Source: Planctomycetota bacterium
GTDB taxonomy: Bacteria > Planctomycetota > JAJSAM01 > JAJVHW01
Length of the DNA: 64,000 bases
Direction of reading: 5' to 3'
NCBI GenBank assembly: GCA_965248445.1
Contig: CBDFJG010000001.1
Span: forward strand, 288,001-352,000
Within the stretch, counting starts at the first letter, position 1, and the number at the start of each line of letters is the position of its first letter. Made by a program: the position numbers and the translations under genes. The notes beneath the pieces are model-generated. The model did no database searches and was not told the origin of the DNA. It saw only the letters and a list, made by a program, of their open reading frames with translations. This document shows, one piece after another, positions 1-64,000 of the stretch.

Positions 1-379
1 GCGATCGCGGCAGCGCACACGAGTTTGGCTGACCCTGTGGGATGACCAAATCGTAGTTCGGCCAGAGCCCGGCGTTGTTGAAGACTGCCTTCAGGCCCTT
101 CTCGTGCCAGAGCTCCGGGCAGCCCCAATCGCCCGCACGAACGGCCCTCACTGTGCCCGCGAGCCACTCTCCCTCTCGAGAATACTCGGCTGCGGTCCAC
201 GGCTTCGGGCCGTAGTACGACCGCCTCCGCTGCCTCGTCCAGGTTGTAGGGGTTGCACGAGGCGGAAGAAGCGCGAGTCTCAGGCACTCCCACGTGTGGT
301 CCTCCCTGGATCGTGCAGTTAGCATAGCAGTACCTGAGAGGTGCGCCGCCGAACCGGTGTGTACGACACGGGACGCACC

Positions 380-615
380 CCCGCGCACGTGCCCCGGCTC
401 AGGGACATCACGGAGGTGGCGTGCGCAAGCGGCCTCAGTTTCTACGCGCTCCGTCGCGAGGGTGCCCTGTTCGCCGGGGGTTTGAACGATGCCGGTGAGC
501 TGGGCGACCGGACCAGGATCTCGCGGAGGCGCCCAGTCGCTGTGCACGTTCCGCCGGTGAAGCGACTCTTCGTCGGTCCGTCTCCGGTCCATGTGCTCGC
601 TACGAAGGGGCAGGG
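380..615 (+). pseudogene. RCC1/BLIP-II repeat gene fragment
   Basis: Frame of ORF 341..958 reads ITEVACASGLSFYALRREGALFAGGLNDAGELGDRT...PVAV, which resembles one RCC1 repeat. There is no credible start or continuation. Confidence 0.45.
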
Positions 616-1046
616 TTGCGTGGCCTATTTGTCATGTATCGCTCACGACACACATGCCAGCCCCGCAGGGCTACCCAGCCACGCCCACGACCCTGGGAGA
701 GCACATTCGCAAGTGCCGACTGGATCGAGGAGAGCTCCAGAGAGAGGCTGCCAGCCACATCGGCGTGAGCCCGTTCACCCTGATGAACTGGGAGTTGGGC
801 CACCGTCAACCCAGGTTGGAACATCGCCCTTCCATAGATACGTACCTCGGTTACTGCTTGGTGGAGCCGGCGACCAGGCTGGGCGAGCGACTGGCTCGCT
901 GGCGTCGTGCCAACGGCGTCTCCCGGAAGGCGCTGGCAACCGAACTGGGCCTCGATGACAGTACGCTCTGGCGGCTGGAGACTGGGATCACCCGGCAGGC
1001 CACGGTCTCGGTGCGCGCTGCGATCAGAGAACTGCTTGGCAACTGA
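591..1046 (+). CDS. XRE-family transcriptional regulator with two HTH domains (start uncertain; ATG at 654 possible)
   Basis: Two Cro/CI-type HTH units: LGEHIRKCRLDRGELQREAASHIGVSPFTLMNWE and LGERLARWRRANGVSRKALATELGLDDSTLWRLE. Confidence 0.75.
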   Translation: MCSLRRGRVAWPICHVSLTTHMPAPQGYPATPTTLGEHIRKCRLDRGELQREAASHIGVSPFTLMNWELGHRQPRLEHRPSIDTYLGYCLVEPATRLGERLARWRRANGVSRKALATELGLDDSTLWRLETGITRQATVSVRAAIRELLGN

Positions 1047-1119
1047 GCCGCCACTTGGCGCTGGCGGCGCGTTATCATCGCTCGGGAGGAAGGAGGGCAG
1101 GCGGATGCCCAAACCCAAG

Positions 1120-2619
1120 GTAACCGTTCACCCCTTGACAGCGTGTGAGCCTCAGCGTGCGAGGGGCAGCGGGACCATGACGGGCGGGTCGGCGCCGGTG
1201 AGGTGCGCGGCGACCGAGTCGGCGAGGAAGTCGAAGACTTGGTCGCCACGGCGTCGCAGCGTGGCCGCGGCGGTCAACACGCGCTCGGCGAAGCGGAGTC
1301 CGCGAGCGGACTGGCTTCCGAAGGAGCCCTTGCGCCAGAGCACCGCTTTGCGGACCGCGCGCTCGGCGGCGTTGTTGGTCGGACTCACGTCCTGGGTCCG
1401 CGCATAGGTGAAGAGGGCGACCACGCGGGGGCGCAGATGGTTGGCCAGAGCCGAGTCGTCGTTCGCGATCAGTCGCTCGAGCCGTCCGCGCAGCACAGCG
1501 GCTTCGCCTTGCAGCCGGTCACGGTCGCCGTGCTCACCGAAGAGCCGGTAGCTGCGCATGACCGACTGCGCGATCATGACGCCCTTGTTGCCGAAGCGGC
1601 GATGTCCTCGCGGGCCTTCGGCCAGCGCACGGAAGGCGCGCTCGATGTGCGCCCAGCAGAGCTGGCGGCGGGCAAGTGGGTGTGACTCGTAGGCACCCAT
1701 CCGGTCGCTGATCACCGTGCCACCGAAGCGCCGCCCGATCAGCCGCCCTTTCGCCTTGGCACTGCGGCGGCGATCGATCCCGAAGGCTGTGGCGTGCTCG
1801 CTCTCCGCCGCCCACAGCCAGCACACCCGGCCCCGTTCCTTCCACGACGTCTCGTCCACGTTGGCTCGCAGCGACGTGCGGACTGCCCCGAGGGCTTCGA
1901 GGTACGACGAGTGCAGAGCGTCACTGAGCCGACGCTCACAGTCGCTGATCTTGCCCAGCGACATCTTCACACCGAAGATCTCACCGAGCAGCCGCTGCGT
2001 CTCCCGCACGCTCACGCGGTACACGCCGCGCAGCGCGCCGGCAAGTGTGGTCAGCCGCGGACCGAAGGCCCCGGTCGGCACGCCATCGGGCAGGACCGCC
2101 GTCGTGACCGCACGACAGCGCCGGCACCGCGCCTTGTGCAGCCGGTGCTCCCGCACCGTGACGAGCACGCGCGGGAGCACCGTCACCTGGTGCCGGTACG
2201 GATCGCCGATGCCCTGCTCGAGATCGTCGTGTCCGCACGCGTCGCAGAGGTCGGGACGGTGCTCCTTGGTCTCATCGACGTTGGACGGATCCACCAGCTC
2301 GCGCGCCGTGCCCTCATGGCCCGGCTGTCCGCCCTGCTTGCGACCGCTACGCGGCCTTCGGCCGCGACGGCGCTTGGACCACGCCGGGTCCGACGACGGA
2401 GGCCTCGAGCTGTTGCGGGAGTCACGCTTCAGACGCGACTCGAGCTCGTCGATGCGGCGCAGATGCTTCGCTTCGCGACGCTCCAGCTCCTCGATCCAGG
2501 CCAGAAGGCCCTCGACCATCGCCCGCAGATCCTCGTCCTGCCGCTCGCCCACAACATCTTGATCGACCGATGGCCGAACGATCTGGATCCTGGCTCGCGA
2601 CGAAGGGGTGAACGGTTAC
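1120..2619 (-). mobile_element. IS66-family insertion sequence (single-ORF, ISBst12-like organisation)
   Basis: Perfect 17-bp terminal inverted repeats GTAACCGTTCACCCCTT at 1120-1136 and 2603-2619 (GTAA ends are typical of IS66) bracket one transposase. No target-site duplication. Confidence 0.93.
1152..2552 (-). CDS. tnpC: IS66 DDE transposase (TnpC-like)
   Basis: Leucine zipper, NSSRPPSSD, GGQPGHEG, CxxC...CxxC zinc finger, VDETSW, QLCWAH and PTNNAAERAVR motifs. Confidence 0.93.
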   Translation of the reverse strand: MGERQDEDLRAMVEGLLAWIEELERREAKHLRRIDELESRLKRDSRNSSRPPSSDPAWSKRRRGRRPRSGRKQGGQPGHEGTARELVDPSNVDETKEHRPDLCDACGHDDLEQGIGDPYRHQVTVLPRVLVTVREHRLHKARCRRCRAVTTAVLPDGVPTGAFGPRLTTLAGALRGVYRVSVRETQRLLGEIFGVKMSLGKISDCERRLSDALHSSYLEALGAVRTSLRANVDETSWKERGRVCWLWAAESEHATAFGIDRRRSAKAKGRLIGRRFGGTVISDRMGAYESHPLARRQLCWAHIERAFRALAEGPRGHRRFGNKGVMIAQSVMRSYRLFGEHGDRDRLQGEAAVLRGRLERLIANDDSALANHLRPRVVALFTYARTQDVSPTNNAAERAVRKAVLWRKGSFGSQSARGLRFAERVLTAAATLRRRGDQVFDFLADSVAAHLTGADPPVMVPLPLAR

Positions 2620-3010
2620 GGAACGCCGCGGTGTCCGCGCGGTCGAGCGCCTCGTAGATCGCGTCGTCGTACTCGAGCAGGATGTCGTCGAGGAGTGACG
2701 AGTACTCACTGTCGCCGTCCAACTCGGCGAGACCCGATCGGGCGAGAACCGTGGCCAGCTTGACCGCGATCTTGCCTTCGCGCCGGAGAGAGTTACGCGG
2801 CTTGCCGACCAGCTTGACGACCTTGCGTAGCGCGCGGAGCTGCCGGCGCTCCTGCCCGGTCAGCTCTCCCTGCGCCTCGAAGTCGGCGATTCCGAGCGCG
2901 GACTCCGCCGCCAGATCCTCGAATGCGATGTCGAGGTCGTCGGCGAACGCAGCCGGCGCCGAGGTGACGAGTGCGATGGCAGACGCGACGAGAACTGTGC
3001 GCACGAGCAT
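2620..3010 (-). pseudogene. secreted protein truncated by IS66
   Basis: Signal peptide MLVRTVLVASAIALVTSAPAAFA with a GGGAG RBS. The frame runs into the IS end at 2619. Confidence 0.7.
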
Positions 3011-3134
3011 GGGTCTCTCCCTCCCCGGACGCGCAGCCTGCGCCGGGGGGTCTCAGACCTGGGAATCGGGAGGCCCGGCGCACCGGTTTAGCGCGCTGGG
3101 CCTGCGAAGGCCGCGCAGCCTCGGCTCGTGCCGC

Positions 3135-4298
3135 TTACTTCAGGGCCTTCTTGATCGTGTCGCGCACGATCTCCAGATCGACCGGCGCGCGTCGATTGAT
3201 CGTGTGCGCGAGCAACAGCCTGCCGTCCTTGCCGCGGATCAGGATGAACGGCAGCGCCGACACACCGAGCGTGAGGAGCGCATCGCGGTCCTTGGTGAAC
3301 GCGAGCTGTCCCGTGAACCCGTACTGGTCGGCGTACGACACGCCGAAGTCGCGCTCCGCCTCCGGCGACATGCCCTCCTCGACAAATCCTGTGTCCGGAT
3401 CCTTCTTGTAGTACGTCGATACGCCCAGCACGGTCACGCCGTCCTTGGGCGGGAACTCGTCCCACAGCGACTGCAGCGTCTCCATCGTCCACTGCAGCGA
3501 CGCGGCGCTGACGTTCCAGAATCCCATCACGACCACCCGGCCCTCGAGGTCTGGCGCCTCGCCGCCCGTGAATGCGTCGAATTCGAACGCGATCTGCTCG
3601 CCATGCTTCTTCGTGATCGCGAGCAGGACGTCGCGCGCGGGACTGTGGCCGGCCTCCCCGGAGATCTCGATGGCGTACTCCACCGCCGCCACGGCCTTCT
3701 CCTTCTCGCCGACCATGAGCCACGAGTTGACGAGCGACTTGAGTGCGGCCGCGTTCTTCATCTTGAGCGCAACGTCGAGAGCCTGGGCGGACTTGGTCCA
3801 CTCCTTCTCGGCGCGCAGCCCCAGACCGAGCGACATGGCGGCGATCTTCAGGTTCTTCTCGCCTTCGTACGTGCCCTTCATCTCCTCGAAGTACGTGAAT
3901 GCCTTGCGGGCCTGGCCGCCCGCGATGAGGGCGCGCACGTAGAAGAGGAAGATGGTCGATGGGTAGGCCGTCTTCCCCTTGTGGGCGATGGCCTTCTCGA
4001 GCGTCGCGATCGCTTCGGTGTGCATTCCGCCGAGGCTCTGCATGCGGCCGAGGATTGCGGTGTTCATCTTGGACAGTTCTTTGGTGCTGAGCGCGGCGCT
4101 CTTCGACCGGACGAAGTCTTCGAGCTTCTTCTGCGCCGCAGCGCGCGCCTCCTCGGTCGCAGCCCGTTTCACGGTCTTCGCGAGGGCGTTGGCTTCCTTG
4201 TATGCGTCATTGGCCTCGGAGGCGTGCGCAGGAGTTGCGCTCAGGAGCAGTGCGAACACGGCGAGTAGCGCGAGACGGGTCAGCTTGAGCATGGTCAC
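3135..4298 (-). CDS. exported helical/TPR-like plus TlpA-like redoxin-fold protein lacking CxxC
   Basis: Signal peptide, helical N-half, then DLEGRVVVMGFWNVSAASL...VTVLGVS...LGVSALPFILIRGKDG. Confidence 0.75.
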   Translation of the reverse strand: MTMLKLTRLALLAVFALLLSATPAHASEANDAYKEANALAKTVKRAATEEARAAAQKKLEDFVRSKSAALSTKELSKMNTAILGRMQSLGGMHTEAIATLEKAIAHKGKTAYPSTIFLFYVRALIAGGQARKAFTYFEEMKGTYEGEKNLKIAAMSLGLGLRAEKEWTKSAQALDVALKMKNAAALKSLVNSWLMVGEKEKAVAAVEYAIEISGEAGHSPARDVLLAITKKHGEQIAFEFDAFTGGEAPDLEGRVVVMGFWNVSAASLQWTMETLQSLWDEFPPKDGVTVLGVSTYYKKDPDTGFVEEGMSPEAERDFGVSYADQYGFTGQLAFTKDRDALLTLGVSALPFILIRGKDGRLLLAHTINRRAPVDLEIVRDTIKKALK

Positions 4299-4430
4299 CT
4301 CCGGTCAGGGCCGCCGGCGCCGACGCTACCAGAGCCGGCGCGGCGGTCGAACGATCCGAACGGATCGAAGCGGCACAGGATCGGAGTCCCATCCCGTAGC
4401 CTCGCCGCGCCCGCCACGAGGAGGACCCCG

Positions 4431-6494
4431 ATGACTCTCACGCGCATCTGCTTCATTGCCGGGGCTGCCGCACTGGCACTTCTCGCCACGCCCGCCGGAG
4501 CGCAGGACACGCCCGGTCTTACGGTTCAGGACGTCGCGCGCACCCGTTCCGTCGGATCGGCGCTCATCTCCCCGGATGGCAAGCTCATCGCGTACACGCT
4601 GAACGTGCCGCGCGACATCACCACCGAGGACGACGGACCGCAGTGGACGGAGCTGCACCTGATCGGGTCCGACGGTTCGAGCCGCGCGTTTGTGAGCGGC
4701 CAGGTGAACGTCGGCGGCGTGCAGTGGGCCGGCGACAGCACCCGGATCTCCTTCCTTACGAAGAGGGAGAAGGACGAGGCCGGCGCCCTCTACGTGATCG
4801 ACGTCACCGGCGGCGAGGCACAGAAGGTCTTCGAGTTCGACGGGGGCATCGGCAGCTACACGTGGCGACCCGGCGGCATGGAGATCGCGTTCATCTCCGC
4901 CGGCCCGGAGCCGGAGGAGCGCAAGAAGCAGAAGGAGAAGGGCTTCAGCCAGGAGATCTACGAGGAGGACCGGCTGGCTCCCGCGCTGTGGATCGCGGAA
5001 GTCGGTGACGACGCCGCGGAGCCGCGCAAGCTGGAACTGCCGGGGTTCCCGTCCGACCCGTCGTGGAGCCCGGACGGCGGTCGGCTCGCGGTCGCGCTCG
5101 CGCCGACGCCGCACATCGACGACAGCTACATGCGTCGCAAGTTCCACATCGTGAGCGCGGACTCCGGCAGCGTCGCGGCGAAGTTCGACACGCCGGGCAA
5201 GATCGGATCGCTCACGTGGAGCCCGGATGGGACGCAGATCGCATTGATCGCGTCGGAGACGCTGCACGATCCGTCACCGGGCCGGCTGTACCTCGCCCCG
5301 GCTGCCGGGGGCGCGCTGGACGAGCTGCTGCCGGGGCTGCTCGGACACGTGCGCTCGGCCGTCTGGTCGAGCGACACGACGATCGACTTCCTTGCGGACA
5401 AGGACGTCAGCACACACCTTGGCGAGATCGATCTCGCCGCTGACCGCGTCGAGGGCCAGCGCAAGATCCGCTGGCAGGCCACATCACCCGCGATCGTCGG
5501 TTCGATCTCGATCTCCGAAGACGGCGCCGCACACGCGCTCGTTGCCGACTCCCCCGCCCACACCTCCGAGGTGTTCGGCTGCGGGCGAGACCTCGCGCCC
5601 CGCCGCCTGACGGTCAGCAACCCGTGGCTCACGGACGTGCGGCTCGCGCGGCAGGAGGTGGTCGAGTACGTCGCGCGGGACGGGCTGGCGCTCCAGGGCA
5701 TCCTGATCCGGCCGCTCGACGAACAGCCCGAAACGCGGTATCCGCTGGTCGTCGTCGTGCACGGCGGACCGGAGTCGCACTACCGCAACGGCTGGGTGAC
5801 CTGGTACGCGAGCGGCGGGCAGGCATTGGCCGCCAAGGGCTACGCGGTCTTCTATCCGAACTACCGGGCGAGCACCGGCCGCGGCGTCGAGTTCTCGATG
5901 CTCGACCACGGGGACATGGCCGGGAAGGAGTTCGACGACCTCGTGGACGGCGTCGACCACCTCGTGAAGTCGGGTCTCGTCGATCGCAAGAAGGTGGGCG
6001 TAACGGGCGGCTCGTACGGCGGGTACGCGAGCGCATGGTGCGCAACGGCGCTGACGGAGCACTTCGCCGCTTCGGTGATGAGCGTCGGTCTCTCGGACCA
6101 GGTATCGTTCGCGGGCACGACGGACATCCCCAACGAGATGGTCCTCGTGCACTACCGCGTCCGTCCCTGGGAGGACTGGGATCTGTACCGCGAGCGCAGC
6201 CCGATCTACCACACACCGACCGCGCGCACTCCCATCCTGATCCTCCACGGCAAGGAGGACACGCGCGTGCACCCGAGTCAGTCACTCGAGCTCTACCGCT
6301 ACCTGAAGGTGCTCGGCAAGACTCCGGTGCGGCTCGTGCTCTACCCGGGCGAGGGACACGGCAATCGTCGCGCCGCCTCGCGTCTGGACTACTCGCTGCG
6401 CCTGTTCCGCTGGATGGACCACTACCTCAAGGGGCCGGGCGGCGACCCGCCGCCGTACGAGCTCGACTACGGAATGGACGAGGAGTCCGATTGA
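4431..6494 (+). CDS. S9 family (prolyl oligo-/acylaminoacyl) peptidase, secreted
   Basis: RBS GAGGAGG, signal peptide, WSPDG propeller repeats, HGGP, GGSYGG nucleophile, HGKEDTRV and YPGEGHG. Confidence 0.93.
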   Translation: MTLTRICFIAGAAALALLATPAGAQDTPGLTVQDVARTRSVGSALISPDGKLIAYTLNVPRDITTEDDGPQWTELHLIGSDGSSRAFVSGQVNVGGVQWAGDSTRISFLTKREKDEAGALYVIDVTGGEAQKVFEFDGGIGSYTWRPGGMEIAFISAGPEPEERKKQKEKGFSQEIYEEDRLAPALWIAEVGDDAAEPRKLELPGFPSDPSWSPDGGRLAVALAPTPHIDDSYMRRKFHIVSADSGSVAAKFDTPGKIGSLTWSPDGTQIALIASETLHDPSPGRLYLAPAAGGALDELLPGLLGHVRSAVWSSDTTIDFLADKDVSTHLGEIDLAADRVEGQRKIRWQATSPAIVGSISISEDGAAHALVADSPAHTSEVFGCGRDLAPRRLTVSNPWLTDVRLARQEVVEYVARDGLALQGILIRPLDEQPETRYPLVVVVHGGPESHYRNGWVTWYASGGQALAAKGYAVFYPNYRASTGRGVEFSMLDHGDMAGKEFDDLVDGVDHLVKSGLVDRKKVGVTGGSYGGYASAWCATALTEHFAASVMSVGLSDQVSFAGTTDIPNEMVLVHYRVRPWEDWDLYRERSPIYHTPTARTPILILHGKEDTRVHPSQSLELYRYLKVLGKTPVRLVLYPGEGHGNRRAASRLDYSLRLFRWMDHYLKGPGGDPPPYELDYGMDEESD

Positions 6495-7507
6495 CCGGCG
6501 ACGCGGACGACCCGCCGCGACGGCGCTCGTTGCGCGCAAAGCTCCTCCTCTGCGGCGCTTCGCTCGTGATCGCTCTCCTGCTGGCCGAGCTATCGGTCCG
6601 CGCCCTCGGCATCGGCGCGTTTCACGAGCCGCGACGGTCGTTCTACGGATTCAAGACGTACCCCGGCACGGAGGCTTGGGGTTTCGAACCCGGCGCTGAC
6701 GCGTGGTTCTCGTGGGCCGGCGATCCGTACGACAACTTGCCGGCCGACGGGCAGATGGTCGTGACGCTCAACGAGTTCGGCCTGCGCGGCGCCGAGCCGC
6801 CCGCCGGTTACCCGGCCACGCTGTTCCTCGGCGACTCGTTCACATTCGGCGAGGGCGTGCCTCTTGATCACACGTTCGTGCGCCGAGTCGAGAGCGCGCT
6901 CGAACCGGAGGGACGGGTGTGTGTGAACGCGGGTGTGCCGGGATTCGGAACGCCCCAGCAGGCCGCCCGCCTGCCCACCTGGCTCGAGGACTTTCGGCCG
7001 AAGTCGGTCGTGCTCGTCTTCGTGCTGAACGACCCCATCCCGTTCGAGGACTCGAAGAACCGCGACGGGGACTTCATGAAGACATCCGGCCGGGAACCAT
7101 CCGCCCTCCGGCTCGTGGAGTTGTTTCGGGGCGTTGCGCGCACCGGCAAGACCGAAGAGTGGTATCGCTCGTTCTACGCCGGCGAGCGAGAGGATGCGTG
7201 GGCACGCTCGCGCGCACTGATCGGCGACATGCACGCCATGTGCACCGAGGCGAACGCCCGCTTCGGTGTCGCGCTGTTCCCGCTCCTCCACCGCGTCTCG
7301 AACAGCCCGTTTGCGCCGCTGCACGAGATGGTCCGAGAAGCATGCCGCGAGATGGAGATTCCGTACGTGGACCTGACGCCTGCGCTCCGGGACTCAGGCG
7401 ATTCCGAGCTGTGGGTCCACCCCGCAGACCACCATCCCAGCAGACGCGCGCACGAACTGGTGTCGAGGCCGCTCACGGACTTCGTGAAGGCGCTCCACCA
7501 GGACTGA
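6491..7507 (+). CDS. SGNH/GDSL hydrolase-like membrane-anchored protein
   Basis: TTG start overlapping the upstream TGA, N-terminal TM, LGDSFTFG, NAGVPG, FVLND and DHHP. Confidence 0.85.
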   Translation: MTGDADDPPRRRSLRAKLLLCGASLVIALLLAELSVRALGIGAFHEPRRSFYGFKTYPGTEAWGFEPGADAWFSWAGDPYDNLPADGQMVVTLNEFGLRGAEPPAGYPATLFLGDSFTFGEGVPLDHTFVRRVESALEPEGRVCVNAGVPGFGTPQQAARLPTWLEDFRPKSVVLVFVLNDPIPFEDSKNRDGDFMKTSGREPSALRLVELFRGVARTGKTEEWYRSFYAGEREDAWARSRALIGDMHAMCTEANARFGVALFPLLHRVSNSPFAPLHEMVREACREMEIPYVDLTPALRDSGDSELWVHPADHHPSRRAHELVSRPLTDFVKALHQD

Positions 7508-7547
7508 CAGCACGCAGATCGCGGTCCTGTCCGTAGGAGGCCCCGCC

Positions 7548-9044
7548 GTGAACTACGAGACATCCTTGGCGTACCCCTTGCGGTTGTTCTCCCGCGTCAT
7601 CGGAATACTGATCGTCATCCTCATCACCGCGACGGCAATCGACCTCTGGTACTCCGGTGTGCGGCTGGACGAGCTGTCCGCGTCACCTCTCCAGATGCGT
7701 ACGCTGACGTCGACAGTCTCGCGCGCGTTCAACAACCTGATGGCGATGGTGATGGCCTTCATCGCCCTCGCGGTCCCGCTCACGGCGAACATGTACACGC
7801 CGAAGCTGGTCGAGATCTTCCTGCGAGACCGCGTCAACGTCGTCGTGCTGCTGTTCTTCGCGGTGCTCGGCGCCCACGCTCTCTTCGTGCAGGCGATCTT
7901 GTTCGACCAGTGGACTCCGGGCGTGCACCTCGCCGTCTCCACGGGCGCCATCGTTCTCGGGTACACGATTCTCGTTCCGTACTACTTCTACGTGCTCGGG
8001 TTCCTGGATCCTGACCGGATCATCGAACGCGTGAGCGCGCGCGTCACCGACGAGTACCCAGCGATCGTCGCCGGAGAGCGCGACGATGCGACGGCACGCA
8101 CGCGGCTGCACGACCGGGTCGAGAACCTCGGCAACATCATCCTGCGCGCGATCGGCCGCGCCGACCGCGACGTCGCGCTCTCGGCGATCAGGTCGCTCCG
8201 TAAAGCGATCGACAGCTACCACGAGATCAAGCCCACGATCGGCGACTCGTGGTTCGAAGTGGATCGCGATCTGTTCGTTGGCCTGTCCACCGAGGCGATC
8301 GAGCTGATGCAGCGCGATCGAACGTGGGTCGAGCACGAGCGTCTCTCCCAGCTCCGGCTCGCGTACCGCTCCGCGCTGGCGACGATGCCGGACGTGGTCA
8401 GCGCCATCTCGAACGTGACGCGTGAAGTGGCGGTGCTGGCGGCCTCTCGCAACGACCGGCAGCTCGTAACGCTGTGTGTCAGGTTCTTCAACACGTTCTT
8501 GCGCGCAGGCATCCGGAACGCGGACGTGCACGCGATCTACGACGTCTTCCACCAGTACCGCCAGCTCGCGCGCGAACTCCTGAACACGCACCCCGACATC
8601 GCGATCGAAATCGGACGCCACTTTCTCTACTACGCGCGGTTCGCGCACTTCCAGAAGATGCCGTTCGTTCACGAGCTCGCCGCACAGGAGGTGTCGGAGA
8701 TCGCGCGAAGCGCCTACGACTGCGATGCGGAGGGACGCCGAGAACTGATCGAGGTCTTCCTCGCGTTCGGAGACGACATCGAGTCGTCGCGGAAAGAGAC
8801 CGCCGGCGCTGTGCTCGCGGGCTACTTCGATGGGCGCGACCTCACCGAGCAGAGGGACGCGGTCCTGCACTCGCTCCGTAACGCCAGTGCCGACATGCTG
8901 AGTGAGGCGCGCAAGCGGCTGATCGGTTGCGACAACCCGATCTTCTGGGAGGTCACCGACCGCCAGAAGAACCTCGACTACGTCGAACCCGGACTTCGCG
9001 CCAACGCCATCAGGGTCTTGGACGACCTCATCGCGCAGAGCTAA
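7548..9044 (+). CDS. DUF2254-like membrane protein
   Basis: RBS AGGAGG, four N-terminal TM segments with YTPKLVEIFLRD, and a helical C-terminal region. Confidence 0.7.
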   Translation: MNYETSLAYPLRLFSRVIGILIVILITATAIDLWYSGVRLDELSASPLQMRTLTSTVSRAFNNLMAMVMAFIALAVPLTANMYTPKLVEIFLRDRVNVVVLLFFAVLGAHALFVQAILFDQWTPGVHLAVSTGAIVLGYTILVPYYFYVLGFLDPDRIIERVSARVTDEYPAIVAGERDDATARTRLHDRVENLGNIILRAIGRADRDVALSAIRSLRKAIDSYHEIKPTIGDSWFEVDRDLFVGLSTEAIELMQRDRTWVEHERLSQLRLAYRSALATMPDVVSAISNVTREVAVLAASRNDRQLVTLCVRFFNTFLRAGIRNADVHAIYDVFHQYRQLARELLNTHPDIAIEIGRHFLYYARFAHFQKMPFVHELAAQEVSEIARSAYDCDAEGRRELIEVFLAFGDDIESSRKETAGAVLAGYFDGRDLTEQRDAVLHSLRNASADMLSEARKRLIGCDNPIFWEVTDRQKNLDYVEPGLRANAIRVLDDLIAQS

Positions 9045-9475
9045 CAGCCGTCGCGCTGCTCCTCCATGCGCTTCTGGATGTCCTCCGGGCTGAGCGTCTC
9101 CTTGCGCGTCGCGAGGTACCACGTGATGCCAGCCGAGTCGGTGATGGCGGCCGTGCGATCGCCGTAGAACTGATCCGCCGGCTCTTCCTTGCTCTCGCCG
9201 CCGGCGGCGACCGCCTGCGCATACATCGCGTCCACATCGGGCACGTACAGGTACAAGATGCTCTTCGTCGGTTCGTTGCCGTGGGCGCAGCCGAGCATCA
9301 CGACCGAGTCGCCGATGCGCACTTCGCCATGCAGGACGTGTCCCTCTCCCTGTTCAACGCGTTCGATGATCGTGGCGCCGAACGCAGCGACGAGGAAGTC
9401 CATGTGCCGCCCCACCTTCGGGACCATCAGGAATGGCTGCACCGTGTGATAGCCCTGTGGAACGCCGTCTGCCAT
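9041..9475 (-). CDS. VOC/glyoxalase (PhnB-like) protein
   Basis: PQGYHTVQPFL, HGEVRIGDSVVML and DQFYGDR motifs; RBS AAGGAGG. Confidence 0.9.
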   Translation of the reverse strand: MADGVPQGYHTVQPFLMVPKVGRHMDFLVAAFGATIIERVEQGEGHVLHGEVRIGDSVVMLGCAHGNEPTKSILYLYVPDVDAMYAQAVAAGGESKEEPADQFYGDRTAAITDSAGITWYLATRKETLSPEDIQKRMEEQRDGC

Positions 9476-9615
9476 CGCTGCCTCCTTCTCGCCGGACGTC
9501 GCAGACGATAGCCGCCGGGGCGCTCGCGCCGCGAACGATCGGTGTCCCGCACCAGGAGTCCCGCGTCCTCGGTAGCCTCCACGCGATGGAAGCGCTCGAT
9601 GCACCCGTTGGACCG

Positions 9616-10137
9616 ATGCGGCGCCTCGTGTCGTCCTTCCTTCTGGTCACCGTGGGCGTGCTCGGACTCAGCGGCCTCCCGAAGTACGTCGAAGCACAGG
9701 ACACGGTCCGCGACTGGATCGACCCTGCGGTCGTCGGACTCGGCCTGTGGCAGACGAGGTGGGAGCTGTACGCCCCGAGCCCCGACAGCACGAACGCCGC
9801 CATCGTGGGCGTGGTGCAGTTCGAGGACGACCTGCGGGCCGAGTGGCGGAGCCCCGACTGGCACGCCCTCTCGTGGAGAGGCAAGCTCCGCTACTTCCGC
9901 CACGCCGAGTACGTCGACGGCGCGCGGCGCAACAGCAACCCCGGGATGTGGGCGCCTCTGGCACGCCATCTCGCCCGCTCGGTGCAGCATCCGGTCGACG
10001 AGTCGGTGCGACCTGTGCGCGTCGAGCTGTGGCGGCACTGGGTCAACCTCCCCGAGCCGGAGGAGCCGCTGCGGCCGTTCGCGGATCCGTTCCCGCTCGA
10101 GAGCAAGTACCGCTTTCACGTCGAGGAACTCGATTGA
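9616..10137 (+). CDS. SdpA/DUF5819-like membrane-anchored protein
   Basis: N-terminal TM and GLWQTRWELYAPSP (WxLF/YAPxP-type motif). Translationally coupled to the HTTM gene. Confidence 0.6.
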   Translation: MRRLVSSFLLVTVGVLGLSGLPKYVEAQDTVRDWIDPAVVGLGLWQTRWELYAPSPDSTNAAIVGVVQFEDDLRAEWRSPDWHALSWRGKLRYFRHAEYVDGARRNSNPGMWAPLARHLARSVQHPVDESVRPVRVELWRHWVNLPEPEEPLRPFADPFPLESKYRFHVEELD

Positions 10138-11051
10138 CGCGGCTCTGGAAACGGATCGTCGCGGGCTGGAACACGTTCTTCTTCCGGCCGTTCGATCTGC
10201 GTGTCGTCTGCACGTTCCGCGTGTTCTACGCGGCCCTCATGCTCGTGAACCTGGCGATCCTCGGACTGGATCTGACGTACTTCTTCGGCCCGGACGGAGT
10301 GCTGCCGCTGGATGCGTCGCAGACGATCGTCAACCGCCACGCGAACACCGTCTTCGCAGTGCTCCCGGACACGAACGAGGTCATCGCGACCGCGTACGGA
10401 TTGACGCTGGCGCACACGTTCCTGCTGCTGATCGGCTGGCATCCACGGCTGCAGGCGTTCTGCCTGTTCTTCTGGCTCGTGTCGTTCCAGCACCGCGCAA
10501 TGCTTCTGTTCGACGGCGAGGATCAGTTGTTCCGCCTGTTCGCGTTCTTTCTGATCTTCATCCCGACACACCGGTTCCGCTCCGTCCACTCATGGCTCCG
10601 CGCCCGGCGGGGTGAGCCGGCGCCGCCCCGCCACGGATGCGCGTGGGCGATGCGCCTCGTCCAGATCCAGATGACGCTGGTCTACGTCGGAGCAGCGGTG
10701 GCGAAGGCTCGTGGCGACGAGTGGCTGGACGGAACGGCGATGTGGTACGTCACGCGGCTGGACGACTCGTTCGGCCGATTCCCAATGCCATCCGCCCTGC
10801 TGGACTCGCTACCGGTCCTGAAGGCGATGACCTGGGGGACTCTTGCGTTCGAGATCGCGCTGCCGGTCTTCCTCTGGTGGCCCCGGACCCGCCGGATCGC
10901 GCTGCTCTGCGCCGTGGCGTTCCACCTCGCCCTCGACTACGCGATGATGATGTTCCTCTTCCATCCCCTCATGCTGGTGGGACTGCTGTCTTTCGCAGCG
11001 GTTCGGAAGGCGGAGACGTCATCAGATCCGCCGCCGCAACTCGACTCTTGA
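10134..11051 (+). CDS. HTTM-domain (SdpB / vitamin-K-dependent carboxylase-like) membrane protein
   Basis: TTG start overlapping the upstream TGA; WNTFFF, FGPDGVLP, DGEDQL, QMTLVY...AK...WLDGTA and FHL motifs. Confidence 0.85.
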   Translation: MTRLWKRIVAGWNTFFFRPFDLRVVCTFRVFYAALMLVNLAILGLDLTYFFGPDGVLPLDASQTIVNRHANTVFAVLPDTNEVIATAYGLTLAHTFLLLIGWHPRLQAFCLFFWLVSFQHRAMLLFDGEDQLFRLFAFFLIFIPTHRFRSVHSWLRARRGEPAPPRHGCAWAMRLVQIQMTLVYVGAAVAKARGDEWLDGTAMWYVTRLDDSFGRFPMPSALLDSLPVLKAMTWGTLAFEIALPVFLWWPRTRRIALLCAVAFHLALDYAMMMFLFHPLMLVGLLSFAAVRKAETSSDPPPQLDS

Positions 11052-11301
11052 CGGTCGAAAACGGCGGGGCTGCCGTCGTGCCGAGCCGGGTCACGCACCG
11101 TCTCGTTCTTGGCTCCTCCGTACTCCACGAGCACGGCGCGAACGCTCTTCTGAAGCGTGAGGATGAGGTGCGCGCCACGTTCAGCGGGCGGCTCCCCACC
11201 TCGAGCCACCGCAACCGCCCTCCCGTCTTCATCCCGCAATGCTAGCAAGCGCACCGCGCGACGGCTCGCGCGGGTAGCCTGGACGGCTCGGGAGGTGCGG
11301 C

Positions 11302-14300
11302 ATGCGGCGGATCGTGTTCTCAGCCTTGCTCGTGTGCGCCGCGGCGTGCGGCGGCGATCCGAATCCAGGACCGGCGCCCGGAAACGGATCGACTCCGCCG
11401 GTGGACGTCGCGACTTCGGATCCGTTGCACTGGGTCGACACGCACTTCGCGCCGGGCTGGTTCCCCGAAGCGTCCGAGATGCTCGATGGAGAGAGAGGAG
11501 TCGCGTACGAGGACGGTCCTCCGAGCGACGACGCCGGTGGTGTTTCGCCCCCGGCGACCGAGGCCGCACCGCCCCCCGTGCCGCGACCGCCGGGGCGGCG
11601 CGCGCCGGCCGCCGAGGAAGACGAGGAGAACCCGCGATTCGGCGGCCCGATCACGGGCGGCGGCTACGACAGTCCGACCACCCCCGGAGGTCCGACGTTC
11701 GGTGTTCCCGGCGAGCCGCCGGAGGCGAAGCCCGAGGCCTGGCAGCGATCGTCGCAGACCCCGAACAGCTCGCGGCTGATGGTCGGCGACGAAGCGGAGC
11801 TTCCGCTTCAGTCGTTCCAGGCGACGGTGCGGATCGACGGACACCGCGCACGCATCGTTCTCGACCTCTGCTATCGCAACGACGCCGAGCAGGCACTCGA
11901 GGGCACGTTCAAGCTGCGGCTCCCCGACGACGCGGCCGTTCATCATCTGGCATTCGGCGATGTCGTGAAGGACGCACCGCTGCTGCTGCCCGCGCTCACG
12001 GATACCGTGGCCGATCTGTCGCCCCTCGCGCTCACTGCCGCGCGCGAGACCGGATCCGTGCAGCGCACCGCTCGCGTCGTGCCGCGCGAGAAGGCGCACG
12101 AGGCCTACGCCGCGGAAACCGCGCAGGCGGTCGATCCCGCACTACTCGAGTGGTCAGGCGCAGGCGTCTTCACGACCAGGCTGTTCCCGCTGCAGCCCAA
12201 GAGCACGAGCCGTGTGACGGTCGCCTACGACGTGGAGCTGGACGAGCACGCGGGGAAGCGCTCACTGCGCATCGACGTTCCGGAGAGCGCGCCGGTGACC
12301 CGACTCGCGCTGCTGTCCTCGTCGGCGGCCGCGGTCGCGTCCGAGGATGCCGGCATCCGCGCGTTCACGGCGCTGCCCGCCGGAAGCGGATGGGCTCTCG
12401 CCCGCGACGGACACCACGGGCCTCTCACGATCGAAGTACCGGTGGACCACGCGGGTCCGCTCGTGGGCGACGACCCTGCAATCGGACCGCACTTCGCAGT
12501 CAACGTCACGCCGCAAGTTCCGACCGCGACGGCGGACGCACGGCGCCGGGCGGTCTTCCTGCTCGACGTGTCGATGTCCTCGAACCCGGATCGCATGAAC
12601 GTCTGGCTCGAGTTGATGCGCGCAATCCTCGAACGAAACCGCCCTGAGCTCGCCGAGTTCCAGGTCGTCTACTTCAATACGCGGGCGTGGCAGCGTCGGG
12701 AGTCCTTCCAGGCCAACGTGCCCGACTCCGTGAACCGGTTGCTCGAAGACGCGCGTGGCCTCGCGTTGCACGGGGCATCGGACCCGGGTGCGGCGCTCGC
12801 CCTCGCCGAGCGGGTGCGCACCGAGTCCCGGCGGGACGCGGACGTGTTTCTCATGTCCGACGGCGCCGAGACATGGGGCGTCGAGAACGTGCGCGACGTC
12901 GCGAACCGCGTCGGCGCTCCGCTCTTCTGCTACACGACCGGGCTACCCGGAACGGACATGCGCACGCTGCGCGCGCTCGCACGCGCGACCGGCGGCGCTG
13001 TGTTCTCGGTGACCGGCGCTTCTGATGTTTCCGCCGCGGCTGTTGCACACCGTGCGCGCCCATGGACCATTCGCGAGATCCGTGTGGATGGGTGCGAGGA
13101 CGTGCTCGCCGCCGGCAGACCCGCTTCTCTCTACCCCGGACAGACCCTGAGACTGGCCGGCCGCGGTCGGCCGCGCACGGGAGACGAAGTTGTCATCACG
13201 ATCGAACAGGATGGTGAGACACGGGACCTCCGCGTCACGCTGGGCGGCTCCATCGGGTCGGCGCTCGCCGCGCGCGCCTACGGGCAAATCGCGACCGGAC
13301 AGCTCGAGGATCTCGAAGAACTCGCAGCGGAGGAGGCGCGCGCGTACGCGCTGCACTACCGCGTGACCGGCCCTACGTGCTCGCTGCTGATGCTCGAGAC
13401 GGAGGAGGACTACGCAGAATACGAAATCGTGCCAACAGCGGACGCCGATGTCGTGCGCCGCCGACCGGTCTCGCTGGTCACGCGCGAACTCTCGAGCCGG
13501 ATGGAACGCGCTCGCAGCGATGCACGTGAGGCGTTCCTCCTGTGGCTCGATCGCGTCGAGCGCCTGTCGCCGGACACGTTCGAGGAGCTGGAAGCAGTGC
13601 GTGACGCTGCCCGATCGCTGCCGGTCGAGGCGTTCCGTATCCCGGCGCTGAACGCTCAGGGCGAGCCGCCGGCGCAGTGGGATGACCTGGGCGCCCCGTA
13701 CACCGCCGAGCTCCGCAACGCGGATCCCACGTACGACGCGGTCTGGAGCGAAGCCGGCGGGATGCTCGAGGAGCATGGCGGCGCGAACGCATTGACCGCG
13801 TTGTCCTCGCTGATCGAGTCAGATCCCGGCTCGACCGACCTGATGCGCGACGTCGCCTTCACCGCACTCGACTGGGACCTGCCCCGCGATGCTTACGGAC
13901 TCCTGCATCGCGTCGCCCTCAAGCGCCCGCACGAACCGGAGACCTACCGCGCCCTCGCCGAATCGCTCGCCCGCATGGGCGGGACCGACATGGCGATCCT
14001 GATGTACGAGATCGTCTTGCGCGGCACGTGGCAGGAGCGGTTCGGTGCGTTCACACTCATCACGGCGATGGACTACCGCGGCCTGCTCCGGCGCATCGAG
14101 CGGGGCGAAGCGGAGACCGCTCTCGGCGACCTGGCCGACGACGCGCGCGAACGAATCGCGGCGAAGTACGTGAGCGGCGATGCGGACCTCGTCGTGACGA
14201 TGACCTGGAACACGGATCGCACCGACGTCGATCTCCACGTCGTCGATCCGTCCGAGGAGGTCTGCTACTACGGGCACGCTCGCACGCGCATCGGCGGAGC

Positions 14301-14547
14301 GATCACCAGCGACGTGACAGAGGGGTATGGCCCCGAGATGTTCGTGCTCGGCAAGGCGGTCCCCGGCGAGTACATCGTCAAGGCGCACTATTACGGCTCC
14401 GATTCGCTCCGCAAGACACTACGCAGCCGGGTCTTCGTGACCGTGGCGCGGCGGTTCGGGACCGCCGAGGAGCAGATCGAGCGCCGTGCGTTCCTCTTGA
14501 AGGAGGCGAACGACACGACCGAGGTGCTGCGACTCGACTGGGAGTAG
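11302..14547 (+). CDS. lipoprotein with VIT-like, vWA, TPR-like and YfaP/DUF2135 domains
   Basis: Lipobox AAAC, LEGTFKLRLP (VIT), VFLLDVSMSS MIDAS, FLMSDG, and DLVVTMTWNTDRTDVDLHVVDP...DVTEGYGPE (DUF2135). Confidence 0.85.
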   Translation: MRRIVFSALLVCAAACGGDPNPGPAPGNGSTPPVDVATSDPLHWVDTHFAPGWFPEASEMLDGERGVAYEDGPPSDDAGGVSPPATEAAPPPVPRPPGRRAPAAEEDEENPRFGGPITGGGYDSPTTPGGPTFGVPGEPPEAKPEAWQRSSQTPNSSRLMVGDEAELPLQSFQATVRIDGHRARIVLDLCYRNDAEQALEGTFKLRLPDDAAVHHLAFGDVVKDAPLLLPALTDTVADLSPLALTAARETGSVQRTARVVPREKAHEAYAAETAQAVDPALLEWSGAGVFTTRLFPLQPKSTSRVTVAYDVELDEHAGKRSLRIDVPESAPVTRLALLSSSAAAVASEDAGIRAFTALPAGSGWALARDGHHGPLTIEVPVDHAGPLVGDDPAIGPHFAVNVTPQVPTATADARRRAVFLLDVSMSSNPDRMNVWLELMRAILERNRPELAEFQVVYFNTRAWQRRESFQANVPDSVNRLLEDARGLALHGASDPGAALALAERVRTESRRDADVFLMSDGAETWGVENVRDVANRVGAPLFCYTTGLPGTDMRTLRALARATGGAVFSVTGASDVSAAAVAHRARPWTIREIRVDGCEDVLAAGRPASLYPGQTLRLAGRGRPRTGDEVVITIEQDGETRDLRVTLGGSIGSALAARAYGQIATGQLEDLEELAAEEARAYALHYRVTGPTCSLLMLETEEDYAEYEIVPTADADVVRRRPVSLVTRELSSRMERARSDAREAFLLWLDRVERLSPDTFEELEAVRDAARSLPVEAFRIPALNAQGEPPAQWDDLGAPYTAELRNADPTYDAVWSEAGGMLEEHGGANALTALSSLIESDPGSTDLMRDVAFTALDWDLPRDAYGLLHRVALKRPHEPETYRALAESLARMGGTDMAILMYEIVLRGTWQERFGAFTLITAMDYRGLLRRIERGEAETALGDLADDARERIAAKYVSGDADLVVTMTWNTDRTDVDLHVVDPSEEVCYYGHARTRIGGAITSDVTEGYGPEMFVLGKAVPGEYIVKAHYYGSDSLRKTLRSRVFVTVARRFGTAEEQIERRAFLLKEANDTTEVLRLDWE

Positions 14548-14558
14548 CATCCCGCACC

Positions 14559-16136
14559 ATGAGTTCCGAAGAGCGCGACGGTTGGATCCTCCGTCCCATC
14601 GACGTCCTGGGCGTGCCGGTCGTGATCGACGTTCCCCCGGGCGGCCTGACGATCGGCCGGGACTCGTCGTGCGGCGTCGTGGTCCGCGCCGCGCAGTACC
14701 CGCAGGTGTCCGGCCAGCATGCGCGCGTCGATCTCGTCGGTGACGCCCTCGAGGTGACGGACCTCGGATCGATGAACGGCACGCTCGTGAACGGAGAGGA
14801 CGTCAAGACGCGTCGCCTCGCGAGCGGCGACGTCGTGCAATTGGGCGAGCACGGTCCTCGCTTCGCGGCGGTCTCCCACGCCGGCCTCACGGAGACGATG
14901 AACGTCGCGCCGCTCATGACGCCGAAGCCGCTGGCGGGCCTCGGCGACTCGACGATCACCAACATCCGCGCCGCCATCGGCGCCCCCGACAAGGCGGAAG
15001 TCGCGGAGTCCGTCCAGAAGTCGAGCCGCCGCACCATGGGGATGGCCGTTGTCCTGTCGGCCGTCGTCCTCACGCTGGCTGCTTTCGGGATGTGGAAGGT
15101 CGGGGAGAGCGGGCGGCGCGAGGCCAACATCCTCCGCGCTATGAACGAGCAGCTTCGCGGCGAGATTGCCGAGACCCGCGACACGCTGGTCGAACAGAGC
15201 ACTCGCCTGGATCAGCAGCGCGATGCCGTGCTGGCCGAACGCAACCGGCTGGCCGAACGCATCCGGTCGATCGAGGCGCAAGCGGGGAGCGGGGCGACCG
15301 AGCGGCTCCAGGAGGAGCTCTCTGCGCTCCGCGGTCAGTTGACCGACACCGAGCAGCGTCTTGAACTGTTCGACCCGGTGAACCTGGAGCGCGACCGCCT
15401 GCGCGACGTCTCGGCGGTGCACCGTGCGATCGTACTGATCGAGGCGACGACGCGCTACCGCGACACCGAGTCCGGACGCCTGCTGCACGTCGCGATCCAG
15501 CCCGACGGCGAGGAGTACGTGAACCTCGAGTTCGAGGGCGAGCTCGTCGAACAGGAGAGCAGCGGATCCGGATTCTGCGTCTCGACGGAGGGTCACATCC
15601 TGACGAACGCGCACGTCGTTCTGCCGGCCAACAGGCGCTCACAGATCAGCGGGCCGGACGGCGCCACGTTCGACATCGAAACAGACCCGCACGTCGTGTT
15701 CACCGGGGAGACCACCCGCTATCGGGCGGAGATCATCGAGGAGACGCTCGACCCGGACGAGGACCTCGCACTCATCCGGATCAACCCGTTCGACGGGATG
15801 CCGGTCCTCGAGGGCTTCACACTCGCGACGCCCGCGCCCCGGCCGGGCACGGAGGTCTACCTGTTCGGATTCCCGCTCGGGACGCTCGCGCTGCAGGAGG
15901 GCAACCGCGTCGTCGCCTCGACGTTCAAGGGGATACTGAGCCGCGAAGTCGGTGGCTTCCTGCAGATCGATGCGAGCGTGCATCCTGGCAACAGCGGCGG
16001 GCCCGTGACGGATGCCCACGGCAACGTTCTCGGGATCGTCGTCCAGGTCCAGGGGACACCCAGCGGGCAGTTCGCGCACTCGATCGGCTACGTGATCCCC
16101 ATCGCCCGCGCTAGCCTGGTCTGGCCGCCCGATTAG
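14559..16136 (+). CDS. FHA domain - TM - coiled coil - trypsin-like serine protease
   Basis: FHA motifs IGRD, VSGQHA and DLGSMNGT, a TM helix, and catalytic triad motifs TNAHV, DLAL and GNSGGP. Confidence 0.88.
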   Translation: MSSEERDGWILRPIDVLGVPVVIDVPPGGLTIGRDSSCGVVVRAAQYPQVSGQHARVDLVGDALEVTDLGSMNGTLVNGEDVKTRRLASGDVVQLGEHGPRFAAVSHAGLTETMNVAPLMTPKPLAGLGDSTITNIRAAIGAPDKAEVAESVQKSSRRTMGMAVVLSAVVLTLAAFGMWKVGESGRREANILRAMNEQLRGEIAETRDTLVEQSTRLDQQRDAVLAERNRLAERIRSIEAQAGSGATERLQEELSALRGQLTDTEQRLELFDPVNLERDRLRDVSAVHRAIVLIEATTRYRDTESGRLLHVAIQPDGEEYVNLEFEGELVEQESSGSGFCVSTEGHILTNAHVVLPANRRSQISGPDGATFDIETDPHVVFTGETTRYRAEIIEETLDPDEDLALIRINPFDGMPVLEGFTLATPAPRPGTEVYLFGFPLGTLALQEGNRVVASTFKGILSREVGGFLQIDASVHPGNSGGPVTDAHGNVLGIVVQVQGTPSGQFAHSIGYVIPIARASLVWPPD

Positions 16137-16240
16137 CGCCTCCGGGCCCTCGCGGCGGATTGATCTCGTCAGAACGCCGCGCATGCGTCCACACTCGACC
16201 CAGCAACGACAATCCCGAGCAGCGAGGAGAAAAACCGACC

Positions 16241-16615
16241 ATGGCGCGACGTCTGTCCAACACAGGCCGCATTGCGAAAGCACGCGCCGAGGCCGCCGCG
16301 ACCATGAGCGAGAAGGAAGCCAAGAAGAAGGCCGCCAAGAAGACCACCAAGAAGGCCGCCAAGAAGACGACGAAGAAGGCCGCCAAGAAGACGACCAAGA
16401 AGGCCACCAAGAAAGCCGCCAAGAAGACCGCGAGGAAGCGGACCGCGAAGGCCCCCCAGCGGATGAAGATCATCTGGGGCGTCGCCAAGCACGGACACGA
16501 TCCGGTCTCCACGTTCGCGTATCGCGATCAGGCGAAGGCCGCCGCCGAAGCCGCGAAGAAGGGTGACGCGTTCTCGGTGCACCGCCTGCGCGTGCCCATG
16601 GAAGAAGACGAGTAA
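16241..16615 (+). CDS. small basic protein with histone H1-like KKAA/KKTT repeats
   Basis: RBS GAGGAG, ATG at 16241, central KKAAKKTT repeats and a short globular C-terminus. Confidence 0.8.
   Translation: MARRLSNTGRIAKARAEAAATMSEKEAKKKAAKKTTKKAAKKTTKKAAKKTTKKATKKAAKKTARKRTAKAPQRMKIIWGVAKHGHDPVSTFAYRDQAKAAAEAAKKGDAFSVHRLRVPMEEDE
16321..16440 (+). repeat. coding 12/24-bp tandem repeat (aagaaggccgcc / aagaagaccacc)
   Basis: Directly visible tandem units encoding KKAA and KKTT. Confidence 0.85.
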
Positions 16616-16636
16616 GACGCAACGCCGAAGGTCGTC

Positions 16637-17158
16637 ATGAGTTCAGCGAAGACGCTGCACAAGCTCGACAGCACCCACCGCGGCTGGCTCACCCGGCTCC
16701 AGCCCCTCGACGAGACCGCATTCGCGCGCGTCCCGGAGGGCGGCGGCTGGGCCATCGGACAGGTCTGTCACCACGTCGGCAGCGTGTCCGACATGCTGCT
16801 CGGCAACGCGGAGCGCGCTGCCGCGGGCGACGGGCAGACGAAGGGGTTCCAGTTCCAGCCGTGGATGCTCACGGTCATGGGGCGTCTTCCGCCGATGCGG
16901 ATCAAGGTGCCCGTGGCGTCCCTGCCCCCGGAGATGCACGTCTTCGCGAACCCCCAGCAACTCTCGAAATCCGAGGGGTTCGAGCAGCTCGCCGGTGTCG
17001 TCGAGCGAATGCGTTCGACCGCTCCCGCAGTCGACGGCTCGACGAAGACCTGCCGTCGACGCCACCCCGTCGGCGGGTGGCTGAACGCGATGCAGTGGTT
17101 CCAGCTGACGGAGATGCACATGCGGCATCACTTGCGTCAGATCGACCGACTGCTCTGA
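16637..17158 (+). CDS. DinB_2 family protein
   Basis: PEGGGWAIGQVCHHV, HPVGGWLNAMQW and HMRHHLRQI. Confidence 0.85.
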   Translation: MSSAKTLHKLDSTHRGWLTRLQPLDETAFARVPEGGGWAIGQVCHHVGSVSDMLLGNAERAAAGDGQTKGFQFQPWMLTVMGRLPPMRIKVPVASLPPEMHVFANPQQLSKSEGFEQLAGVVERMRSTAPAVDGSTKTCRRRHPVGGWLNAMQWFQLTEMHMRHHLRQIDRLL

Positions 17159-17167
17159 GCGCGGCCG

Positions 17168-17974
17168 GTGGATCCTCCGATCCTCCGTCACCAGCGAGCG
17201 TTCAACCGGGCGACGCGCGACGCCTGGCAGACGTTTGCCCCCCACCGCGCACGCGTGATGGATGCGCTCCTCGAACGGCCGGGCGGCCGGCTGCTCGTCC
17301 TCGGCGCAGGTAACTGCAACGATCTTGACTTGCCGGTTCTGCTCGACAACTTCAGCGAGGTCCATCTCGCGGACCTGGACGCGGCGGCCGTCCACGACGG
17401 AGTCGCCCGGCAGGGTCCGTTCTCCAGCGCCGTCCGCGTGCACGACAGCATCGACGTGACCGGGATCGTGCGGCACCTCGACGCGTACTGGGAACGCAAG
17501 CCGGACGAGGCGGCGATCGAGGCGGCGCAGGAAGCCGCAGCCGTCGCTTCCCTCCCGCTCCTCGGTGGGCCATTCGACGTCATCGTGTCGGCGTGCGTGC
17601 TGACGCAGTTGATCGACTCGGTCGTGCACTCTTGCGGCAGGGAGAATCCGTCCGCCCGCCGGCTGGTCGACGCCGTGCGCGACCGGCACGCAGGACTGCT
17701 CCTCGATCTGGCAGTTCCCGGTGGTCGCGCGATCCTGGTGACCGACATGCTCTCGACAGCCCGCGACCCGCAGCTCGGCGGCGTCGAGGACCGCGCACTC
17801 GGAGAGTTCTTCGAGCTGTGCGCACGCGAGGATCGCTGCTTCGCAGGCACCAACCCGGCGCAGATCGAGGCGCTTCTCGGCCCGCGGGCGAGCGTGATCC
17901 GCCGCACGGCCCCGTGGACGTGGCAGATCGGGCCACTCGGCCTCCTCGTCTACGCGCTCCTGATCGACGCCTAG
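17168..17974 (+). CDS. SAM-dependent methyltransferase-fold protein
   Basis: LLVLGAGNCNDLDL, VHLADLD and FDVIVSACVLTQL. Confidence 0.7.
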   Translation: MDPPILRHQRAFNRATRDAWQTFAPHRARVMDALLERPGGRLLVLGAGNCNDLDLPVLLDNFSEVHLADLDAAAVHDGVARQGPFSSAVRVHDSIDVTGIVRHLDAYWERKPDEAAIEAAQEAAAVASLPLLGGPFDVIVSACVLTQLIDSVVHSCGRENPSARRLVDAVRDRHAGLLLDLAVPGGRAILVTDMLSTARDPQLGGVEDRALGEFFELCAREDRCFAGTNPAQIEALLGPRASVIRRTAPWTWQIGPLGLLVYALLIDA

Positions 17975-18000
17975 CCCAGGGGGAGGCTAGAGTGTCAGCG

Positions 18001-18984
18001 ATGCGGAACGCGGCGTTGATCGCTGTTGCACTGACCGCCCTCCTGGCGGCGTCGGCGCACGCCGAACTCGCGGTCGGAGACGCCCCAAAGCCGATCGGCG
18101 AGGACGCAACTCTCCTCAACTGCGAGGAGTTCGACTTCGTGAAGATGCGCGGCAAGGTCGTCGTGCTGCAACTCGCGCACACGACGTCGAAGCCGTCGAA
18201 GAAGCAGATCCCGAAGCTGAAGGAGCTGCTCAAGAAGTACGCGGCGAAGGGCCTGCACCTGATCACGGCGTTCCAGGAGCCGAAAGAGGCTGTGGAGGCA
18301 TTCGTCAAGGAGAACGCGGTCGACTACCCGGTAGCCGCGGGCGTCAACGATCTGCAGGAGCGCTGGGGACTCGTGAAGGGGTTCCCCACGTCGTACGTCC
18401 TCGACGTCGAGGGCAACGTCGCGTGGGCCGGTAACTTCGCCGACCTTGCAGAGAAGGAGATCGTCGTGCTGCTGGAAAGGGTCACGGACATCCCGTGGCT
18501 GCCGGAGCAGTACAAGGCAATGACGGCGCACATGCTGGCCGCCGAGTTCGCGGAGCTCCGTACGAAGCTCGATGCTGCGCTGGCGGTGAAGGACGTGCCC
18601 GAAGACGAGAAGTCGCGTCTCACGGCCGCCGCTCAGTGGCTCGACGGGAAGGCGGCCGAGGCGCTCGCTGCCGCGCACGCAATCGACGCCAAGAAGAAGC
18701 CCTACGACGCCTACAAGGCGTTCGTGGCGGTGATCCGGCTGCATCCGCGTTCCGGCGCGGTGGACGACGCGCTGGCCGCGAAGGAGGCGTTGCTCGAGGA
18801 CAAGGACTCGGCGCGCGAGATCGAAGCGTGGCAGTTCTTCGATCAGCAGTTCGACGAGGCGAAGAAGATCGAGAGTGAAAGCAAGCGGAAGGCGATCAAC
18901 CTGCTGAAGAAGGTCACGGTCAAGTACCGCGGCACAGCCGCCGCCGCGAAGGCGAACTACTGGATCAGCAAGCTCTCCCCTTGA
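18001..18984 (+). CDS. exported TlpA-like redoxin-fold protein with SxxS in place of CxxC plus helical tail
   Basis: Signal peptide, RGKVVVLQLAHTTSKPSKKQIPKL and GFPTSYVLDVEGNVAW. The start could be GTG 17992. Confidence 0.8.
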   Translation: MRNAALIAVALTALLAASAHAELAVGDAPKPIGEDATLLNCEEFDFVKMRGKVVVLQLAHTTSKPSKKQIPKLKELLKKYAAKGLHLITAFQEPKEAVEAFVKENAVDYPVAAGVNDLQERWGLVKGFPTSYVLDVEGNVAWAGNFADLAEKEIVVLLERVTDIPWLPEQYKAMTAHMLAAEFAELRTKLDAALAVKDVPEDEKSRLTAAAQWLDGKAAEALAAAHAIDAKKKPYDAYKAFVAVIRLHPRSGAVDDALAAKEALLEDKDSAREIEAWQFFDQQFDEAKKIESESKRKAINLLKKVTVKYRGTAAAAKANYWISKLSP

Positions 18985-18991
18985 AGCGCTG

Positions 18992-19513
18992 CTAGACGGT
19001 TCGCCGACCGTCGATCGCCGCGCGGATCAGCGCCATCTGCCCGCGATGGTGTGCCTCGTGTTCCGCGACATGCTGCAGCACCCAGAGCGGACTAATGACG
19101 TGCCCGGCACGCTCGCGCGGGCGCCGGAACTCCTCGCCGTCGATGCTGCGGAAGTGCTCGAGAAACACGGCTCTCGTGGTGGCCAATCGCACCACGTGGC
19201 GCACGGGCGGTTCGCCGGACACCTCAGGCAGCGGGTGCTCCATTCCCGCGGGGTACGCGTGCGGCAGCAGATCTTTGATGTCCGCGTCGCGGCCCGCGCC
19301 GTGGAGCAGTTCGAGCCACCAGACCTCGGCGTGCGCCACGTGATAGAGCAGCGTCGCAATCGAGTTGCGAGACGCCGGGCTGCGCAGATCGAGTTGCTCT
19401 CCGGTCAGCCCATCGATGGTCCGCAGCGTGCGGGCGCGCACGGTCTCCGCGGCCCAGACCCACGGCGTGACCCCGTCGGCGAAGCCCTCGGGAGGGTCGG
19501 TGTGGAACGACAT
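18992..19513 (-). CDS. DinB/DUF664 family protein
   Basis: NSIATLLYHVAHAEVWW and WVLQHVAEHEAHHRGQM. Confidence 0.85.
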   Translation of the reverse strand: MSFHTDPPEGFADGVTPWVWAAETVRARTLRTIDGLTGEQLDLRSPASRNSIATLLYHVAHAEVWWLELLHGAGRDADIKDLLPHAYPAGMEHPLPEVSGEPPVRHVVRLATTRAVFLEHFRSIDGEEFRRPRERAGHVISPLWVLQHVAEHEAHHRGQMALIRAAIDGRRTV

Positions 19514-19514
19514 C

Positions 19515-19877
19515 TCAGCCGATGTCGAGCAGTTCCATATCGAACACGAGGTCCTGCTTGGGCGGAATGCCGGCCGGATGGCCCTGCGCGCCGTACGCGA
19601 GCTGGTACGGGATCGTCGCGGTCCAGCGGTCGCCCACACACATCTCGGCGCCAATCAGGTCCCAGCCCTTGATCACCATGCCCGCGCCCAGCTTGAAGCC
19701 GAACGGCGAGCCGCGGTCGCGCGAGCTGTCGAACGGACGACCGTCCGGATAGGTGCCGACGTAGTGCACGCTCAACTGATCGCCGCGGATCGGCTTCTGC
19801 CCGTTCCCGCTGGTGATGAACTCGACTTCGATGGCCGGCACGCCGTCCATCCCGGATTCGATCTGCTTGTCCGCCAT
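19515..19877 (-). CDS. FKBP-type peptidyl-prolyl isomerase
   Basis: VHYVG, FDSSRDRG, VIKGWD, LAYG and IPP motifs; RBS GAGGAGG. Confidence 0.93.
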   Translation of the reverse strand: MADKQIESGMDGVPAIEVEFITSGNGQKPIRGDQLSVHYVGTYPDGRPFDSSRDRGSPFGFKLGAGMVIKGWDLIGAEMCVGDRWTATIPYQLAYGAQGHPAGIPPKQDLVFDMELLDIG

Positions 19878-20024
19878 GGTTCCTCCTCGTGGAGGCGGAA
19901 TCGTGCCCGAAGACCGCCCCGTGCGACGGGAATTCGCGACCGTTCGCAACGAGACTCTCTCTGCCGCCTTCCGGGGCGTGCTTGAACCGATTCGGCCATC
20001 CTCGGGGATGTACTGTGCAGAACC

Positions 20025-22394
20025 GTGAGTGACCAGATCGCACCGGAGAGCCTCCTCAGCCATTCCGACTTCATTCGTCGGCTGGCCTGGCGGCTCCTGC
20101 GCGACGAGCACCAGGTCGAGGACGTCGTCCAGGACACGTTCGTCGCGGCCATCGAGCGCCCGCCCCCCGACGAGAGCGGCGTTCGATCGTGGCTCGGTGT
20201 CGTCACACGCAACCTCGCTCTCAAGAAGCGCCGCTCCGACACCCGTCGGCGCAAGCGGGAGGAGACCGTCGCTGCGCGCACCGTGCGCGTGCCGACGGCG
20301 CAAACGATCCTCGAGCGCGAAGCGGTGCGGCAACGTGTCGTGACCGCCGTGCTCGAGCTCGACGAGCCCTACCGCTCGGTCGTCCTCCTGCGCTTTTTCG
20401 AGAGTCTCCCGCCGCGCGACATCGCGCGCAGCCTGGACGTACCCGTCGAGACGGTGCGCACGCGGCTGAAGCGCGCGTGCGCGCAATTGCGCGAGAGGTT
20501 GCACGCGGAAGATGGCGAGAACCGCGGCGCCTGGGTGGCGATGCTCTTGCCGCTCGCGCGCGGCGCGCCGTTCCAAGGACTCGAGGGACTGCCGGAGACG
20601 GCCGGGCCCGCAACCACAGGAGCCGCAACTATGAGCAGCACAGCAACGGGCCTCGGCGTCATGAAACTCCTTCTCGGAGCGGCACTCGTGGCGGTCGCCG
20701 GCGGAGGCATCTGGTGGATGGCACAACCCGCCGACGACGGCGGCGCCGCCGCACCTCCGGTCGTCGCCGAAGAGCCGGCCGCCCCGGACGAGGACGAACC
20801 GGAGCGAGAGCGCGTGCGCCCCCAGTCGCTGGACGGAGCCGCGTCGGACACCGAGTCCGACGAGGGCGATGCCCTGCCGGCCGGGATGGTCGCCGGCGTG
20901 CTCGTGGACGAGAGCGGCGCGCCGTTCGCGAACAAGTACGTCTGGATCGCAGGCGAAGACGACGTTGTGGGTGAGGGCGAGCGCGACCGAGAGCCCTGGC
21001 ATGGACGCGAGGCCGAGACCGACGAGGAGGGGCGCTTTCGCGTCGAGCTCGACGTGCCCCGCCGCGTGCGCGTGTCGGCCGGCCGCTCGCCCGAGGTGCA
21101 GCCGCTCGAACGCGAAGCCAAGTGGATTACGCCGCCCGCGGACGACCTGCGCGTCGTGGCGCGCCGTATGCCGGTCGGCACGCTGACGGTCCGCGTCGAC
21201 GACCCGGCGGCGGGCGAGTCACTCGCCGGGTTCATCTGCCGGGTCGACGTGCGCGGGGACGACCTGCACATCCGCGCCGAGGACGAGGTGGCCACGCAGG
21301 TGCTGCGCATGCAGGCGGGCGAGTCGACCCTCTCCGTGACAGTCACGCTCGTCGAACCGGCACTCTCCGTGGCGCCGTCCCAGGAGATCGCGCTGCTCCC
21401 GGGCAAGCAGTCACTGATCACGTTCGAGATGCCGGACCGCGCTGAGATCTCGGGCCGCGTCGTAGACGCGAACGGAAATGCAGTCACCGAGGCGTGCGTC
21501 TTCTTCGGCGACCAGTTTCGCGCCCGCCGCAATTGGAGCCGGAACGTCCATCCCGAGGACGCGCCCGACGCTGTGTACACGGACGCCGACGGGCGCTTCA
21601 CCGTTCGCGGCGACAGCACGCAGGTGACGGCATTCCACGCATCGCATGGTGTCGTGACGGCTGCGATCGACGACGCCGGCACCCTGACGCTGCCGGCGCC
21701 GGGCAAGATCACCGGACGCGTCGTCGATCTCGAGGGGAACGTACTCGCAGGTAAGCGCCTGCACCTGGATCGCCGGGACAAGTGGAGCGTGGAGACCGAC
21801 GCGCAAGGCCGGTTCACGTTCGAGACGGCACTCGGCGGCGTCCGCTGGATCAGCCTGCCCAAGCCGATGCGCCACCTGGTCGGCGTGAGGGTCGATGCCG
21901 GACAGACCGCCGACGTCGACATCTCGGGCTGGCTCGCGGAGACGAACATCCAGCTGACGTCGAACGGCGCCCCCACGAACCTCGGGTTCGGAGGCGTCGT
22001 CCTCGGCCTCGACCGCGTGTTCACGCTCCACGAGTTCGAGTACGACGAGGGACGGACCCGCATCGGGCGCATCCTGCCCGGCCGCTACCTGTTCCTCTCA
22101 CGGAGCGGGCACATGGCGACCGTCAACGTGAACGGACCGGACGTGACCGCGGACGTCGGCACCGCGACCCTGACGGTGCAGGCCGAGCCGGGCACGAGGA
22201 TCTACGTGATCCCAGCCGGATCACCGGAGCAGGTGCGGCTGTTCGCGCCTCACAACGCGCGGGAGATCCCGGAGTCGGGTGAGTTGTCGTGGGGTCCGCT
22301 GCGTGCCGGCAGCTACGCGATCGGCGTCCCACGCCGCGGCATACAGAAGACGGTCGAGGTCACCGACGCAGGCACAGCCGCGACGCTCGAGTAG
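20025..22394 (+). CDS. ECF sigma factor fused to TM and carboxypeptidase-regulatory-like beta-sandwich repeats
   Basis: Sigma2 (EDVVQDTF, SWL..VTRN) and sigma4 (LDEPYRSVVLLRF...ETVRTRLKRA) regions, a TM helix and repeated GRVVD...TD.DGRF. Confidence 0.9.
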   Translation: MSDQIAPESLLSHSDFIRRLAWRLLRDEHQVEDVVQDTFVAAIERPPPDESGVRSWLGVVTRNLALKKRRSDTRRRKREETVAARTVRVPTAQTILEREAVRQRVVTAVLELDEPYRSVVLLRFFESLPPRDIARSLDVPVETVRTRLKRACAQLRERLHAEDGENRGAWVAMLLPLARGAPFQGLEGLPETAGPATTGAATMSSTATGLGVMKLLLGAALVAVAGGGIWWMAQPADDGGAAAPPVVAEEPAAPDEDEPERERVRPQSLDGAASDTESDEGDALPAGMVAGVLVDESGAPFANKYVWIAGEDDVVGEGERDREPWHGREAETDEEGRFRVELDVPRRVRVSAGRSPEVQPLEREAKWITPPADDLRVVARRMPVGTLTVRVDDPAAGESLAGFICRVDVRGDDLHIRAEDEVATQVLRMQAGESTLSVTVTLVEPALSVAPSQEIALLPGKQSLITFEMPDRAEISGRVVDANGNAVTEACVFFGDQFRARRNWSRNVHPEDAPDAVYTDADGRFTVRGDSTQVTAFHASHGVVTAAIDDAGTLTLPAPGKITGRVVDLEGNVLAGKRLHLDRRDKWSVETDAQGRFTFETALGGVRWISLPKPMRHLVGVRVDAGQTADVDISGWLAETNIQLTSNGAPTNLGFGGVVLGLDRVFTLHEFEYDEGRTRIGRILPGRYLFLSRSGHMATVNVNGPDVTADVGTATLTVQAEPGTRIYVIPAGSPEQVRLFAPHNAREIPESGELSWGPLRAGSYAIGVPRRGIQKTVEVTDAGTAATLE

Positions 22395-22430
22395 CCCACT
22401 AGCGGAACGAGAGACCTCCCGCGCTGCGGG

Positions 22431-22733
22431 TCACCCGTCGCGCGGGATCGTGAGCGTCTGTGCGACGGATCCTCGGACGGTGATGGCCGACACGCGAAGC
22501 GTGATGGCGTTCCCGGAACGGTTGAGCAGTCGCGTGAGGAACACCCAATCACCATTCTGGAGGTTCGCGAAGTGCGCGATGCGCAGACCGGTCACGTCGT
22601 CGTCTGCCGTGACGGGCGCGACGTTCATCACCGCCCGTTGGCGCTTGCTCCTTCGGTAACCGTTCACCTCGACAAGGCTGAAGTCCACTCCCGGCCTCCA
22701 GTCCGTGTTCAGATCGATCCGCACGTTCGCCAT
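22431..22733 (-). CDS. hypothetical beta-rich small protein
   Basis: GGAG RBS, ATG start and protein-like composition; fills the gap between neighbouring genes. Confidence 0.55.
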   Translation of the reverse strand: MANVRIDLNTDWRPGVDFSLVEVNGYRRSKRQRAVMNVAPVTADDDVTGLRIAHFANLQNGDWVFLTRLLNRSGNAITLRVSAITVRGSVAQTLTIPRDG

Positions 22734-22837
22734 GTCACACTCCGATCTTCGCGCGCTTCGCCGCGCGGCAGGTACCCCTGATCTGGCGCGACACGGTACG
22801 GGGACCGCTGCGCAGAATCACGCTCCAGCAGCGGCCG

Positions 22838-23656
22838 CTACTCGGTCTCGGCAATCCGCTCACGGATGTGGTCGCCGATGGGATCGTGGCCGGTGTCCAC
22901 TTCGAAGACGTCGACGTTCATGTCGCGGAAGTGCTGACGGCCCTTCTCGTCGAGATGCGATTCCGCGCGCGCCCGCACGCGCTCCTCGATCTCGCCGAAC
23001 GCCTGCAGGTACGTCTGCTCGCGCCCAGGCACCTTGTCCTTGGCGAGCCGTCCGAAGAAGCGCCCGATCGCGCCCCGGAAGTCGCCACTCTTCTTGATGT
23101 CTGCGGCGAAGTCCGAGAGGACGTCCGTGCCGTCGAGGCGCCGCTCGCTCAGCAGCGCGAAGCCCTCGTCGCGCGCGCTGTTGAACACCTCGCGCAAGGA
23201 GTCCTCTTGGTCCTCATTCAGTCCGAACTCGCGCGTGATCTCCGACATCGGTGGCTTCCACTTGCCGTCCTCGGAGCGATAGCGCTGCCGTGCGGCCAGC
23301 CGCTCCATCTGCTCCTCCACCGCGGTCTCGAGTCGCGTGGCGACCTCGTTCTCGAACGCTGCCGCGCGCGTTTCGTCGCCGGCAAGCAGCGCACTGTCGG
23401 CTCCACCGGCCACGGCGGCCGCCCCGCCGGACGCCGCCGTGCCGCGCGGCGCCGACTCGACACGCCGTTTGACGCTGCGGCTGGTCTCCCGCACGTCGCG
23501 GAGCATCGACTCCATCCCGTCGAGCCGCTTCTCGATGGCGGCCAGCCGCTCGTCGGACGAGCCCTCCCCACCCGGGCTCCCCTGGTTCACGGCGACGAAC
23601 ACCGTGACGGACAGCGTGAGGGCCACCAGTGCGATCAAGACTCCGCTCGCTCTCAT
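22838..23656 (-). CDS. hypothetical membrane-anchored coiled-coil protein
   Basis: RBS GGAGG, N-terminal TM, coiled coil and helical C-terminus. Confidence 0.7.
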   Translation of the reverse strand: MRASGVLIALVALTLSVTVFVAVNQGSPGGEGSSDERLAAIEKRLDGMESMLRDVRETSRSVKRRVESAPRGTAASGGAAAVAGGADSALLAGDETRAAAFENEVATRLETAVEEQMERLAARQRYRSEDGKWKPPMSEITREFGLNEDQEDSLREVFNSARDEGFALLSERRLDGTDVLSDFAADIKKSGDFRGAIGRFFGRLAKDKVPGREQTYLQAFGEIEERVRARAESHLDEKGRQHFRDMNVDVFEVDTGHDPIGDHIRERIAETE

Positions 23657-23743
23657 CCCTGCCTCCTGCGGCTCGCTTTCGGCGCGCCTGGTCTGGATGA
23701 TATGGGAACCGAAAGGCAGCCACCGAGTTCGGAGGACACCGGA

Positions 23744-24352
23744 ATGCCCCCCGCGGACCCACGCGTAGACGCCTACATCGCGAAGGCCGAGCCCTTCGCG
23801 AGGCCGATCCTCGAGCGCATCCGCAAGTCCTTCCACAAGGGCTGCCCCGAGATCGTCGAGCAGATCAAGTGGAAGCACCCCTCGTTCGAGCACAACGGGA
23901 TCATCGGCGGGATGGCGTCGCACAAGGCCCACGTCTCGCTGTGGTTCCACCGCGGAGCCGAGGTCGACGACCCCGACGGGATTTTCGACGGCATGGGCGA
24001 GAAGCAGATGGCCGGCGCACGGGCAGAGAAGCTGTCGGACCTCCCCACACAGCGAGTCCTGGCGAGCTACGTCAAGCGGGCGGCGAAGTTGAACGAGGGA
24101 CCCAGTCGGCTCGCCAAGAAGCCAGTGCCCCGCAAGCCGGCGCCGAAGATCCCGGCGGTGGTCAAGGCGGCGCTCGCGAAGAACAAGAAGGCGCGCACGT
24201 TCTACGAGTCCCTGCCGCCGGGCGCCAAGCGCGACTACGTGGAGTGGGTCACGACGGCGAAGCGCGAAGCCACGCGCGACAAGCGACTCGCCACGATGGT
24301 CGTGTGGCTCTCCGAAGGAAAGCGCCGGAACTGGAAGTACGAGAATTGCTGA
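23744..24352 (+). CDS. YdeI/OmpD-associated family protein (DUF1801 + OmdA-like)
   Basis: DPRVDAYI, EQIKWKHP, DYVEWVTTAKREATRDKR and GKRRNWKYE. Confidence 0.9.
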   Translation: MPPADPRVDAYIAKAEPFARPILERIRKSFHKGCPEIVEQIKWKHPSFEHNGIIGGMASHKAHVSLWFHRGAEVDDPDGIFDGMGEKQMAGARAEKLSDLPTQRVLASYVKRAAKLNEGPSRLAKKPVPRKPAPKIPAVVKAALAKNKKARTFYESLPPGAKRDYVEWVTTAKREATRDKRLATMVVWLSEGKRRNWKYENC

Positions 24353-25794
24353 AGCACGCGGCCTGGGCGTCTCTGTTCCCTGTACTCGGCGGTCTGGGGC
24401 TACTCGGCGGCTGCGGAGACGAACGGACAGCACTTGAGACGCCTCCGCCGGAACTCACCTCGCCGCCTCAAGTCGCACCACCGCCCGCGGCAGCCGCGTC
24501 GGTGATCGGAGCGGTGTCGCCGCAGCGGCTGCGCGCCGACATCGACCGTCTCGCCGCCTTTGGAACCCGGCACACGCTCTCCGACACCGTGTCGGACGAA
24601 CGGGGCATCGGAGCGGCACGACGGTGGCTGCGCGACGAGTTCCGCCGGACCACCGAGACCGACGGACGCACCGGCGCTCTCGCGGCAACGGTTTCCCTCG
24701 ACGGCTACGTCCAGCAGCCCCGCTCACGTGTTTCCGTACCCACCGAGATCGTGAACGTGGTCTGCACGCTTCCGGGCGCGATGCCTGAGGCGCGCGGGCG
24801 CCTCTACATCGCCGGAGCACACTACGACTCACGCGCCACGGACCCCGTGGACGCCGAGAGTGACGCTCCCGGCGCCAACGACGACGGATCCGGCACAGTC
24901 GGACTCCTCGAGTTGGCGCGCGTGCTCGCGCCTCTCGAGCTCGACGCGACCGTCGTGCTGGTGGCCTACGCGGGCGAGGAGCAGGGCTTGCTCGGCTCGC
25001 GCCATCACGCGAAGACGCTTGCGGCGGACGAGGCAGACGTGCGCGGCATACTGTCCGCGGACATGATCGGCGATCCGACCGGGCCGTCGGACGGTCGTGG
25101 CGGCAGCCGCGGACCGTCGGCAGCCGACCGCGTGCGCGTCTTCTCCGCAGGACTCCCCCGCAGCGCCACGGACACACAGTTGCGCAACCTCGCTCAACTC
25201 GGCCATGCGAACGACTCGGACTCGCGGCAGCTCGCGCGCTACGTAGCCGACGTCGCCCGACGTCACACGACCGCCGTTCAGCCGATGCTCGTGTTCCGCA
25301 ACGACCGTTTCCTGCGCGGAGGCGACCACAAGAGCTTCGTCGACGCCGGGTTCGCGGGCGTGCGCCTGACCGACGTCTACGAGAACTACGACAGGCAGCA
25401 TCAAGACCTGCGCACGGACGAGGGCATGGCGTTCGGCGACCTCCCACAACACGTGGACGAGAACTACCTCGCCGACGTGGTCCGGCTGTGGGCCGCTGCA
25501 CTTGTCAGTCTGGCGAATGCCCCCTCGGCGCCCACGGACGCACGGATCATCGTCAGTTCGCTCACTCCCGACACCACGCTGCGGTGGGCCGCGTCACCCG
25601 AGCCCGACACCGCAGGGTATGAAGTCGTGTGGCGTGCCACCACGAGCCCGGACTGGGAGGATTCGCGCGACTTCGGGAACGTCACCGAGGCGACTCTCGA
25701 ACTCTCGAAGGACAACTGGCTGTTCGGTGTGCGCTCGTACGACGCCGACGGCTACCGCTCACCCGTCGCGTTCCCCGGCGTGGGAAGGGAGTAG
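24346..25794 (+). CDS. M28 family metallopeptidase lipoprotein with FN3-like C-terminus
   Basis: Lipobox LGGC, FGTRHTLS, AHYDS, GANDDGSG, GEEQGLLGS and RGGDH. TTG start inferred. Confidence 0.88.
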   Translation: MLKHAAWASLFPVLGGLGLLGGCGDERTALETPPPELTSPPQVAPPPAAAASVIGAVSPQRLRADIDRLAAFGTRHTLSDTVSDERGIGAARRWLRDEFRRTTETDGRTGALAATVSLDGYVQQPRSRVSVPTEIVNVVCTLPGAMPEARGRLYIAGAHYDSRATDPVDAESDAPGANDDGSGTVGLLELARVLAPLELDATVVLVAYAGEEQGLLGSRHHAKTLAADEADVRGILSADMIGDPTGPSDGRGGSRGPSAADRVRVFSAGLPRSATDTQLRNLAQLGHANDSDSRQLARYVADVARRHTTAVQPMLVFRNDRFLRGGDHKSFVDAGFAGVRLTDVYENYDRQHQDLRTDEGMAFGDLPQHVDENYLADVVRLWAAALVSLANAPSAPTDARIIVSSLTPDTTLRWAASPEPDTAGYEVVWRATTSPDWEDSRDFGNVTEATLELSKDNWLFGVRSYDADGYRSPVAFPGVGRE

Positions 25795-26289
25795 CCACTT
25801 CTCCACGATCACCTCGTCGATGTAGTGGCCGTCGATCTTGGTCTGTCGCGGTGCGCGCCCCACCTCGGCGAATCCCTGGCCGGCGTAGGCGCGGAGCCCG
25901 GCGGTGTTGTCCGCGCGGATGAACGTGAAGATCTTCTCGTAGCCGAGAGCGAGCGCGGACTCGTACGTCGCGGCGAACATCCGCGCCGCGATCCCCTGTC
26001 GGTGATGCCCGAGCGCAACGTATGTGCCCATCGTGGCGACGTGGTCATGCGAGTACGTGTGCGGCGCGAGCGGATCGAGGGTCTGGAATCCCACTAGCAG
26101 TCCGCCGTGCGCGCGGTGCGCCAGACACGCGAACGCGCGCGGCCCGAATTCCGCGATCCACGACCTCATCTCACCGACCGTCTTCGGCGTGTCGAGCGCC
26201 GTGTAGATTCGCGCGTCGATGATCGGGTTGAGAAGGCCGGCGACCGCCTCGGCGTCGTCCGGAGTCGCTCGGCGGATGCTCAGGTCCAT
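25759..26289 (-). CDS. GNAT N-acetyltransferase
   Basis: IRRATPDD, HHRQGIA and IRADNTAGL..Y...GF. The 3' end overlaps the convergent M28 gene by 36 bp. Confidence 0.88.
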   Translation of the reverse strand: MDLSIRRATPDDAEAVAGLLNPIIDARIYTALDTPKTVGEMRSWIAEFGPRAFACLAHRAHGGLLVGFQTLDPLAPHTYSHDHVATMGTYVALGHHRQGIAARMFAATYESALALGYEKIFTFIRADNTAGLRAYAGQGFAEVGRAPRQTKIDGHYIDEVIVEKWLLPSHAGERDG

Positions 26290-26411
26290 CAGTGTCTCCC
26301 TGCCCGGGCCGGCCTCCATCGTGCCACCCGGCCGCTGCGACAGAACCCCTCGAATCGCACCGCGCCCACGCTAGGCTAGCCCGGCTGTAAGAACTTGCGA
26401 TGCGACACACC

Positions 26412-26664
26412 ATGGCATCAGGACTGTTCGCGGCACTCATGCTCGTGTCCGCGTGCGGCGGCGGCGCGGAGTCGGACGCGGTGCCCGTGGTCATCACGCC
26501 GAATCCTGCCGGGCTTCGATCTCGCGCTCCAGCAGATGCGTGAGGGCGACAAGTGGAAGATCACGTTCCCGGCAGCGCTTGGGTACGGGAAGCACGGCAG
26601 CCCGAAGATCCCCCCCGGCAGCACGATCGAGGTCGAGGCTGAGCTCATGAAGGTGGACAACTAG
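26412..26664 (+). pseudogene. FKBP-type PPIase lipoprotein remnant (internal deletion and frameshift)
   Basis: Lipoprotein leader MASGLFAALMLVSAC in one frame, and only the C-terminal FKBP half (ILPGFDLALQQM...LGYG...IPPGSTI) in another. Confidence 0.7.
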
Positions 26665-26801
26665 GCAGTCCTGTTCAGGAACCCTGCGCCGCGGACCAGC
26701 GCCGTAGCGAGAGTGCCGGTCCTCGCCTCGCGAGCGGTATTCTGAGCTTCTGGTCCAACAGCCTCTGACGCCGTTGAGACGTGCTCCGCAGGAGACATCC
26801 C

Positions 26802-27827
26802 ATGAAGAGAATCCTTCTCACTGCAACTCTGGCTGGAACGCTGATCGCCGGCTCGCTGGCGACTCCCGCCGAGGCCGGCTGGAGAGCGCTGTCCGGCGAG
26901 CGCGTCCCCGAGTTCAGCGCCGACGAGTGGCTGAACACCGGCACGTCGACGCCGAGCGCGGCCTCGCTGCGCGGCAAGGCGTACCTGATCGAGTTCTTCG
27001 CCACCTGGTGAACCCCCTGCATGGCTCAGGTGGGTCACCTGAACGAACTGCAGACGAAGTACTTCGACAAGGGTCTACGCGTCGTCGCCATCTCGGCCGA
27101 GCCGCTCGGCCTGCTCGAGAAGAAGATGCTCGAGGAGAAGGGCGTCGAGTACTGGATCGGGTCCGACACGTCGAGGTCTTCGATGAAGAACTTCTCCGAC
27201 ATGGTCAAGATCGCCATCCCCCACAGCTACCTCGTGGACGCGACCGGAAAGGTCGTCTCGGAAGGCATGCCGGACGATCAGCAGATCGAAGCCCTGCTCG
27301 ACGGTGTTTTTGACGAGACGCTCGGCCGCGAGTTGCACACGAAGCTCGCCCCTGCCGTCAAGAGCTACGAGAAGGGCGACATCGGCAAGGCCTGGAAGGC
27401 GGCGAGCAAGCTGGTCGAGAACGAGGACGAGGCGATCGCAGAGGACGCCAAGTTCCTGGTTGAGAAGACGGAGGCCTACGGCGAATTCCGCAAGACGCTC
27501 GCCGAGGGTGCGATCTCCTCGCGTGAGTACCTCACCGCCGACGAAGACCTCGCCGACATGGCCAAGGCGTTCTCCGGGATGCCGGTGGCGGAGTGGTCCG
27601 CCAAGACGAGCAAGGAACTCGACGCGGATCCGGACGTCAAGAACGAGCGCAAGGCCTGGAAGGCGCTCCTCAAGGTCAAGGCCGCGGAGGAGAAGGCGAA
27701 CGGCAAGGCGAAGAAGATGAAGCTCGTCCGCAAGTCGTACCTGAAGCTCGTCGACAAGTACGCCGGGACGAACGCTGCCGAGAAGGCCGCTGCCGCGGCG
27801 TCGGGGCTCGGCCGCTACGCAGACTGA
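26802..27827 (+). CDS. exported TlpA/AhpC-like selenoprotein (U70-T-P-C73), 341 aa by UGA read-through
   Basis: RBS AGGAG, signal peptide and LRGKAYLIEFFATW-TGA(27009-27011)-TPC. The frame continues into ORF 27021..27827, with a hairpin just downstream. Confidence 0.9.
27026..27042 (+). promoter_or_regulatory. putative bacterial SECIS hairpin
   Basis: TCAGGTG-GGT-CACCTGA: perfect 7-bp stem with a G-starting apical loop 22 nt after the UGA. Confidence 0.75.
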
Positions 27828-27851
27828 CCGAACGAACCGACGGATCCGACC

Positions 27852-27884
27852 GAGAGCGGAGGGCGCAGTGCCCTCCGCTCTCTT
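27852..27884. terminator. intrinsic terminator-like hairpin between convergent genes
   Basis: GAGAGCGGAGGGC-gcagt-GCCCTCCGCTCTC 13-bp stem followed by TTGATT. Confidence 0.75.
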
Positions 27885-27891
27885 GATTCTG

Positions 27892-28557
27892 TCAGTAGGT
27901 CAGCGCCTGCGCTGACTTCTCGACCTCACCCGACTCCTCCTGGATCGCGACGGCGCGAGCCATGAAGCGATCGGTGCGATACCACATGTCGTAGGTGAGC
28001 AGTGTCAGCACGATGAACGTCCCGTGTTCCCACAACTCCATGCGGTCACCGAAGAGGATGTCGCCTGTGCAGAACACGAAGAAGATCAGCACGCTGCCCT
28101 TGAACGCAATGCGATGGAGCGTCCGGTCCACGAACAGGCCCAGCAACCCGTCGCGTTGTTTCTCACGGAACGCTTCGGATGAGACCGACCAGAAGGCAAG
28201 CGCGAGGAAGAGCACGCCCAGCAAGAGCTCTGCGATCGCGAATCCGTAGAGCGACGCGAGTGCCAGCTGCCCGGGCAGGTTCAGGCACTTGAAGTAGGCG
28301 ACCATCTTGCTGTCGCGATTGACACCGAAGTACCCGATCGTCTCGCCCTTGTGCATCGTGTAGGCGAGTGAGTTGTGCCCGTGTTCATCGACCTTGTTGA
28401 CGTCGAGCAGGTAGCCGGTGGTCACGTCGCGGTTGATCCCCGACTCACCGTTGAAGAACTTGTCGCCCCCGTTCAGCAGCCAGAACATCGCCCAGAAGAA
28501 CATCAAGATGACAACCAGGTTGAGCTTGCCGTCGAGGCGGTGGATCAGGTTCTTCAT
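27892..28557 (-). CDS. hypothetical integral membrane protein (DoxX-like topology, about 4 TM)
   Basis: GGAG RBS, hydrophobic helices, FWLLNGGDKFF and GDILFGDRMELWEH. Confidence 0.75.
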   Translation of the reverse strand: MKNLIHRLDGKLNLVVILMFFWAMFWLLNGGDKFFNGESGINRDVTTGYLLDVNKVDEHGHNSLAYTMHKGETIGYFGVNRDSKMVAYFKCLNLPGQLALASLYGFAIAELLLGVLFLALAFWSVSSEAFREKQRDGLLGLFVDRTLHRIAFKGSVLIFFVFCTGDILFGDRMELWEHGTFIVLTLLTYDMWYRTDRFMARAVAIQEESGEVEKSAQALTY

Positions 28558-28692
28558 CGTGCTACTCCGCTCCAGGTGGTCGAAATCGCCCGCGCGGGCG
28601 TACCTCCCCACTCAATCGGGGGTCCCCACACCCTCTGGATCGGAGCGGAACAGCGCGAACTGAATTCGGGTCGCGGCGAGCCGGACGGCCGG

Positions 28693-30105
28693 TCAGCGCC
28701 CAGGGCGGCGATCGTCGGGTGCGTCGCCCATCGCCCTGGCTCCGCCGACGGTGGCGAGGTCGCGCAGCGAGTCCGGGAACTTCTGTTCGGGCACAGGCTT
28801 CGGCGTCCTGGGAATCCCGCTCGGCGTGGGCGGCCTGGGCAGCGACGGCCGCCGGAACTTGTACCAAAGCACGCGGATACGCGTCGCGTCGGCAACGAAG
28901 TGCGCCCCGGCGGCGGTCTGGGCGCGACGCTTGTCCCTCGGACCGACCGACGCGTGCAGCACCACCGTCCTGTCAGCGTCCCACCGCCAGTCACTGCGGT
29001 CGTACGCCTCTTCGATCGAGCGCGCCATCACCATGCCCCGCTGTGGGTGCACCTGGGCGAGGCGGCCCTTGAAGTACTTCTCGATCTTGGCCTCGTCGCG
29101 CGTGAGGGGCAGCATGTTCACGGTCGTCGTCACGCCGCCCTTCGCCGGCTCGATGTACGAGACGATGCCGACGCGCACGTCCTCGTCAGCGAGACGCGCG
29201 TCGGTCAGGTCTTGCGACACCAGGCCCCACATCTTCGACAGCTTGGTGCCGGGGCTCTGGTGGAAGACGTGGACGATGTCGATCCTGGCGCGCTGAGCCG
29301 GGGGCGGCTCAGCCGTCGGGCCGGAACGACCGACTCGAGCCGCCACGCGCAAGAGCGCGTTGGCGACCGCGACCAGCACCACCGGTGACTTCGTGGCGCC
29401 GAGTCGCTCCCTCAACCCGAGGATGCGTTCGTCGCCGTACGAGCCGGCGATCTCCAGCGCGTCGATCGTGAGATCCAGATCGTCGTCGCCGCTCTCCAGG
29501 ATCTCGAACACGAGGTCGGGGAGGAGCGGCTTGCCATCGGGGCGCGCGGCCAGCGCGCGGAGCGCCGCAGGACGAAGTGACCGGTGCTTTGTCCGCACGA
29601 CGTATTCGAGTTGCGGGGCGGCGAGAGGGCTCGGGTGCGCGCCCAGCGCAGCAATCAGCAGCAGACGAGTCGCCTGATCCGCTCGCCGATCGTAGATCTT
29701 CTCGACGAGGTCTGCGGGGGAAACGTCGAGCGCGCCGGCGCTCCGCGCCATCGCTTCCCGCACGCGGCGCGGACCGCCCTCGGCCAGCGCCGTCAGGAGA
29801 TTGCGATCCGCTCCACGGACGTCGACGCGGCCGAGGGACTCGGCAGCCGCCACGCGTACGGCCGGATCCGCGTCCTTCTGCGCCACGAATGCGAGACGCG
29901 CGGGCACCGATCGAGAACCGATCTCAGCCATGCGGCGCACGGCGGCAACCCGCTCCACGGGGTCCGTCGACGTCTTGAGGGCGTGATCGCAACTGCTGAG
30001 CGATCGGTTGTCGCCCGCGAGCGCCACGCCGGCCACCAGGACCGGCAGGAGCGCCACCGTCAGCCGGATTCCTGCCTCCCTCACGAGGCGCAGTCTAGCC
30101 CGCAT
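28693..30105 (-). CDS. secreted HEAT-repeat protein with degenerate vWA-like C-terminal domain
   Basis: Signal peptide and D.DPAVRVAAAESLG repeats; C-terminal IDIVHVF...VRVGIVSY...DWRWDADRTVVL. Confidence 0.7.
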   Translation of the reverse strand: MRARLRLVREAGIRLTVALLPVLVAGVALAGDNRSLSSCDHALKTSTDPVERVAAVRRMAEIGSRSVPARLAFVAQKDADPAVRVAAAESLGRVDVRGADRNLLTALAEGGPRRVREAMARSAGALDVSPADLVEKIYDRRADQATRLLLIAALGAHPSPLAAPQLEYVVRTKHRSLRPAALRALAARPDGKPLLPDLVFEILESGDDDLDLTIDALEIAGSYGDERILGLRERLGATKSPVVLVAVANALLRVAARVGRSGPTAEPPPAQRARIDIVHVFHQSPGTKLSKMWGLVSQDLTDARLADEDVRVGIVSYIEPAKGGVTTTVNMLPLTRDEAKIEKYFKGRLAQVHPQRGMVMARSIEEAYDRSDWRWDADRTVVLHASVGPRDKRRAQTAAGAHFVADATRIRVLWYKFRRPSLPRPPTPSGIPRTPKPVPEQKFPDSLRDLATVGGARAMGDAPDDRRPGR

Positions 30106-30419
30106 CGTCCACCAGCTTCACGCGCCTGAGCGGTCCAGACCGCCGATCCGCGCGTTGCTCCGCCTCCACAACCCAATCAGGGGTGCGTTCGGCGTCGCGC
30201 CTTCGTCTCGACACTCTGGCCTCGCTCAGGACGTGTTGCCTCGACTCGAACGATGACCCCGCGCCCGGTCTTCACCAGTGATTCGAGGGGCGCTTGGAGA
30301 CGGAGCGCGCAAACCGGGTGAACGATGCGGGCTCGCGCCACGGCAGAGCCCGGACTCCAGGGGATGACGGGCCGGTCGACATTGGTATCCTCGTAGCAGG
30401 GTTGCAAAGGAGGGCGCGG

Positions 30420-32156
30420 ATGATCCGGTGTCGTCAACTCGTGGTGCTGGCCGTGCTGGCCGGCACGCTGCCCGTGGCCGAGACCGCATTCGCCCACGGC
30501 GGCCAGTACCAGCAGCCGCCGCTCTACCGCCCGCGCCCGCGAAAGGGAGTCGGCCCCCTACCCATCGGTCCGCCGTCCCGTCCCACCCGGGGGCCGATCA
30601 CCGGCTCCGAGGTCGGACCGGCGACGACGAAGTCGAGCTACGCGCGGCTGGGTCCGGACGACTGGACAGATTGGTGGCTCTCGCAACGCCGCTCGCTCTT
30701 GAAGGGCCGGTACGTGGCCGCGACCACGCCGTCTGCCGACGGGAGCATGTCAGCCGAGCGTCGTCGCGTGATCGACGCGCTGCTTGCTGCCGTGAACGAC
30801 CGCAACGAGGACGTGGCGACCTCCGCCTTAGTCGCACTCGGGCGACTCGGGGTCAATACGACCGAGCCCGTGCTCGTCAAAGTGCTCGGTGATCCCTCGC
30901 GCACACGGTCCGTCCGCGAGGCCGCGGCGTGCGGACTCGCGCTGCTCGGACGGGGCCGGACCACGAGCGCAGCACCCGCGGCGCTCGAGTCCGTCGCGAT
31001 CACAACGCGGCTTCCCTCGCGACTGCGCGCCATCGCCGTGTATGCCCTGGGGCTGCGCGGAGACGCGGGCTCGCGGGATCTCGTGGCGGCTCTGGCGACC
31101 GCCGCATCGACGGACGTCGACGTCGCCGCGGCGGCCGCATCGTCCCTCGGCCTGATGGACGCACCCGGTGGCGTCGAGGTGCTCGAACGGCTCCTCGAGA
31201 AGGGGCGCACAGATGATCCGGAGCCGGCACTCGTCCGCGCCTACGCGGCGCACGGTCTGGCGGCCGCCGACAGCCGAAGCTCCGTGGATCTCCTGCGCAA
31301 GATGGTCGCCGACGAGGACGCGACAGTGCGGAAGGCGGCGATGCTCGCGCTGACGGCACTCTCCGAACAGGACGACATCGCGTCCGAGCAGGTGCTGCGC
31401 AAGCAACTGAACCGGGATCAGGACGTCACGTGCCGTGACGTTGCCGTGCTGTGCCTCGGACGGCTCGGTCATCGCCGTTCCGTGGCCTTGCTTCGCGATG
31501 CGTGGACCGGCGGACGCGCGGTGCACCCGACGTATGCCGCGACGGCACTCGGGTTCTGGGCGCGCGCACAAGGCAACCTGGCTCCGACCGTGCCCGTCCG
31601 CAAGGCGCTGTCCGGGCAGACCGATCCGTTGCTGCGCGGGGCGGCCACGGTCGCGCTGGCAGTGGCGCGGGACCGCGACGTCGCAGGGTTCCTCATGAGT
31701 GCCGTCGAGGCGCACGGGGATCCGGAGGTGCGCGCCGTCTCGGCGTCCGTGCTGCCCGAGATCGGGCAGAAGGAGGAGATCGCACCGGTGCTCCGCCGCC
31801 TCCTCGCATCGGGAGTCGATCCGCAGGTCCGGCGGGAGGCCGCCGGTGCACTCGGAGCGCTCGGTGACGTGGGGTCGACGCCGGCGCTCGTGCAGGTCAT
31901 CGAGAGCAACGACTCGCTGTTCGAACGAGCGGCAGCGACCATCGCACTCGGACGCATCGGCGGACCGGGCTCGGTGGAACGGCTCCTCGGCATCGTTGAG
32001 AAGGACTCGAACGAGGGCCTGCTTCGCGGACTCGCAGCCGCGTCGCTGGGCATCCTGCTCGAGCACGACGCCGCACGACCGCTGCATCTGGTCGGGCAGG
32101 ATCTCTATTGGGGCGCCGCGACCGATCCCGTGACCGAACTCATGTCCATCCTCTGA
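30420..32156 (+). CDS. secreted HEAT-repeat protein with mature N-terminal HGGQY
   Basis: RBS AGGAGG, signal peptide ending AFA, then HGGQY, a Pro/Gly/Thr linker, WTDWW and many HEAT repeats. Confidence 0.85.
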   Translation: MIRCRQLVVLAVLAGTLPVAETAFAHGGQYQQPPLYRPRPRKGVGPLPIGPPSRPTRGPITGSEVGPATTKSSYARLGPDDWTDWWLSQRRSLLKGRYVAATTPSADGSMSAERRRVIDALLAAVNDRNEDVATSALVALGRLGVNTTEPVLVKVLGDPSRTRSVREAAACGLALLGRGRTTSAAPAALESVAITTRLPSRLRAIAVYALGLRGDAGSRDLVAALATAASTDVDVAAAAASSLGLMDAPGGVEVLERLLEKGRTDDPEPALVRAYAAHGLAAADSRSSVDLLRKMVADEDATVRKAAMLALTALSEQDDIASEQVLRKQLNRDQDVTCRDVAVLCLGRLGHRRSVALLRDAWTGGRAVHPTYAATALGFWARAQGNLAPTVPVRKALSGQTDPLLRGAATVALAVARDRDVAGFLMSAVEAHGDPEVRAVSASVLPEIGQKEEIAPVLRRLLASGVDPQVRREAAGALGALGDVGSTPALVQVIESNDSLFERAAATIALGRIGGPGSVERLLGIVEKDSNEGLLRGLAAASLGILLEHDAARPLHLVGQDLYWGAATDPVTELMSIL

Positions 32157-32181
32157 CATCCGCATCCGGTAGCTTGTCGGG

Positions 32182-32769
32182 ATGAGCGAGAGACACAACC
32201 GTCGCCGACCTCTGTGGCATCGCGTGATCGCCGCCCTGTGTGGAATGGCACTCCTTCTCGGATGCGCGAGCAACTCGTCGCCGGGATCCAATGCGACACA
32301 GTATCCAGAGCGCACGATGCAACTGCTCCGACGGACGGTTGGCGAGTGGACATACGAGTCCGAGGCGATGACCGGTCGACCAGAGCAGCCGCTGGAGAAG
32401 GGCCGCGGCACAGAGAGCGTGCGGCTCGTCGGCAACTGGGCCGTCTTCGAGGGTCGCGTCCCGACCCCGCAAGGAACGATGACGACGCTGCTCACGGTCG
32501 GTCACGACTCCCGGCGGGGTGCTCCGTCGGCGACGTGGGTCGATTCCATGACCGACATGCAGTGGGTGTACGGAGGCACGGTCGACGAGACGGGCACAGT
32601 CCTCACCCTCACGGCGAAGGGCCCGAACTCCCAGTCGGCCGGCAGAGATTTCCTCTACCGCAGCGTGCTCGAGGTCCCCGACTCGGAGAGCCGCGTGCTT
32701 CGGTCGGAGATCCTGACGGACGGCGAGTGGGTCACCTTCCTCACGGCCCGCTACTCGCGCGTTCGGTAG
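32182..32769 (+). CDS. DUF1579 family lipoprotein
   Basis: Lipobox LLGC, VGEWTYE, GTESVR and TWVDSM. Confidence 0.8.
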   Translation: MSERHNRRRPLWHRVIAALCGMALLLGCASNSSPGSNATQYPERTMQLLRRTVGEWTYESEAMTGRPEQPLEKGRGTESVRLVGNWAVFEGRVPTPQGTMTTLLTVGHDSRRGAPSATWVDSMTDMQWVYGGTVDETGTVLTLTAKGPNSQSAGRDFLYRSVLEVPDSESRVLRSEILTDGEWVTFLTARYSRVR

Positions 32770-32892
32770 CGCCAGCTGGGACGGCCCTCCCGAGCGGGTA
32801 TCCTCGCCCCCGCGGCTCGGCCACGGGGAGGGCAGGCGGTCTGCTCCTCCGTTGAGCGTTACTTCTAGGCGGCCGGGAGACCGGAGCCGGTG

Positions 32893-33969
32893 TCACAGCA
32901 GCCGGCGGCGGAACTCCTGGATCACGGGCAGCGCGTCCAGCCACGCTGACGCGTCTGCCCGGTGCGGGTCTTTCGGATGCGGATCCCCGGCGTAACCGTC
33001 GGGGATCTGGCTGTCTCCAGCATCGTGGTACTCGTACCCCGGGATGAACAGGTCGTCGTCCCCGTGGACGTCGAGCGTGCGCACGCCGTACGTCGACAGT
33101 TCAGTCGTCAGCGTCTGCGGTGGGTTGACCCACGCGTGCGTCGGCGACGCCATGAACAGGTACTGGATCTTCCCGTTCTCGGAGCGGACGCGGAACTTGC
33201 GCAGTTCCCCACCGAAGAACTTGCTGACTGAGGCGATCACCTCGAGCACGCCGTTCTTGAAGTCCGGCGCGTAGCCGCGCGCGAAGCGCAGAGATGCGGG
33301 GTCGCCCTTCTTGACGAAGCGCGCCACCCGCCGGCCGCCGTTCACGCGCTCGCGGGATGCCGCCAGTTCGCGAGGCCTCGTGAAGTCGGCATAGGGCTCG
33401 ATGCGCCCGGACGGCCCCTCACGCAGCACGAGCTCGACCGCGCGGTTGTCCTTCCGCCGCTTGGCGCGCCGGCTGACCACGTCCATCGCGGCCTGCATCT
33501 CGAACGGCAGATTCGTGGTCTCCTCGGCGCTCACCAGGTGCTCGCCGTCCGCGTCCCGCTCGACGCGCACGTCGCCCTTCCCGATCCAGTACTCGTCGTG
33601 GTCGTGGACGAAGTGGCTGGCAACGCGCCAAACGAGGGAGGAGTCCTTGTAGAAGATGCGCGGATAGACGTCCCGCACCCGCCCGTTCGCGGCGGGTTGC
33701 ACCACGTACGCGATGAAGAACCCGAGCGCCTCGTTGAAGCGGGAGTTGCTCAGGAAGTAGATCGTGTCGAACAGCCGGATCTCGTGACGAGGCAACCGGC
33801 CGTTGCGCAGAAGCGCGTCCGGGTCGTGACGCGCCGTGCCCGCTGCGCGCAGCCGGGCGCCCTCCGACAGAAGTTCCTGAAACCGCTTGGCGACCTGCGC
33901 GCGCGACCGCACCTCCGGCTCGACACCGGTCACGATCTCGGTCCTCTGCCGCCCGCTGCGCGCCTTCAT
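32893..33969 (-). CDS. conserved hypothetical protein
   Basis: 358-aa ORF with protein-like composition (YPRIFYKDSSLVWRVASH, WIGKGD, PGYEYH). Confidence 0.75.
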   Translation of the reverse strand: MKARSGRQRTEIVTGVEPEVRSRAQVAKRFQELLSEGARLRAAGTARHDPDALLRNGRLPRHEIRLFDTIYFLSNSRFNEALGFFIAYVVQPAANGRVRDVYPRIFYKDSSLVWRVASHFVHDHDEYWIGKGDVRVERDADGEHLVSAEETTNLPFEMQAAMDVVSRRAKRRKDNRAVELVLREGPSGRIEPYADFTRPRELAASRERVNGGRRVARFVKKGDPASLRFARGYAPDFKNGVLEVIASVSKFFGGELRKFRVRSENGKIQYLFMASPTHAWVNPPQTLTTELSTYGVRTLDVHGDDDLFIPGYEYHDAGDSQIPDGYAGDPHPKDPHRADASAWLDALPVIQEFRRRLL

Positions 33970-34005
33970 CGCGAGACGGTACGCAGAAGTGCGCCTCCGC
34001 GGCAG

Positions 34006-34420
34006 TTACCGGCGACCGAACAGCCGCACAAGCCGATCCACCCGCGACTCCGCAACGATCTGCACACCGCGCTCCCGCCGCCAGAGTCGGTGCAACCGCT
34101 TGTCGGCCATGGGCGTCTCGTACGTCGTCCCCAGCGGCTCTCCGATCAACTCTTCATAGTGCTCGGCGAACTCGCCGTAGCCGAAGTTCACGGCCGGCCT
34201 GCACGACACACTGTCGGCAGGCGAGTACATCAGCATGGGTCGATCCTCGAAGAACCGCACGACTCCTCCGATGTCCTCGTGCCGCTCCGGCCAGCCCACG
34301 AGCGCGACAAGCGCGATCGGCGCCCAGACTCGTCCGACGGCCCAACAGAGTCCGAGAAACCGGCGCCGGACGTGCTGCCGTCCGGCCCGCAACGGAACTG
34401 GGGTCTGCGGCACCTGCACG
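34006..34420 (-). CDS. hypothetical protein (start uncertain)
   Basis: The 3' part of ORF 34006..34971 fills the gap and contains a hydrophobic segment. Confidence 0.4.
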
Positions 34421-34486
34421 CGCCATTGGTCGCCCGGCGGAGGCGTTTCTTCCGCGAATACTCGCGAGACCGCCGCTGGTGTACCG

Positions 34487-35074
34487 CTAGCGGCGGGTAC
34501 CGCGACGGCGACCGCCGCGCCGGCCACCGCGTCGACCACTGCGCCGGGCCTTGCGGCCGCCGCGTGACTCCCGCGCCGCTTCGCGTTCCGTCTCGTCGAT
34601 CGTTCCGTCGCCGTTCGTGTCGATCTCGGCCTTGCGCGCGGCTCGCTTGGCCTCGCGGGCTGCGTCGCGCTCGGCTCTGTCGAGCGAGCCGCTGCCGTCG
34701 GTGTCGAACTTCGCGAGCACCTCGGCCTTGCGCGCCTCGCGCGCGGCTTCACGCTCTGGCTGGCTGAGTTCGCCGTCACCGTCGGCGTCGAAGCGATGCA
34801 CCCTCTCGGCGCGCTTCTCCGGCAAGCGCTTGCGCTGACCGCGCTCGGCGCCTCCGCGGCGGCCGCGACGGTCGCGCTGGCCGGCGCGCTCCGCTCTCGC
34901 CGCGGCGATCTCGGCAGCGGAGAGGAGTCCGTCGCCGTTTCCGTCGTGCTTCTCGACGAACTTCTCGGCACGCTCCTGCGCGCTGCGTGGAGCGTCGGTG
35001 TCCTCGGCGGACGCGGCCGGTGCCATGAGTCCGATCAGTCCCGCGAAAACGGCCAGTGTGGTGAGTCTGCTCAT
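34487..35074 (-). CDS. secreted EF-hand calcium-binding protein
   Basis: Signal peptide and four loops: DGNGDGLLSAAE, DADGDGELSQPE, DTDGSGSLDRAE and DTNGDGTIDETE. Confidence 0.88.
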   Translation of the reverse strand: MSRLTTLAVFAGLIGLMAPAASAEDTDAPRSAQERAEKFVEKHDGNGDGLLSAAEIAAARAERAGQRDRRGRRGGAERGQRKRLPEKRAERVHRFDADGDGELSQPEREAAREARKAEVLAKFDTDGSGSLDRAERDAAREAKRAARKAEIDTNGDGTIDETEREAARESRGGRKARRSGRRGGRRGGRRRGTRR

Positions 35075-35197
35075 CGGTGATTCTCCATTCGTGCGATCGA
35101 GCGGCCGGACTTCCCCGGCCGCTCCTCTCCGCCACCGCTTCAACACGCTCGTGAAGCCGAGGTTTCGCGATCGCTTCGGATCGGGTCGCCGCCGGCC

Positions 35198-36124
35198 TCA
35201 CGCCGCCGGTGCCGCCAGCGGCACCGCCTGGACGTCGCCGGACACGAACAGCTCGCGGGTCTCGCGGGCGAAGTCCTCGACCGACTGCGGAGCGCGGCCG
35301 CCGATGCGGGCCACGTCGTCGGTGACCGCGTTGAACACGCCGTCCTGGTGATCCTGCGCCACGTGGGCTAGGTGACCCGCAAGGTACGCCGGGAGGCCGA
35401 CTTGCTCTGTCAGCACCGACTGCCAGGCATCGACCGGCAGGTCCACGTAGGTGACCTCCTTGCCGATCTCGCGCCCGATCGTCTCGGCCATCTCGGCGAT
35501 CGACAGACTGCGCGGTCCGGTCAGCACGTACCGCTGCCCGGCGTGCGGCGCAGGATCCGCAAGGACCGCAGACGCGACCCGTGCGATGTCCGCCGCGGTG
35601 ACCGGCGCGTGCTTCTCGTCACCGTACGGCAGGTAGAGCCGGCCCTCGGTGGCGATCGTGCCGGCACCCAACAGCGTCAGCATCTCTGCGAAGAACGTCG
35701 CCCTCAGGTGCACCGCACCGACGTCGGCCCAGTCGAACAGCTGCTCGGAGAGCCAGTGGGATCGGGAGAGCGGACTCGGCGCGTCCTCGCGAGCCGTGAT
35801 CTGGGAGAGGTTCACGAGGCCGCGGACGCCCGCGTCCTTGGCTGCGACCGCGACGTTGCTCGCGGCGAGCAACAGTTGTGGCAATTCCGGCGGGTAGCAG
35901 AAGTAGACGCGCGAGACGCCCTCCATGGCCTTACGCATCGACTGCAGGTCGTGCAGGTCCCCCACCACGACTTCGGCGCCGAGCGATTCCAGGCGCTCCG
36001 ACCTCTCGTCGAGGCGACGGACCATCGCGCGCACCGGGAGGCCGCGCTCGAGCAGTTGCTGCACGATGGGCGTGCCCGTCTTGCCGGCAGCCGCCGTGAT
36101 CAGGATCTTCTTCGTGTTCGACAT
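35198..36124 (-). CDS. NmrA-family NAD(P)-binding oxidoreductase
   Basis: ILITAAAGKTG Rossmann motif, GAEVVVGDL, HLRATFFAE and LTGPRSLS; RBS AAGGAGG. Confidence 0.9.
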   Translation of the reverse strand: MSNTKKILITAAAGKTGTPIVQQLLERGLPVRAMVRRLDERSERLESLGAEVVVGDLHDLQSMRKAMEGVSRVYFCYPPELPQLLLAASNVAVAAKDAGVRGLVNLSQITAREDAPSPLSRSHWLSEQLFDWADVGAVHLRATFFAEMLTLLGAGTIATEGRLYLPYGDEKHAPVTAADIARVASAVLADPAPHAGQRYVLTGPRSLSIAEMAETIGREIGKEVTYVDLPVDAWQSVLTEQVGLPAYLAGHLAHVAQDHQDGVFNAVTDDVARIGGRAPQSVEDFARETRELFVSGDVQAVPLAAPAA

Positions 36125-36152
36125 CAGAAATCCTCCTTCTGCACCCACTATT

Positions 36153-36168
36153 GAGTGCATATGCACTC
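36153..36168. promoter_or_regulatory. palindromic operator upstream of the NmrA gene (putative MarR site)
   Basis: Perfect 16-bp palindrome GAGTGCATATGCACTC. Confidence 0.75.
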
Positions 36169-36187
36169 TTTGTGCCGGGCTACTCGC

Positions 36188-36652
36188 CTAGGCGCCCCTT
36201 GTGTTCGTGACGACGAGCTGTGCGCCCGCCACCAGGTCGTTCATCTGTGAGGCACCCACCAGCCTTCGCAGGTCTTGCTGCGCCTGCCGCCAGAGCGGGT
36301 ACGCATTCGCCAGCGTCCGCCGGCCCTTCGCGGTGATCAGCAGTTCGCGCACCCGCCGGTCGTCCCCCGCCCGGCTTCGAACCAGACCATCGCGCTCGAG
36401 CGGTTTGAGGTTCCGCGTGAGCGTCGTCCGATCAGTGGCAGCCGCGTCCGCGAGTTCGTTGACCGTAAGAGGCGCCCGGGCGCGCAGGACGGCCAGGAGC
36501 GAGAACTGCGTTGCGCGGAGCCCGGCCGGGCGCAGTGCGTCGTCGTATCGCTGGGTGATCGACCGCGCGGCCTTGCGGAGGCTGAAGCAGGCGCAGGACG
36601 CGGCCTGCCGCAGCTCCTTCTGGCCGATGTCCGCGCGGTCGTCGTTCCTCAT
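36188..36652 (-). CDS. MarR-family transcriptional regulator
   Basis: CACFSLRKAARSITQRYD, GLRATQFSLL, DRTTLTRNLKPL and DRRVR. Confidence 0.92.
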   Translation of the reverse strand: MRNDDRADIGQKELRQAASCACFSLRKAARSITQRYDDALRPAGLRATQFSLLAVLRARAPLTVNELADAAATDRTTLTRNLKPLERDGLVRSRAGDDRRVRELLITAKGRRTLANAYPLWRQAQQDLRRLVGASQMNDLVAGAQLVVTNTRGA

Positions 36653-36658
36653 GGTTAT

Positions 36659-36688
36659 GTGTATATACACTCTTCTGTCCCCCGTCAA
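36659..36688 (-). promoter_or_regulatory. sigma70-like promoter (TTGACG-N17-TATACA) overlapped by palindromic operator GTGTATATACAC
   Basis: -35 at 36688-36683, -10 at 36665-36660, 12-bp palindrome at 36659-36670 and ATG at 36652. Confidence 0.7.
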
Positions 36689-36762
36689 GCCGAAATCTCG
36701 GCGATTCTGAGTTCCCGTCCAGCGCAGGCTCCGCGCTCGCCGCAACTGGGTAAGATGAACGC

Positions 36763-37536
36763 ATGGTCGGTCGAGGATTGTGCGCCACCGCACTGCTGTT
36801 CGTGTCTGCGTTCGCGAGTTCGGAAGCCGCGCACGCCGACGGTCTCGACGACACCATCACGACGGTCCGCCGGCTGGTGCGCGAGGGCGACACCGAGCAG
36901 GCCAGAGTCTGGGTCGACGCGCTCACCGACTCGAAGGACGACCGGTTCGGCGCGCTCTTGCGCGAGCTCTACCGCGCGAAAGACGACGGGATCGCCATCC
37001 ACGCCTGCCGATTGCTGGCCGAGAAAAAGGACGGTCGCTTCCTGGGGACGCTCCATCGGCGGGCGAGGGACGAGGACTTCCGCCAGGAGCGACCATCCGT
37101 GCACCGCGAGTCGATCGCGGCCCTCGGCAAGTACGCGTCGCCCAGCAGCCGGGGCGTGCTCGAGAAAGTCGTCGGACGCGTCCTCGACAGCGATGCGCGC
37201 CTGGCAAGCGTCGGCATCACGTCGTTCGCGCAGATCGAGAAGCGCAGCGTCGTCGACAGCCTGATCAGGTGGCTCGCGCGCACCGAAGCGGTGGACGCGC
37301 CGGACCGCAATGGACCGGGCGGCGGGATGTCTGGCGGCCCGCGCGGCGGCCCTGGCACCGGCACCGGTGGTCGCAAGCAAGGGGAGCAGGCGGCGGCCAG
37401 CGTCCGTGCGGTCGCCGCCCAGGTGCGCGCGACGATCCTCCGCGAACTCAGCCGCATCACCGGCGAGAACCACGCGGACGCCCCGACGTGGCGCAAGTGG
37501 TGGCGCGACCACCGCACTGCGTTCAAGTTCGGCTAG
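36763..37536 (+). CDS. secreted HEAT-like helical protein with Gly-rich insert
   Basis: Signal peptide AAHA, helical repeats and C-terminal LSRITGE....WRKWW. Confidence 0.75.
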   Translation: MVGRGLCATALLFVSAFASSEAAHADGLDDTITTVRRLVREGDTEQARVWVDALTDSKDDRFGALLRELYRAKDDGIAIHACRLLAEKKDGRFLGTLHRRARDEDFRQERPSVHRESIAALGKYASPSSRGVLEKVVGRVLDSDARLASVGITSFAQIEKRSVVDSLIRWLARTEAVDAPDRNGPGGGMSGGPRGGPGTGTGGRKQGEQAAASVRAVAAQVRATILRELSRITGENHADAPTWRKWWRDHRTAFKFG

Positions 37537-37591
37537 GGCTTCGCGTTCAGCTAGCTCGCTCTCTACTGCGCCGAGCGGGTACGTTGGCGCC

Positions 37592-38113
37592 ATGCGATCC
37601 ACGCTCGCGACCGCACTGCTCGCCTTCGCGGCCGTGGCGATCCCGGGAGGCTGCGCCGTGACACATCACGATCAGGGGGGATCGGCGCGCCACGACGTCG
37701 GCGACGTCGGCGCCGTGCTCGACGACTTCCACCAGGCCGCCGGCGAGGCCGACAGCGCCCGCTACTTCGCGCACTTCGCGCCGGACGGCGTGTTCATCGG
37801 AACCGACGCGACCGAGCGCTGGACTGTCGAGGAGTTTCGCGCGTACGCCGAGCCCTACTTCTCGAAGGGTCAGGGCTGGTCGTACAGCCCGCTCGAGCGG
37901 CACGTCGAGTTCTCTCGCGACGAGACGGTCGCTTGGTTCGACGAGCGTCTCTGGAACGAGAGCTACGGCGAGGTCCGCGGCTCGGGAGTTCTGCGGCGCA
38001 TCGGCGGCCGCTGGAGCATCTCGCAGTACGTGCTCAGCTTCCCGGTCCCCAACGACGTGGCGAAGGAGGTTGTGCGGGTCATCCGCGACGACCTCGAGAG
38101 CGCGCCACCGTAG
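37592..38113 (+). CDS. SnoaL/NTF2-like lipoprotein
   Basis: PGGC lipobox-like, LDDFHQAA, FIGTDATERW, AWFDERL and RGSGVL. Confidence 0.85.
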   Translation: MRSTLATALLAFAAVAIPGGCAVTHHDQGGSARHDVGDVGAVLDDFHQAAGEADSARYFAHFAPDGVFIGTDATERWTVEEFRAYAEPYFSKGQGWSYSPLERHVEFSRDETVAWFDERLWNESYGEVRGSGVLRRIGGRWSISQYVLSFPVPNDVAKEVVRVIRDDLESAPP

Positions 38114-38120
38114 AATCGGG

Positions 38121-39215
38121 CTACTGGATGTTCGGCGGGTCGGAGTCCCCGAACTTGTTTCCCGTGTAGGTGTTCGCCGAGGGGACGTCGCCCGACTCGT
38201 CGTTGATGTCGAACTTCAGGCTCCCTTTGATCTTGTTGTTCGTGACGGTGTTCCCGCCCGCACCGAATTCGAACTCGAGACCGCTGTCGCGCGAGCGAGT
38301 GATCTTGTTGTTCTCGAACGTGTTTCCGGTGCCTTCGACATCCACGCCGTCGTCGACGCTCTGCGTGATCTTGTTGCCGCGATACGTGGAACCGTCGCCG
38401 TCGGCGTCGATTCCGTCATTTCCCGCGCGCCGGATTTTGTTTCCCTCGTACGTGTTGTTGCCGCCCTCGTCGTCGAGTCCATCGTCAGACGGTCTGACGA
38501 TGTTGTTGTTGCGAGCGGTGTTGCCGCTGGCGTCGTCGTTGAACTGAATCGCGTCGGACTCGGTGATCTTGATCGTGTTCTTCTCGAAGAGGTTCCCCGT
38601 ACCGTCATCGACCTCGAGACCGTCGTCGTTCGTGCCCGTGACCTTGGTGCGGCGAACCGTGTTGTCGTCGCCGATACACACCTCGACGCCATCCCCCTCG
38701 ATGCGCTTCATCGAGCACTTCTCGATCATGCCGTTGTCGGAAGAATCCGTGAGGCGCACGGCGTCTCCTTCGATGAGCTCGAACCTCGTCTTCTCGACAA
38801 TCACGCGGTTCGAAGCTTCGACCCGCACGCCGTCACCGCCGCAAGCGTCGACGCGGCACTTCGACAGCGTGACGTCGTTCGAATTCTGGATCAGGAAGCC
38901 GTTCAGGTCGGCGCCCTCGACCCGGATCTTCTTGATCAGGATGTCGTTGCAGGTCGTGACGGTCAGCGCGGTTCCCGCACCACCGTCGATGATCACCTTG
39001 CCCTTGCCGCAGATCGTGATGTTGTTGTTCCCGTCGATGACGACGTTCTCGGGGTAGGTGCCCTTCTTCACGATGATCGTGTCGCCGTCGCCGGCCAGGT
39101 CGACGGCGCCCTGGATCGTGTCCGAGCTGCCAGGCACCGTGAGCTCAACGGCTCGCGCCAGAGACGTCAGCGACAAGAGACTCACCGAGAACACTGCACA
39201 AAAGATCCAACGCAT
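38121..39215 (-). CDS. secreted right-handed beta-helix (pectin-lyase-like) repeat protein
   Basis: Signal peptide, TIQGAVD...GDTIIVKKGTY and regular DG(I/L/V)...N...N.I repeats. Confidence 0.88.
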   Translation of the reverse strand: MRWIFCAVFSVSLLSLTSLARAVELTVPGSSDTIQGAVDLAGDGDTIIVKKGTYPENVVIDGNNNITICGKGKVIIDGGAGTALTVTTCNDILIKKIRVEGADLNGFLIQNSNDVTLSKCRVDACGGDGVRVEASNRVIVEKTRFELIEGDAVRLTDSSDNGMIEKCSMKRIEGDGVEVCIGDDNTVRRTKVTGTNDDGLEVDDGTGNLFEKNTIKITESDAIQFNDDASGNTARNNNIVRPSDDGLDDEGGNNTYEGNKIRRAGNDGIDADGDGSTYRGNKITQSVDDGVDVEGTGNTFENNKITRSRDSGLEFEFGAGGNTVTNNKIKGSLKFDINDESGDVPSANTYTGNKFGDSDPPNIQ

Positions 39216-39435
39216 CGTGATACCTCCGCGCGACCCCTGTCCGGCCGTCCGGCCGGGGTGCGCGCGCACGACGTGCTCCGTATGATCACGCCGCCGCAAC
39301 GCTCACGTCGCCCCTCTGGTCGCAGAGTCAGGGTGCCAGAACCACCGGCGCCGATCCACGGCGGGACCGAACGCGCGGCCCTTCGAGCCCAAGAGAGCGC
39401 AGGCCTGCGCAGCAATCGGATGCGACTATGTCGTG

Positions 39436-40024
39436 GTGCCGACCATCTTCACGCACGCCGTCCTGGCCGCCGGAGCGTTCACGCTCGTGTCGAACGGGCG
39501 TCGCGGCGCGCGGCTCGGAGCGTGTGTCGCCGCCGGGCTCTCCATGCTCCCCGACGGGGACGTGCTGTGGTGGAACCTGACGTCGTACGGAGAACCGTGG
39601 GGCCACCGCGGCATGACGCACTCGCTCTTCGCCGCGGTGGTCCTGGGCGCCGCGGCGGCGCCGCTGGTGCGGCGCCGCATCGACTTCCCCGGCGCAGAGT
39701 GGGGACTGTTCGCGCTCTTCGCGGCGGTGACGGCCTCCCACGGGCTACTCGATTCCCTGACCGATGGCGGGCGCGGGATCGGCTTCTTCCTTCCCTTCGA
39801 CGAGACGCGGTACTTCCTGCCCGTGCAGCCGGTACCCGTGGCGCCGATCAGTGCGAACCTCCTCTCGCCATGGCTCTGGCGTGTGCTGGCCGGTCGAGGT
39901 GCTGCTGTTCTGGCCGCTGGCGGCAGCTATGGCCTGGGGCCGACCGCCGCGCCGGCGCGTCCACGCCGCCCTGCTCGTGGCGGCTCTCACGGCGAGCGCG
40001 GCGACCTGGGCCGTCCGCATCTAG
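39436..40024 (+). CDS. YdjM-like metal-dependent hydrolase with apparent +1 frameshift near 39890
   Basis: TH, LPDGD, GHRGMTHS and SHGLLDSLTDGG motifs. The C-terminal TM segment VEVLLFWPL... lies in the neighbouring frame and ends at 40024. Confidence 0.8.
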
Positions 40025-40041
40025 AACGCGCTCGGCAAACG

Positions 40042-40077
40042 AAAAGGGCCCCCGCCACGCGCCGCGTCGCGGGGGCC
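40042..40077 (-). terminator. rho-independent terminator
   Basis: GGCCCCCGC...GCGGGGGCC stem followed by TTTT on the minus strand, downstream of the gene ending at 40099. Confidence 0.75.
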
Positions 40078-40098
40078 GTCGTTGCTATCCGTGAGGGC

Positions 40099-42105
40099 CT
40101 ACTTGTACCTCAGCCTCGTGCCGACATCGTTGACGCTGCAGACCTGCACAGCATGTTCGGTCACTCCGTCGTACCTGACGGAGAAGTAGAACGGGGCCGA
40201 CCCGATCGGGAACGTCCCGAGGTCGATGTCGCGTGCGAACACGCGCAGCCGGCCCCTCGCGAAGTCGAACTCGACGAACCACACGTCTGGCGGCTTCGCC
40301 GCGCCCGGCGGGTCCGGGCGGACGATCCTCACGCGCATCGGGAGGTTCTGCGTGACGTTCGCGAGCTTGGGCACGATGACGTCGTACGTGTTCCCGGGCT
40401 CGCCCATGCGAAGGTGGATGGCTCCCGTGATGGAACTCAGTTCCGGCAGCGCGGCAATCAGACTCAGCGAGTCGTTGCCCGGGCCGGCGGGGATCTTGGC
40501 CGTGATCCTCTCGATCGCCAGTGCCGGGTCGACTCTCGGCTGCATGCCGGTGCGGAAGGACCCGCCGACCAGGATGACGTCGCTCGCCACGACGAAGGCG
40601 CCCCTGACCACACGGAAGTGGAGCAGGTCGCCCGGTCCCGACGGCGGGAGCGTGTCGGTCCAGTTGATCACGACGATCGAGACGCGCGCCTTGGACGAAG
40701 GAGCGCGCGGCGGCTTGACCGTCCTCCGGAAGTTGCCGGCGCGGACTGAGAAGCTGGTGCCGCGCCGGTTCGGCTTGAGGCCGTTGGGCAGGCTCTGGGT
40801 GAGCGTCCCGTACTCCACCGTCATCGGCTGTGTGAAGTCCACGGTCTTGTCGCCCAAGTCGAGGCAACCGCTGAGGCGCAGTTTCCCGCCGATCGTGCGG
40901 ACGGACCTCAGGGCGAGGAACCCGTTCGGCGGAACCGGCAACGGACCGAACACGTGTTCGTCCGCGCCGTCGTTGGGGTTCGTGCCGTCGACGTCCACCT
41001 CAGGGCCGTCGTCGACGCCGCCTGAGTCCGTGTCCGCCGTGTTCGGGTCGGTGGCACCGTGCCCGTGGCTGGCGCCCGCGCTGTCCTCGCCGTTCGACTC
41101 CTTGTCATCCCTTAGCGTGTCGGCGTCGGTGTCGGCGTCGTTCGGGTTCGTCGGGGCTCCGTCAAAGGCATTTCCGCTTCCGCTGGTTTCGGCACCGTCG
41201 TTGATGGTGTCACTGTCGGAATCCGCGTTGCTCGGGTCGGTCGGATCGCCCGGCCCGAACGGGTCGCTGACACCGCTGATCTCATCGTCGTCATCGATGT
41301 TGTCCGCGTCGGTGTCGGCGTTGTTGGGGTCGGTGACGAAACCGTCGGCACCTGCGACCACCTCTTCACCGTCGTTGATCGTGTCGTTGTCCGAGTCCGA
41401 GTCGGTCGGGTCGGTCTGAGCTCCGCCGAACGGGTTGAGCGCACCGCTGATCTCATCGTCGTCATCGATGTTGTCCGCGTCGGTGTCGGCGTTGTTGGGG
41501 TTCGTGATGAAGCCATCAGCCCCTGCAGCCACCTCTTCACCGTCGTTGATCGTGTCGTTGTCCGAGTCGGCGTCGTTCGGGTCGGTGGGCCCGAAACCCG
41601 TCAAGTTGCCTGCCGAGTCTTTACCCGCGATCTCGTTCGTGTCCGCGAGTCCGTCGCCGTCGCTGTCGGGCGCAGTGACGGTGAACACACAACTCCAAGC
41701 GTGCGCATTGACGGCGAAGTTTGTGAACAACTGCACGCAGTACGTCCCCGGGCCGACAGACACGTTCGTGTTGGACGACGTGCCGGTGGTATTGGGATTG
41801 AACGAGCTGCAGGCGTCAAAGCCCCACGTTCTGGTCTCGCCGGCGCCGCCCGTGATACTGAAACTGATGTTCGTGATCGTGTGATTGACGGGCACGACTA
41901 CGTTGTACGTGTCCTGATTCGTGGTCGGCGTTCCCGGTAGCGTCCCCCGCACCGTGTTCGTGCCCCCGGTCATGGTGATGTTCGTGACGAAGCCGTTCGG
42001 CAGGTCCCCGTCGACGGCCTCGTTGTAGTTGTCTGCGTTGGCAGTCGCCAACGGCACGAGCAGGAACAGACAGAGGGGCAGAATCCCCTTGATGAAGCTT
42101 CTCAT
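40099..42105 (-). CDS. secreted protein with thrombospondin-type-3-like Ca-binding repeats
   Basis: RBS GGGAGG, signal peptide, N-terminal beta domain, repeated TDP..AD(S/T)D.D.I.D..E units and a basic beta-rich C-terminal domain. Confidence 0.85.
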   Translation of the reverse strand: MRSFIKGILPLCLFLLVPLATANADNYNEAVDGDLPNGFVTNITMTGGTNTVRGTLPGTPTTNQDTYNVVVPVNHTITNISFSITGGAGETRTWGFDACSSFNPNTTGTSSNTNVSVGPGTYCVQLFTNFAVNAHAWSCVFTVTAPDSDGDGLADTNEIAGKDSAGNLTGFGPTDPNDADSDNDTINDGEEVAAGADGFITNPNNADTDADNIDDDDEISGALNPFGGAQTDPTDSDSDNDTINDGEEVVAGADGFVTDPNNADTDADNIDDDDEISGVSDPFGPGDPTDPSNADSDSDTINDGAETSGSGNAFDGAPTNPNDADTDADTLRDDKESNGEDSAGASHGHGATDPNTADTDSGGVDDGPEVDVDGTNPNDGADEHVFGPLPVPPNGFLALRSVRTIGGKLRLSGCLDLGDKTVDFTQPMTVEYGTLTQSLPNGLKPNRRGTSFSVRAGNFRRTVKPPRAPSSKARVSIVVINWTDTLPPSGPGDLLHFRVVRGAFVVASDVILVGGSFRTGMQPRVDPALAIERITAKIPAGPGNDSLSLIAALPELSSITGAIHLRMGEPGNTYDVIVPKLANVTQNLPMRVRIVRPDPPGAAKPPDVWFVEFDFARGRLRVFARDIDLGTFPIGSAPFYFSVRYDGVTEHAVQVCSVNDVGTRLRYK
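41271..41590. repeat. 171-bp coding tandem duplication
   Basis: caccgctgatctcatcgtcgtcatcgatgttgtccgcgtcggtgtcggcgttgttgggg occurs at both 41271 and 41442. Confidence 0.85.
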
Positions 42106-42367
42106 GACGCGACCTCCCATGGTGCTGCGTCGAACGGCGCACTTCCCTGAGCACTGACGGCCACCCACCACGAGCGGCGCGCTCCCCTTGCTGCGCCCCA
42201 CGCAGACCGTCAAGCCCGGCGACCCGCGTAGAGGCACGAGGATATCGAACTTGCGACCGGGTCGCAACGGGGTGAGCGACTCCGGTCACGGATCGCTGTC
42301 GCTCACCACGGCAGGTGGCGGAAGTCGCCAGATCCGACGCCGTGCAGGACGGCTCGCGCGGGACCTT

Positions 42368-43462
42368 CTACCGCCTCGACGGACCGTGCGGGTCCGTGAC
42401 CGGTACCTCGCCCTCCCAGTCGACGCCCTTCTTGCGGCCTTCGCGGATGTGCTCGCGGGCGTCCTTCGTGCCGGGGGCGTGCGCCTTCATCGCTGCCGCG
42501 AGCGCCTTCTCGAGGGAGTCGGCGTCGGTCTTCGCGGTCTGGGCGAGCACCTTGCCCTCGAGTCCGAACGCATCCGGTTGCACGATCACGAGCGCTGCGT
42601 CCGCAGCAACTTCCGCGATCTTCTCCAGGTCCTTGCGTTTCGTGGTCTCCGCCCAGACGAGGCGGCCGATGAAGTCGTCGGCCCACGCGAGCGGACGCAG
42701 TTGCTTCTCGAGTGCCTCACGCGCCGCGTCCGTCTTGGCGACGACGATGGCCGTCGGCAGCATGTCGCACGCGGCGACGTTCAGACCGAGGCGCACGTCC
42801 TCGACGTACGGCATGGTCCCGGGGCCCGTCTTCCCCTTCTGCTTCTTCGCGTACCGCGCCGCGATGTCCGTCAACGTCGCAACCATCTTGGTGACGTCCT
42901 CGCCGCCGGGGCTGTCCGGCCGTCCCCGCCGAGGACGACCGTCCCCGAGCGCCATCTGCGGTGAGCGTCCGGCGCGCGTGAGCTTGGTCTCGCCGTCGGG
43001 GGCGAGGATCGAGAAGACGGTGTTCTCGAGCTGGCCGCTACGTCCGGTGAAGACCGTCGCGAGGAACTCGGCTTCGTCCTTGTCCTCGTACGTCGAGAGA
43101 CGCGCGCACACGAACTCGCGCGAGACCGCGACCACCTCGGGCTGGGACAGGAAACTCCTGTCCATGTTCTGCTTGCCGGGTCACCAGATCCCCGAGATGC
43201 CGTGGCACTGGGGTGCCGCGGACAGCAGGAAGATCGGCTTGCCCGTCCGCTCCGCCTCGGCCTTCGCGCCGTCCCACGTCCCGAACCACTGCACCAGCGT
43301 TCGCTCGGCAGCGGCCTCGCCGCTTCCGGCAACGGGGCCTTCGGGGCGAGGCGGGCCGCCTCTTTCGCCTCCCGGCGGGCCGCCGCGGTCCTGCGCAGAC
43401 GCGACGGACGTCGCGGCGGCGAGGCACATCACCAGGATCAAGCTGCTCTTCATGCGGGACAT
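42368..43462 (-). CDS. exported thioredoxin-fold-like putative selenoprotein (C86-x7-U94), 364 aa by UGA read-through
   Basis: RBS GGAGGAG and signal peptide. VQWFGTWDGAKAEAERTGKPIFLLSAAPQCHGISGIW-TGA(43183-43181)-PGKQNMDRSFLSQPEV continues in frame, with a hairpin downstream. Confidence 0.82.
43145..43163 (-). promoter_or_regulatory. putative bacterial SECIS hairpin
   Basis: Minus strand GGACAGGA-GTT-TCCTGTCC: perfect 8-bp stem with a G-starting loop 26 nt after the UGA. Confidence 0.72.
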
Positions 43463-43578
43463 GGACTCCTCCGAGGCCCGAAGTCTCCATGGCGGTCCTT
43501 GCGCAGTTCTTACGCACGATCGACCGGGCGGGAGGTCGCGACGGGCACCGCCCCCACCGGTCCTGCGATACTGCCGCC

Positions 43579-44763
43579 ATGCGCAACCTCCGGGCATTCG
43601 CGCCGGCCGCGCTGGCCGGCGCTCTCTTTGGTCTCCTCGGGACCGTCGTCATCGCAGCAGACGACGAGACGGGCGGTGCGCTGCGGGGAGACGTCGGTGA
43701 TCGGGACGGGGTCACCAAGGGAGCAGAGGTCGCGGCCGGACCGCTCGGGTGGAACCCCGACTTCGGCGAACACGTGGCGACCACCACGACCGACGAGCTC
43801 GGCAAGTTCTCGCTCGAAGGCGCTCCGCTCGGGCCGATCGACGTCTGGGTGCGGCCCAAGGACGGCAAGTGGAAGTTCTCGATCCGCATGATGCACCCAG
43901 GGGTGAACGACCTCGAGGTGAACGCGACGCCGGTGCGCGAGTACCCAGATGACTTCGGCGGATTCGGCGACGACAAGGGTGAACCGCGCACAGGCGTGGT
44001 GCTCGACAACAAAGGGAAGCCGCTGGCCGGCGCAGCGGTCGGCGCATCCGGAAGCGGCCTCGCGTGGACCGTCACCGATGCGGACGGGAAGTTCGCTTTC
44101 GAGAAGCTCGCGAACGGAGACCGGTTGCTCGTGCGCGCGCGCGGCTTCAAGGACAAGATCGTCGAGTTGAAGAAGAAGAAGAAGGTGAAGGTCAAGCTGG
44201 GCGTCCCCAAGCCGACCACGGTCCTCGTCGTCAACAAGGCCAAGGAGCCCGTCGCGGGCGCATGGGTCACGCTCGGGGACGAAGACCGCATGCTCGGCAC
44301 TGAGGGCTTCAGTCAGTTCCCGCCGGCAGACCGACTCGTCGGCGGCTGGACGAACGCGGCGGGCGAGGTGCAGATCCTCTGGCCGGGAAAGAACACCAAG
44401 TCCCTCGCCACGGCGTACGCGCACGGGTTCGCGCCCACGCGCGGCAAGTTCACTGCGGCGAAGCGCACGACGCTCACGCTCGAGCCGGCCAAGCCGGTGC
44501 GCGCGATCGCCGTCGTGAAGGAGTCTGGCTACACGCTCAACGACGTGTTCGTGGGCGCGCTCCACAAGAGCTCAGGCGGCGTCGACACCATCTCCGCCGT
44601 GCCGCAGGCCGATCAGCGCGGCCCGATCGTGCTCGGGCGCACCGATCAGAACGGCCAGTGCGTGATCCCCGCGCTGCCACTCGACTCGAAGATGCTCTGC
44701 GTCGTCGGCGAGCAGCGCCGCCACGCGAACGTCACTACGGAGCCGGTCGGAGCGGTCGAGTAG
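43579..44763 (+). CDS. secreted carboxypeptidase-regulatory-like repeat protein
   Basis: Signal peptide and repeated G.V.D..GKPLAGA.V...TDADGKF units. Confidence 0.8.
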   Translation: MRNLRAFAPAALAGALFGLLGTVVIAADDETGGALRGDVGDRDGVTKGAEVAAGPLGWNPDFGEHVATTTTDELGKFSLEGAPLGPIDVWVRPKDGKWKFSIRMMHPGVNDLEVNATPVREYPDDFGGFGDDKGEPRTGVVLDNKGKPLAGAAVGASGSGLAWTVTDADGKFAFEKLANGDRLLVRARGFKDKIVELKKKKKVKVKLGVPKPTTVLVVNKAKEPVAGAWVTLGDEDRMLGTEGFSQFPPADRLVGGWTNAAGEVQILWPGKNTKSLATAYAHGFAPTRGKFTAAKRTTLTLEPAKPVRAIAVVKESGYTLNDVFVGALHKSSGGVDTISAVPQADQRGPIVLGRTDQNGQCVIPALPLDSKMLCVVGEQRRHANVTTEPVGAVE

Positions 44764-44964
44764 AGAAGCGGCTCACCGCGCGCTGCAGGCGATCCGACAT
44801 GAACTCGCGGTGAACAGAACTCGTCGCGACGTGCTCGCCCGTGTTCACGGTGTCGTAACTCGGCGTCTGCAAACTCCTCTTCCTCACGGCATTGCGGGGC
44901 ACGCGAGCGCATGGGGCGCGAGCGGAACCCGATCGGGCCGTGTGCAAGACGGATGGAGGCAGAC

Positions 44965-45705
44965 ATGCGCAAGATCAAGCGTATCGCGTTGGCTTTGCTG
45001 CTCGCCGGCGTTGTAGTGCCGTCGGGTACGGACGCGCTGGCGGGGAAGGAAGAGGTCGAACTCGCCGATGCGGCGGTGTTCATCGAGTGGAACTTCACGG
45101 ACACCGACTTCGGGATCCACTTCTTCTGGGACGGAGTGGGCTGGGAGAAGATGAAGGTCCGGGACGATCGGGGAAAGACCGTCCTGCAGGTGAAGACCTC
45201 CAAGAACGTGAAGGCGCAGAGCCTCACGGAGGCGATGTTCGAGAGCCGCGAGCCGCCGGCTTCCGAGCTCTCGATGGAGCAGTTCTTCGACCGCTTCCCA
45301 GAGGGCACGTACGCATTCAAGGGGAAGTCGTTCGACGGCAACAAGCTCGTAGGCGAAGCCGACTTCGCGCACACCTTGCCTGCGCCCACCACGATCACGT
45401 CGCCCACCGGCGGCAGCACGCAGTCCGCGGACGGTTTCACGTTCAGTTGGACCGAGGTGACGCAGGACATCGACGGCAACGACATCACGGTGGAGGGCTA
45501 CGTCGTCGTGATCGAATCGACGAGCGAGGACCCGGCAGTCGAACTCGAGCTGTTCGTCCCGTTCGGCACGAACTCACTCGACATCCCCGGTGAGTTCATC
45601 ACTCCGGACAACACCTACAAGGCCGAGGTGATCGTGATCGACGAGGAGAGCGGCAACCGGACGATTCGAGAGTCCGGGGAGTTCTCCACCGACTCCGGAT
45701 CGTAG
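44965..45705 (+). CDS. secreted hypothetical protein (FN3-like C-terminus)
   Basis: RBS GGAGG, signal peptide, FIEWNFTDTDFG, FESREP and FPEGTY. Confidence 0.8.
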   Translation: MRKIKRIALALLLAGVVVPSGTDALAGKEEVELADAAVFIEWNFTDTDFGIHFFWDGVGWEKMKVRDDRGKTVLQVKTSKNVKAQSLTEAMFESREPPASELSMEQFFDRFPEGTYAFKGKSFDGNKLVGEADFAHTLPAPTTITSPTGGSTQSADGFTFSWTEVTQDIDGNDITVEGYVVVIESTSEDPAVELELFVPFGTNSLDIPGEFITPDNTYKAEVIVIDEESGNRTIRESGEFSTDSGS

Positions 45706-45727
45706 GGATCACGACCCGGATAGACGA

Positions 45728-45759
45728 CGCCCGGGAGGAGCCTGTGCTTCTCCCGGGCG
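45728..45759. terminator. hairpin between convergent genes
   Basis: CGCCCGGGAGGAGC-ctgt-GCTTCTCCCGGGCG 14-bp stem with one G-U pair. Confidence 0.65.
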
Positions 45760-45767
45760 CTCGCTGT

Positions 45768-46718
45768 CTAACGGCCGAGTTTGCGCCGCAGGTCGTTCGT
45801 CAGACGCACGGCGTCGTCGTAGTGATCGCCGATGCGCAGGCTGGATCGCGAGACGACCAGCGCGCGGTCGAGGGCGCCCTTGAGGTCCTTCTTCTTCGCC
45901 AGATCGCGCGCTTCCTGGAGCGCCTTCTCCTGGCGTTCGAGCCGTTCCTCGACTCGCCCCCAGTACGGCTTGAAGTGCTTCTTCACGCTGCTCTCGAGGA
46001 ACTTTGCGATGTCGCGCGAGCGCCGCATCGGCGGCGCACTCTCCACGACGTGTAGACCGGCGTCGACCACGACCATGCGCGGCCCGGTCGCGTCACCGAA
46101 GTGGCGCAGGAGGGCGGGATCGCTCTTGTCGATCTCGACGCGCACCAGCCGGTAAAGGCGCGCCCAGCGGGCGACGATCTCGTCGTCGATCGCGAGGCAC
46201 TGCTTCTCTTGCTTCTTGAGCACGGCGGCGGGGGTCGTCGGGGCGGCCTCGTCTCCGTAGTGCGACACGTGCAGGTGCACGAGCGTCGGACGCGTCTCCG
46301 CCTTGCGGATCCGCAGCAGCGACCGCACGCGGGACTCGATGTCGTCGGTACCGTCCGCGTCGGGCGGCTTCGTTCCCTCGTCGCCCCCGGTCACTGCCTT
46401 GGGCTGGGTCAGGTAGATGCTGCGCCAGCGCGTCTTGGTTCGATCGGTGTCACCGCCGGTCGTGGCGGGACTGCCGTATCCGCCGCCGGTCGTCGTAATG
46501 CCGCCGCCGGGCTTGTCGTCCCCGCCACCGGTCACGGGTCCCGCCGGCCGGCCGGGCTGTTCCTTCTCCGTCTCGGGACCGTTGGTGCCCGGAAGCGTCT
46601 CTCCAACTGGGGCCGTCACGACGACCGAGCCGTGACCGGGTCAGGTCGGCGGCAGGACCCCGAAGATCGACATCGCGGCGACGAGCACAGGCAGCGAAAA
46701 GGCGTGCAGCGTGAGCAT
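45768..46718 (-). CDS. putative exported selenoprotein (U26 in PPT-U-PGHG) with Gly/Thr linker and degenerate thioredoxin-like domain, 316 aa by read-through
   Basis: RBS GGGGAG, ATG at 46718, 25-aa hydrophobic leader and TGA at 46643-46641. The frame continues into ORF 45768..46619, which has no RBS or leader of its own. Confidence 0.6.
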
Positions 46719-46819
46719 TGCTTCTCCCCCGGTAGCGGCGTCGGCTGCACTCGCGCGCGCAGCCATGCCGACGACGCCGATGATAGACGCGATCGGCGAG
46801 TCCGGCACGGGGCGGCCTC

Positions 46820-47446
46820 TCAGTCGGGCTTCCGGGCCAGTACGAGCGTGTGGCCCACGTCGCCCTCGGGCACGAACCGGGTCCACTCGACGCGGAACCC
46901 AGCCTCCTCGATCCAGCGGACGTTCGTCGCTTCGTCGGCGTGGCTCCACGCCATCAACCCCTCTTCGACGTCGAGGTACTGCTCGTCTGTACCGGTCCAC
47001 TCCTCGTGACCGACGATCGCCAGGAAGACGCCGCCCGGCCGCAGCCAGCGCGCGACGTCGCGATAGAGCGGCGCGTGCGCCGCGAGTGGCATGTGGATGA
47101 TCGCGTAGAACGACACGACCGCGTCGAATGCCGCCGCAGGCAGGTCGAGCCCCACGACGTCGGCGCAGACAAGCCGTGCATCCGGCACCAACTTGCGCGC
47201 GCGTTCGATCTGCACACTCGAGAAGTCGACGCCGGTGACGTCGTATCGCCGCGCCAAGAGCCTGGTCGCCGGCAGCCCGCAGCCGCACCCGAGATCGAGG
47301 ACTGGCGACCCCTCCGGAACGCGCTCTGCGAGCATGTCGATCCACTCGGCGTACTGCTCGTAGTCGTCGGGAGTCTCATCGGACCGGTACACGAACGAGA
47401 GCCGGTCGTAGCCGCGACGGACGATCTCACTCTGGTTCTTGATCAC
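46820..47446 (-). CDS. class I SAM-dependent methyltransferase
   Basis: VLDLGCGCG, GVDFS and FDAVVSFYAIIH. GTG start overlaps the upstream TGA. Confidence 0.9.
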   Translation of the reverse strand: MIKNQSEIVRRGYDRLSFVYRSDETPDDYEQYAEWIDMLAERVPEGSPVLDLGCGCGLPATRLLARRYDVTGVDFSSVQIERARKLVPDARLVCADVVGLDLPAAAFDAVVSFYAIIHMPLAAHAPLYRDVARWLRPGGVFLAIVGHEEWTGTDEQYLDVEEGLMAWSHADEATNVRWIEEAGFRVEWTRFVPEGDVGHTLVLARKPD

Positions 47447-47850
47447 GGCGGCGGAATCTTCCAGGTCTCGTGCACGTGCCGCCACAGGAAGCCGCCCGGA
47501 GCAGCATCGTCGCGCGTAAGCAGGACCGTGGAGATGCGCGCGGTCGTGTACTCGGCGTGGTCATGCCACTCCTCGTAGGTGGCAACCACCGCGTCGCCCT
47601 CGTTCCAGGCGACGCCCGGGTTTTCGATTCGAATGCGAATCGAGCGAGCGCCGTGACCCTCGCGAATGTTCGAGAGCTTCTGCGACCGCGAGACAAGGTC
47701 ACCCCGCGGCGAGATGAAGGTGAAGCCCGCTCCGATCGAGGCTTCGATGCGTCCGAGGTCGTCCGACTCGCCGCGAAGCCAGCGCTCGAACTCGACGTGG
47801 AGCGCCGCGATCTCGGCGGCTACAGCAGACGACAGGTCCGGGTCGGTCAT
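47443..47850 (-). CDS. DUF4440/NTF2-like protein
   Basis: EIAALHVEFERWLRG, FTFISPRG, ATYEEW and WRHVHETW. Confidence 0.85.
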   Translation of the reverse strand: MTDPDLSSAVAAEIAALHVEFERWLRGESDDLGRIEASIGAGFTFISPRGDLVSRSQKLSNIREGHGARSIRIRIENPGVAWNEGDAVVATYEEWHDHAEYTTARISTVLLTRDDAAPGGFLWRHVHETWKIPPP

Positions 47851-47896
47851 GATGCAACGTTAGCGACGCCCTGCCGGCGAAGCGAGACCGCGGCTC

Positions 47897-49114
47897 CTAC
47901 CTCACCAGTTCGCGCGTTTCGTCGCTGGAGACGAACGTGGTCTCAACGTGACGGCCATTCGCACGGAACGTCTGTTTGGGCAAGATGTGCAAGCGCCAAT
48001 CGATCCGCAGGGACGCGGTCGGAGCGGACGAGTCGCTGATCTTCGAGCTCGTCTCGATGATGAGAGTCGAGAACGTCGCGTCGGCGTGCAACTGGATTCC
48101 CGTGCCCTCTTCGGTCACTGGCTGGCCGCGAATCACCACCGTCCCACCGGAGCAATGCACGCGGGCGGACTCGAGGACATGCCGTCCGCGCCACTTGGAC
48201 TGGTTGACGTTGATCATCCCGTCCCGCATGTCCACACGCCCGCTGAGCACGAAGGCGCCGCCGCGCGACGAGTTCCGGAGCTCGCCGCCGAGGATGGTCA
48301 GCACCGAGCCCGAGCGCCAGATGTCGTCGTCGATTTGCACGACGCCGTCGTGGATCGTGATCTCGGCTTCGCCGAAGTCGGCGTCGCCCCCGGCGATGAA
48401 CTTCCCCGAGTAGACCGTCAGCGTGCTGCCCGGCAGCCACGAGCGTTCACCGCGATCGGTGCCGTTTCCGTTGAAGAACCGGCAATGGAACTCGCCGCCC
48501 TGGATGACCAGATCACCTGCGATCTGGAATCCGTACGCCGCGCGCGTGTCCCACTTGGACCCTGCCTCGATGATGAGCGTCGCGTCCGGACGCACGTACA
48601 GGCCGGCCTCACCGGGCTTCGCGTTCTTGCGCGAGTGTGTGCCGAACGCGCCTCGCAGCCGCTTGATCCCGCGCGTCATGTCGATGCGCGTTGCGATGAG
48701 CTTCCCTTCGAGCGACTGGTCGTCACCGTCGGGCACCAGGATCGTGTCACCGGCCAGCAACGTCCCCCGAACCACGACATCGCCGCTGACGTGGACACGT
48801 CCCGCCGGCAGCGTGCGCGTCTCGCCCGCCGCAACGGTCAACTCAGGCAAGACAAGCGTCGTAGTCGGTGCGGGCGGGGATGGCGTCTCTCGCCCGGGCA
48901 GCTCCTCGGCTCGGTCGTTGGCGCGACGTCGGCGCGTCTCCCGCCGACGGGAAGAGTCCTCTGTACGCGAGTGCGTGGCGGGCTCCCGAAGTGCGTCGGC
49001 CGGGTCAGCCGATCCGGCGGGATCTGTCGCACCCGATCGGAGCGCCATCGCGCCGACCGCGGCCGCCAGGACGACCGCGGCGATCAGGCTTGTTCCGATC
49101 CAGACTCCACGCAT
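47897..49114 (-). CDS. membrane-anchored beta-solenoid-like hypothetical protein
   Basis: N-terminal TM, Pro/Arg linker and repeating L.I.GG beta strands. Confidence 0.7.
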   Translation of the reverse strand: MRGVWIGTSLIAAVVLAAAVGAMALRSGATDPAGSADPADALREPATHSRTEDSSRRRETRRRRANDRAEELPGRETPSPPAPTTTLVLPELTVAAGETRTLPAGRVHVSGDVVVRGTLLAGDTILVPDGDDQSLEGKLIATRIDMTRGIKRLRGAFGTHSRKNAKPGEAGLYVRPDATLIIEAGSKWDTRAAYGFQIAGDLVIQGGEFHCRFFNGNGTDRGERSWLPGSTLTVYSGKFIAGGDADFGEAEITIHDGVVQIDDDIWRSGSVLTILGGELRNSSRGGAFVLSGRVDMRDGMINVNQSKWRGRHVLESARVHCSGGTVVIRGQPVTEEGTGIQLHADATFSTLIIETSSKISDSSAPTASLRIDWRLHILPKQTFRANGRHVETTFVSSDETRELVR

Positions 49115-49197
49115 CGTGTCCCTCGCAGCGTTCGATGCTACTCGTTGGGGAGAAACCACCGCGCCATGCGCAGGCACGATCATCTAGCGTTGACGTG

Positions 49198-50757
49198 ATG
49201 AAGCCCGGCGCCCGACGACGACTCGCCTTCGCCACGGTTGCGGCCGTCGTGCTGCTCACCGGTTGGTGCGCGACCCGTCCCACTGAGCCGGAGGGTGCGA
49301 TGAAGCCGGAGCCGGCCGCAGACACGGACGAGACCGATCGAGAGCGCGTGAACGTGGTGCCTCCGCAGTCGGCCGGCGACGAGCCCGCGCAGCCCGCGGT
49401 GACGGAACCGCAGGCGCCGGGGGCCGACCCGACGGCGCGGATCGTCGTGCGTGTCCTCGACGAGCGTGGCTCGCCCGCCGCAGAGGTCACCGTGGTGATC
49501 GTCGCCAAGTACCCGTCGGACCGCGGACGATTCGAGGACGGCATCATCGAGACCGGTCTGACCGGCAACGATGGCTCCCTCGAGCTGACCGTCCCCGATC
49601 TCGGTGGTGTGAACGTGTTCGTCCACCGCGGGCGCGGCGCGGCCATGCGCGGGAACCTCCAGTTGGACCGAGCGGAGCCCCTCGAGGTCGAGCTGCGGCT
49701 CGGCGACGCGCCTCCGGTCCGCGGCGTCGTGCGGCACGAGAACGGCGCCCCCGTGACCGGCGCACCGGTCGTCGGACGATTCCAGACAGCTCCGCTCTCG
49801 CACTGGACGCACTACGTCCACACGACGTCCGGAAGCGACGGCGAGTTCACGCTCACGGGCGTGCCGCTCGACCACCGCGGACGGGAGGCATTCGTCAACG
49901 TGCCGCACGTCCAGGGCGTGTTCTGGGGCGGCGAGACGCGCATCGAAGTCGGGGCGTTCGATGAGCTCGTGCTCGTCGAGACACCACGCATCTGCCGGGT
50001 GCGGGGGCACTTCGTCGACAGCGATGACGACCCCATCGAGCCGGCGCGCGGGCAGTGGCGGTCCAGGAAGATCAGCTACGACACCGGGACGGACGACGAC
50101 GGTCGCATCGACATCAGCCTTCCGTACGGGACGTACGACGCGGAGATGTTCCCGATGCTCGCCGCCGCGTGGGAGCGCAAGGACATCGTGCTGGATCGGG
50201 CCGAACTCGATCTCGGCACGATCGTCCTGCCCCCCGGCGTCGCGCTCCGCGGAACGGTGCTGAATGCGGACGGCACCCCGGCCGCGCAAGCCAACGTGAA
50301 GGTCTCCTCCGCCTGGTGGGCTGTCGCGACGGACGAGGATGGACGCTTCGAAGTGCTGCACCTGAATCCCGGACCGCACCGTGTCGCCGTGCGCGCCGAC
50401 GGTAACTGGGGGTGGGAAGAGTCAAGCTACATCGAAGACGAGATCACTGTTCCGACCGACTCGGCGGTGATGCGTCTCGACGACGGCCGCTTCCTCTCAC
50501 TCAGATTTCAGGATGCGGACGGAGCCGAAGCGGAAGTGAGGAAGGTCGTTCTGCTGGTCTCCGATCCGGAGTCCGGCGACCGGGTGTACGGACACACGTG
50601 GAAAGGACGCAGTCATCGTGCCCGCCGTCGCCTGCCGCGTGCGGGCACGTTCGACGTCACCGTCACTGTGGACGACCGGGAGCCGGTGCGGTTCCCCAGA
50701 GTGGTGATCCAGGAGCTCGCGGAGACCGCGCTTCACGTGACGCTCAGCGAGAAGTAG
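49198..50757 (+). CDS. membrane-anchored carboxypeptidase-regulatory-like repeat protein
   Basis: TM, Pro-rich linker and repeated (R)G.V....G.P...A...T..DG.F units. Confidence 0.8.
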   Translation: MKPGARRRLAFATVAAVVLLTGWCATRPTEPEGAMKPEPAADTDETDRERVNVVPPQSAGDEPAQPAVTEPQAPGADPTARIVVRVLDERGSPAAEVTVVIVAKYPSDRGRFEDGIIETGLTGNDGSLELTVPDLGGVNVFVHRGRGAAMRGNLQLDRAEPLEVELRLGDAPPVRGVVRHENGAPVTGAPVVGRFQTAPLSHWTHYVHTTSGSDGEFTLTGVPLDHRGREAFVNVPHVQGVFWGGETRIEVGAFDELVLVETPRICRVRGHFVDSDDDPIEPARGQWRSRKISYDTGTDDDGRIDISLPYGTYDAEMFPMLAAAWERKDIVLDRAELDLGTIVLPPGVALRGTVLNADGTPAAQANVKVSSAWWAVATDEDGRFEVLHLNPGPHRVAVRADGNWGWEESSYIEDEITVPTDSAVMRLDDGRFLSLRFQDADGAEAEVRKVVLLVSDPESGDRVYGHTWKGRSHRARRRLPRAGTFDVTVTVDDREPVRFPRVVIQELAETALHVTLSEK

Positions 50758-50764
50758 CCGCTAG

Positions 50765-51478
50765 CTAGCGCTGACCGGCGAAGACCTTCTGCAACAGGTC
50801 GCTCACGCGCGCCGCCGGGTTCGTGCGGATGTCGCGCTCGATCTTCCCCAGTTCGGTGAACAGGCCGTCCAGCGCGCGCTCGGTGACATACGACTCGAGA
50901 TCGAGGTTCACCTTCGGCGCGAATGGCACCTGCTCGTACGTCGCCTTCAGATCGTTGAACGTACGCGCGGCGCCGACCTGGTCCATGTGGTTCTTCACGA
51001 TCGGCCGGTAGAGGTTCGTCAGCGCGCCCGACGTCTTGCGCCGGAAGAACGACGTCGCGGCCGTCTTGTTGCCGCCGAGGATCTTGCGCGCATCGTCGAA
51101 TGACATGCTTCGGATCGCGTCGCTGAATATGGGTGCGGCCTGTGTGACGGCGTGCTCGGCGGCCTCGTTCATCTTTGCCTCGAACGTGTCGATCTGTCCG
51201 CCGAGTCCGATCTTGCGCAGCGTCGACGCCAGATCGTCGAGCTCGTCGGGAACGATGATGCGGCGGACCGCATCGTTCGCGTAGCCGCCGGGGCGCGAGA
51301 GCAGGTTCACGGAGCGGTCCGTGCCGACGTTGAGCGCCTCCTTCAGCCCTGCGACGATCGTGTCGTTGCCGAGCCCACCCTGTCCCAGGACGTTTCCGAA
51401 GTCACCGGCACTCAGCGACTCGCACGCGGGGAGAGTCAGAGAACAGACCAGGAGCAGGACGGTGCCGAGGTGTTTCAT
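50765..51478 (-). CDS. DUF4197 family lipoprotein
   Basis: Lipobox LPAC, GLKEALNVG, MNEAAE, ALDGLF and IRTNPAAR..DLLQKVF. Confidence 0.9.
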   Translation of the reverse strand: MKHLGTVLLLVCSLTLPACESLSAGDFGNVLGQGGLGNDTIVAGLKEALNVGTDRSVNLLSRPGGYANDAVRRIIVPDELDDLASTLRKIGLGGQIDTFEAKMNEAAEHAVTQAAPIFSDAIRSMSFDDARKILGGNKTAATSFFRRKTSGALTNLYRPIVKNHMDQVGAARTFNDLKATYEQVPFAPKVNLDLESYVTERALDGLFTELGKIERDIRTNPAARVSDLLQKVFAGQR

Positions 51479-51546
51479 GCCGCACAGTCTGACCGATCGG
51501 GTCCACCAGGCTCCGAATCGCTCGAGAGGCGTCCGCTGCGGCGCGC

Positions 51547-52092
51547 TCAGTCCTTCGAGCAGTCGATCGCGATCACGCCGTCGCCGAACGCAACCCAGAG
51601 CGAGCGCCCGCCGGGTCCCTCGCCCCATACGAGCTTGCGGTTCTCCTCGTCCACTTGCATCGTGTAACGCAGCCGCGCGCCGGCGACGACCACGCTTGCC
51701 CTCGCGGCCGTCCAGTCGTACTCGCCGGTGAGCAGGACGACGGAGATTTCCGACATGCGCGGCTCCTCGTCGTCGTCGTAGCACTTCACGACGCCCTGCC
51801 AATCCCCCTCCGGCGCGAACATCGACGCATCGAGTGGCAACCAGACCTCGCCGACGCTGTTAGCCGCGTCCTTCGTGTACTTCGCGACGTCGCGCTGGCG
51901 CATGCCGGGGAAGAGCCCGGTCTTCGCGCCGACGAGGTTCTTCATGATCTCGGCGACTGCGGCGTGAGTCGCCGCATCCCGGTCCTCTGCCCCCTCCTTC
52001 TCCTGCGCGGGCGCGCGCTCCGCGCTGAGCAGCCCCACCACGAGAGCCACGGAGACGATCGCTCCGAGGACGGCCAGATGACGGATCTTCAT
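51547..52092 (-). CDS. secreted hypothetical protein
   Basis: RBS AAGGAG and signal peptide. Confidence 0.65.
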   Translation of the reverse strand: MKIRHLAVLGAIVSVALVVGLLSAERAPAQEKEGAEDRDAATHAAVAEIMKNLVGAKTGLFPGMRQRDVAKYTKDAANSVGEVWLPLDASMFAPEGDWQGVVKCYDDDEEPRMSEISVVLLTGEYDWTAARASVVVAGARLRYTMQVDEENRKLVWGEGPGGRSLWVAFGDGVIAIDCSKD

Positions 52093-52183
52093 GGGTGTCT
52101 CCTTCACGTCTGCACAGACCGAGGATAGACGACAGCCGGCGACGAGACCGGTGACAAGGAGCGAGGGGACCTACCATGTCGGG

Positions 52184-52924
52184 ATGCGCACGCTCGCGCT
52201 TCTCGTCTTGTCTTCCTTTCCGGTCGCGACCGCCTGTTCCGGCGGAGCGGGCGTGGACGCCGGCGTGACGCACGTCGCCGCGATCGGGCCGCGCGCGGCG
52301 GAACGCGAGCACATGGTCGCGACTCAGATCGAAGCGCGCGGCGTTCGCGACCAGCGCGTCCTCAACGCCGTGCGCGCGGTGCCACGGCACGAGTTCGTCC
52401 CGGCGGCTTGGGTGCGCCACGCCTACGAGGACACGCCGCTGGAGATCGGAATGGAACAGACGATCTCGCAGCCCTTCATCGTGGCGTCGATGACCGAGGC
52501 AGGCCGGGTCCGGCCCGGCGACCGCGTGCTCGAGATCGGCACGGGCTCCGGGTATCAGGCCGCCGTCCTCGCAGAGATCACCGACGACGTCTACACGATC
52601 GAGATCATCGACGAGCTGGCGAGCACCGCGCGGGATCGCCTCGCACGACTCGGGTACGACACCGTGCGGTGCCGCACCGGCGACGGCTACGCGGGGTGGC
52701 CGGAGGCCGCTCCGTTCGACGTGATCATCGTGACGGCTGCGCCCGATGAGCCGCCGCCCGCGCTCGTGGAGCAGTTGCGGGCGGGCGGACGTATGATCAT
52801 CCCGCTCGAACGCGGCGCCGCGGCCCAGGCGCTGGTGCGCATCACGAAGGACGCGGACGGCACGGTCTCGACCGAGACGCTCTATCCCGTCTCGTTCGTC
52901 CCGTTCACTCGTGAGACCGACTGA
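52184..52924 (+). CDS. pcm: protein-L-isoaspartate O-methyltransferase
   Basis: VPRHEFVP, AYEDTPL, QTISQP, VLEIGTGSGYQAA and GDGYAGWPEAAPFD. Confidence 0.95.
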   Translation: MRTLALLVLSSFPVATACSGGAGVDAGVTHVAAIGPRAAEREHMVATQIEARGVRDQRVLNAVRAVPRHEFVPAAWVRHAYEDTPLEIGMEQTISQPFIVASMTEAGRVRPGDRVLEIGTGSGYQAAVLAEITDDVYTIEIIDELASTARDRLARLGYDTVRCRTGDGYAGWPEAAPFDVIIVTAAPDEPPPALVEQLRAGGRMIIPLERGAAAQALVRITKDADGTVSTETLYPVSFVPFTRETD

Positions 52925-52934
52925 GCTCCGGTCT

Positions 52935-53384
52935 CTACAGCTCCGGCGTCACGCTCTCGTCGTAGACGCCGAGCCTCAGCGTGACCAGGACTCCGTTCGA
53001 CCACGGCCAGAGCGCTGCGAACGCGACGCGGCCGTCGTTGTAGCGGCGCAGGTAAAGGCACTGATCGGCATGGATGCCGTCGTGCGAGTCGACCATCCGC
53101 TGCATCGGCTCGTCGAGCATCGGGCGGCAGCCGAACGGCTTCCTCGGGAGCCCGAACACACGCGCGAGCATCTCGGAGCAACTCTCCAAGTCGTCGCTGG
53201 AGATGATCCCGTGCAGGTACTCCGCGGAGCAGCCATGGCGCAACTTGACGTCGAACTCGCCGAGGATCGACGTGACCAGCGTCGAGACGACCGCCGTGGA
53301 CTTGCCGCCGGCAGCCGGATCGAACAGGGTGACGCGCGTAGCGGCCCCGTCGACCAACGTCTTCAGAGAATCCATCATCCACAT
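52935..53384 (-). CDS. hypothetical protein
   Basis: 3' part of ORF 52935..53600 (FGLPRKPFG, GIHADQCLY, ALWPW). Start uncertain. Confidence 0.6.
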   Translation of the reverse strand: MWMMDSLKTLVDGAATRVTLFDPAAGGKSTAVVSTLVTSILGEFDVKLRHGCSAEYLHGIISSDDLESCSEMLARVFGLPRKPFGCRPMLDEPMQRMVDSHDGIHADQCLYLRRYNDGRVAFAALWPWSNGVLVTLRLGVYDESVTPEL

Positions 53385-53505
53385 GGTGAGCCAACCCCGG
53401 TCGGACGATAGAGAGCGACCGGGACCACTCCCCAGATCGGCATCGCCGGCCTCCGGCGTGAGAGGCAGTCGGTGCGGGCCCGCCCGGCCCCGGTCAGCGC
53501 CCGGA

Positions 53506-53946
53506 CTACCGCGGACGAGTCCCTCGCAGGCTCGCCAGCGTCTCGGGGTCGGCCTCGCCCACGTCGTCGGGGATCGTGTTTTGCGCCACGCTGGGCGCAC
53601 GAATTGTGTCGACCATCACGCTCGTGTCGGCCGGGACACGGCGCAGCAGATCGCGCGCCGCGGCCACGCCCGAGACACGCACACGCACCCAGCCGTCCTC
53701 GCCGACGAGCCGCTTCGCTTCGTCGAGCTCATCGAAGCTCTTGAGGCGATTGGTCCCCGTGATCAGCGTGAACCACGTTCTCCCATCGCGCTCCCACGCG
53801 TAGAGCACGTAGCCCTTCATCGAGTGCGGGAGGAAGTCCGGAAGGGAGTTGAGCGCCGGCGGGTCCGGCCGGTCTGCATCGGCGAGTGGATCCCCGCACG
53901 CGGCCAGGGCAACCGCAGCGAGCAAGACGGCGAGTGTGCTCCTCAT
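53506..53946 (-). CDS. hypothetical lipoprotein
   Basis: Lipobox LAAC and SMKGYVLYAW...FTLITGTNRLKS. Confidence 0.75.
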   Translation of the reverse strand: MRSTLAVLLAAVALAACGDPLADADRPDPPALNSLPDFLPHSMKGYVLYAWERDGRTWFTLITGTNRLKSFDELDEAKRLVGEDGWVRVRVSGVAAARDLLRRVPADTSVMVDTIRAPSVAQNTIPDDVGEADPETLASLRGTRPR

Positions 53947-54037
53947 GCGCAGAGGCTACGCGCCCGAGCTGCCCAGCGTGTAACGGCCGCGCAACCTGGC
54001 GTGGTCAGCCCTGGACCTGGACTGCTGGGGCGACTAG

Positions 54038-55706
54038 CCCGAATCGTTCACCAGCCGGGAATCTGAGCGGGCCGTCGTCTGTCTAAGTGCTCGTACTCGC
54101 TAGTACTTGCACCGACAGGAGCGCCGGCCCGATGACGACAGACTGTAGCCCGCAGGGGACCCTCTTCGCGGGCATCTGTGGACGCACCGCGGTGACGCGC
54201 TTCGACGCCGGTACCGTGACGAGCGACGGGGGCGTGCTGCTGCTCGAGCGGACCGATCGTCGCATCGATCTGCTCTCGCGGTTTGCGCGCTGCTTCGGGG
54301 ACCACCGGGACCCGCGTCGGGTCGAGCACACGGTCGGCCAGATGCTGCGTCAGCGGGTCTTCGGGCTGTGCGCGGGCTACGAGGATCTGGTGGACCACGA
54401 CCATGTCGGCAAGGACCCGCTGTTTGCCGCGGCGTGCGGCAAGCGCGAGGGTGCTCTGGCCACGCACCCGACGCTCTCGCGGCTCGAGACCACGCAGCTC
54501 GGCGCCACGGCACAGACGCGCTACGCCAAGATCGAGATGGACCAGGAGCGCGTGGACAGCGTGCTCAGCGACGTCTTCTGCGAGGCCATGGGGCCGGAGG
54601 ATCCGGGCCTGCTCGTGCTGGACCTGGACCACTCCGACGTGCGGCTGCACGGCCGGCAGGAGGGCCGCTTCTTCCACGGCTACTACGGGCACTACTGCTA
54701 CCTGCCGCTGTACGTCTTCTGCGGCGAGCACCTCTTGCTCGCTCGGCTCCAGACCGCTGACAGAGATCCCGCGCGCGGAGTCGTGGACGAGCTCCGTGCG
54801 CTGGTCTTACGTCTGCGGCGCCGCTGGCCCCGGGCCAAGGTGCTCGTGCGCGCAGACTCGGGCTTTTGCCGCGAGGAGCTGATGGCCTGGTGCGAGGCCG
54901 CCGGCCACTTCTACCTGCTGGGCATGGCGCGCAATGAGCGCCTTGAGCGACACGTCGAAGACGCGCTCGATGAGGCCGCAGCCCGTGCCGTGCAGACCGG
55001 CCGAGCAGCCCGGGTCTTTCGCGACTTTGCCTGGACCACGCTGGGGAGCTGGAGCCAGAGGCGTCGCGTGGTCGCCAAGGCCGAGCACCTGCCGGGCGGC
55101 AAGCGCAATCCCCGCTTCGTGGTGACCAATCTGCCGCCTCGTAGCTGGAGCAGCAAGCGTCTCTACGAGCAGCTCTACTGCGCCCGGGGCGAGGCGGAGA
55201 ATCGCATCAAGGAGCAGCAGCTCGAGCTCTTCGGCACCCGTCTGTCGGTGCACACGATGCAGGGCAACGCCGTGCGGATGGCCATGTCGGCCATGGCCTA
55301 CGTCCTGACCTGTGCGCTGCGACGCATCGGTCTCGCCGGCACCGAGATGGCGCGTGCGCAAGCCGGCACGATCCGCCTGCGGCTGCTCAAGATCGGCGCG
55401 CTCGTGCGGATCACGACGCGCCGGATCTGGGTCTCGATGTCCTCGTCGTGGCCCTGGCAGCACGTCTTCGAGCGCTGCGCGCAACGACTGCTGGCATCCC
55501 CGAAGCCGACCTGACGTCCCGCCGCGCCGTCCGCCACACCACCGCCCGGCCTACGGTCTGCCCACACCGCAGAATCCGCGCCGTTTCGGCCGCTCACTCG
55601 CGTTGCCCTTGTGGCAACGACGACAGCATCCGCCCTCGCCTGGCCAAGATCTGACCCTGTGGACTCCGAAAGCACCGTCATCGCGACGTCTCGTGAACAG
55701 ATGCGG
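54038..55706 (+). mobile_element. IS1380-family insertion sequence
   Basis: Imperfect IRs (CCCGAATCGTTCACCAGCCG versus reverse complement CCGCATCTGTTCACGAGACG, 13/20) flanked by CTAG at 54034-54037 and 55707-55710. Confidence 0.88.
54132..55514 (+). CDS. IS1380 DDE transposase
   Basis: TSDGG, GYED, PTLSRLE, LDLD, HGRQEG.FF.GYY..YCYLPL, RADSGF and YCARGEAENRIKE. Confidence 0.95.
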   Translation: MTTDCSPQGTLFAGICGRTAVTRFDAGTVTSDGGVLLLERTDRRIDLLSRFARCFGDHRDPRRVEHTVGQMLRQRVFGLCAGYEDLVDHDHVGKDPLFAAACGKREGALATHPTLSRLETTQLGATAQTRYAKIEMDQERVDSVLSDVFCEAMGPEDPGLLVLDLDHSDVRLHGRQEGRFFHGYYGHYCYLPLYVFCGEHLLLARLQTADRDPARGVVDELRALVLRLRRRWPRAKVLVRADSGFCREELMAWCEAAGHFYLLGMARNERLERHVEDALDEAAARAVQTGRAARVFRDFAWTTLGSWSQRRRVVAKAEHLPGGKRNPRFVVTNLPPRSWSSKRLYEQLYCARGEAENRIKEQQLELFGTRLSVHTMQGNAVRMAMSAMAYVLTCALRRIGLAGTEMARAQAGTIRLRLLKIGALVRITTRRIWVSMSSSWPWQHVFERCAQRLLASPKPT

Positions 55707-56735
55707 CTAGTCCGCCGCGTCGACGGACGCGCATCGCTCGTACACCGGAACGAGGCAAGTGGACCGATAGTCCAGCCCGCGAGCGGTTCCGTGGACCTCG
55801 AGCTCCCAGTACGTCGCGGGATATCCGGAGAGACGTGTAGCGGGCGCGCGTTCAGGAAGCGCGAACTCGAGGTGCAGTTCGGCTCCGGCGGTGACGTGTG
55901 AGGCGACGTCCGCGAACTCTCGCACGTCCTCATGGACGCAGAAGACCTCGATCGAGGTCTCGGTGCCGTCGTGGGTTCCCCGAACCGCAATCTCCTCCTC
56001 GATGGCGCGGAACGTGAAGCGCAGCTTGTCGAACGAGCGTGGACGCGAGAGTGAGAAGCCGAGCGAAGCATCATCGCCGACGAAGAACGGCGCTGCGTCC
56101 CAGCGCACCGTCGCACTCCCGTACCTCGCGGCGTGAGCGAGTTGCATGAGGACACCCACGAACATCCACGCGGCGATCAGATCCGCGACGGCGCAGAGGG
56201 CCCAGAGCCAGATCGCGTCGGCGTGCGCAGCGAGGATCAGGTTGAGCGGAGTCACGATGACGGCCGCGGTCGCGAGGATCGCGAGCTGCGTTCCGAGGCG
56301 CCCTAGCCCGCGGTCCTTCGCACCGCCGACGCGCCATGGATGGTCCGCTCGCCAAGCCTGGTCCGGATACAGCCTGCGCAATCGAGCGCGGCGCCGCCGG
56401 CTGATCGCCATCCTGAGTCCGGAGAGCACGACGAACAGTCCGGTGAGGGCGGGCACGACGACCAGGAAGTGCCCGACGACCGCGTACACTGCTCCGCGCC
56501 TGCCAGATGCGCTCCCGAAGTCGGCACGCCACATCAACCAGAACGCGCCCGCGACGACGAAGGCGACGGCGCCAAGAGCGCAGTAGAGACGCGGGCTGTC
56601 GTGCGGCAGGCTGCGCGTCGTGCGACGGTGCAGGCGCGTGCGCGTCAAGCCGTCTCCGGGACCGCCTTCCACACCCGCCAACGTGCGCGGCACGTCGGCG
56701 CCTGGGGGACCTATCGAGAACTCGATGAGAGCCAT
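55707..56735 (-). CDS. hypothetical membrane protein (4 TM plus C-terminal beta domain)
   Basis: Two TM pairs around PDQAWRADHPW; C-terminal YWELEV.....GLDYRSTCLVPVY. Confidence 0.7.
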   Translation of the reverse strand: MALIEFSIGPPGADVPRTLAGVEGGPGDGLTRTRLHRRTTRSLPHDSPRLYCALGAVAFVVAGAFWLMWRADFGSASGRRGAVYAVVGHFLVVVPALTGLFVVLSGLRMAISRRRRARLRRLYPDQAWRADHPWRVGGAKDRGLGRLGTQLAILATAAVIVTPLNLILAAHADAIWLWALCAVADLIAAWMFVGVLMQLAHAARYGSATVRWDAAPFFVGDDASLGFSLSRPRSFDKLRFTFRAIEEEIAVRGTHDGTETSIEVFCVHEDVREFADVASHVTAGAELHLEFALPERAPATRLSGYPATYWELEVHGTARGLDYRSTCLVPVYERCASVDAAD

Positions 56736-56864
56736 ACAGCACCATCGGGCCCGGAGGCGGTCCACCCTGACCGGCACCCCCGTGTCAGCCTGGGAGCAGC
56801 CTCGTAGCACTCGCGGCGATCCGCCATGTACGCCAGGACACCCTGGGCACTCTAAGATCGACGC

Positions 56865-57563
56865 ATGCAAATCCGCGTCGGCACCAGTGGGTACTCGTAC
56901 AAGGAGTGGAAGGGGTCCTTCTACCCCGAGAAGCTCGCCGCTTCGAAGATGCTGACGTACTACGCCGAGCGGCTGCCCGCTGTCGAGGTGAACTACACGT
57001 TCCGGCGCATGCCCAGCGAGAAGACCGTCGCGCGCTGGGTCGCAGAGACGCCTGATTCGTTCCGCTTCGTCTTGAAGGTCCACCAACGGATCAGCCATCG
57101 TCAGCGACTCAAGGACAGCGGCGACTCTCTCGCGTACCTGCTGAAAGTCACCGACGGGCTCGGCGAGAAGCGCGGTCCGTTCCTCGTGCAGCTGCCGCCG
57201 AACTTCAAGGCAGACGTCGACCGGCTTGCGTCGTTCGTCGACCTGATCCCCGACGGAGTTCGGGTCGGCTTCGAATTCCGAAACGACTCGTGGTTCGACG
57301 ACGCCGTGTACGACGTGCTGCGCGCGAAGAATGCGGCCGTCGTCTTCGCAGAAGCCGACGATCGCCCGGAGTCTCCCGCGATTGCTACCGCCGACTGGGG
57401 CTACGCACGCCTCCGTAAGACCCAGTACGACAAGAAGGCGCTTGTCGCATGGAGCAAGCGCATCAGTGAGTGCGGGTGGAATGAGGCCTTCGTCTTCTTC
57501 AAGCACGAGGACGGAGGCGCCGGGCCCAAGTTCGCGACCGAGTTCGCGGAACTCACCGGCTGA
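56865..57563 (+). CDS. DUF72 (YecE-like) family protein
   Basis: VGTSGYSYKEWKGSFYP, VEVNYTF, LVQLPP and EFRNDSW. Confidence 0.93.
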   Translation: MQIRVGTSGYSYKEWKGSFYPEKLAASKMLTYYAERLPAVEVNYTFRRMPSEKTVARWVAETPDSFRFVLKVHQRISHRQRLKDSGDSLAYLLKVTDGLGEKRGPFLVQLPPNFKADVDRLASFVDLIPDGVRVGFEFRNDSWFDDAVYDVLRAKNAAVVFAEADDRPESPAIATADWGYARLRKTQYDKKALVAWSKRISECGWNEAFVFFKHEDGGAGPKFATEFAELTG

Positions 57564-57587
57564 GACAGGCGGGCGTCTGCGCGCCGT

Positions 57588-58952
57588 CTACTCGAGCAGC
57601 TCCACCGCGGCGCCCTCCTCCTCGAACAGGTCGTCGCCGCGGACACGCGAGAACGTGTTGCCGCGCCGCTCGGAGCGGCTGCCCGCAGCGAAGTGGATGC
57701 CGTCGCCTCCGCAACGCGTGATCCGATTCGTGTCCAGCACGACAGTGCCGGCGCCCTCGCGCACGAACACCCCGTGGCGCAGACTGCCCACGATGTGGTT
57801 CTGGGCGAGCACGAGCCGCGTGCCGTCGGTGACGGCGATCAGACCCGCCTCGCCGTCCCGGCCGCGGACGCCGGTCACGGTGTTTCCCCGCGCGAGGATG
57901 GTCCCCGTATCCCCACCGTCGACGATCATGGCGTTGCCGTTGCACGCGGAGACCCTGTTCTGCGACACATCCAGCACACCGCCGAGTTCGTGGCTGTGAA
58001 ACACCAGTAGTCCCCACTGCGCGTTCCTGACGCGATTGTCCCGCACGGTGCCGGCGCCTGGCTCGGGGTTGTCACCTCGGCTCCTGAGCCCTGCCTCGAT
58101 GCCTCGACTGTGGCGACGCTTGGATGGGCGGCCGACGACTCGGTTTGCGACGACCGTGAGCGCGGACGCGTCCACGCTGATGGCGTGACCGGCTTCGACC
58201 ATCCGGATCCGGTTCCCCCGCACGACCACCGCGACCCCCGGCGGGGACGAGACGTTCTGATGGATGCCTATCGCGCCGCCTCCGCGCGCCGGCACGAATC
58301 GGTTCTCCTCGATCACCACGCTATGGACATTGCCCGAGATGATCCCGCCCTCGATGCGGTTGCGCCGGATCACGAGGCCGGAGCTCCCGGCCAGGCTGAC
58401 GTTGAAGTTCCGTCCCGCGATGTGGTTGCCTTCGAGCGTCGTGTCGCGGTCGTGGTCGAAGAAGAACTTCCCGCCGGACGTCGTCGCGCGCGGCCCCACG
58501 TTGAAGCGGTTCGGCCTGCCTTGCGTGCCGATCACGGTGTTCGAGACGTCATCGAGGTGCAGGTCGGCGCCGTAGAACCTGTTGCCGACGATCGTCGCGC
58601 CGTCTCCCGGACGTTCTACGCGCACGTCAACGCGGTCCAACGTGATTCGCCGAAGCGTCGTCCGTTCGGCGCGCACGATCAGCGTAGTCCCGCCCCGGAT
58701 CCGCACCGGCCCGCGGATCGTCAGGTCGCGCACGCCGAGGGGTAGCTCCAGGTCGTCTGCGAGTCGCACCTCTCGCACGCGAAACCGGATCACGTCCCCG
58801 CTCTCGACTTGGCTCAAGACGTCCGGCAACGAGCCCGCGCCGCCACCCGACGACCTCACGATCCACTCCTCGGCGAGAGCGGCTGACGAGCACACGAGCA
58901 GCGCCAGCATCACCAGCGCCCACCGTCCTGCAGTCGTCAAGCTCACTCCCAT
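57588..58952 (-). CDS. secreted right-handed beta-helix repeat protein
   Basis: Signal peptide, GAGSL......SGDVIRF and repeated ..GNRI/V motifs. Confidence 0.8.
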   Translation of the reverse strand: MGVSLTTAGRWALVMLALLVCSSAALAEEWIVRSSGGGAGSLPDVLSQVESGDVIRFRVREVRLADDLELPLGVRDLTIRGPVRIRGGTTLIVRAERTTLRRITLDRVDVRVERPGDGATIVGNRFYGADLHLDDVSNTVIGTQGRPNRFNVGPRATTSGGKFFFDHDRDTTLEGNHIAGRNFNVSLAGSSGLVIRRNRIEGGIISGNVHSVVIEENRFVPARGGGAIGIHQNVSSPPGVAVVVRGNRIRMVEAGHAISVDASALTVVANRVVGRPSKRRHSRGIEAGLRSRGDNPEPGAGTVRDNRVRNAQWGLLVFHSHELGGVLDVSQNRVSACNGNAMIVDGGDTGTILARGNTVTGVRGRDGEAGLIAVTDGTRLVLAQNHIVGSLRHGVFVREGAGTVVLDTNRITRCGGDGIHFAAGSRSERRGNTFSRVRGDDLFEEEGAAVELLE

Positions 58953-59043
58953 CGCGGATGCCAGCGTACCTGGAATCGCGCTGGTCGACACCGCCGCCCC
59001 ATCGGCGACGCGCTTCCGGGGTCGCCCCGGTAACGTGGTTGCG

Positions 59044-59697
59044 ATGCGCACCGTGCTGCAGCTGCTCGTGGCCGGCTTCTTCGTACTCGGCTGCACAGGG
59101 TCGCCAGATGCCGATGTCGCAACCGTTCCCGAGCCGACGACCGCGGCGATCGCGTTGCCGGCCGAGGGGCAGGCTCTGATCGGCACCACGGCGCCGGAGT
59201 GGGCAGAGGACGGCTGGCTCACGAGCGGCCCGCTGGCGCTCGGTGATCTGCGGGGACGGGTCGTACTCCTGCGGTTCTTCACCAATACGTGCCCCTTCTG
59301 CGCGGCGAGCATGCCCGCACTGGAGGGGCTCCACGAGCGGTACCGCGAGAGCGGTCTCGAGGTCGTGGGCTTCTATCACCCCAAGCCGTTCGGCGCAGAG
59401 CACTCGGACGAGAGCGTCCGCGCGCTGCTCGACGCATGGGGTGTGACGTTCCCGATCGCGCTCGACACGCAGTGGTCGACGTTGCGCAGGTACTGGCTCG
59501 ACGGGGGAACGAGAAGCGCAACGTCGGCATCGTTCCTGATCGATCAGGACGGCGTCATCCGGTACCTCCACCCCGGCCCGGAGCTGCACCCGGAGGGAAC
59601 GGCGTGCAACCTGGATCCGAGCGAGTGCGCCCGGCACTACCGCGAACTCGAACACGCGATCCGTGTCCTGACGAAGCAGCTGCCCGCGCCGCGTTGA
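59044..59697 (+). CDS. TlpA-family redoxin lipoprotein (CPFC)
   Basis: Lipobox VLGC, LRGRVVLLRFFTNTCPFC and SFLIDQDGVIRY. Confidence 0.9.
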   Translation: MRTVLQLLVAGFFVLGCTGSPDADVATVPEPTTAAIALPAEGQALIGTTAPEWAEDGWLTSGPLALGDLRGRVVLLRFFTNTCPFCAASMPALEGLHERYRESGLEVVGFYHPKPFGAEHSDESVRALLDAWGVTFPIALDTQWSTLRRYWLDGGTRSATSASFLIDQDGVIRYLHPGPELHPEGTACNLDPSECARHYRELEHAIRVLTKQLPAPR

Positions 59698-59748
59698 CGT
59701 AAGACCAATCAGGTCACGTTGCTGCTCGCCCGATAGCATCGTGGAGTG

Positions 59749-60240
59749 GTGAACGGTCGGATCTGGTTCCCGGGCAATCCATGGCCCGAAGGTCACGCGC
59801 TGAAGGCGCTTGTGTTCGACGGCGTGCTGCTTCCGGAGCGCGGTCTGGCGTTGAACCTGCGCCTCGAGTCGGAGAAGCACTACTCCGAACGAGAGGTCGA
59901 GGAACCCGACGAACCCGTGAGCTCGTTCGCGTCACCGTTCGCTTGGGCGAACTATCACGCGTGCAAGATGAGCGGAGAGCCGTGGAACCGCCGGGGCTGG
60001 CTCGTCGGCACCCCGGGCGCGCCGTTGCGGTTCTCGGAGATCTCCGGAAGGGAGTTCATGGTCGACGCGAGCGACGACGACGACTTCGATGAGGACGACC
60101 CCAACGAGCGCGCGTTCGGCATCTACCTGCAGGGCCACGACGAGGTCGCCGATCACCACATCGGCCTTCTTCGTGGCGACGACCGGACGTGGAGCCTCGC
60201 GTGGACCGGACGCATCGCGCTCTCGTACGCGGGGGACTGC
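59749..60240 (+). pseudogene. hypothetical protein, probably 3'-truncated
   Basis: Protein-like sequence runs RIWFPGNPWPEGH...WTGRIALSYAGD. After that the frame is low-quality and overlaps ligD antisense to 60597. Confidence 0.5.
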
Positions 60241-60360
60241 GTAACCGTTGCTGCGCAGATGCGGAGGCGTTCGAGGTCGTCCAGCGCGAGCGAGGCCGGC
60301 GGTTCATGCTCAAGGTTTGATGGTCGCAACTCGAGACGTACCCGGCGCAGGCCTGTTGCG

Positions 60361-62423
60361 TTACGACGGCCCGAAGTGCTCCTGGAACGCTGCCAGCGCC
60401 GGGCCGAGACCCTGCTGGTCGGTGAGCACGCCGCGGAAGAGGTCGCCGCGTTCGGCCAGGCGGTGGGGAGCGTTGACGATGGTGAAGTGGGCGGGGTCGA
60501 GGTCGCTGTCGAGTTCGTCCCAGTCGAGCGGCATCGAGACGGAGGCGGCGGGGACGGGGCGCGCGGAGTAGGGCGGCACGACCGTCTGGCCCTTTGAGTT
60601 CTGCAGGTAGTCGACGTACACCTTGCCCTCGCGGCGGCCGACGCTGCGCTCGACCGTCGCGATCTCGCCGTGTTCGTTGACGATCGCGCGCGCGACCATC
60701 TCGGCGAACATGCGCGCCTGCTCGTACGTGTAGGCCGAGACGAGCGGCACGGTGATGTGCAGCCCGGTCTTGCCGCTCGTCTTGAGATACGGCCGCAGTC
60801 CGATGCCACGCAGCAACTTGCCGAGCGCGCGCGCGATGCGGACGACGTGCGCGAACGGAGCGCCCTTCGGATCGAGGTCGAGCACGAACCAGTCAGGTGT
60901 GTCCGGACTCGTGCGGCGCGACATCCACGGGTGCATGTCGATGCTCGCCAGGTTGGCTAGCAGGAGCAGCGTGTCCCGGTCGTTGCAGATGATGTAATTG
61001 ACCGACTTGGACTCGCTCGCGATCCGTTCGGTCTCGACCCAGCCCGGGACGTGGTCGGGCGCGTCCTTGTGATAGAAGGCCTTCCCGTCGATCCCGTCAG
61101 GGAAGCGCTGCATGTGGATCGGACGCTCGTGCAGGTGCGGGAGCAGCAATTCGGCGACGCGGCCGTAGTAGTCGATCAGATCGCCCTTGGTGAGACCGGC
61201 CTCGGGCCAGAACACCTTGTCCCTGTTCGAGATCTTCACGCGGCCGGGTGACTTCGCCGCCGCAGCACCCAGCGCATCCGCAACGCTCTCTGCTCCCGCC
61301 GCCGCAGGCGTCGCCGGAACTCGCCGCCAGTCCTCGGACGCGCCGCCCTTGTAGGTGGACAACGAGCGCTTCGCGATGACGCCGGTCAAGCCCGCGGTTG
61401 CCACCGTGGCGGACAGGCTCGCGCCCTCGCCGAGTACGTGATCCACGTAGAGCAGCCGCCGGGAGGGCGGGAGCAACGCGCCGAGCAACCGCTTGCGCTC
61501 GTAGAGACGGTGTGCACCGAGGCGCCAGTCGTCGAAGTGCAGCAGGTCGAACGCGTAATAGAAGAGAGGCACGCCATTGGCGCCAGCGAGTCGCGCGGCC
61601 AACGCCTCACGGCAGGGCCGCTCCTGTTCGTCGAGGGCCACGAGCACACCGTCGAGTACCGCGGTGTGCGCGTGCAGACGTGCGACCTCGTCGGTCACTT
61701 CGTCGACGTCGGCGGTGACGAGTTTGCCGGTGGAGGCGTCGCGCAGCGTGACCGAGTCGCCGTCCTTCATCGCGAACGCGCGCAGGCCCGCGAACTCGAG
61801 CTCGAACAGCCAGCCGGGGTCAGAGAACGGTGCGACGTCATTGCCCGGGCGCATCGGCTTGCGACGCGTCACGGGCGGCTTGCGCGCAGCGGAGGCGATC
61901 TCCACGTCGAATGGGAACGGCGCCTCTCCTTCCGCGCGCGCGTAGGCATCGCGCGACTTGAAGAAGAGCCAGTCCTTCTCCGAGCGGCGCGTCTTGACGA
62001 GGTGCCACTCGCCGCGGGCACGCGTGCCGTGGAGGATGAACTTCAGCTCACCGCTCGAGATGCCTTCGTCCGTCGGCGGGACGTTCAGGAGTTCATACTC
62101 GCCGCGGTCCCAGATCTTCATCGTGCCGGCGCCGTACTGCCCCTTCGGGATGACGCCCTCGAAGTCGTAGTACTCGAGCGGGTGGTCCTCGGTGCGCACC
62201 GCCAGGTGCTTGTGAGCAGGGAAGTAGGAGAAGCCCTTCGGGATCGCGAACGACTTCAGGACACCCTCCATCTGGAGCCTGAGGTCGTAGTGGAGCCGGC
62301 TTGCCTCGTGCCTGTGGACGACGAAGATCGGGAGGTCCAGATCGCCTGCGGCGAGGCTGGAGCGGGCTCCGGGGTTGCCCCGAAGTCTCGTTTCCGGCGA
62401 TAGTCCTCGAGGCTGTCTGGCAT
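60361..62423 (-). CDS. ligD: LigD-like NHEJ protein: phosphoesterase - degenerate ligase - polymerase; frameshift near 62360
   Basis: N-terminus MPDSLEDYRRKRDFGATPEP in one frame. The next frame carries PE motifs (HEASRLHYDLRL, EDHPLEY, IWDRG) and POL motifs (LDLDP, KTSGKTGLH, VYVDYLQN). Confidence 0.88.
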
Positions 62424-62528
62424 CGGATGCGGTGTCCAGGGGGCCGGCCGGGTCGATGAGCGGGCCCCGATCGGCCGATGTAGTCTGACACGAGGAACCG
62501 CGTACCTAGCACCCGTGGGGGTATCTCG

Positions 62529-63395
62529 ATGGCTCCGCGCGCCAGTTGGAAGGGCTTTCTCAGGCTCAGTCTGGTCTCCATCCCGGTCAAGTCGTACTCC
62601 GCGAACTCGACCGGTGCCGAGATCCGGCTGAACCAGCTCCACGAGGAGTGCCACAGCCGGATCAAGTACCAGAAGGCGTGCCCCCAGCACGGTGTCGTCG
62701 GCAACGACGAGATCGTGAAGGGGTACGAGTACGCCAAGGACCAGTACGTCGTCATCGACGCCGATGAGATCGCCAAGCTGCGAGCCGAGAGCGACAAGAC
62801 CGTGACGATGGAAGGCTTCATCCCGGCGGATGCGATCGACCCGGTGTTCTTCTCCGGCCGCACGTCGTACGTCGCCCCCGACGGTGTCGCGGGTCTCAAG
62901 CCGTACCACCTGCTCATGCAGACGATGGAGGCTCGCGGCCTGAACGCGCTCGCGCGAATGGTCACCTCCGGAAAGGTGAGCCTCGTCCTCGTCCGGCCGC
63001 TGGACGGAATCCTCGCGCTGACGCAGCTGAGCTACGCCGACGCCGTCAAGCCGGTGGACGAATTCAGCGACCTCGTCGGCGAGGCGGAGTTCGCGGACGC
63101 CGAGCGCAAGCTGACCGAGACGCTCATCGACGCATCGCTGTTGTCGGAGTTCGACTTCTCGAGCTACGAGAACGAGCAGGTCCGTGACATGCACAAGCTC
63201 ATCCAGTCGAAGGTGGACGGCGAAGAGCTCGTCAGTGCGCCCAGCCAGGAGGAGCCGAAGATCCTCAACCTCATGGAGGCGCTGAAGGCCAGCGTCGCGG
63301 AGGCCCAGGCCGCGCCGGCCAAGGCGCCTGCGAAGAAGATGGCGAAGAGCGCGCGCAAGAAGCGCTCGGCAGCGAGCAAGCGCAAGAGCGGGTAA
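62529..63395 (+). CDS. ku: NHEJ Ku protein
   Basis: RASWKGFLRLSLVSIPVK, EIVKGYEY, NLMEALKASV and a basic tail. Confidence 0.95.
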   Translation: MAPRASWKGFLRLSLVSIPVKSYSANSTGAEIRLNQLHEECHSRIKYQKACPQHGVVGNDEIVKGYEYAKDQYVVIDADEIAKLRAESDKTVTMEGFIPADAIDPVFFSGRTSYVAPDGVAGLKPYHLLMQTMEARGLNALARMVTSGKVSLVLVRPLDGILALTQLSYADAVKPVDEFSDLVGEAEFADAERKLTETLIDASLLSEFDFSSYENEQVRDMHKLIQSKVDGEELVSAPSQEEPKILNLMEALKASVAEAQAAPAKAPAKKMAKSARKKRSAASKRKSG

Positions 63396-63408
63396 CTTCA
63401 CCCGCCCG

Positions 63409-64000
63409 ATGACTCGCGTCCCCGACACCCCTCGCCTCCCCGACACAGTGGCTCCGATGCTCGCCGAGAAGGCGGAGCCGTTCGACTCCGACGAGCATGT
63501 CTTCGAGATCAAATGGGACGGCATTCGCGTCGTAGCCTTCGTCGAGGACGGCGGCTACCGGTTGCAGAACCGAAAGCTGAACGACTGCACGCACCAGTAC
63601 CCGGAACTCGACGGGATCGGCGCGCTGCCCGCGGGGACGGTGCTCGACGGCGAGATCGTGATCCTGATCGATGACGTTCCTGACTTCCAGCGAATGCAGC
63701 GTCGCTGGATGACGACGGGCGAGCACGACGTGGCGCGACTGGCCGCCGAGGCCCCTGCGACGTTCATCGCGTTCGATCTGCTCTACGACGAGTTCGAGTC
63801 CGTCATGGACCGCGCGCTGTCCGAGCGCCGTGAGCGGCTGGAGGCAGTGGTGCGCCCCGCCGAGGGTCCGCGTCTGGCGTTCTCCGCCGGCGTCGTCGGA
63901 GGCGGGAAGGCGTTCTTCGAAGAAGCGCGCAAGAAGGACCTCGAGGGGATCATGGCGAAGAAGCTGCGCAGCCGCTACCGCCCCGGCCGACGCAGCGACG
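63409..64000 (+). CDS. ATP-dependent DNA ligase (NHEJ type), partial at window end
   Basis: ATG at 63409; PMLA, FEIKWDGIR, LDGEIV, AFDLL and LEGIMAK...SRYRPG. Confidence 0.92.
   Translation, partial: MTRVPDTPRLPDTVAPMLAEKAEPFDSDEHVFEIKWDGIRVVAFVEDGGYRLQNRKLNDCTHQYPELDGIGALPAGTVLDGEIVILIDDVPDFQRMQRRWMTTGEHDVARLAAEAPATFIAFDLLYDEFESVMDRALSERRERLEAVVRPAEGPRLAFSAGVVGGGKAFFEEARKKDLEGIMAKKLRSRYRPGRRSD

Follow-up and report, generated by a model that had tools for sequence, protein, structure and literature searches.

The record of bacterial selenoproteomes is dominated by anaerobic life: Sec-rich groups are anaerobes, aerobes rarely keep selenoproteins, and the selenoprotein gene records stand at 57 and 63 (PMC13188914). 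The described systems closest to the genes analyzed here are families with a thioredoxin-type fold or redox site. Redoxin/Prx-like UxxC selenoproteins (PF08534, PF00578; Table 1 of PMC13188914) carry a W-U-x-x-C redox site; Trx7/PDZ proteins (NF041199) combine a CxxU motif with a PDZ domain; and in VPGUxxT proteins (NF041382/NF041383) U directly follows V-P-G. The strings Planctomyc, periplasm and signal peptide are absent from the text of PMC13188914.

The window, a 64,000-nucleotide stretch of a contig from a Planctomycetota bacterium, holds three genes (genes 1, 2 and 3), each split by annotation software, that most likely encode one exported thioredoxin-like Sec protein apiece. As a whole, the data are best explained by three independent selenoprotein genes of a Sec-decoding member of the Planctomycetota, with a probability of roughly 0.8. 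Gene 1 is of an already catalogued kind, whereas genes 2 and 3 represent families that none of the catalogues checked contains: both are over no NCBIfam (20.0) cut-off, and their motifs appear neither in NCBIfam 20.0 nor in the 119-family Table 1 of PMC13188914 (2026), which bears out an earlier suggestion, made in a sequence-only reading of the window, that at least two motifs here would be unfamiliar. A literature search, with subscription journals mostly outside its coverage, found no paper describing either family.

The same reading had assigned to each gene a ribosome-binding site, a signal peptide, a TGA (27009 on the + strand, 43183 and 46643 on the - strand) followed by more than 250 open codons, and a hairpin 3' of that TGA. 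The TGAs are in place and the frames continue for 271, 270 and 290 codons (genes 1, 2 and 3); with TGA read as U, they encode 341, 361 and 316 residues with U70, U91 and U26. Shine-Dalgarno-like runs (AGGAG, GGAGGAG and GGGGGAG) precede all three, and each has a hydrophobic N-terminus by computed hydrophobicity, which suggests products that are exported or membrane-anchored. By eye, an A-x-A cleavage site is present in genes 1 and 2 but not in gene 3, which also lacks a clearly basic n-region. The hairpins hold up in genes 1 and 2, while gene 3 has two competing structures and a weak case. Genes 2 and 3 do share the context TGA-CCC-GG, which merely encodes U-Pro-Gly; as a signal it can be rejected, the Pro codon being variable in the gene 2 family and U-P-G not being kept in the gene 3 family. 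The idea that several thioredoxin-fold proteins here carry an export signal or anchor is supported by prediction for all three; genes 2 and 3 show the fold in predicted structures (Z 9-11.5), and profile comparison detects no homology between them (probability 12%).

Does this organism decode UGA as Sec? Its genome encodes SelA, SelB, SelD and tRNA-Sec, each above its cut-off in profile or tRNA searches; the SelD gene itself contains an in-frame TGA, and, across the phylum, SelA was detected in 49 of the 61 genomes sampled. TGA is also the most frequent normal stop (2375 of 3797 confident gene ends genome-wide) and the tRNA-Trp anticodon is CCA; therefore, as had been supposed, there is no genome-wide recoding of TGA to Trp. 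Base-call errors are made unlikely by short-read (Logan) contigs from four runs, all of one sample that is possibly the source, which have zero differing letters across the three TGAs. In the homologue rows examined, the position aligned with each TGA holds either TGA or Cys, and neither Trp nor Arg occurs there. This machinery, together with TGAs that align with TGA or Cys in all three genes, is as expected of SelB/SECIS-decoded genes; a hairpin as modeled in PMC13188914 (a G at loop position 1 or 2, 16-37 nt past the UGA, -7.5 kcal/mol or lower) is found in genes 1 and 2. SelB on the hairpin behind each UGA would deliver Sec-tRNA, and the chain would then be exported or anchored, its selenol serving as an extracytoplasmic redox nucleophile.

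Gene 1 comprises the following features.

26790..26794, + strand: ribosome-binding site AGGAG, read from the sequence
26802..27827, + strand: gene 1, predicted exported TlpA/ResA-like redoxin of 341 residues, with W-U70-T-P-C and, beyond it, a helical C-terminal region
27009..27011, + strand: Sec codon, first position of UxxC, from homologue alignment
27026..27042, + strand: SECIS-like hairpin, 7 bp, GGU loop at +21
27852..27882, + strand: terminator-like inverted repeat past the true stop, seen by eye

Behind a signal peptide of about residues 1-25, gene 1 passes the cut-offs of PF08534 (58 bits against 26.6, residues 31-160) and PF00578 (53.1 against 26) with UxxC at the active site, and thus belongs to the redoxin/TlpA-like proteins; it would act as a TlpA-type disulfide reductase. 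It shares W-U-x-x-C with the redoxin/Prx-like selenoproteins but differs in an extra helical tail of 170 residues that is similar to the C-terminal half of NF041382. Only this C-terminal part matches the VPGUxxT models (residues 156-332 against NF041382, 2e-18, 66.7 of 350 bits, far under the cut-off); gene 1 is therefore not a VPGUxxT protein (NF041382/NF041383), and it is over no NCBIfam cut-off. At the Sec site, 24 homologous loci have TGA (15) or Cys, as TGC or TGT (9). All TGA-bearing matches, among those listed, are in SelA-positive genomes, and none of the matches in five SelA-negative genomes has TGA; related genomes are not independent cases in this comparison. The hairpin has z -1.8 against shuffles (9 of 200 equally stable), and five of the homologues with TGA share a hairpin of the form CAGGTG-GG/GT-x-CACCT.

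Gene 2 lies on the opposite strand.

43466..43472, - strand: ribosome-binding site GGAGGAG, read from the sequence
42368..43453, - strand: gene 2, predicted exported, 361 residues, motif P-Q-C83-H-G-I-S-G-I-W-U91-P-G-K
43205..43207, - strand: Cys83 on an inserted beta-hairpin of the predicted model, candidate resolving partner of Sec91
43181..43183, - strand: Sec codon, TGA in 80 of 80 loci
43145..43163, - strand: SECIS, GGACAGGA-GUU-UCCUGUCC, supported by covariation

The predicted model (pLDDT 89, pTM 0.87) has two tandem thioredoxin-fold domains, at about residues 52-207 and 210-324, and resembles DsbH 2ju5 (Z 10.5, rmsd 2.8, 117 aligned) and thioredoxin h1 6i19 (Z 9.3, rmsd 2.8, 102 aligned); an alternative start is at 43462. 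The first domain barely reaches PF13899 (27.0 bits, cut-off 27) and has the fold of Trx7/PDZ, Thioredoxin_7, DsbH and DUF255 proteins (PDB 2ju5, 3f9u, 3ira). Unlike NF041199 proteins, gene 2 has a second thioredoxin domain instead of a PDZ domain and C-x7-U-P-G-K instead of CxxU; it falls outside that family (15.9 bits where the cut-off is 300, residues 55-126 only), which 9 of 101 gene 2 family members match (best E 0.0013). The VPGUxxT proteins are also thioredoxin-like, and many gene 2 relatives have V-P-G two residues ahead of W-U; however, U in gene 2 follows G-x-W rather than V-P-G itself. Gene 2 has no match to these models, and 3 of 101 family members match NF041383 (best E 8.7e-5).

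The 80 loci with TGA were found by a pattern that excludes the Sec site; three full-length homologues have Cys there, reading W-C-P-G-K. In 119 of 120 and 148 of 150 hits, the public protein of this family begins past the TGA; nearly all, among the hits listed, are annotated without the active site. The family comprises 313 clusters at 50% identity (E under 1e-30), and it occurs in records titled Planctomycetota and Verrucomicrobiota; a single gene 2 protein used as query in a contig search gave zero matches. The SECIS has 8 bp; its GUU loop lies at +25, and 4 of 200 shuffles are as stable (z -2.7). In the alignment, 94% of cells are paired and 5 of 8 pairs have changed on both sides, a pairing reached by 0 of 500 shuffles and compared with 26-58% in slid controls; it was measured in coding sequence of related genomes, where relatedness alone can pass the test. 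Sec would occupy the attacking position of the first thioredoxin domain, in which Lys replaces the usual resolving Cys. What, then, would resolve Sec91? This is probably Cys83, which lies on the inserted hairpin of the predicted model and is invariant in 7 of 7.

Gene 3 is built differently.

46724..46730, - strand: ribosome-binding site GGGGGAG, read from the sequence
45768..46718, - strand: gene 3, 316 residues, hydrophobic N-terminus, U26
46641..46643, - strand: probable Sec codon, from family and paralogue alignment
46615..46636, - strand: competing hairpin A, 8 bp, from 4 nt past the TGA, -12.9 kcal/mol
46611..46626, - strand: candidate SECIS, hairpin B, GGUCGU-CGUG-ACGGCC, loop at +20, -7.6 kcal/mol
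46197..46199, - strand: Cys174, the only Cys of the thioredoxin domain, invariant in 13 of 13 and 38 of 38

A disordered Gly/Pro/Thr arm extends to about residue 90 (pLDDT under 50 at model residues 1-71) and is followed by a thioredoxin-fold domain (about 95-246), with H150-x2-H153 and the single C174, and by a helical tail. The domain resembles DsbD gamma (1vrs; Z 11.5, rmsd 2.4, 112 aligned), and a YbbN-like thioredoxin with a helical tail (3qou) is the Foldseek top row (E 1.5e-3); gene 3 differs from both in having no CxxC and in that about 70 disordered residues separate the domain from Sec, which sits at the N-terminal tip. Gene 3 itself has zero NCBIfam matches and one Pfam row (E 0.058); its family of 38 members gives only weak rows in either and reaches no curated cut-off. 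No close orthologue was seen, a metagenome search giving one partial locus that lacks the N-terminus; L077, considered as a fourth paralogue, was rejected, only its tip aligning (hhalign probability 28%).

If the domain has a single Cys, what would a distant Sec do? From the tip of its flexible arm, it would probably shuttle electrons to or from Cys174 of its own domain. Animal thioredoxin reductase has a C-terminal Gly-Cys-Sec-Gly arm, a selenol beside Cys on a flexible terminus, like the U-C and C-U tips of gene 3 relatives; the gene 3 family differs in that its arm is N-terminal, predicted to be exported and attached to a thioredoxin domain without flavin, and gene 3 itself has Thr, not Cys, next to U. 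TGA is found at the mature tip in 29 of 30 family loci, the tips being U-C (14), U-G-U (7), C-U (4), U-R (2), U-U (1), C-x4-U (1) and none (1). Such variation between U-C, C-U, U-U and U-G-U might also be expected of a ligand set, and H150 and H153 are invariant in the family; the N-terminal Sec could thus form a metal-binding tip with the conserved H-x2-H instead of a redox shuttle, and a Sec-bearing HMA domain protein is among the genome's candidates. This alternative is nonetheless unlikely: the fold is thioredoxin/DsbD-gamma-like, its active-site helix region contains an invariant Cys, and no conserved metal-transport neighbours were found near the gene 3 family loci.

The TGA of gene 3 is itself quite likely to be a Sec codon. 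Hairpin B, with 6 bp, a spacing and loop type usual for this genome and a narrow fit to the PMC13188914 model, competes with hairpin A, whose loop is closer to the TGA than the 16-37 nt of that model; the region is no more stably folded than its shuffles (z +1.0 for 50 nt, -1.1 for a 24-nt piece) and failed the automatic SECIS rule. This failure, the TGC (Cys) that its closest paralogue, in the same genome, has at the same place (E 7e-6), a T-U-P tip seen in no relative and the real nonsense TGAs in the genome's repeated elements (e.g., C3:878512 and C1:92080) would all suit a different history, in which genes 1 and 2 are selenoproteins and gene 3 is either a Cys gene that a TGC-to-TGA change has recently broken or a Sec gene with a decayed SECIS. 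That history is distinctly improbable: (i) the stop falls exactly at the family redox tip, and 69 other codons of gene 3 could likewise become a stop in one step, which gives chance nonsense mutation odds of about 1 in 70 of striking this site; (ii) U occupies the second tip position in 5 of 30 relatives; (iii) the CGUG loop at +20 of the 6-bp hairpin is the loop type of several solid candidates; and (iv) the 290 codons past the TGA are intact and score as coding.

The sequence-only reading had gone further, proposing a Sec redox system local to these 20 kb. Three of about 37 candidates do lie within 19.6 kb, contig C1 has 8 of 37 on 12% of the genome, and a similar group of three is found on C4 at 669-681 kb. 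There is, however, very little chance that genes 1-3 make up a co-regulated local cluster for extracytoplasmic Sec redox work: they are transcribed as separate units from both strands, unrelated genes intervene, none of the families has a neighbour common to its loci (88, 15 and 16 loci), and their homologues are on different contigs or far apart in two other genomes (G001 and G049), as are the best gene 1 matches in a third (G041). When 30-50 genes are placed at random in simulations, the chance that three of them share a 19.6-kb interval anywhere is P = 0.13-0.47. The local system is thus rejected, while an extracytoplasmic one is better supported at whole-genome scale: genes 1-3 sample a dispersed, mostly exported selenoprotein gene set.

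Scarcely credible is a division of gene 2 into a coupled pair, the first gene encoding a short exported peptide that stops at G-I-W and the second a protein of the cytoplasm from M-D-R-S: the Met 6 codons past the TGA is nearly invariant in public proteins, and gene callers and databases start a separate protein there, but a single thioredoxin domain spans the TGA (as do both domain match and predicted model at U91), P-G-K between TGA and Met is conserved at the protein level, the three homologues with Cys are continuous, and Met is replaced by Thr, Leu, Gln or Phe at some loci.

Genome-wide, a read-through scan yields 29 domain-supported and about 40 possible selenoprotein genes, mostly predicted to be exported. 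The sole DsbD match reads G-U-I-N-C, with TGA at the first position of the gamma-domain CxxC, and this one DsbD would probably keep all three proteins reduced. A broader proposal can be advanced tentatively: a Planctomycetota lineage that may respire oxygen might run much of its periplasmic thiol redox on Sec, its Sec-bearing DsbD feeding at least 20 exported Sec thioredoxin-fold proteins, among them two uncatalogued designs, a tandem thioredoxin with a C-x7-U-P-G-K center and a thioredoxin in which Sec on a swinging N-terminal arm stands in for the lost attacking Cys. If true, such a network would counter the view of large selenoproteomes as an anaerobe property. The decoding mechanism is known, whereas the protein families and their scale are uncatalogued in the sources checked; annotators gain two family models to build (genes 2 and 3), and the 29 to about 40 candidates, with a heme-copper oxidase family subunit (PF00115, either an oxidase or a nitric oxide reductase) encoded in the same genome, make a selenium-based periplasmic redox relay testable.

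How solid is the genome-wide set? A first coding model did not discriminate and was replaced by a second. The scan misses short-tail sites and paired close TGAs, and a second pass found such pairs. Of forty candidates inspected, six were left out before the family scan as probable true stops; L074 was left out after the scan, with Met closely behind the stop and no family spanning it. Strong G-loop hairpins accompany 19 of 111 TGA read-through candidates versus 3 of 103 TAG controls; the SECIS rule, shaped on the candidates and thus partly circular, is passed by 27 of 37 against a background of 16-17.5%; and in 24 of 34 scanned candidates a family match spans U.

Three genes in the window are each interrupted by a single in-frame TGA, as the sequence-only reading had claimed, and each stays open beyond it:

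27009, + strand: in-frame TGA of gene 1, a TlpA/ResA-like redoxin; continuous protein of 341 residues if read as selenocysteine (Sec, U)
43183, - strand: in-frame TGA of gene 2, a tandem thioredoxin-fold protein with C-x7-U-P-G-K; continuous protein of 361 residues if read as U
46643, - strand: in-frame TGA of gene 3, a probable Sec-arm thioredoxin; continuous protein of 316 residues if read as U

All three carry a ribosome-binding site ahead of a hydrophobic N-terminus. In a six-frame codon model built from this genome, the sequence before and after each TGA has coding scores, with no change of frame. Could the stops reflect recoding or base-call errors? TGA is the commonest stop (2375 of 3797 confident gene ends) and the anticodon of tRNA-Trp is CCA, so the genome uses the standard genetic code, and the earlier view that recoding is not genome-wide stands; short-read contigs of four runs, all of one sample that is perhaps the source, carry the same letters at all three TGAs. 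The search for Sec machinery found SelA, SelB, SelD and tRNA-Sec, each above its cut-off; SelD carries its own in-frame TGA (G-G-G-U-A-C-K). Across 61 sampled genomes of the phylum, SelA occurs in 49 and SelB in 46; SelA is present in all 17 members of this genome's class in that sample. Genes 1-3 are real, mis-annotated selenoprotein candidates.

Gene 1, a redoxin with a predicted signal peptide and the active-site context F-F-A-T-W-U-T-P-C, is a fresh representative of a catalogued selenoprotein type, because UxxC redoxins are listed in Table 1 of PMC13188914. Among 24 homologous loci fetched from a longer match list, the site is TGA in 15 and Cys in 9; none of the five SelA-negative genomes with a match has TGA. 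The gene 1 hairpin (7 bp, GGU loop) recurs in five TGA-bearing homologues. Another redoxin-family gene (17914-18984, +), 8 kb ahead of gene 1, lacks an internal stop.

Gene 2 has TGA at this site in all 80 best loci of 175 confirmed in genomes (77 by pattern, 3 by eye) and in 7/7 full-length homologues from relatives. Public proteins mostly miss the site (119 of 120 listed matches, 148 of 150 listed representatives); all three listed proteins that span it have Cys there, and most family records are titled Planctomycetota. One of the seven full-length homologues (L036/L046, G006:C33) keeps the TGA and SECIS, the SelB-binding hairpin, with a frameshift about 15 codons downstream; it is a pseudogene or an assembly slip. 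The SECIS, GGACAGGA-GUU-UCCUGUCC, is paired in 94% of cells across 69 distinct sequences, and two-sided changes occur in 5 of its 8 pairs. Shuffles never equal this pairing and slid control structures fall to 26-58%, although kinship of the sequences can inflate the test. The predicted structure (pLDDT 89) has two thioredoxin-fold domains, with U91 immediately ahead of the active-site helix and Cys83 on an inserted hairpin. The roles that we infer come from the register with DsbD-type domains, which would put U91 at the attacking and Lys94 at the resolving position; aligned by BLAST to a DUF255 protein, C83 and U91 are instead the counterparts of both cysteines in C-H-W-C.

Gene 3 relatives share a signal peptide with an A-x-A end, followed by G-U-C and a Gly-rich linker. 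At 30 loci of other genomes (21 read by pattern, 9 by eye; six are distant matches), the tip is U-C in 14, U-G-U in 7, C-U in 4, U-R in 2, and U-U, C-x4-U or absent in one each. Seven relatives from one family of the phylum (L217-L219, L221-L224) have G-U-G-U-G at the mature tip. The genome holds two paralogues, tipped G-U-C and S-C, and the gene 3 TGA aligns with the TGC of the latter. In the predicted structure, a disordered arm of ~70 residues leads into a thioredoxin domain and from there into helices; the domain is nearest DsbD gamma (Z 11.5, rmsd 2.4, 112 aligned) and has H-x2-H and a single Cys, all invariant in the family. A hairpin had been claimed 3' of each TGA: this holds for genes 1 and 2 (GGU and GUU loops) and is less clear for gene 3. 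There, one hairpin is stable but begins 4 nt from the TGA, a second has a more usual position but marginal stability (-7.6 kcal/mol), the automatic SECIS rule makes no call, and shuffled sequences fold just as well as the region itself. By chance alone, a nonsense change would fall on this codon about once in 70. Sec is probably decoded here, at odds of roughly four in five. NCBI protein P0149, titled Planctomycetota, matches a gene 3 homologue (L198) in a genome of the same order; together with the gene 2 record titles, this points to Planctomycetota as the likely phylum. By eye, the subclade of L021, L022, L024 and L198 adjoins ORFs resembling 2Fe-2S and molybdenum hydroxylase subunits.

Are these families new? 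The motifs of genes 2 and 3 match none listed in Table 1 of PMC13188914, which upholds the claim of at least two motifs outside standard families as far as that table goes, and the main text of the deep-Sep paper (PMC12013277) contains none of five terms looked for. Gene 2 stays below the cut-off of every NCBIfam model, and the 101 family members match such models only weakly. Genes 2 and 3 appear to come from families without an entry in NCBIfam or that table; published candidate lists or supplements may bear on novelty.

A genome-wide read-through scan found strong G-loop hairpins 3' of 19/111 TGA sites against 3/103 TAG and 0/22 TAA controls, with a loop rule adjusted after positives were seen. 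Of 40 candidates inspected, 34 were fetched and profile-scanned; a Pfam or NCBIfam match spans U in 24 (one weak), and 18 of these have a hydrophobic stretch ahead of U. Adding SelD, two Trx7/PDZ proteins and genes 1 and 2 gives 29 domain-supported selenoprotein genes. The count rises to 31 if gene 3 and the paralogue tipped G-U-C are included, and to a possible ~40 once eight motif-only candidates and a two-TGA gene on contig C1 are added. The Trx7/PDZ proteins (L234 and L235, contig C3) exceed the NF041199 cut-off and have two TGAs each, giving U-x-x-U (R-U-D-P-U, R-U-V-P-U), whereas the Table 1 entry (PMC13188914) is a single-Sec CxxU. The set (L049-L082, L234, L235), mostly with predicted export signals, includes thioredoxin types, three AhpD-like and two DUF3179 proteins, DUF1223, deiodinase-like, Rdx, ArsC-like and HMA. 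Seven motif-only candidates, L076 to L082, have no family match at U. Two of them read A-G-U-G-P-P and A-F-A-U-P-N-C straight after a signal peptide, and one has E-E-F-C-U-T; the others are an FG-GAP protein, a leucine-rich-repeat protein containing L-P-U-P, and two small membrane proteins. The two-TGA gene (C1:61300-63200, +) reads G-G-T-U-S-G-G-D-G-S-G-G-T-U-T.

Genes 1-3 sit within this large, dispersed selenoproteome, its export predicted. The idea of a local Sec system within 20 kb is rejected: the intervening genes are unrelated (HEAT-repeat, EF-hand, NmrA, MarR, SnoaL, beta-helix, YdjM, carboxypeptidase-regulatory), neighbours recur within subsets of family loci alone, and three genes would fall within 19.6 kb by chance with P = 0.13-0.47 (uniform placement of 30-50 genes).

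What might these proteins do? In the DsbD relay, DsbD takes electrons from cytoplasmic thioredoxin and hands them on to thioredoxin-fold proteins in the periplasm. This relay would serve the products of genes 1-3, each with Sec acting as nucleophile: gene 1 would have a standard UxxC centre, gene 2 a loop-resolved one and gene 3 a selenol on a tether. Their likeliest role would be to repair or reduce disulfides and sulfenylated cysteines of the envelope. The sole DsbD match (L068, C1:397668-399560, -) has G-U-I-N-C in its gamma domain, with TGA at the first CxxC position and a hairpin loop, CAUG, outside the usual model. No in-frame stop interrupts the match to formate dehydrogenase alpha, and a COX1-family gene is present, a class covering oxidase and nitric oxide reductase alike.

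The window also holds:

1152-2519 and 54132-55514: IS66 and DDE_Tnp_1_4 transposases
60361-63395: divergent LigD and Ku genes (non-homologous end joining)

Outside the window, nonsense stops occur in several of the genome's repeated elements.
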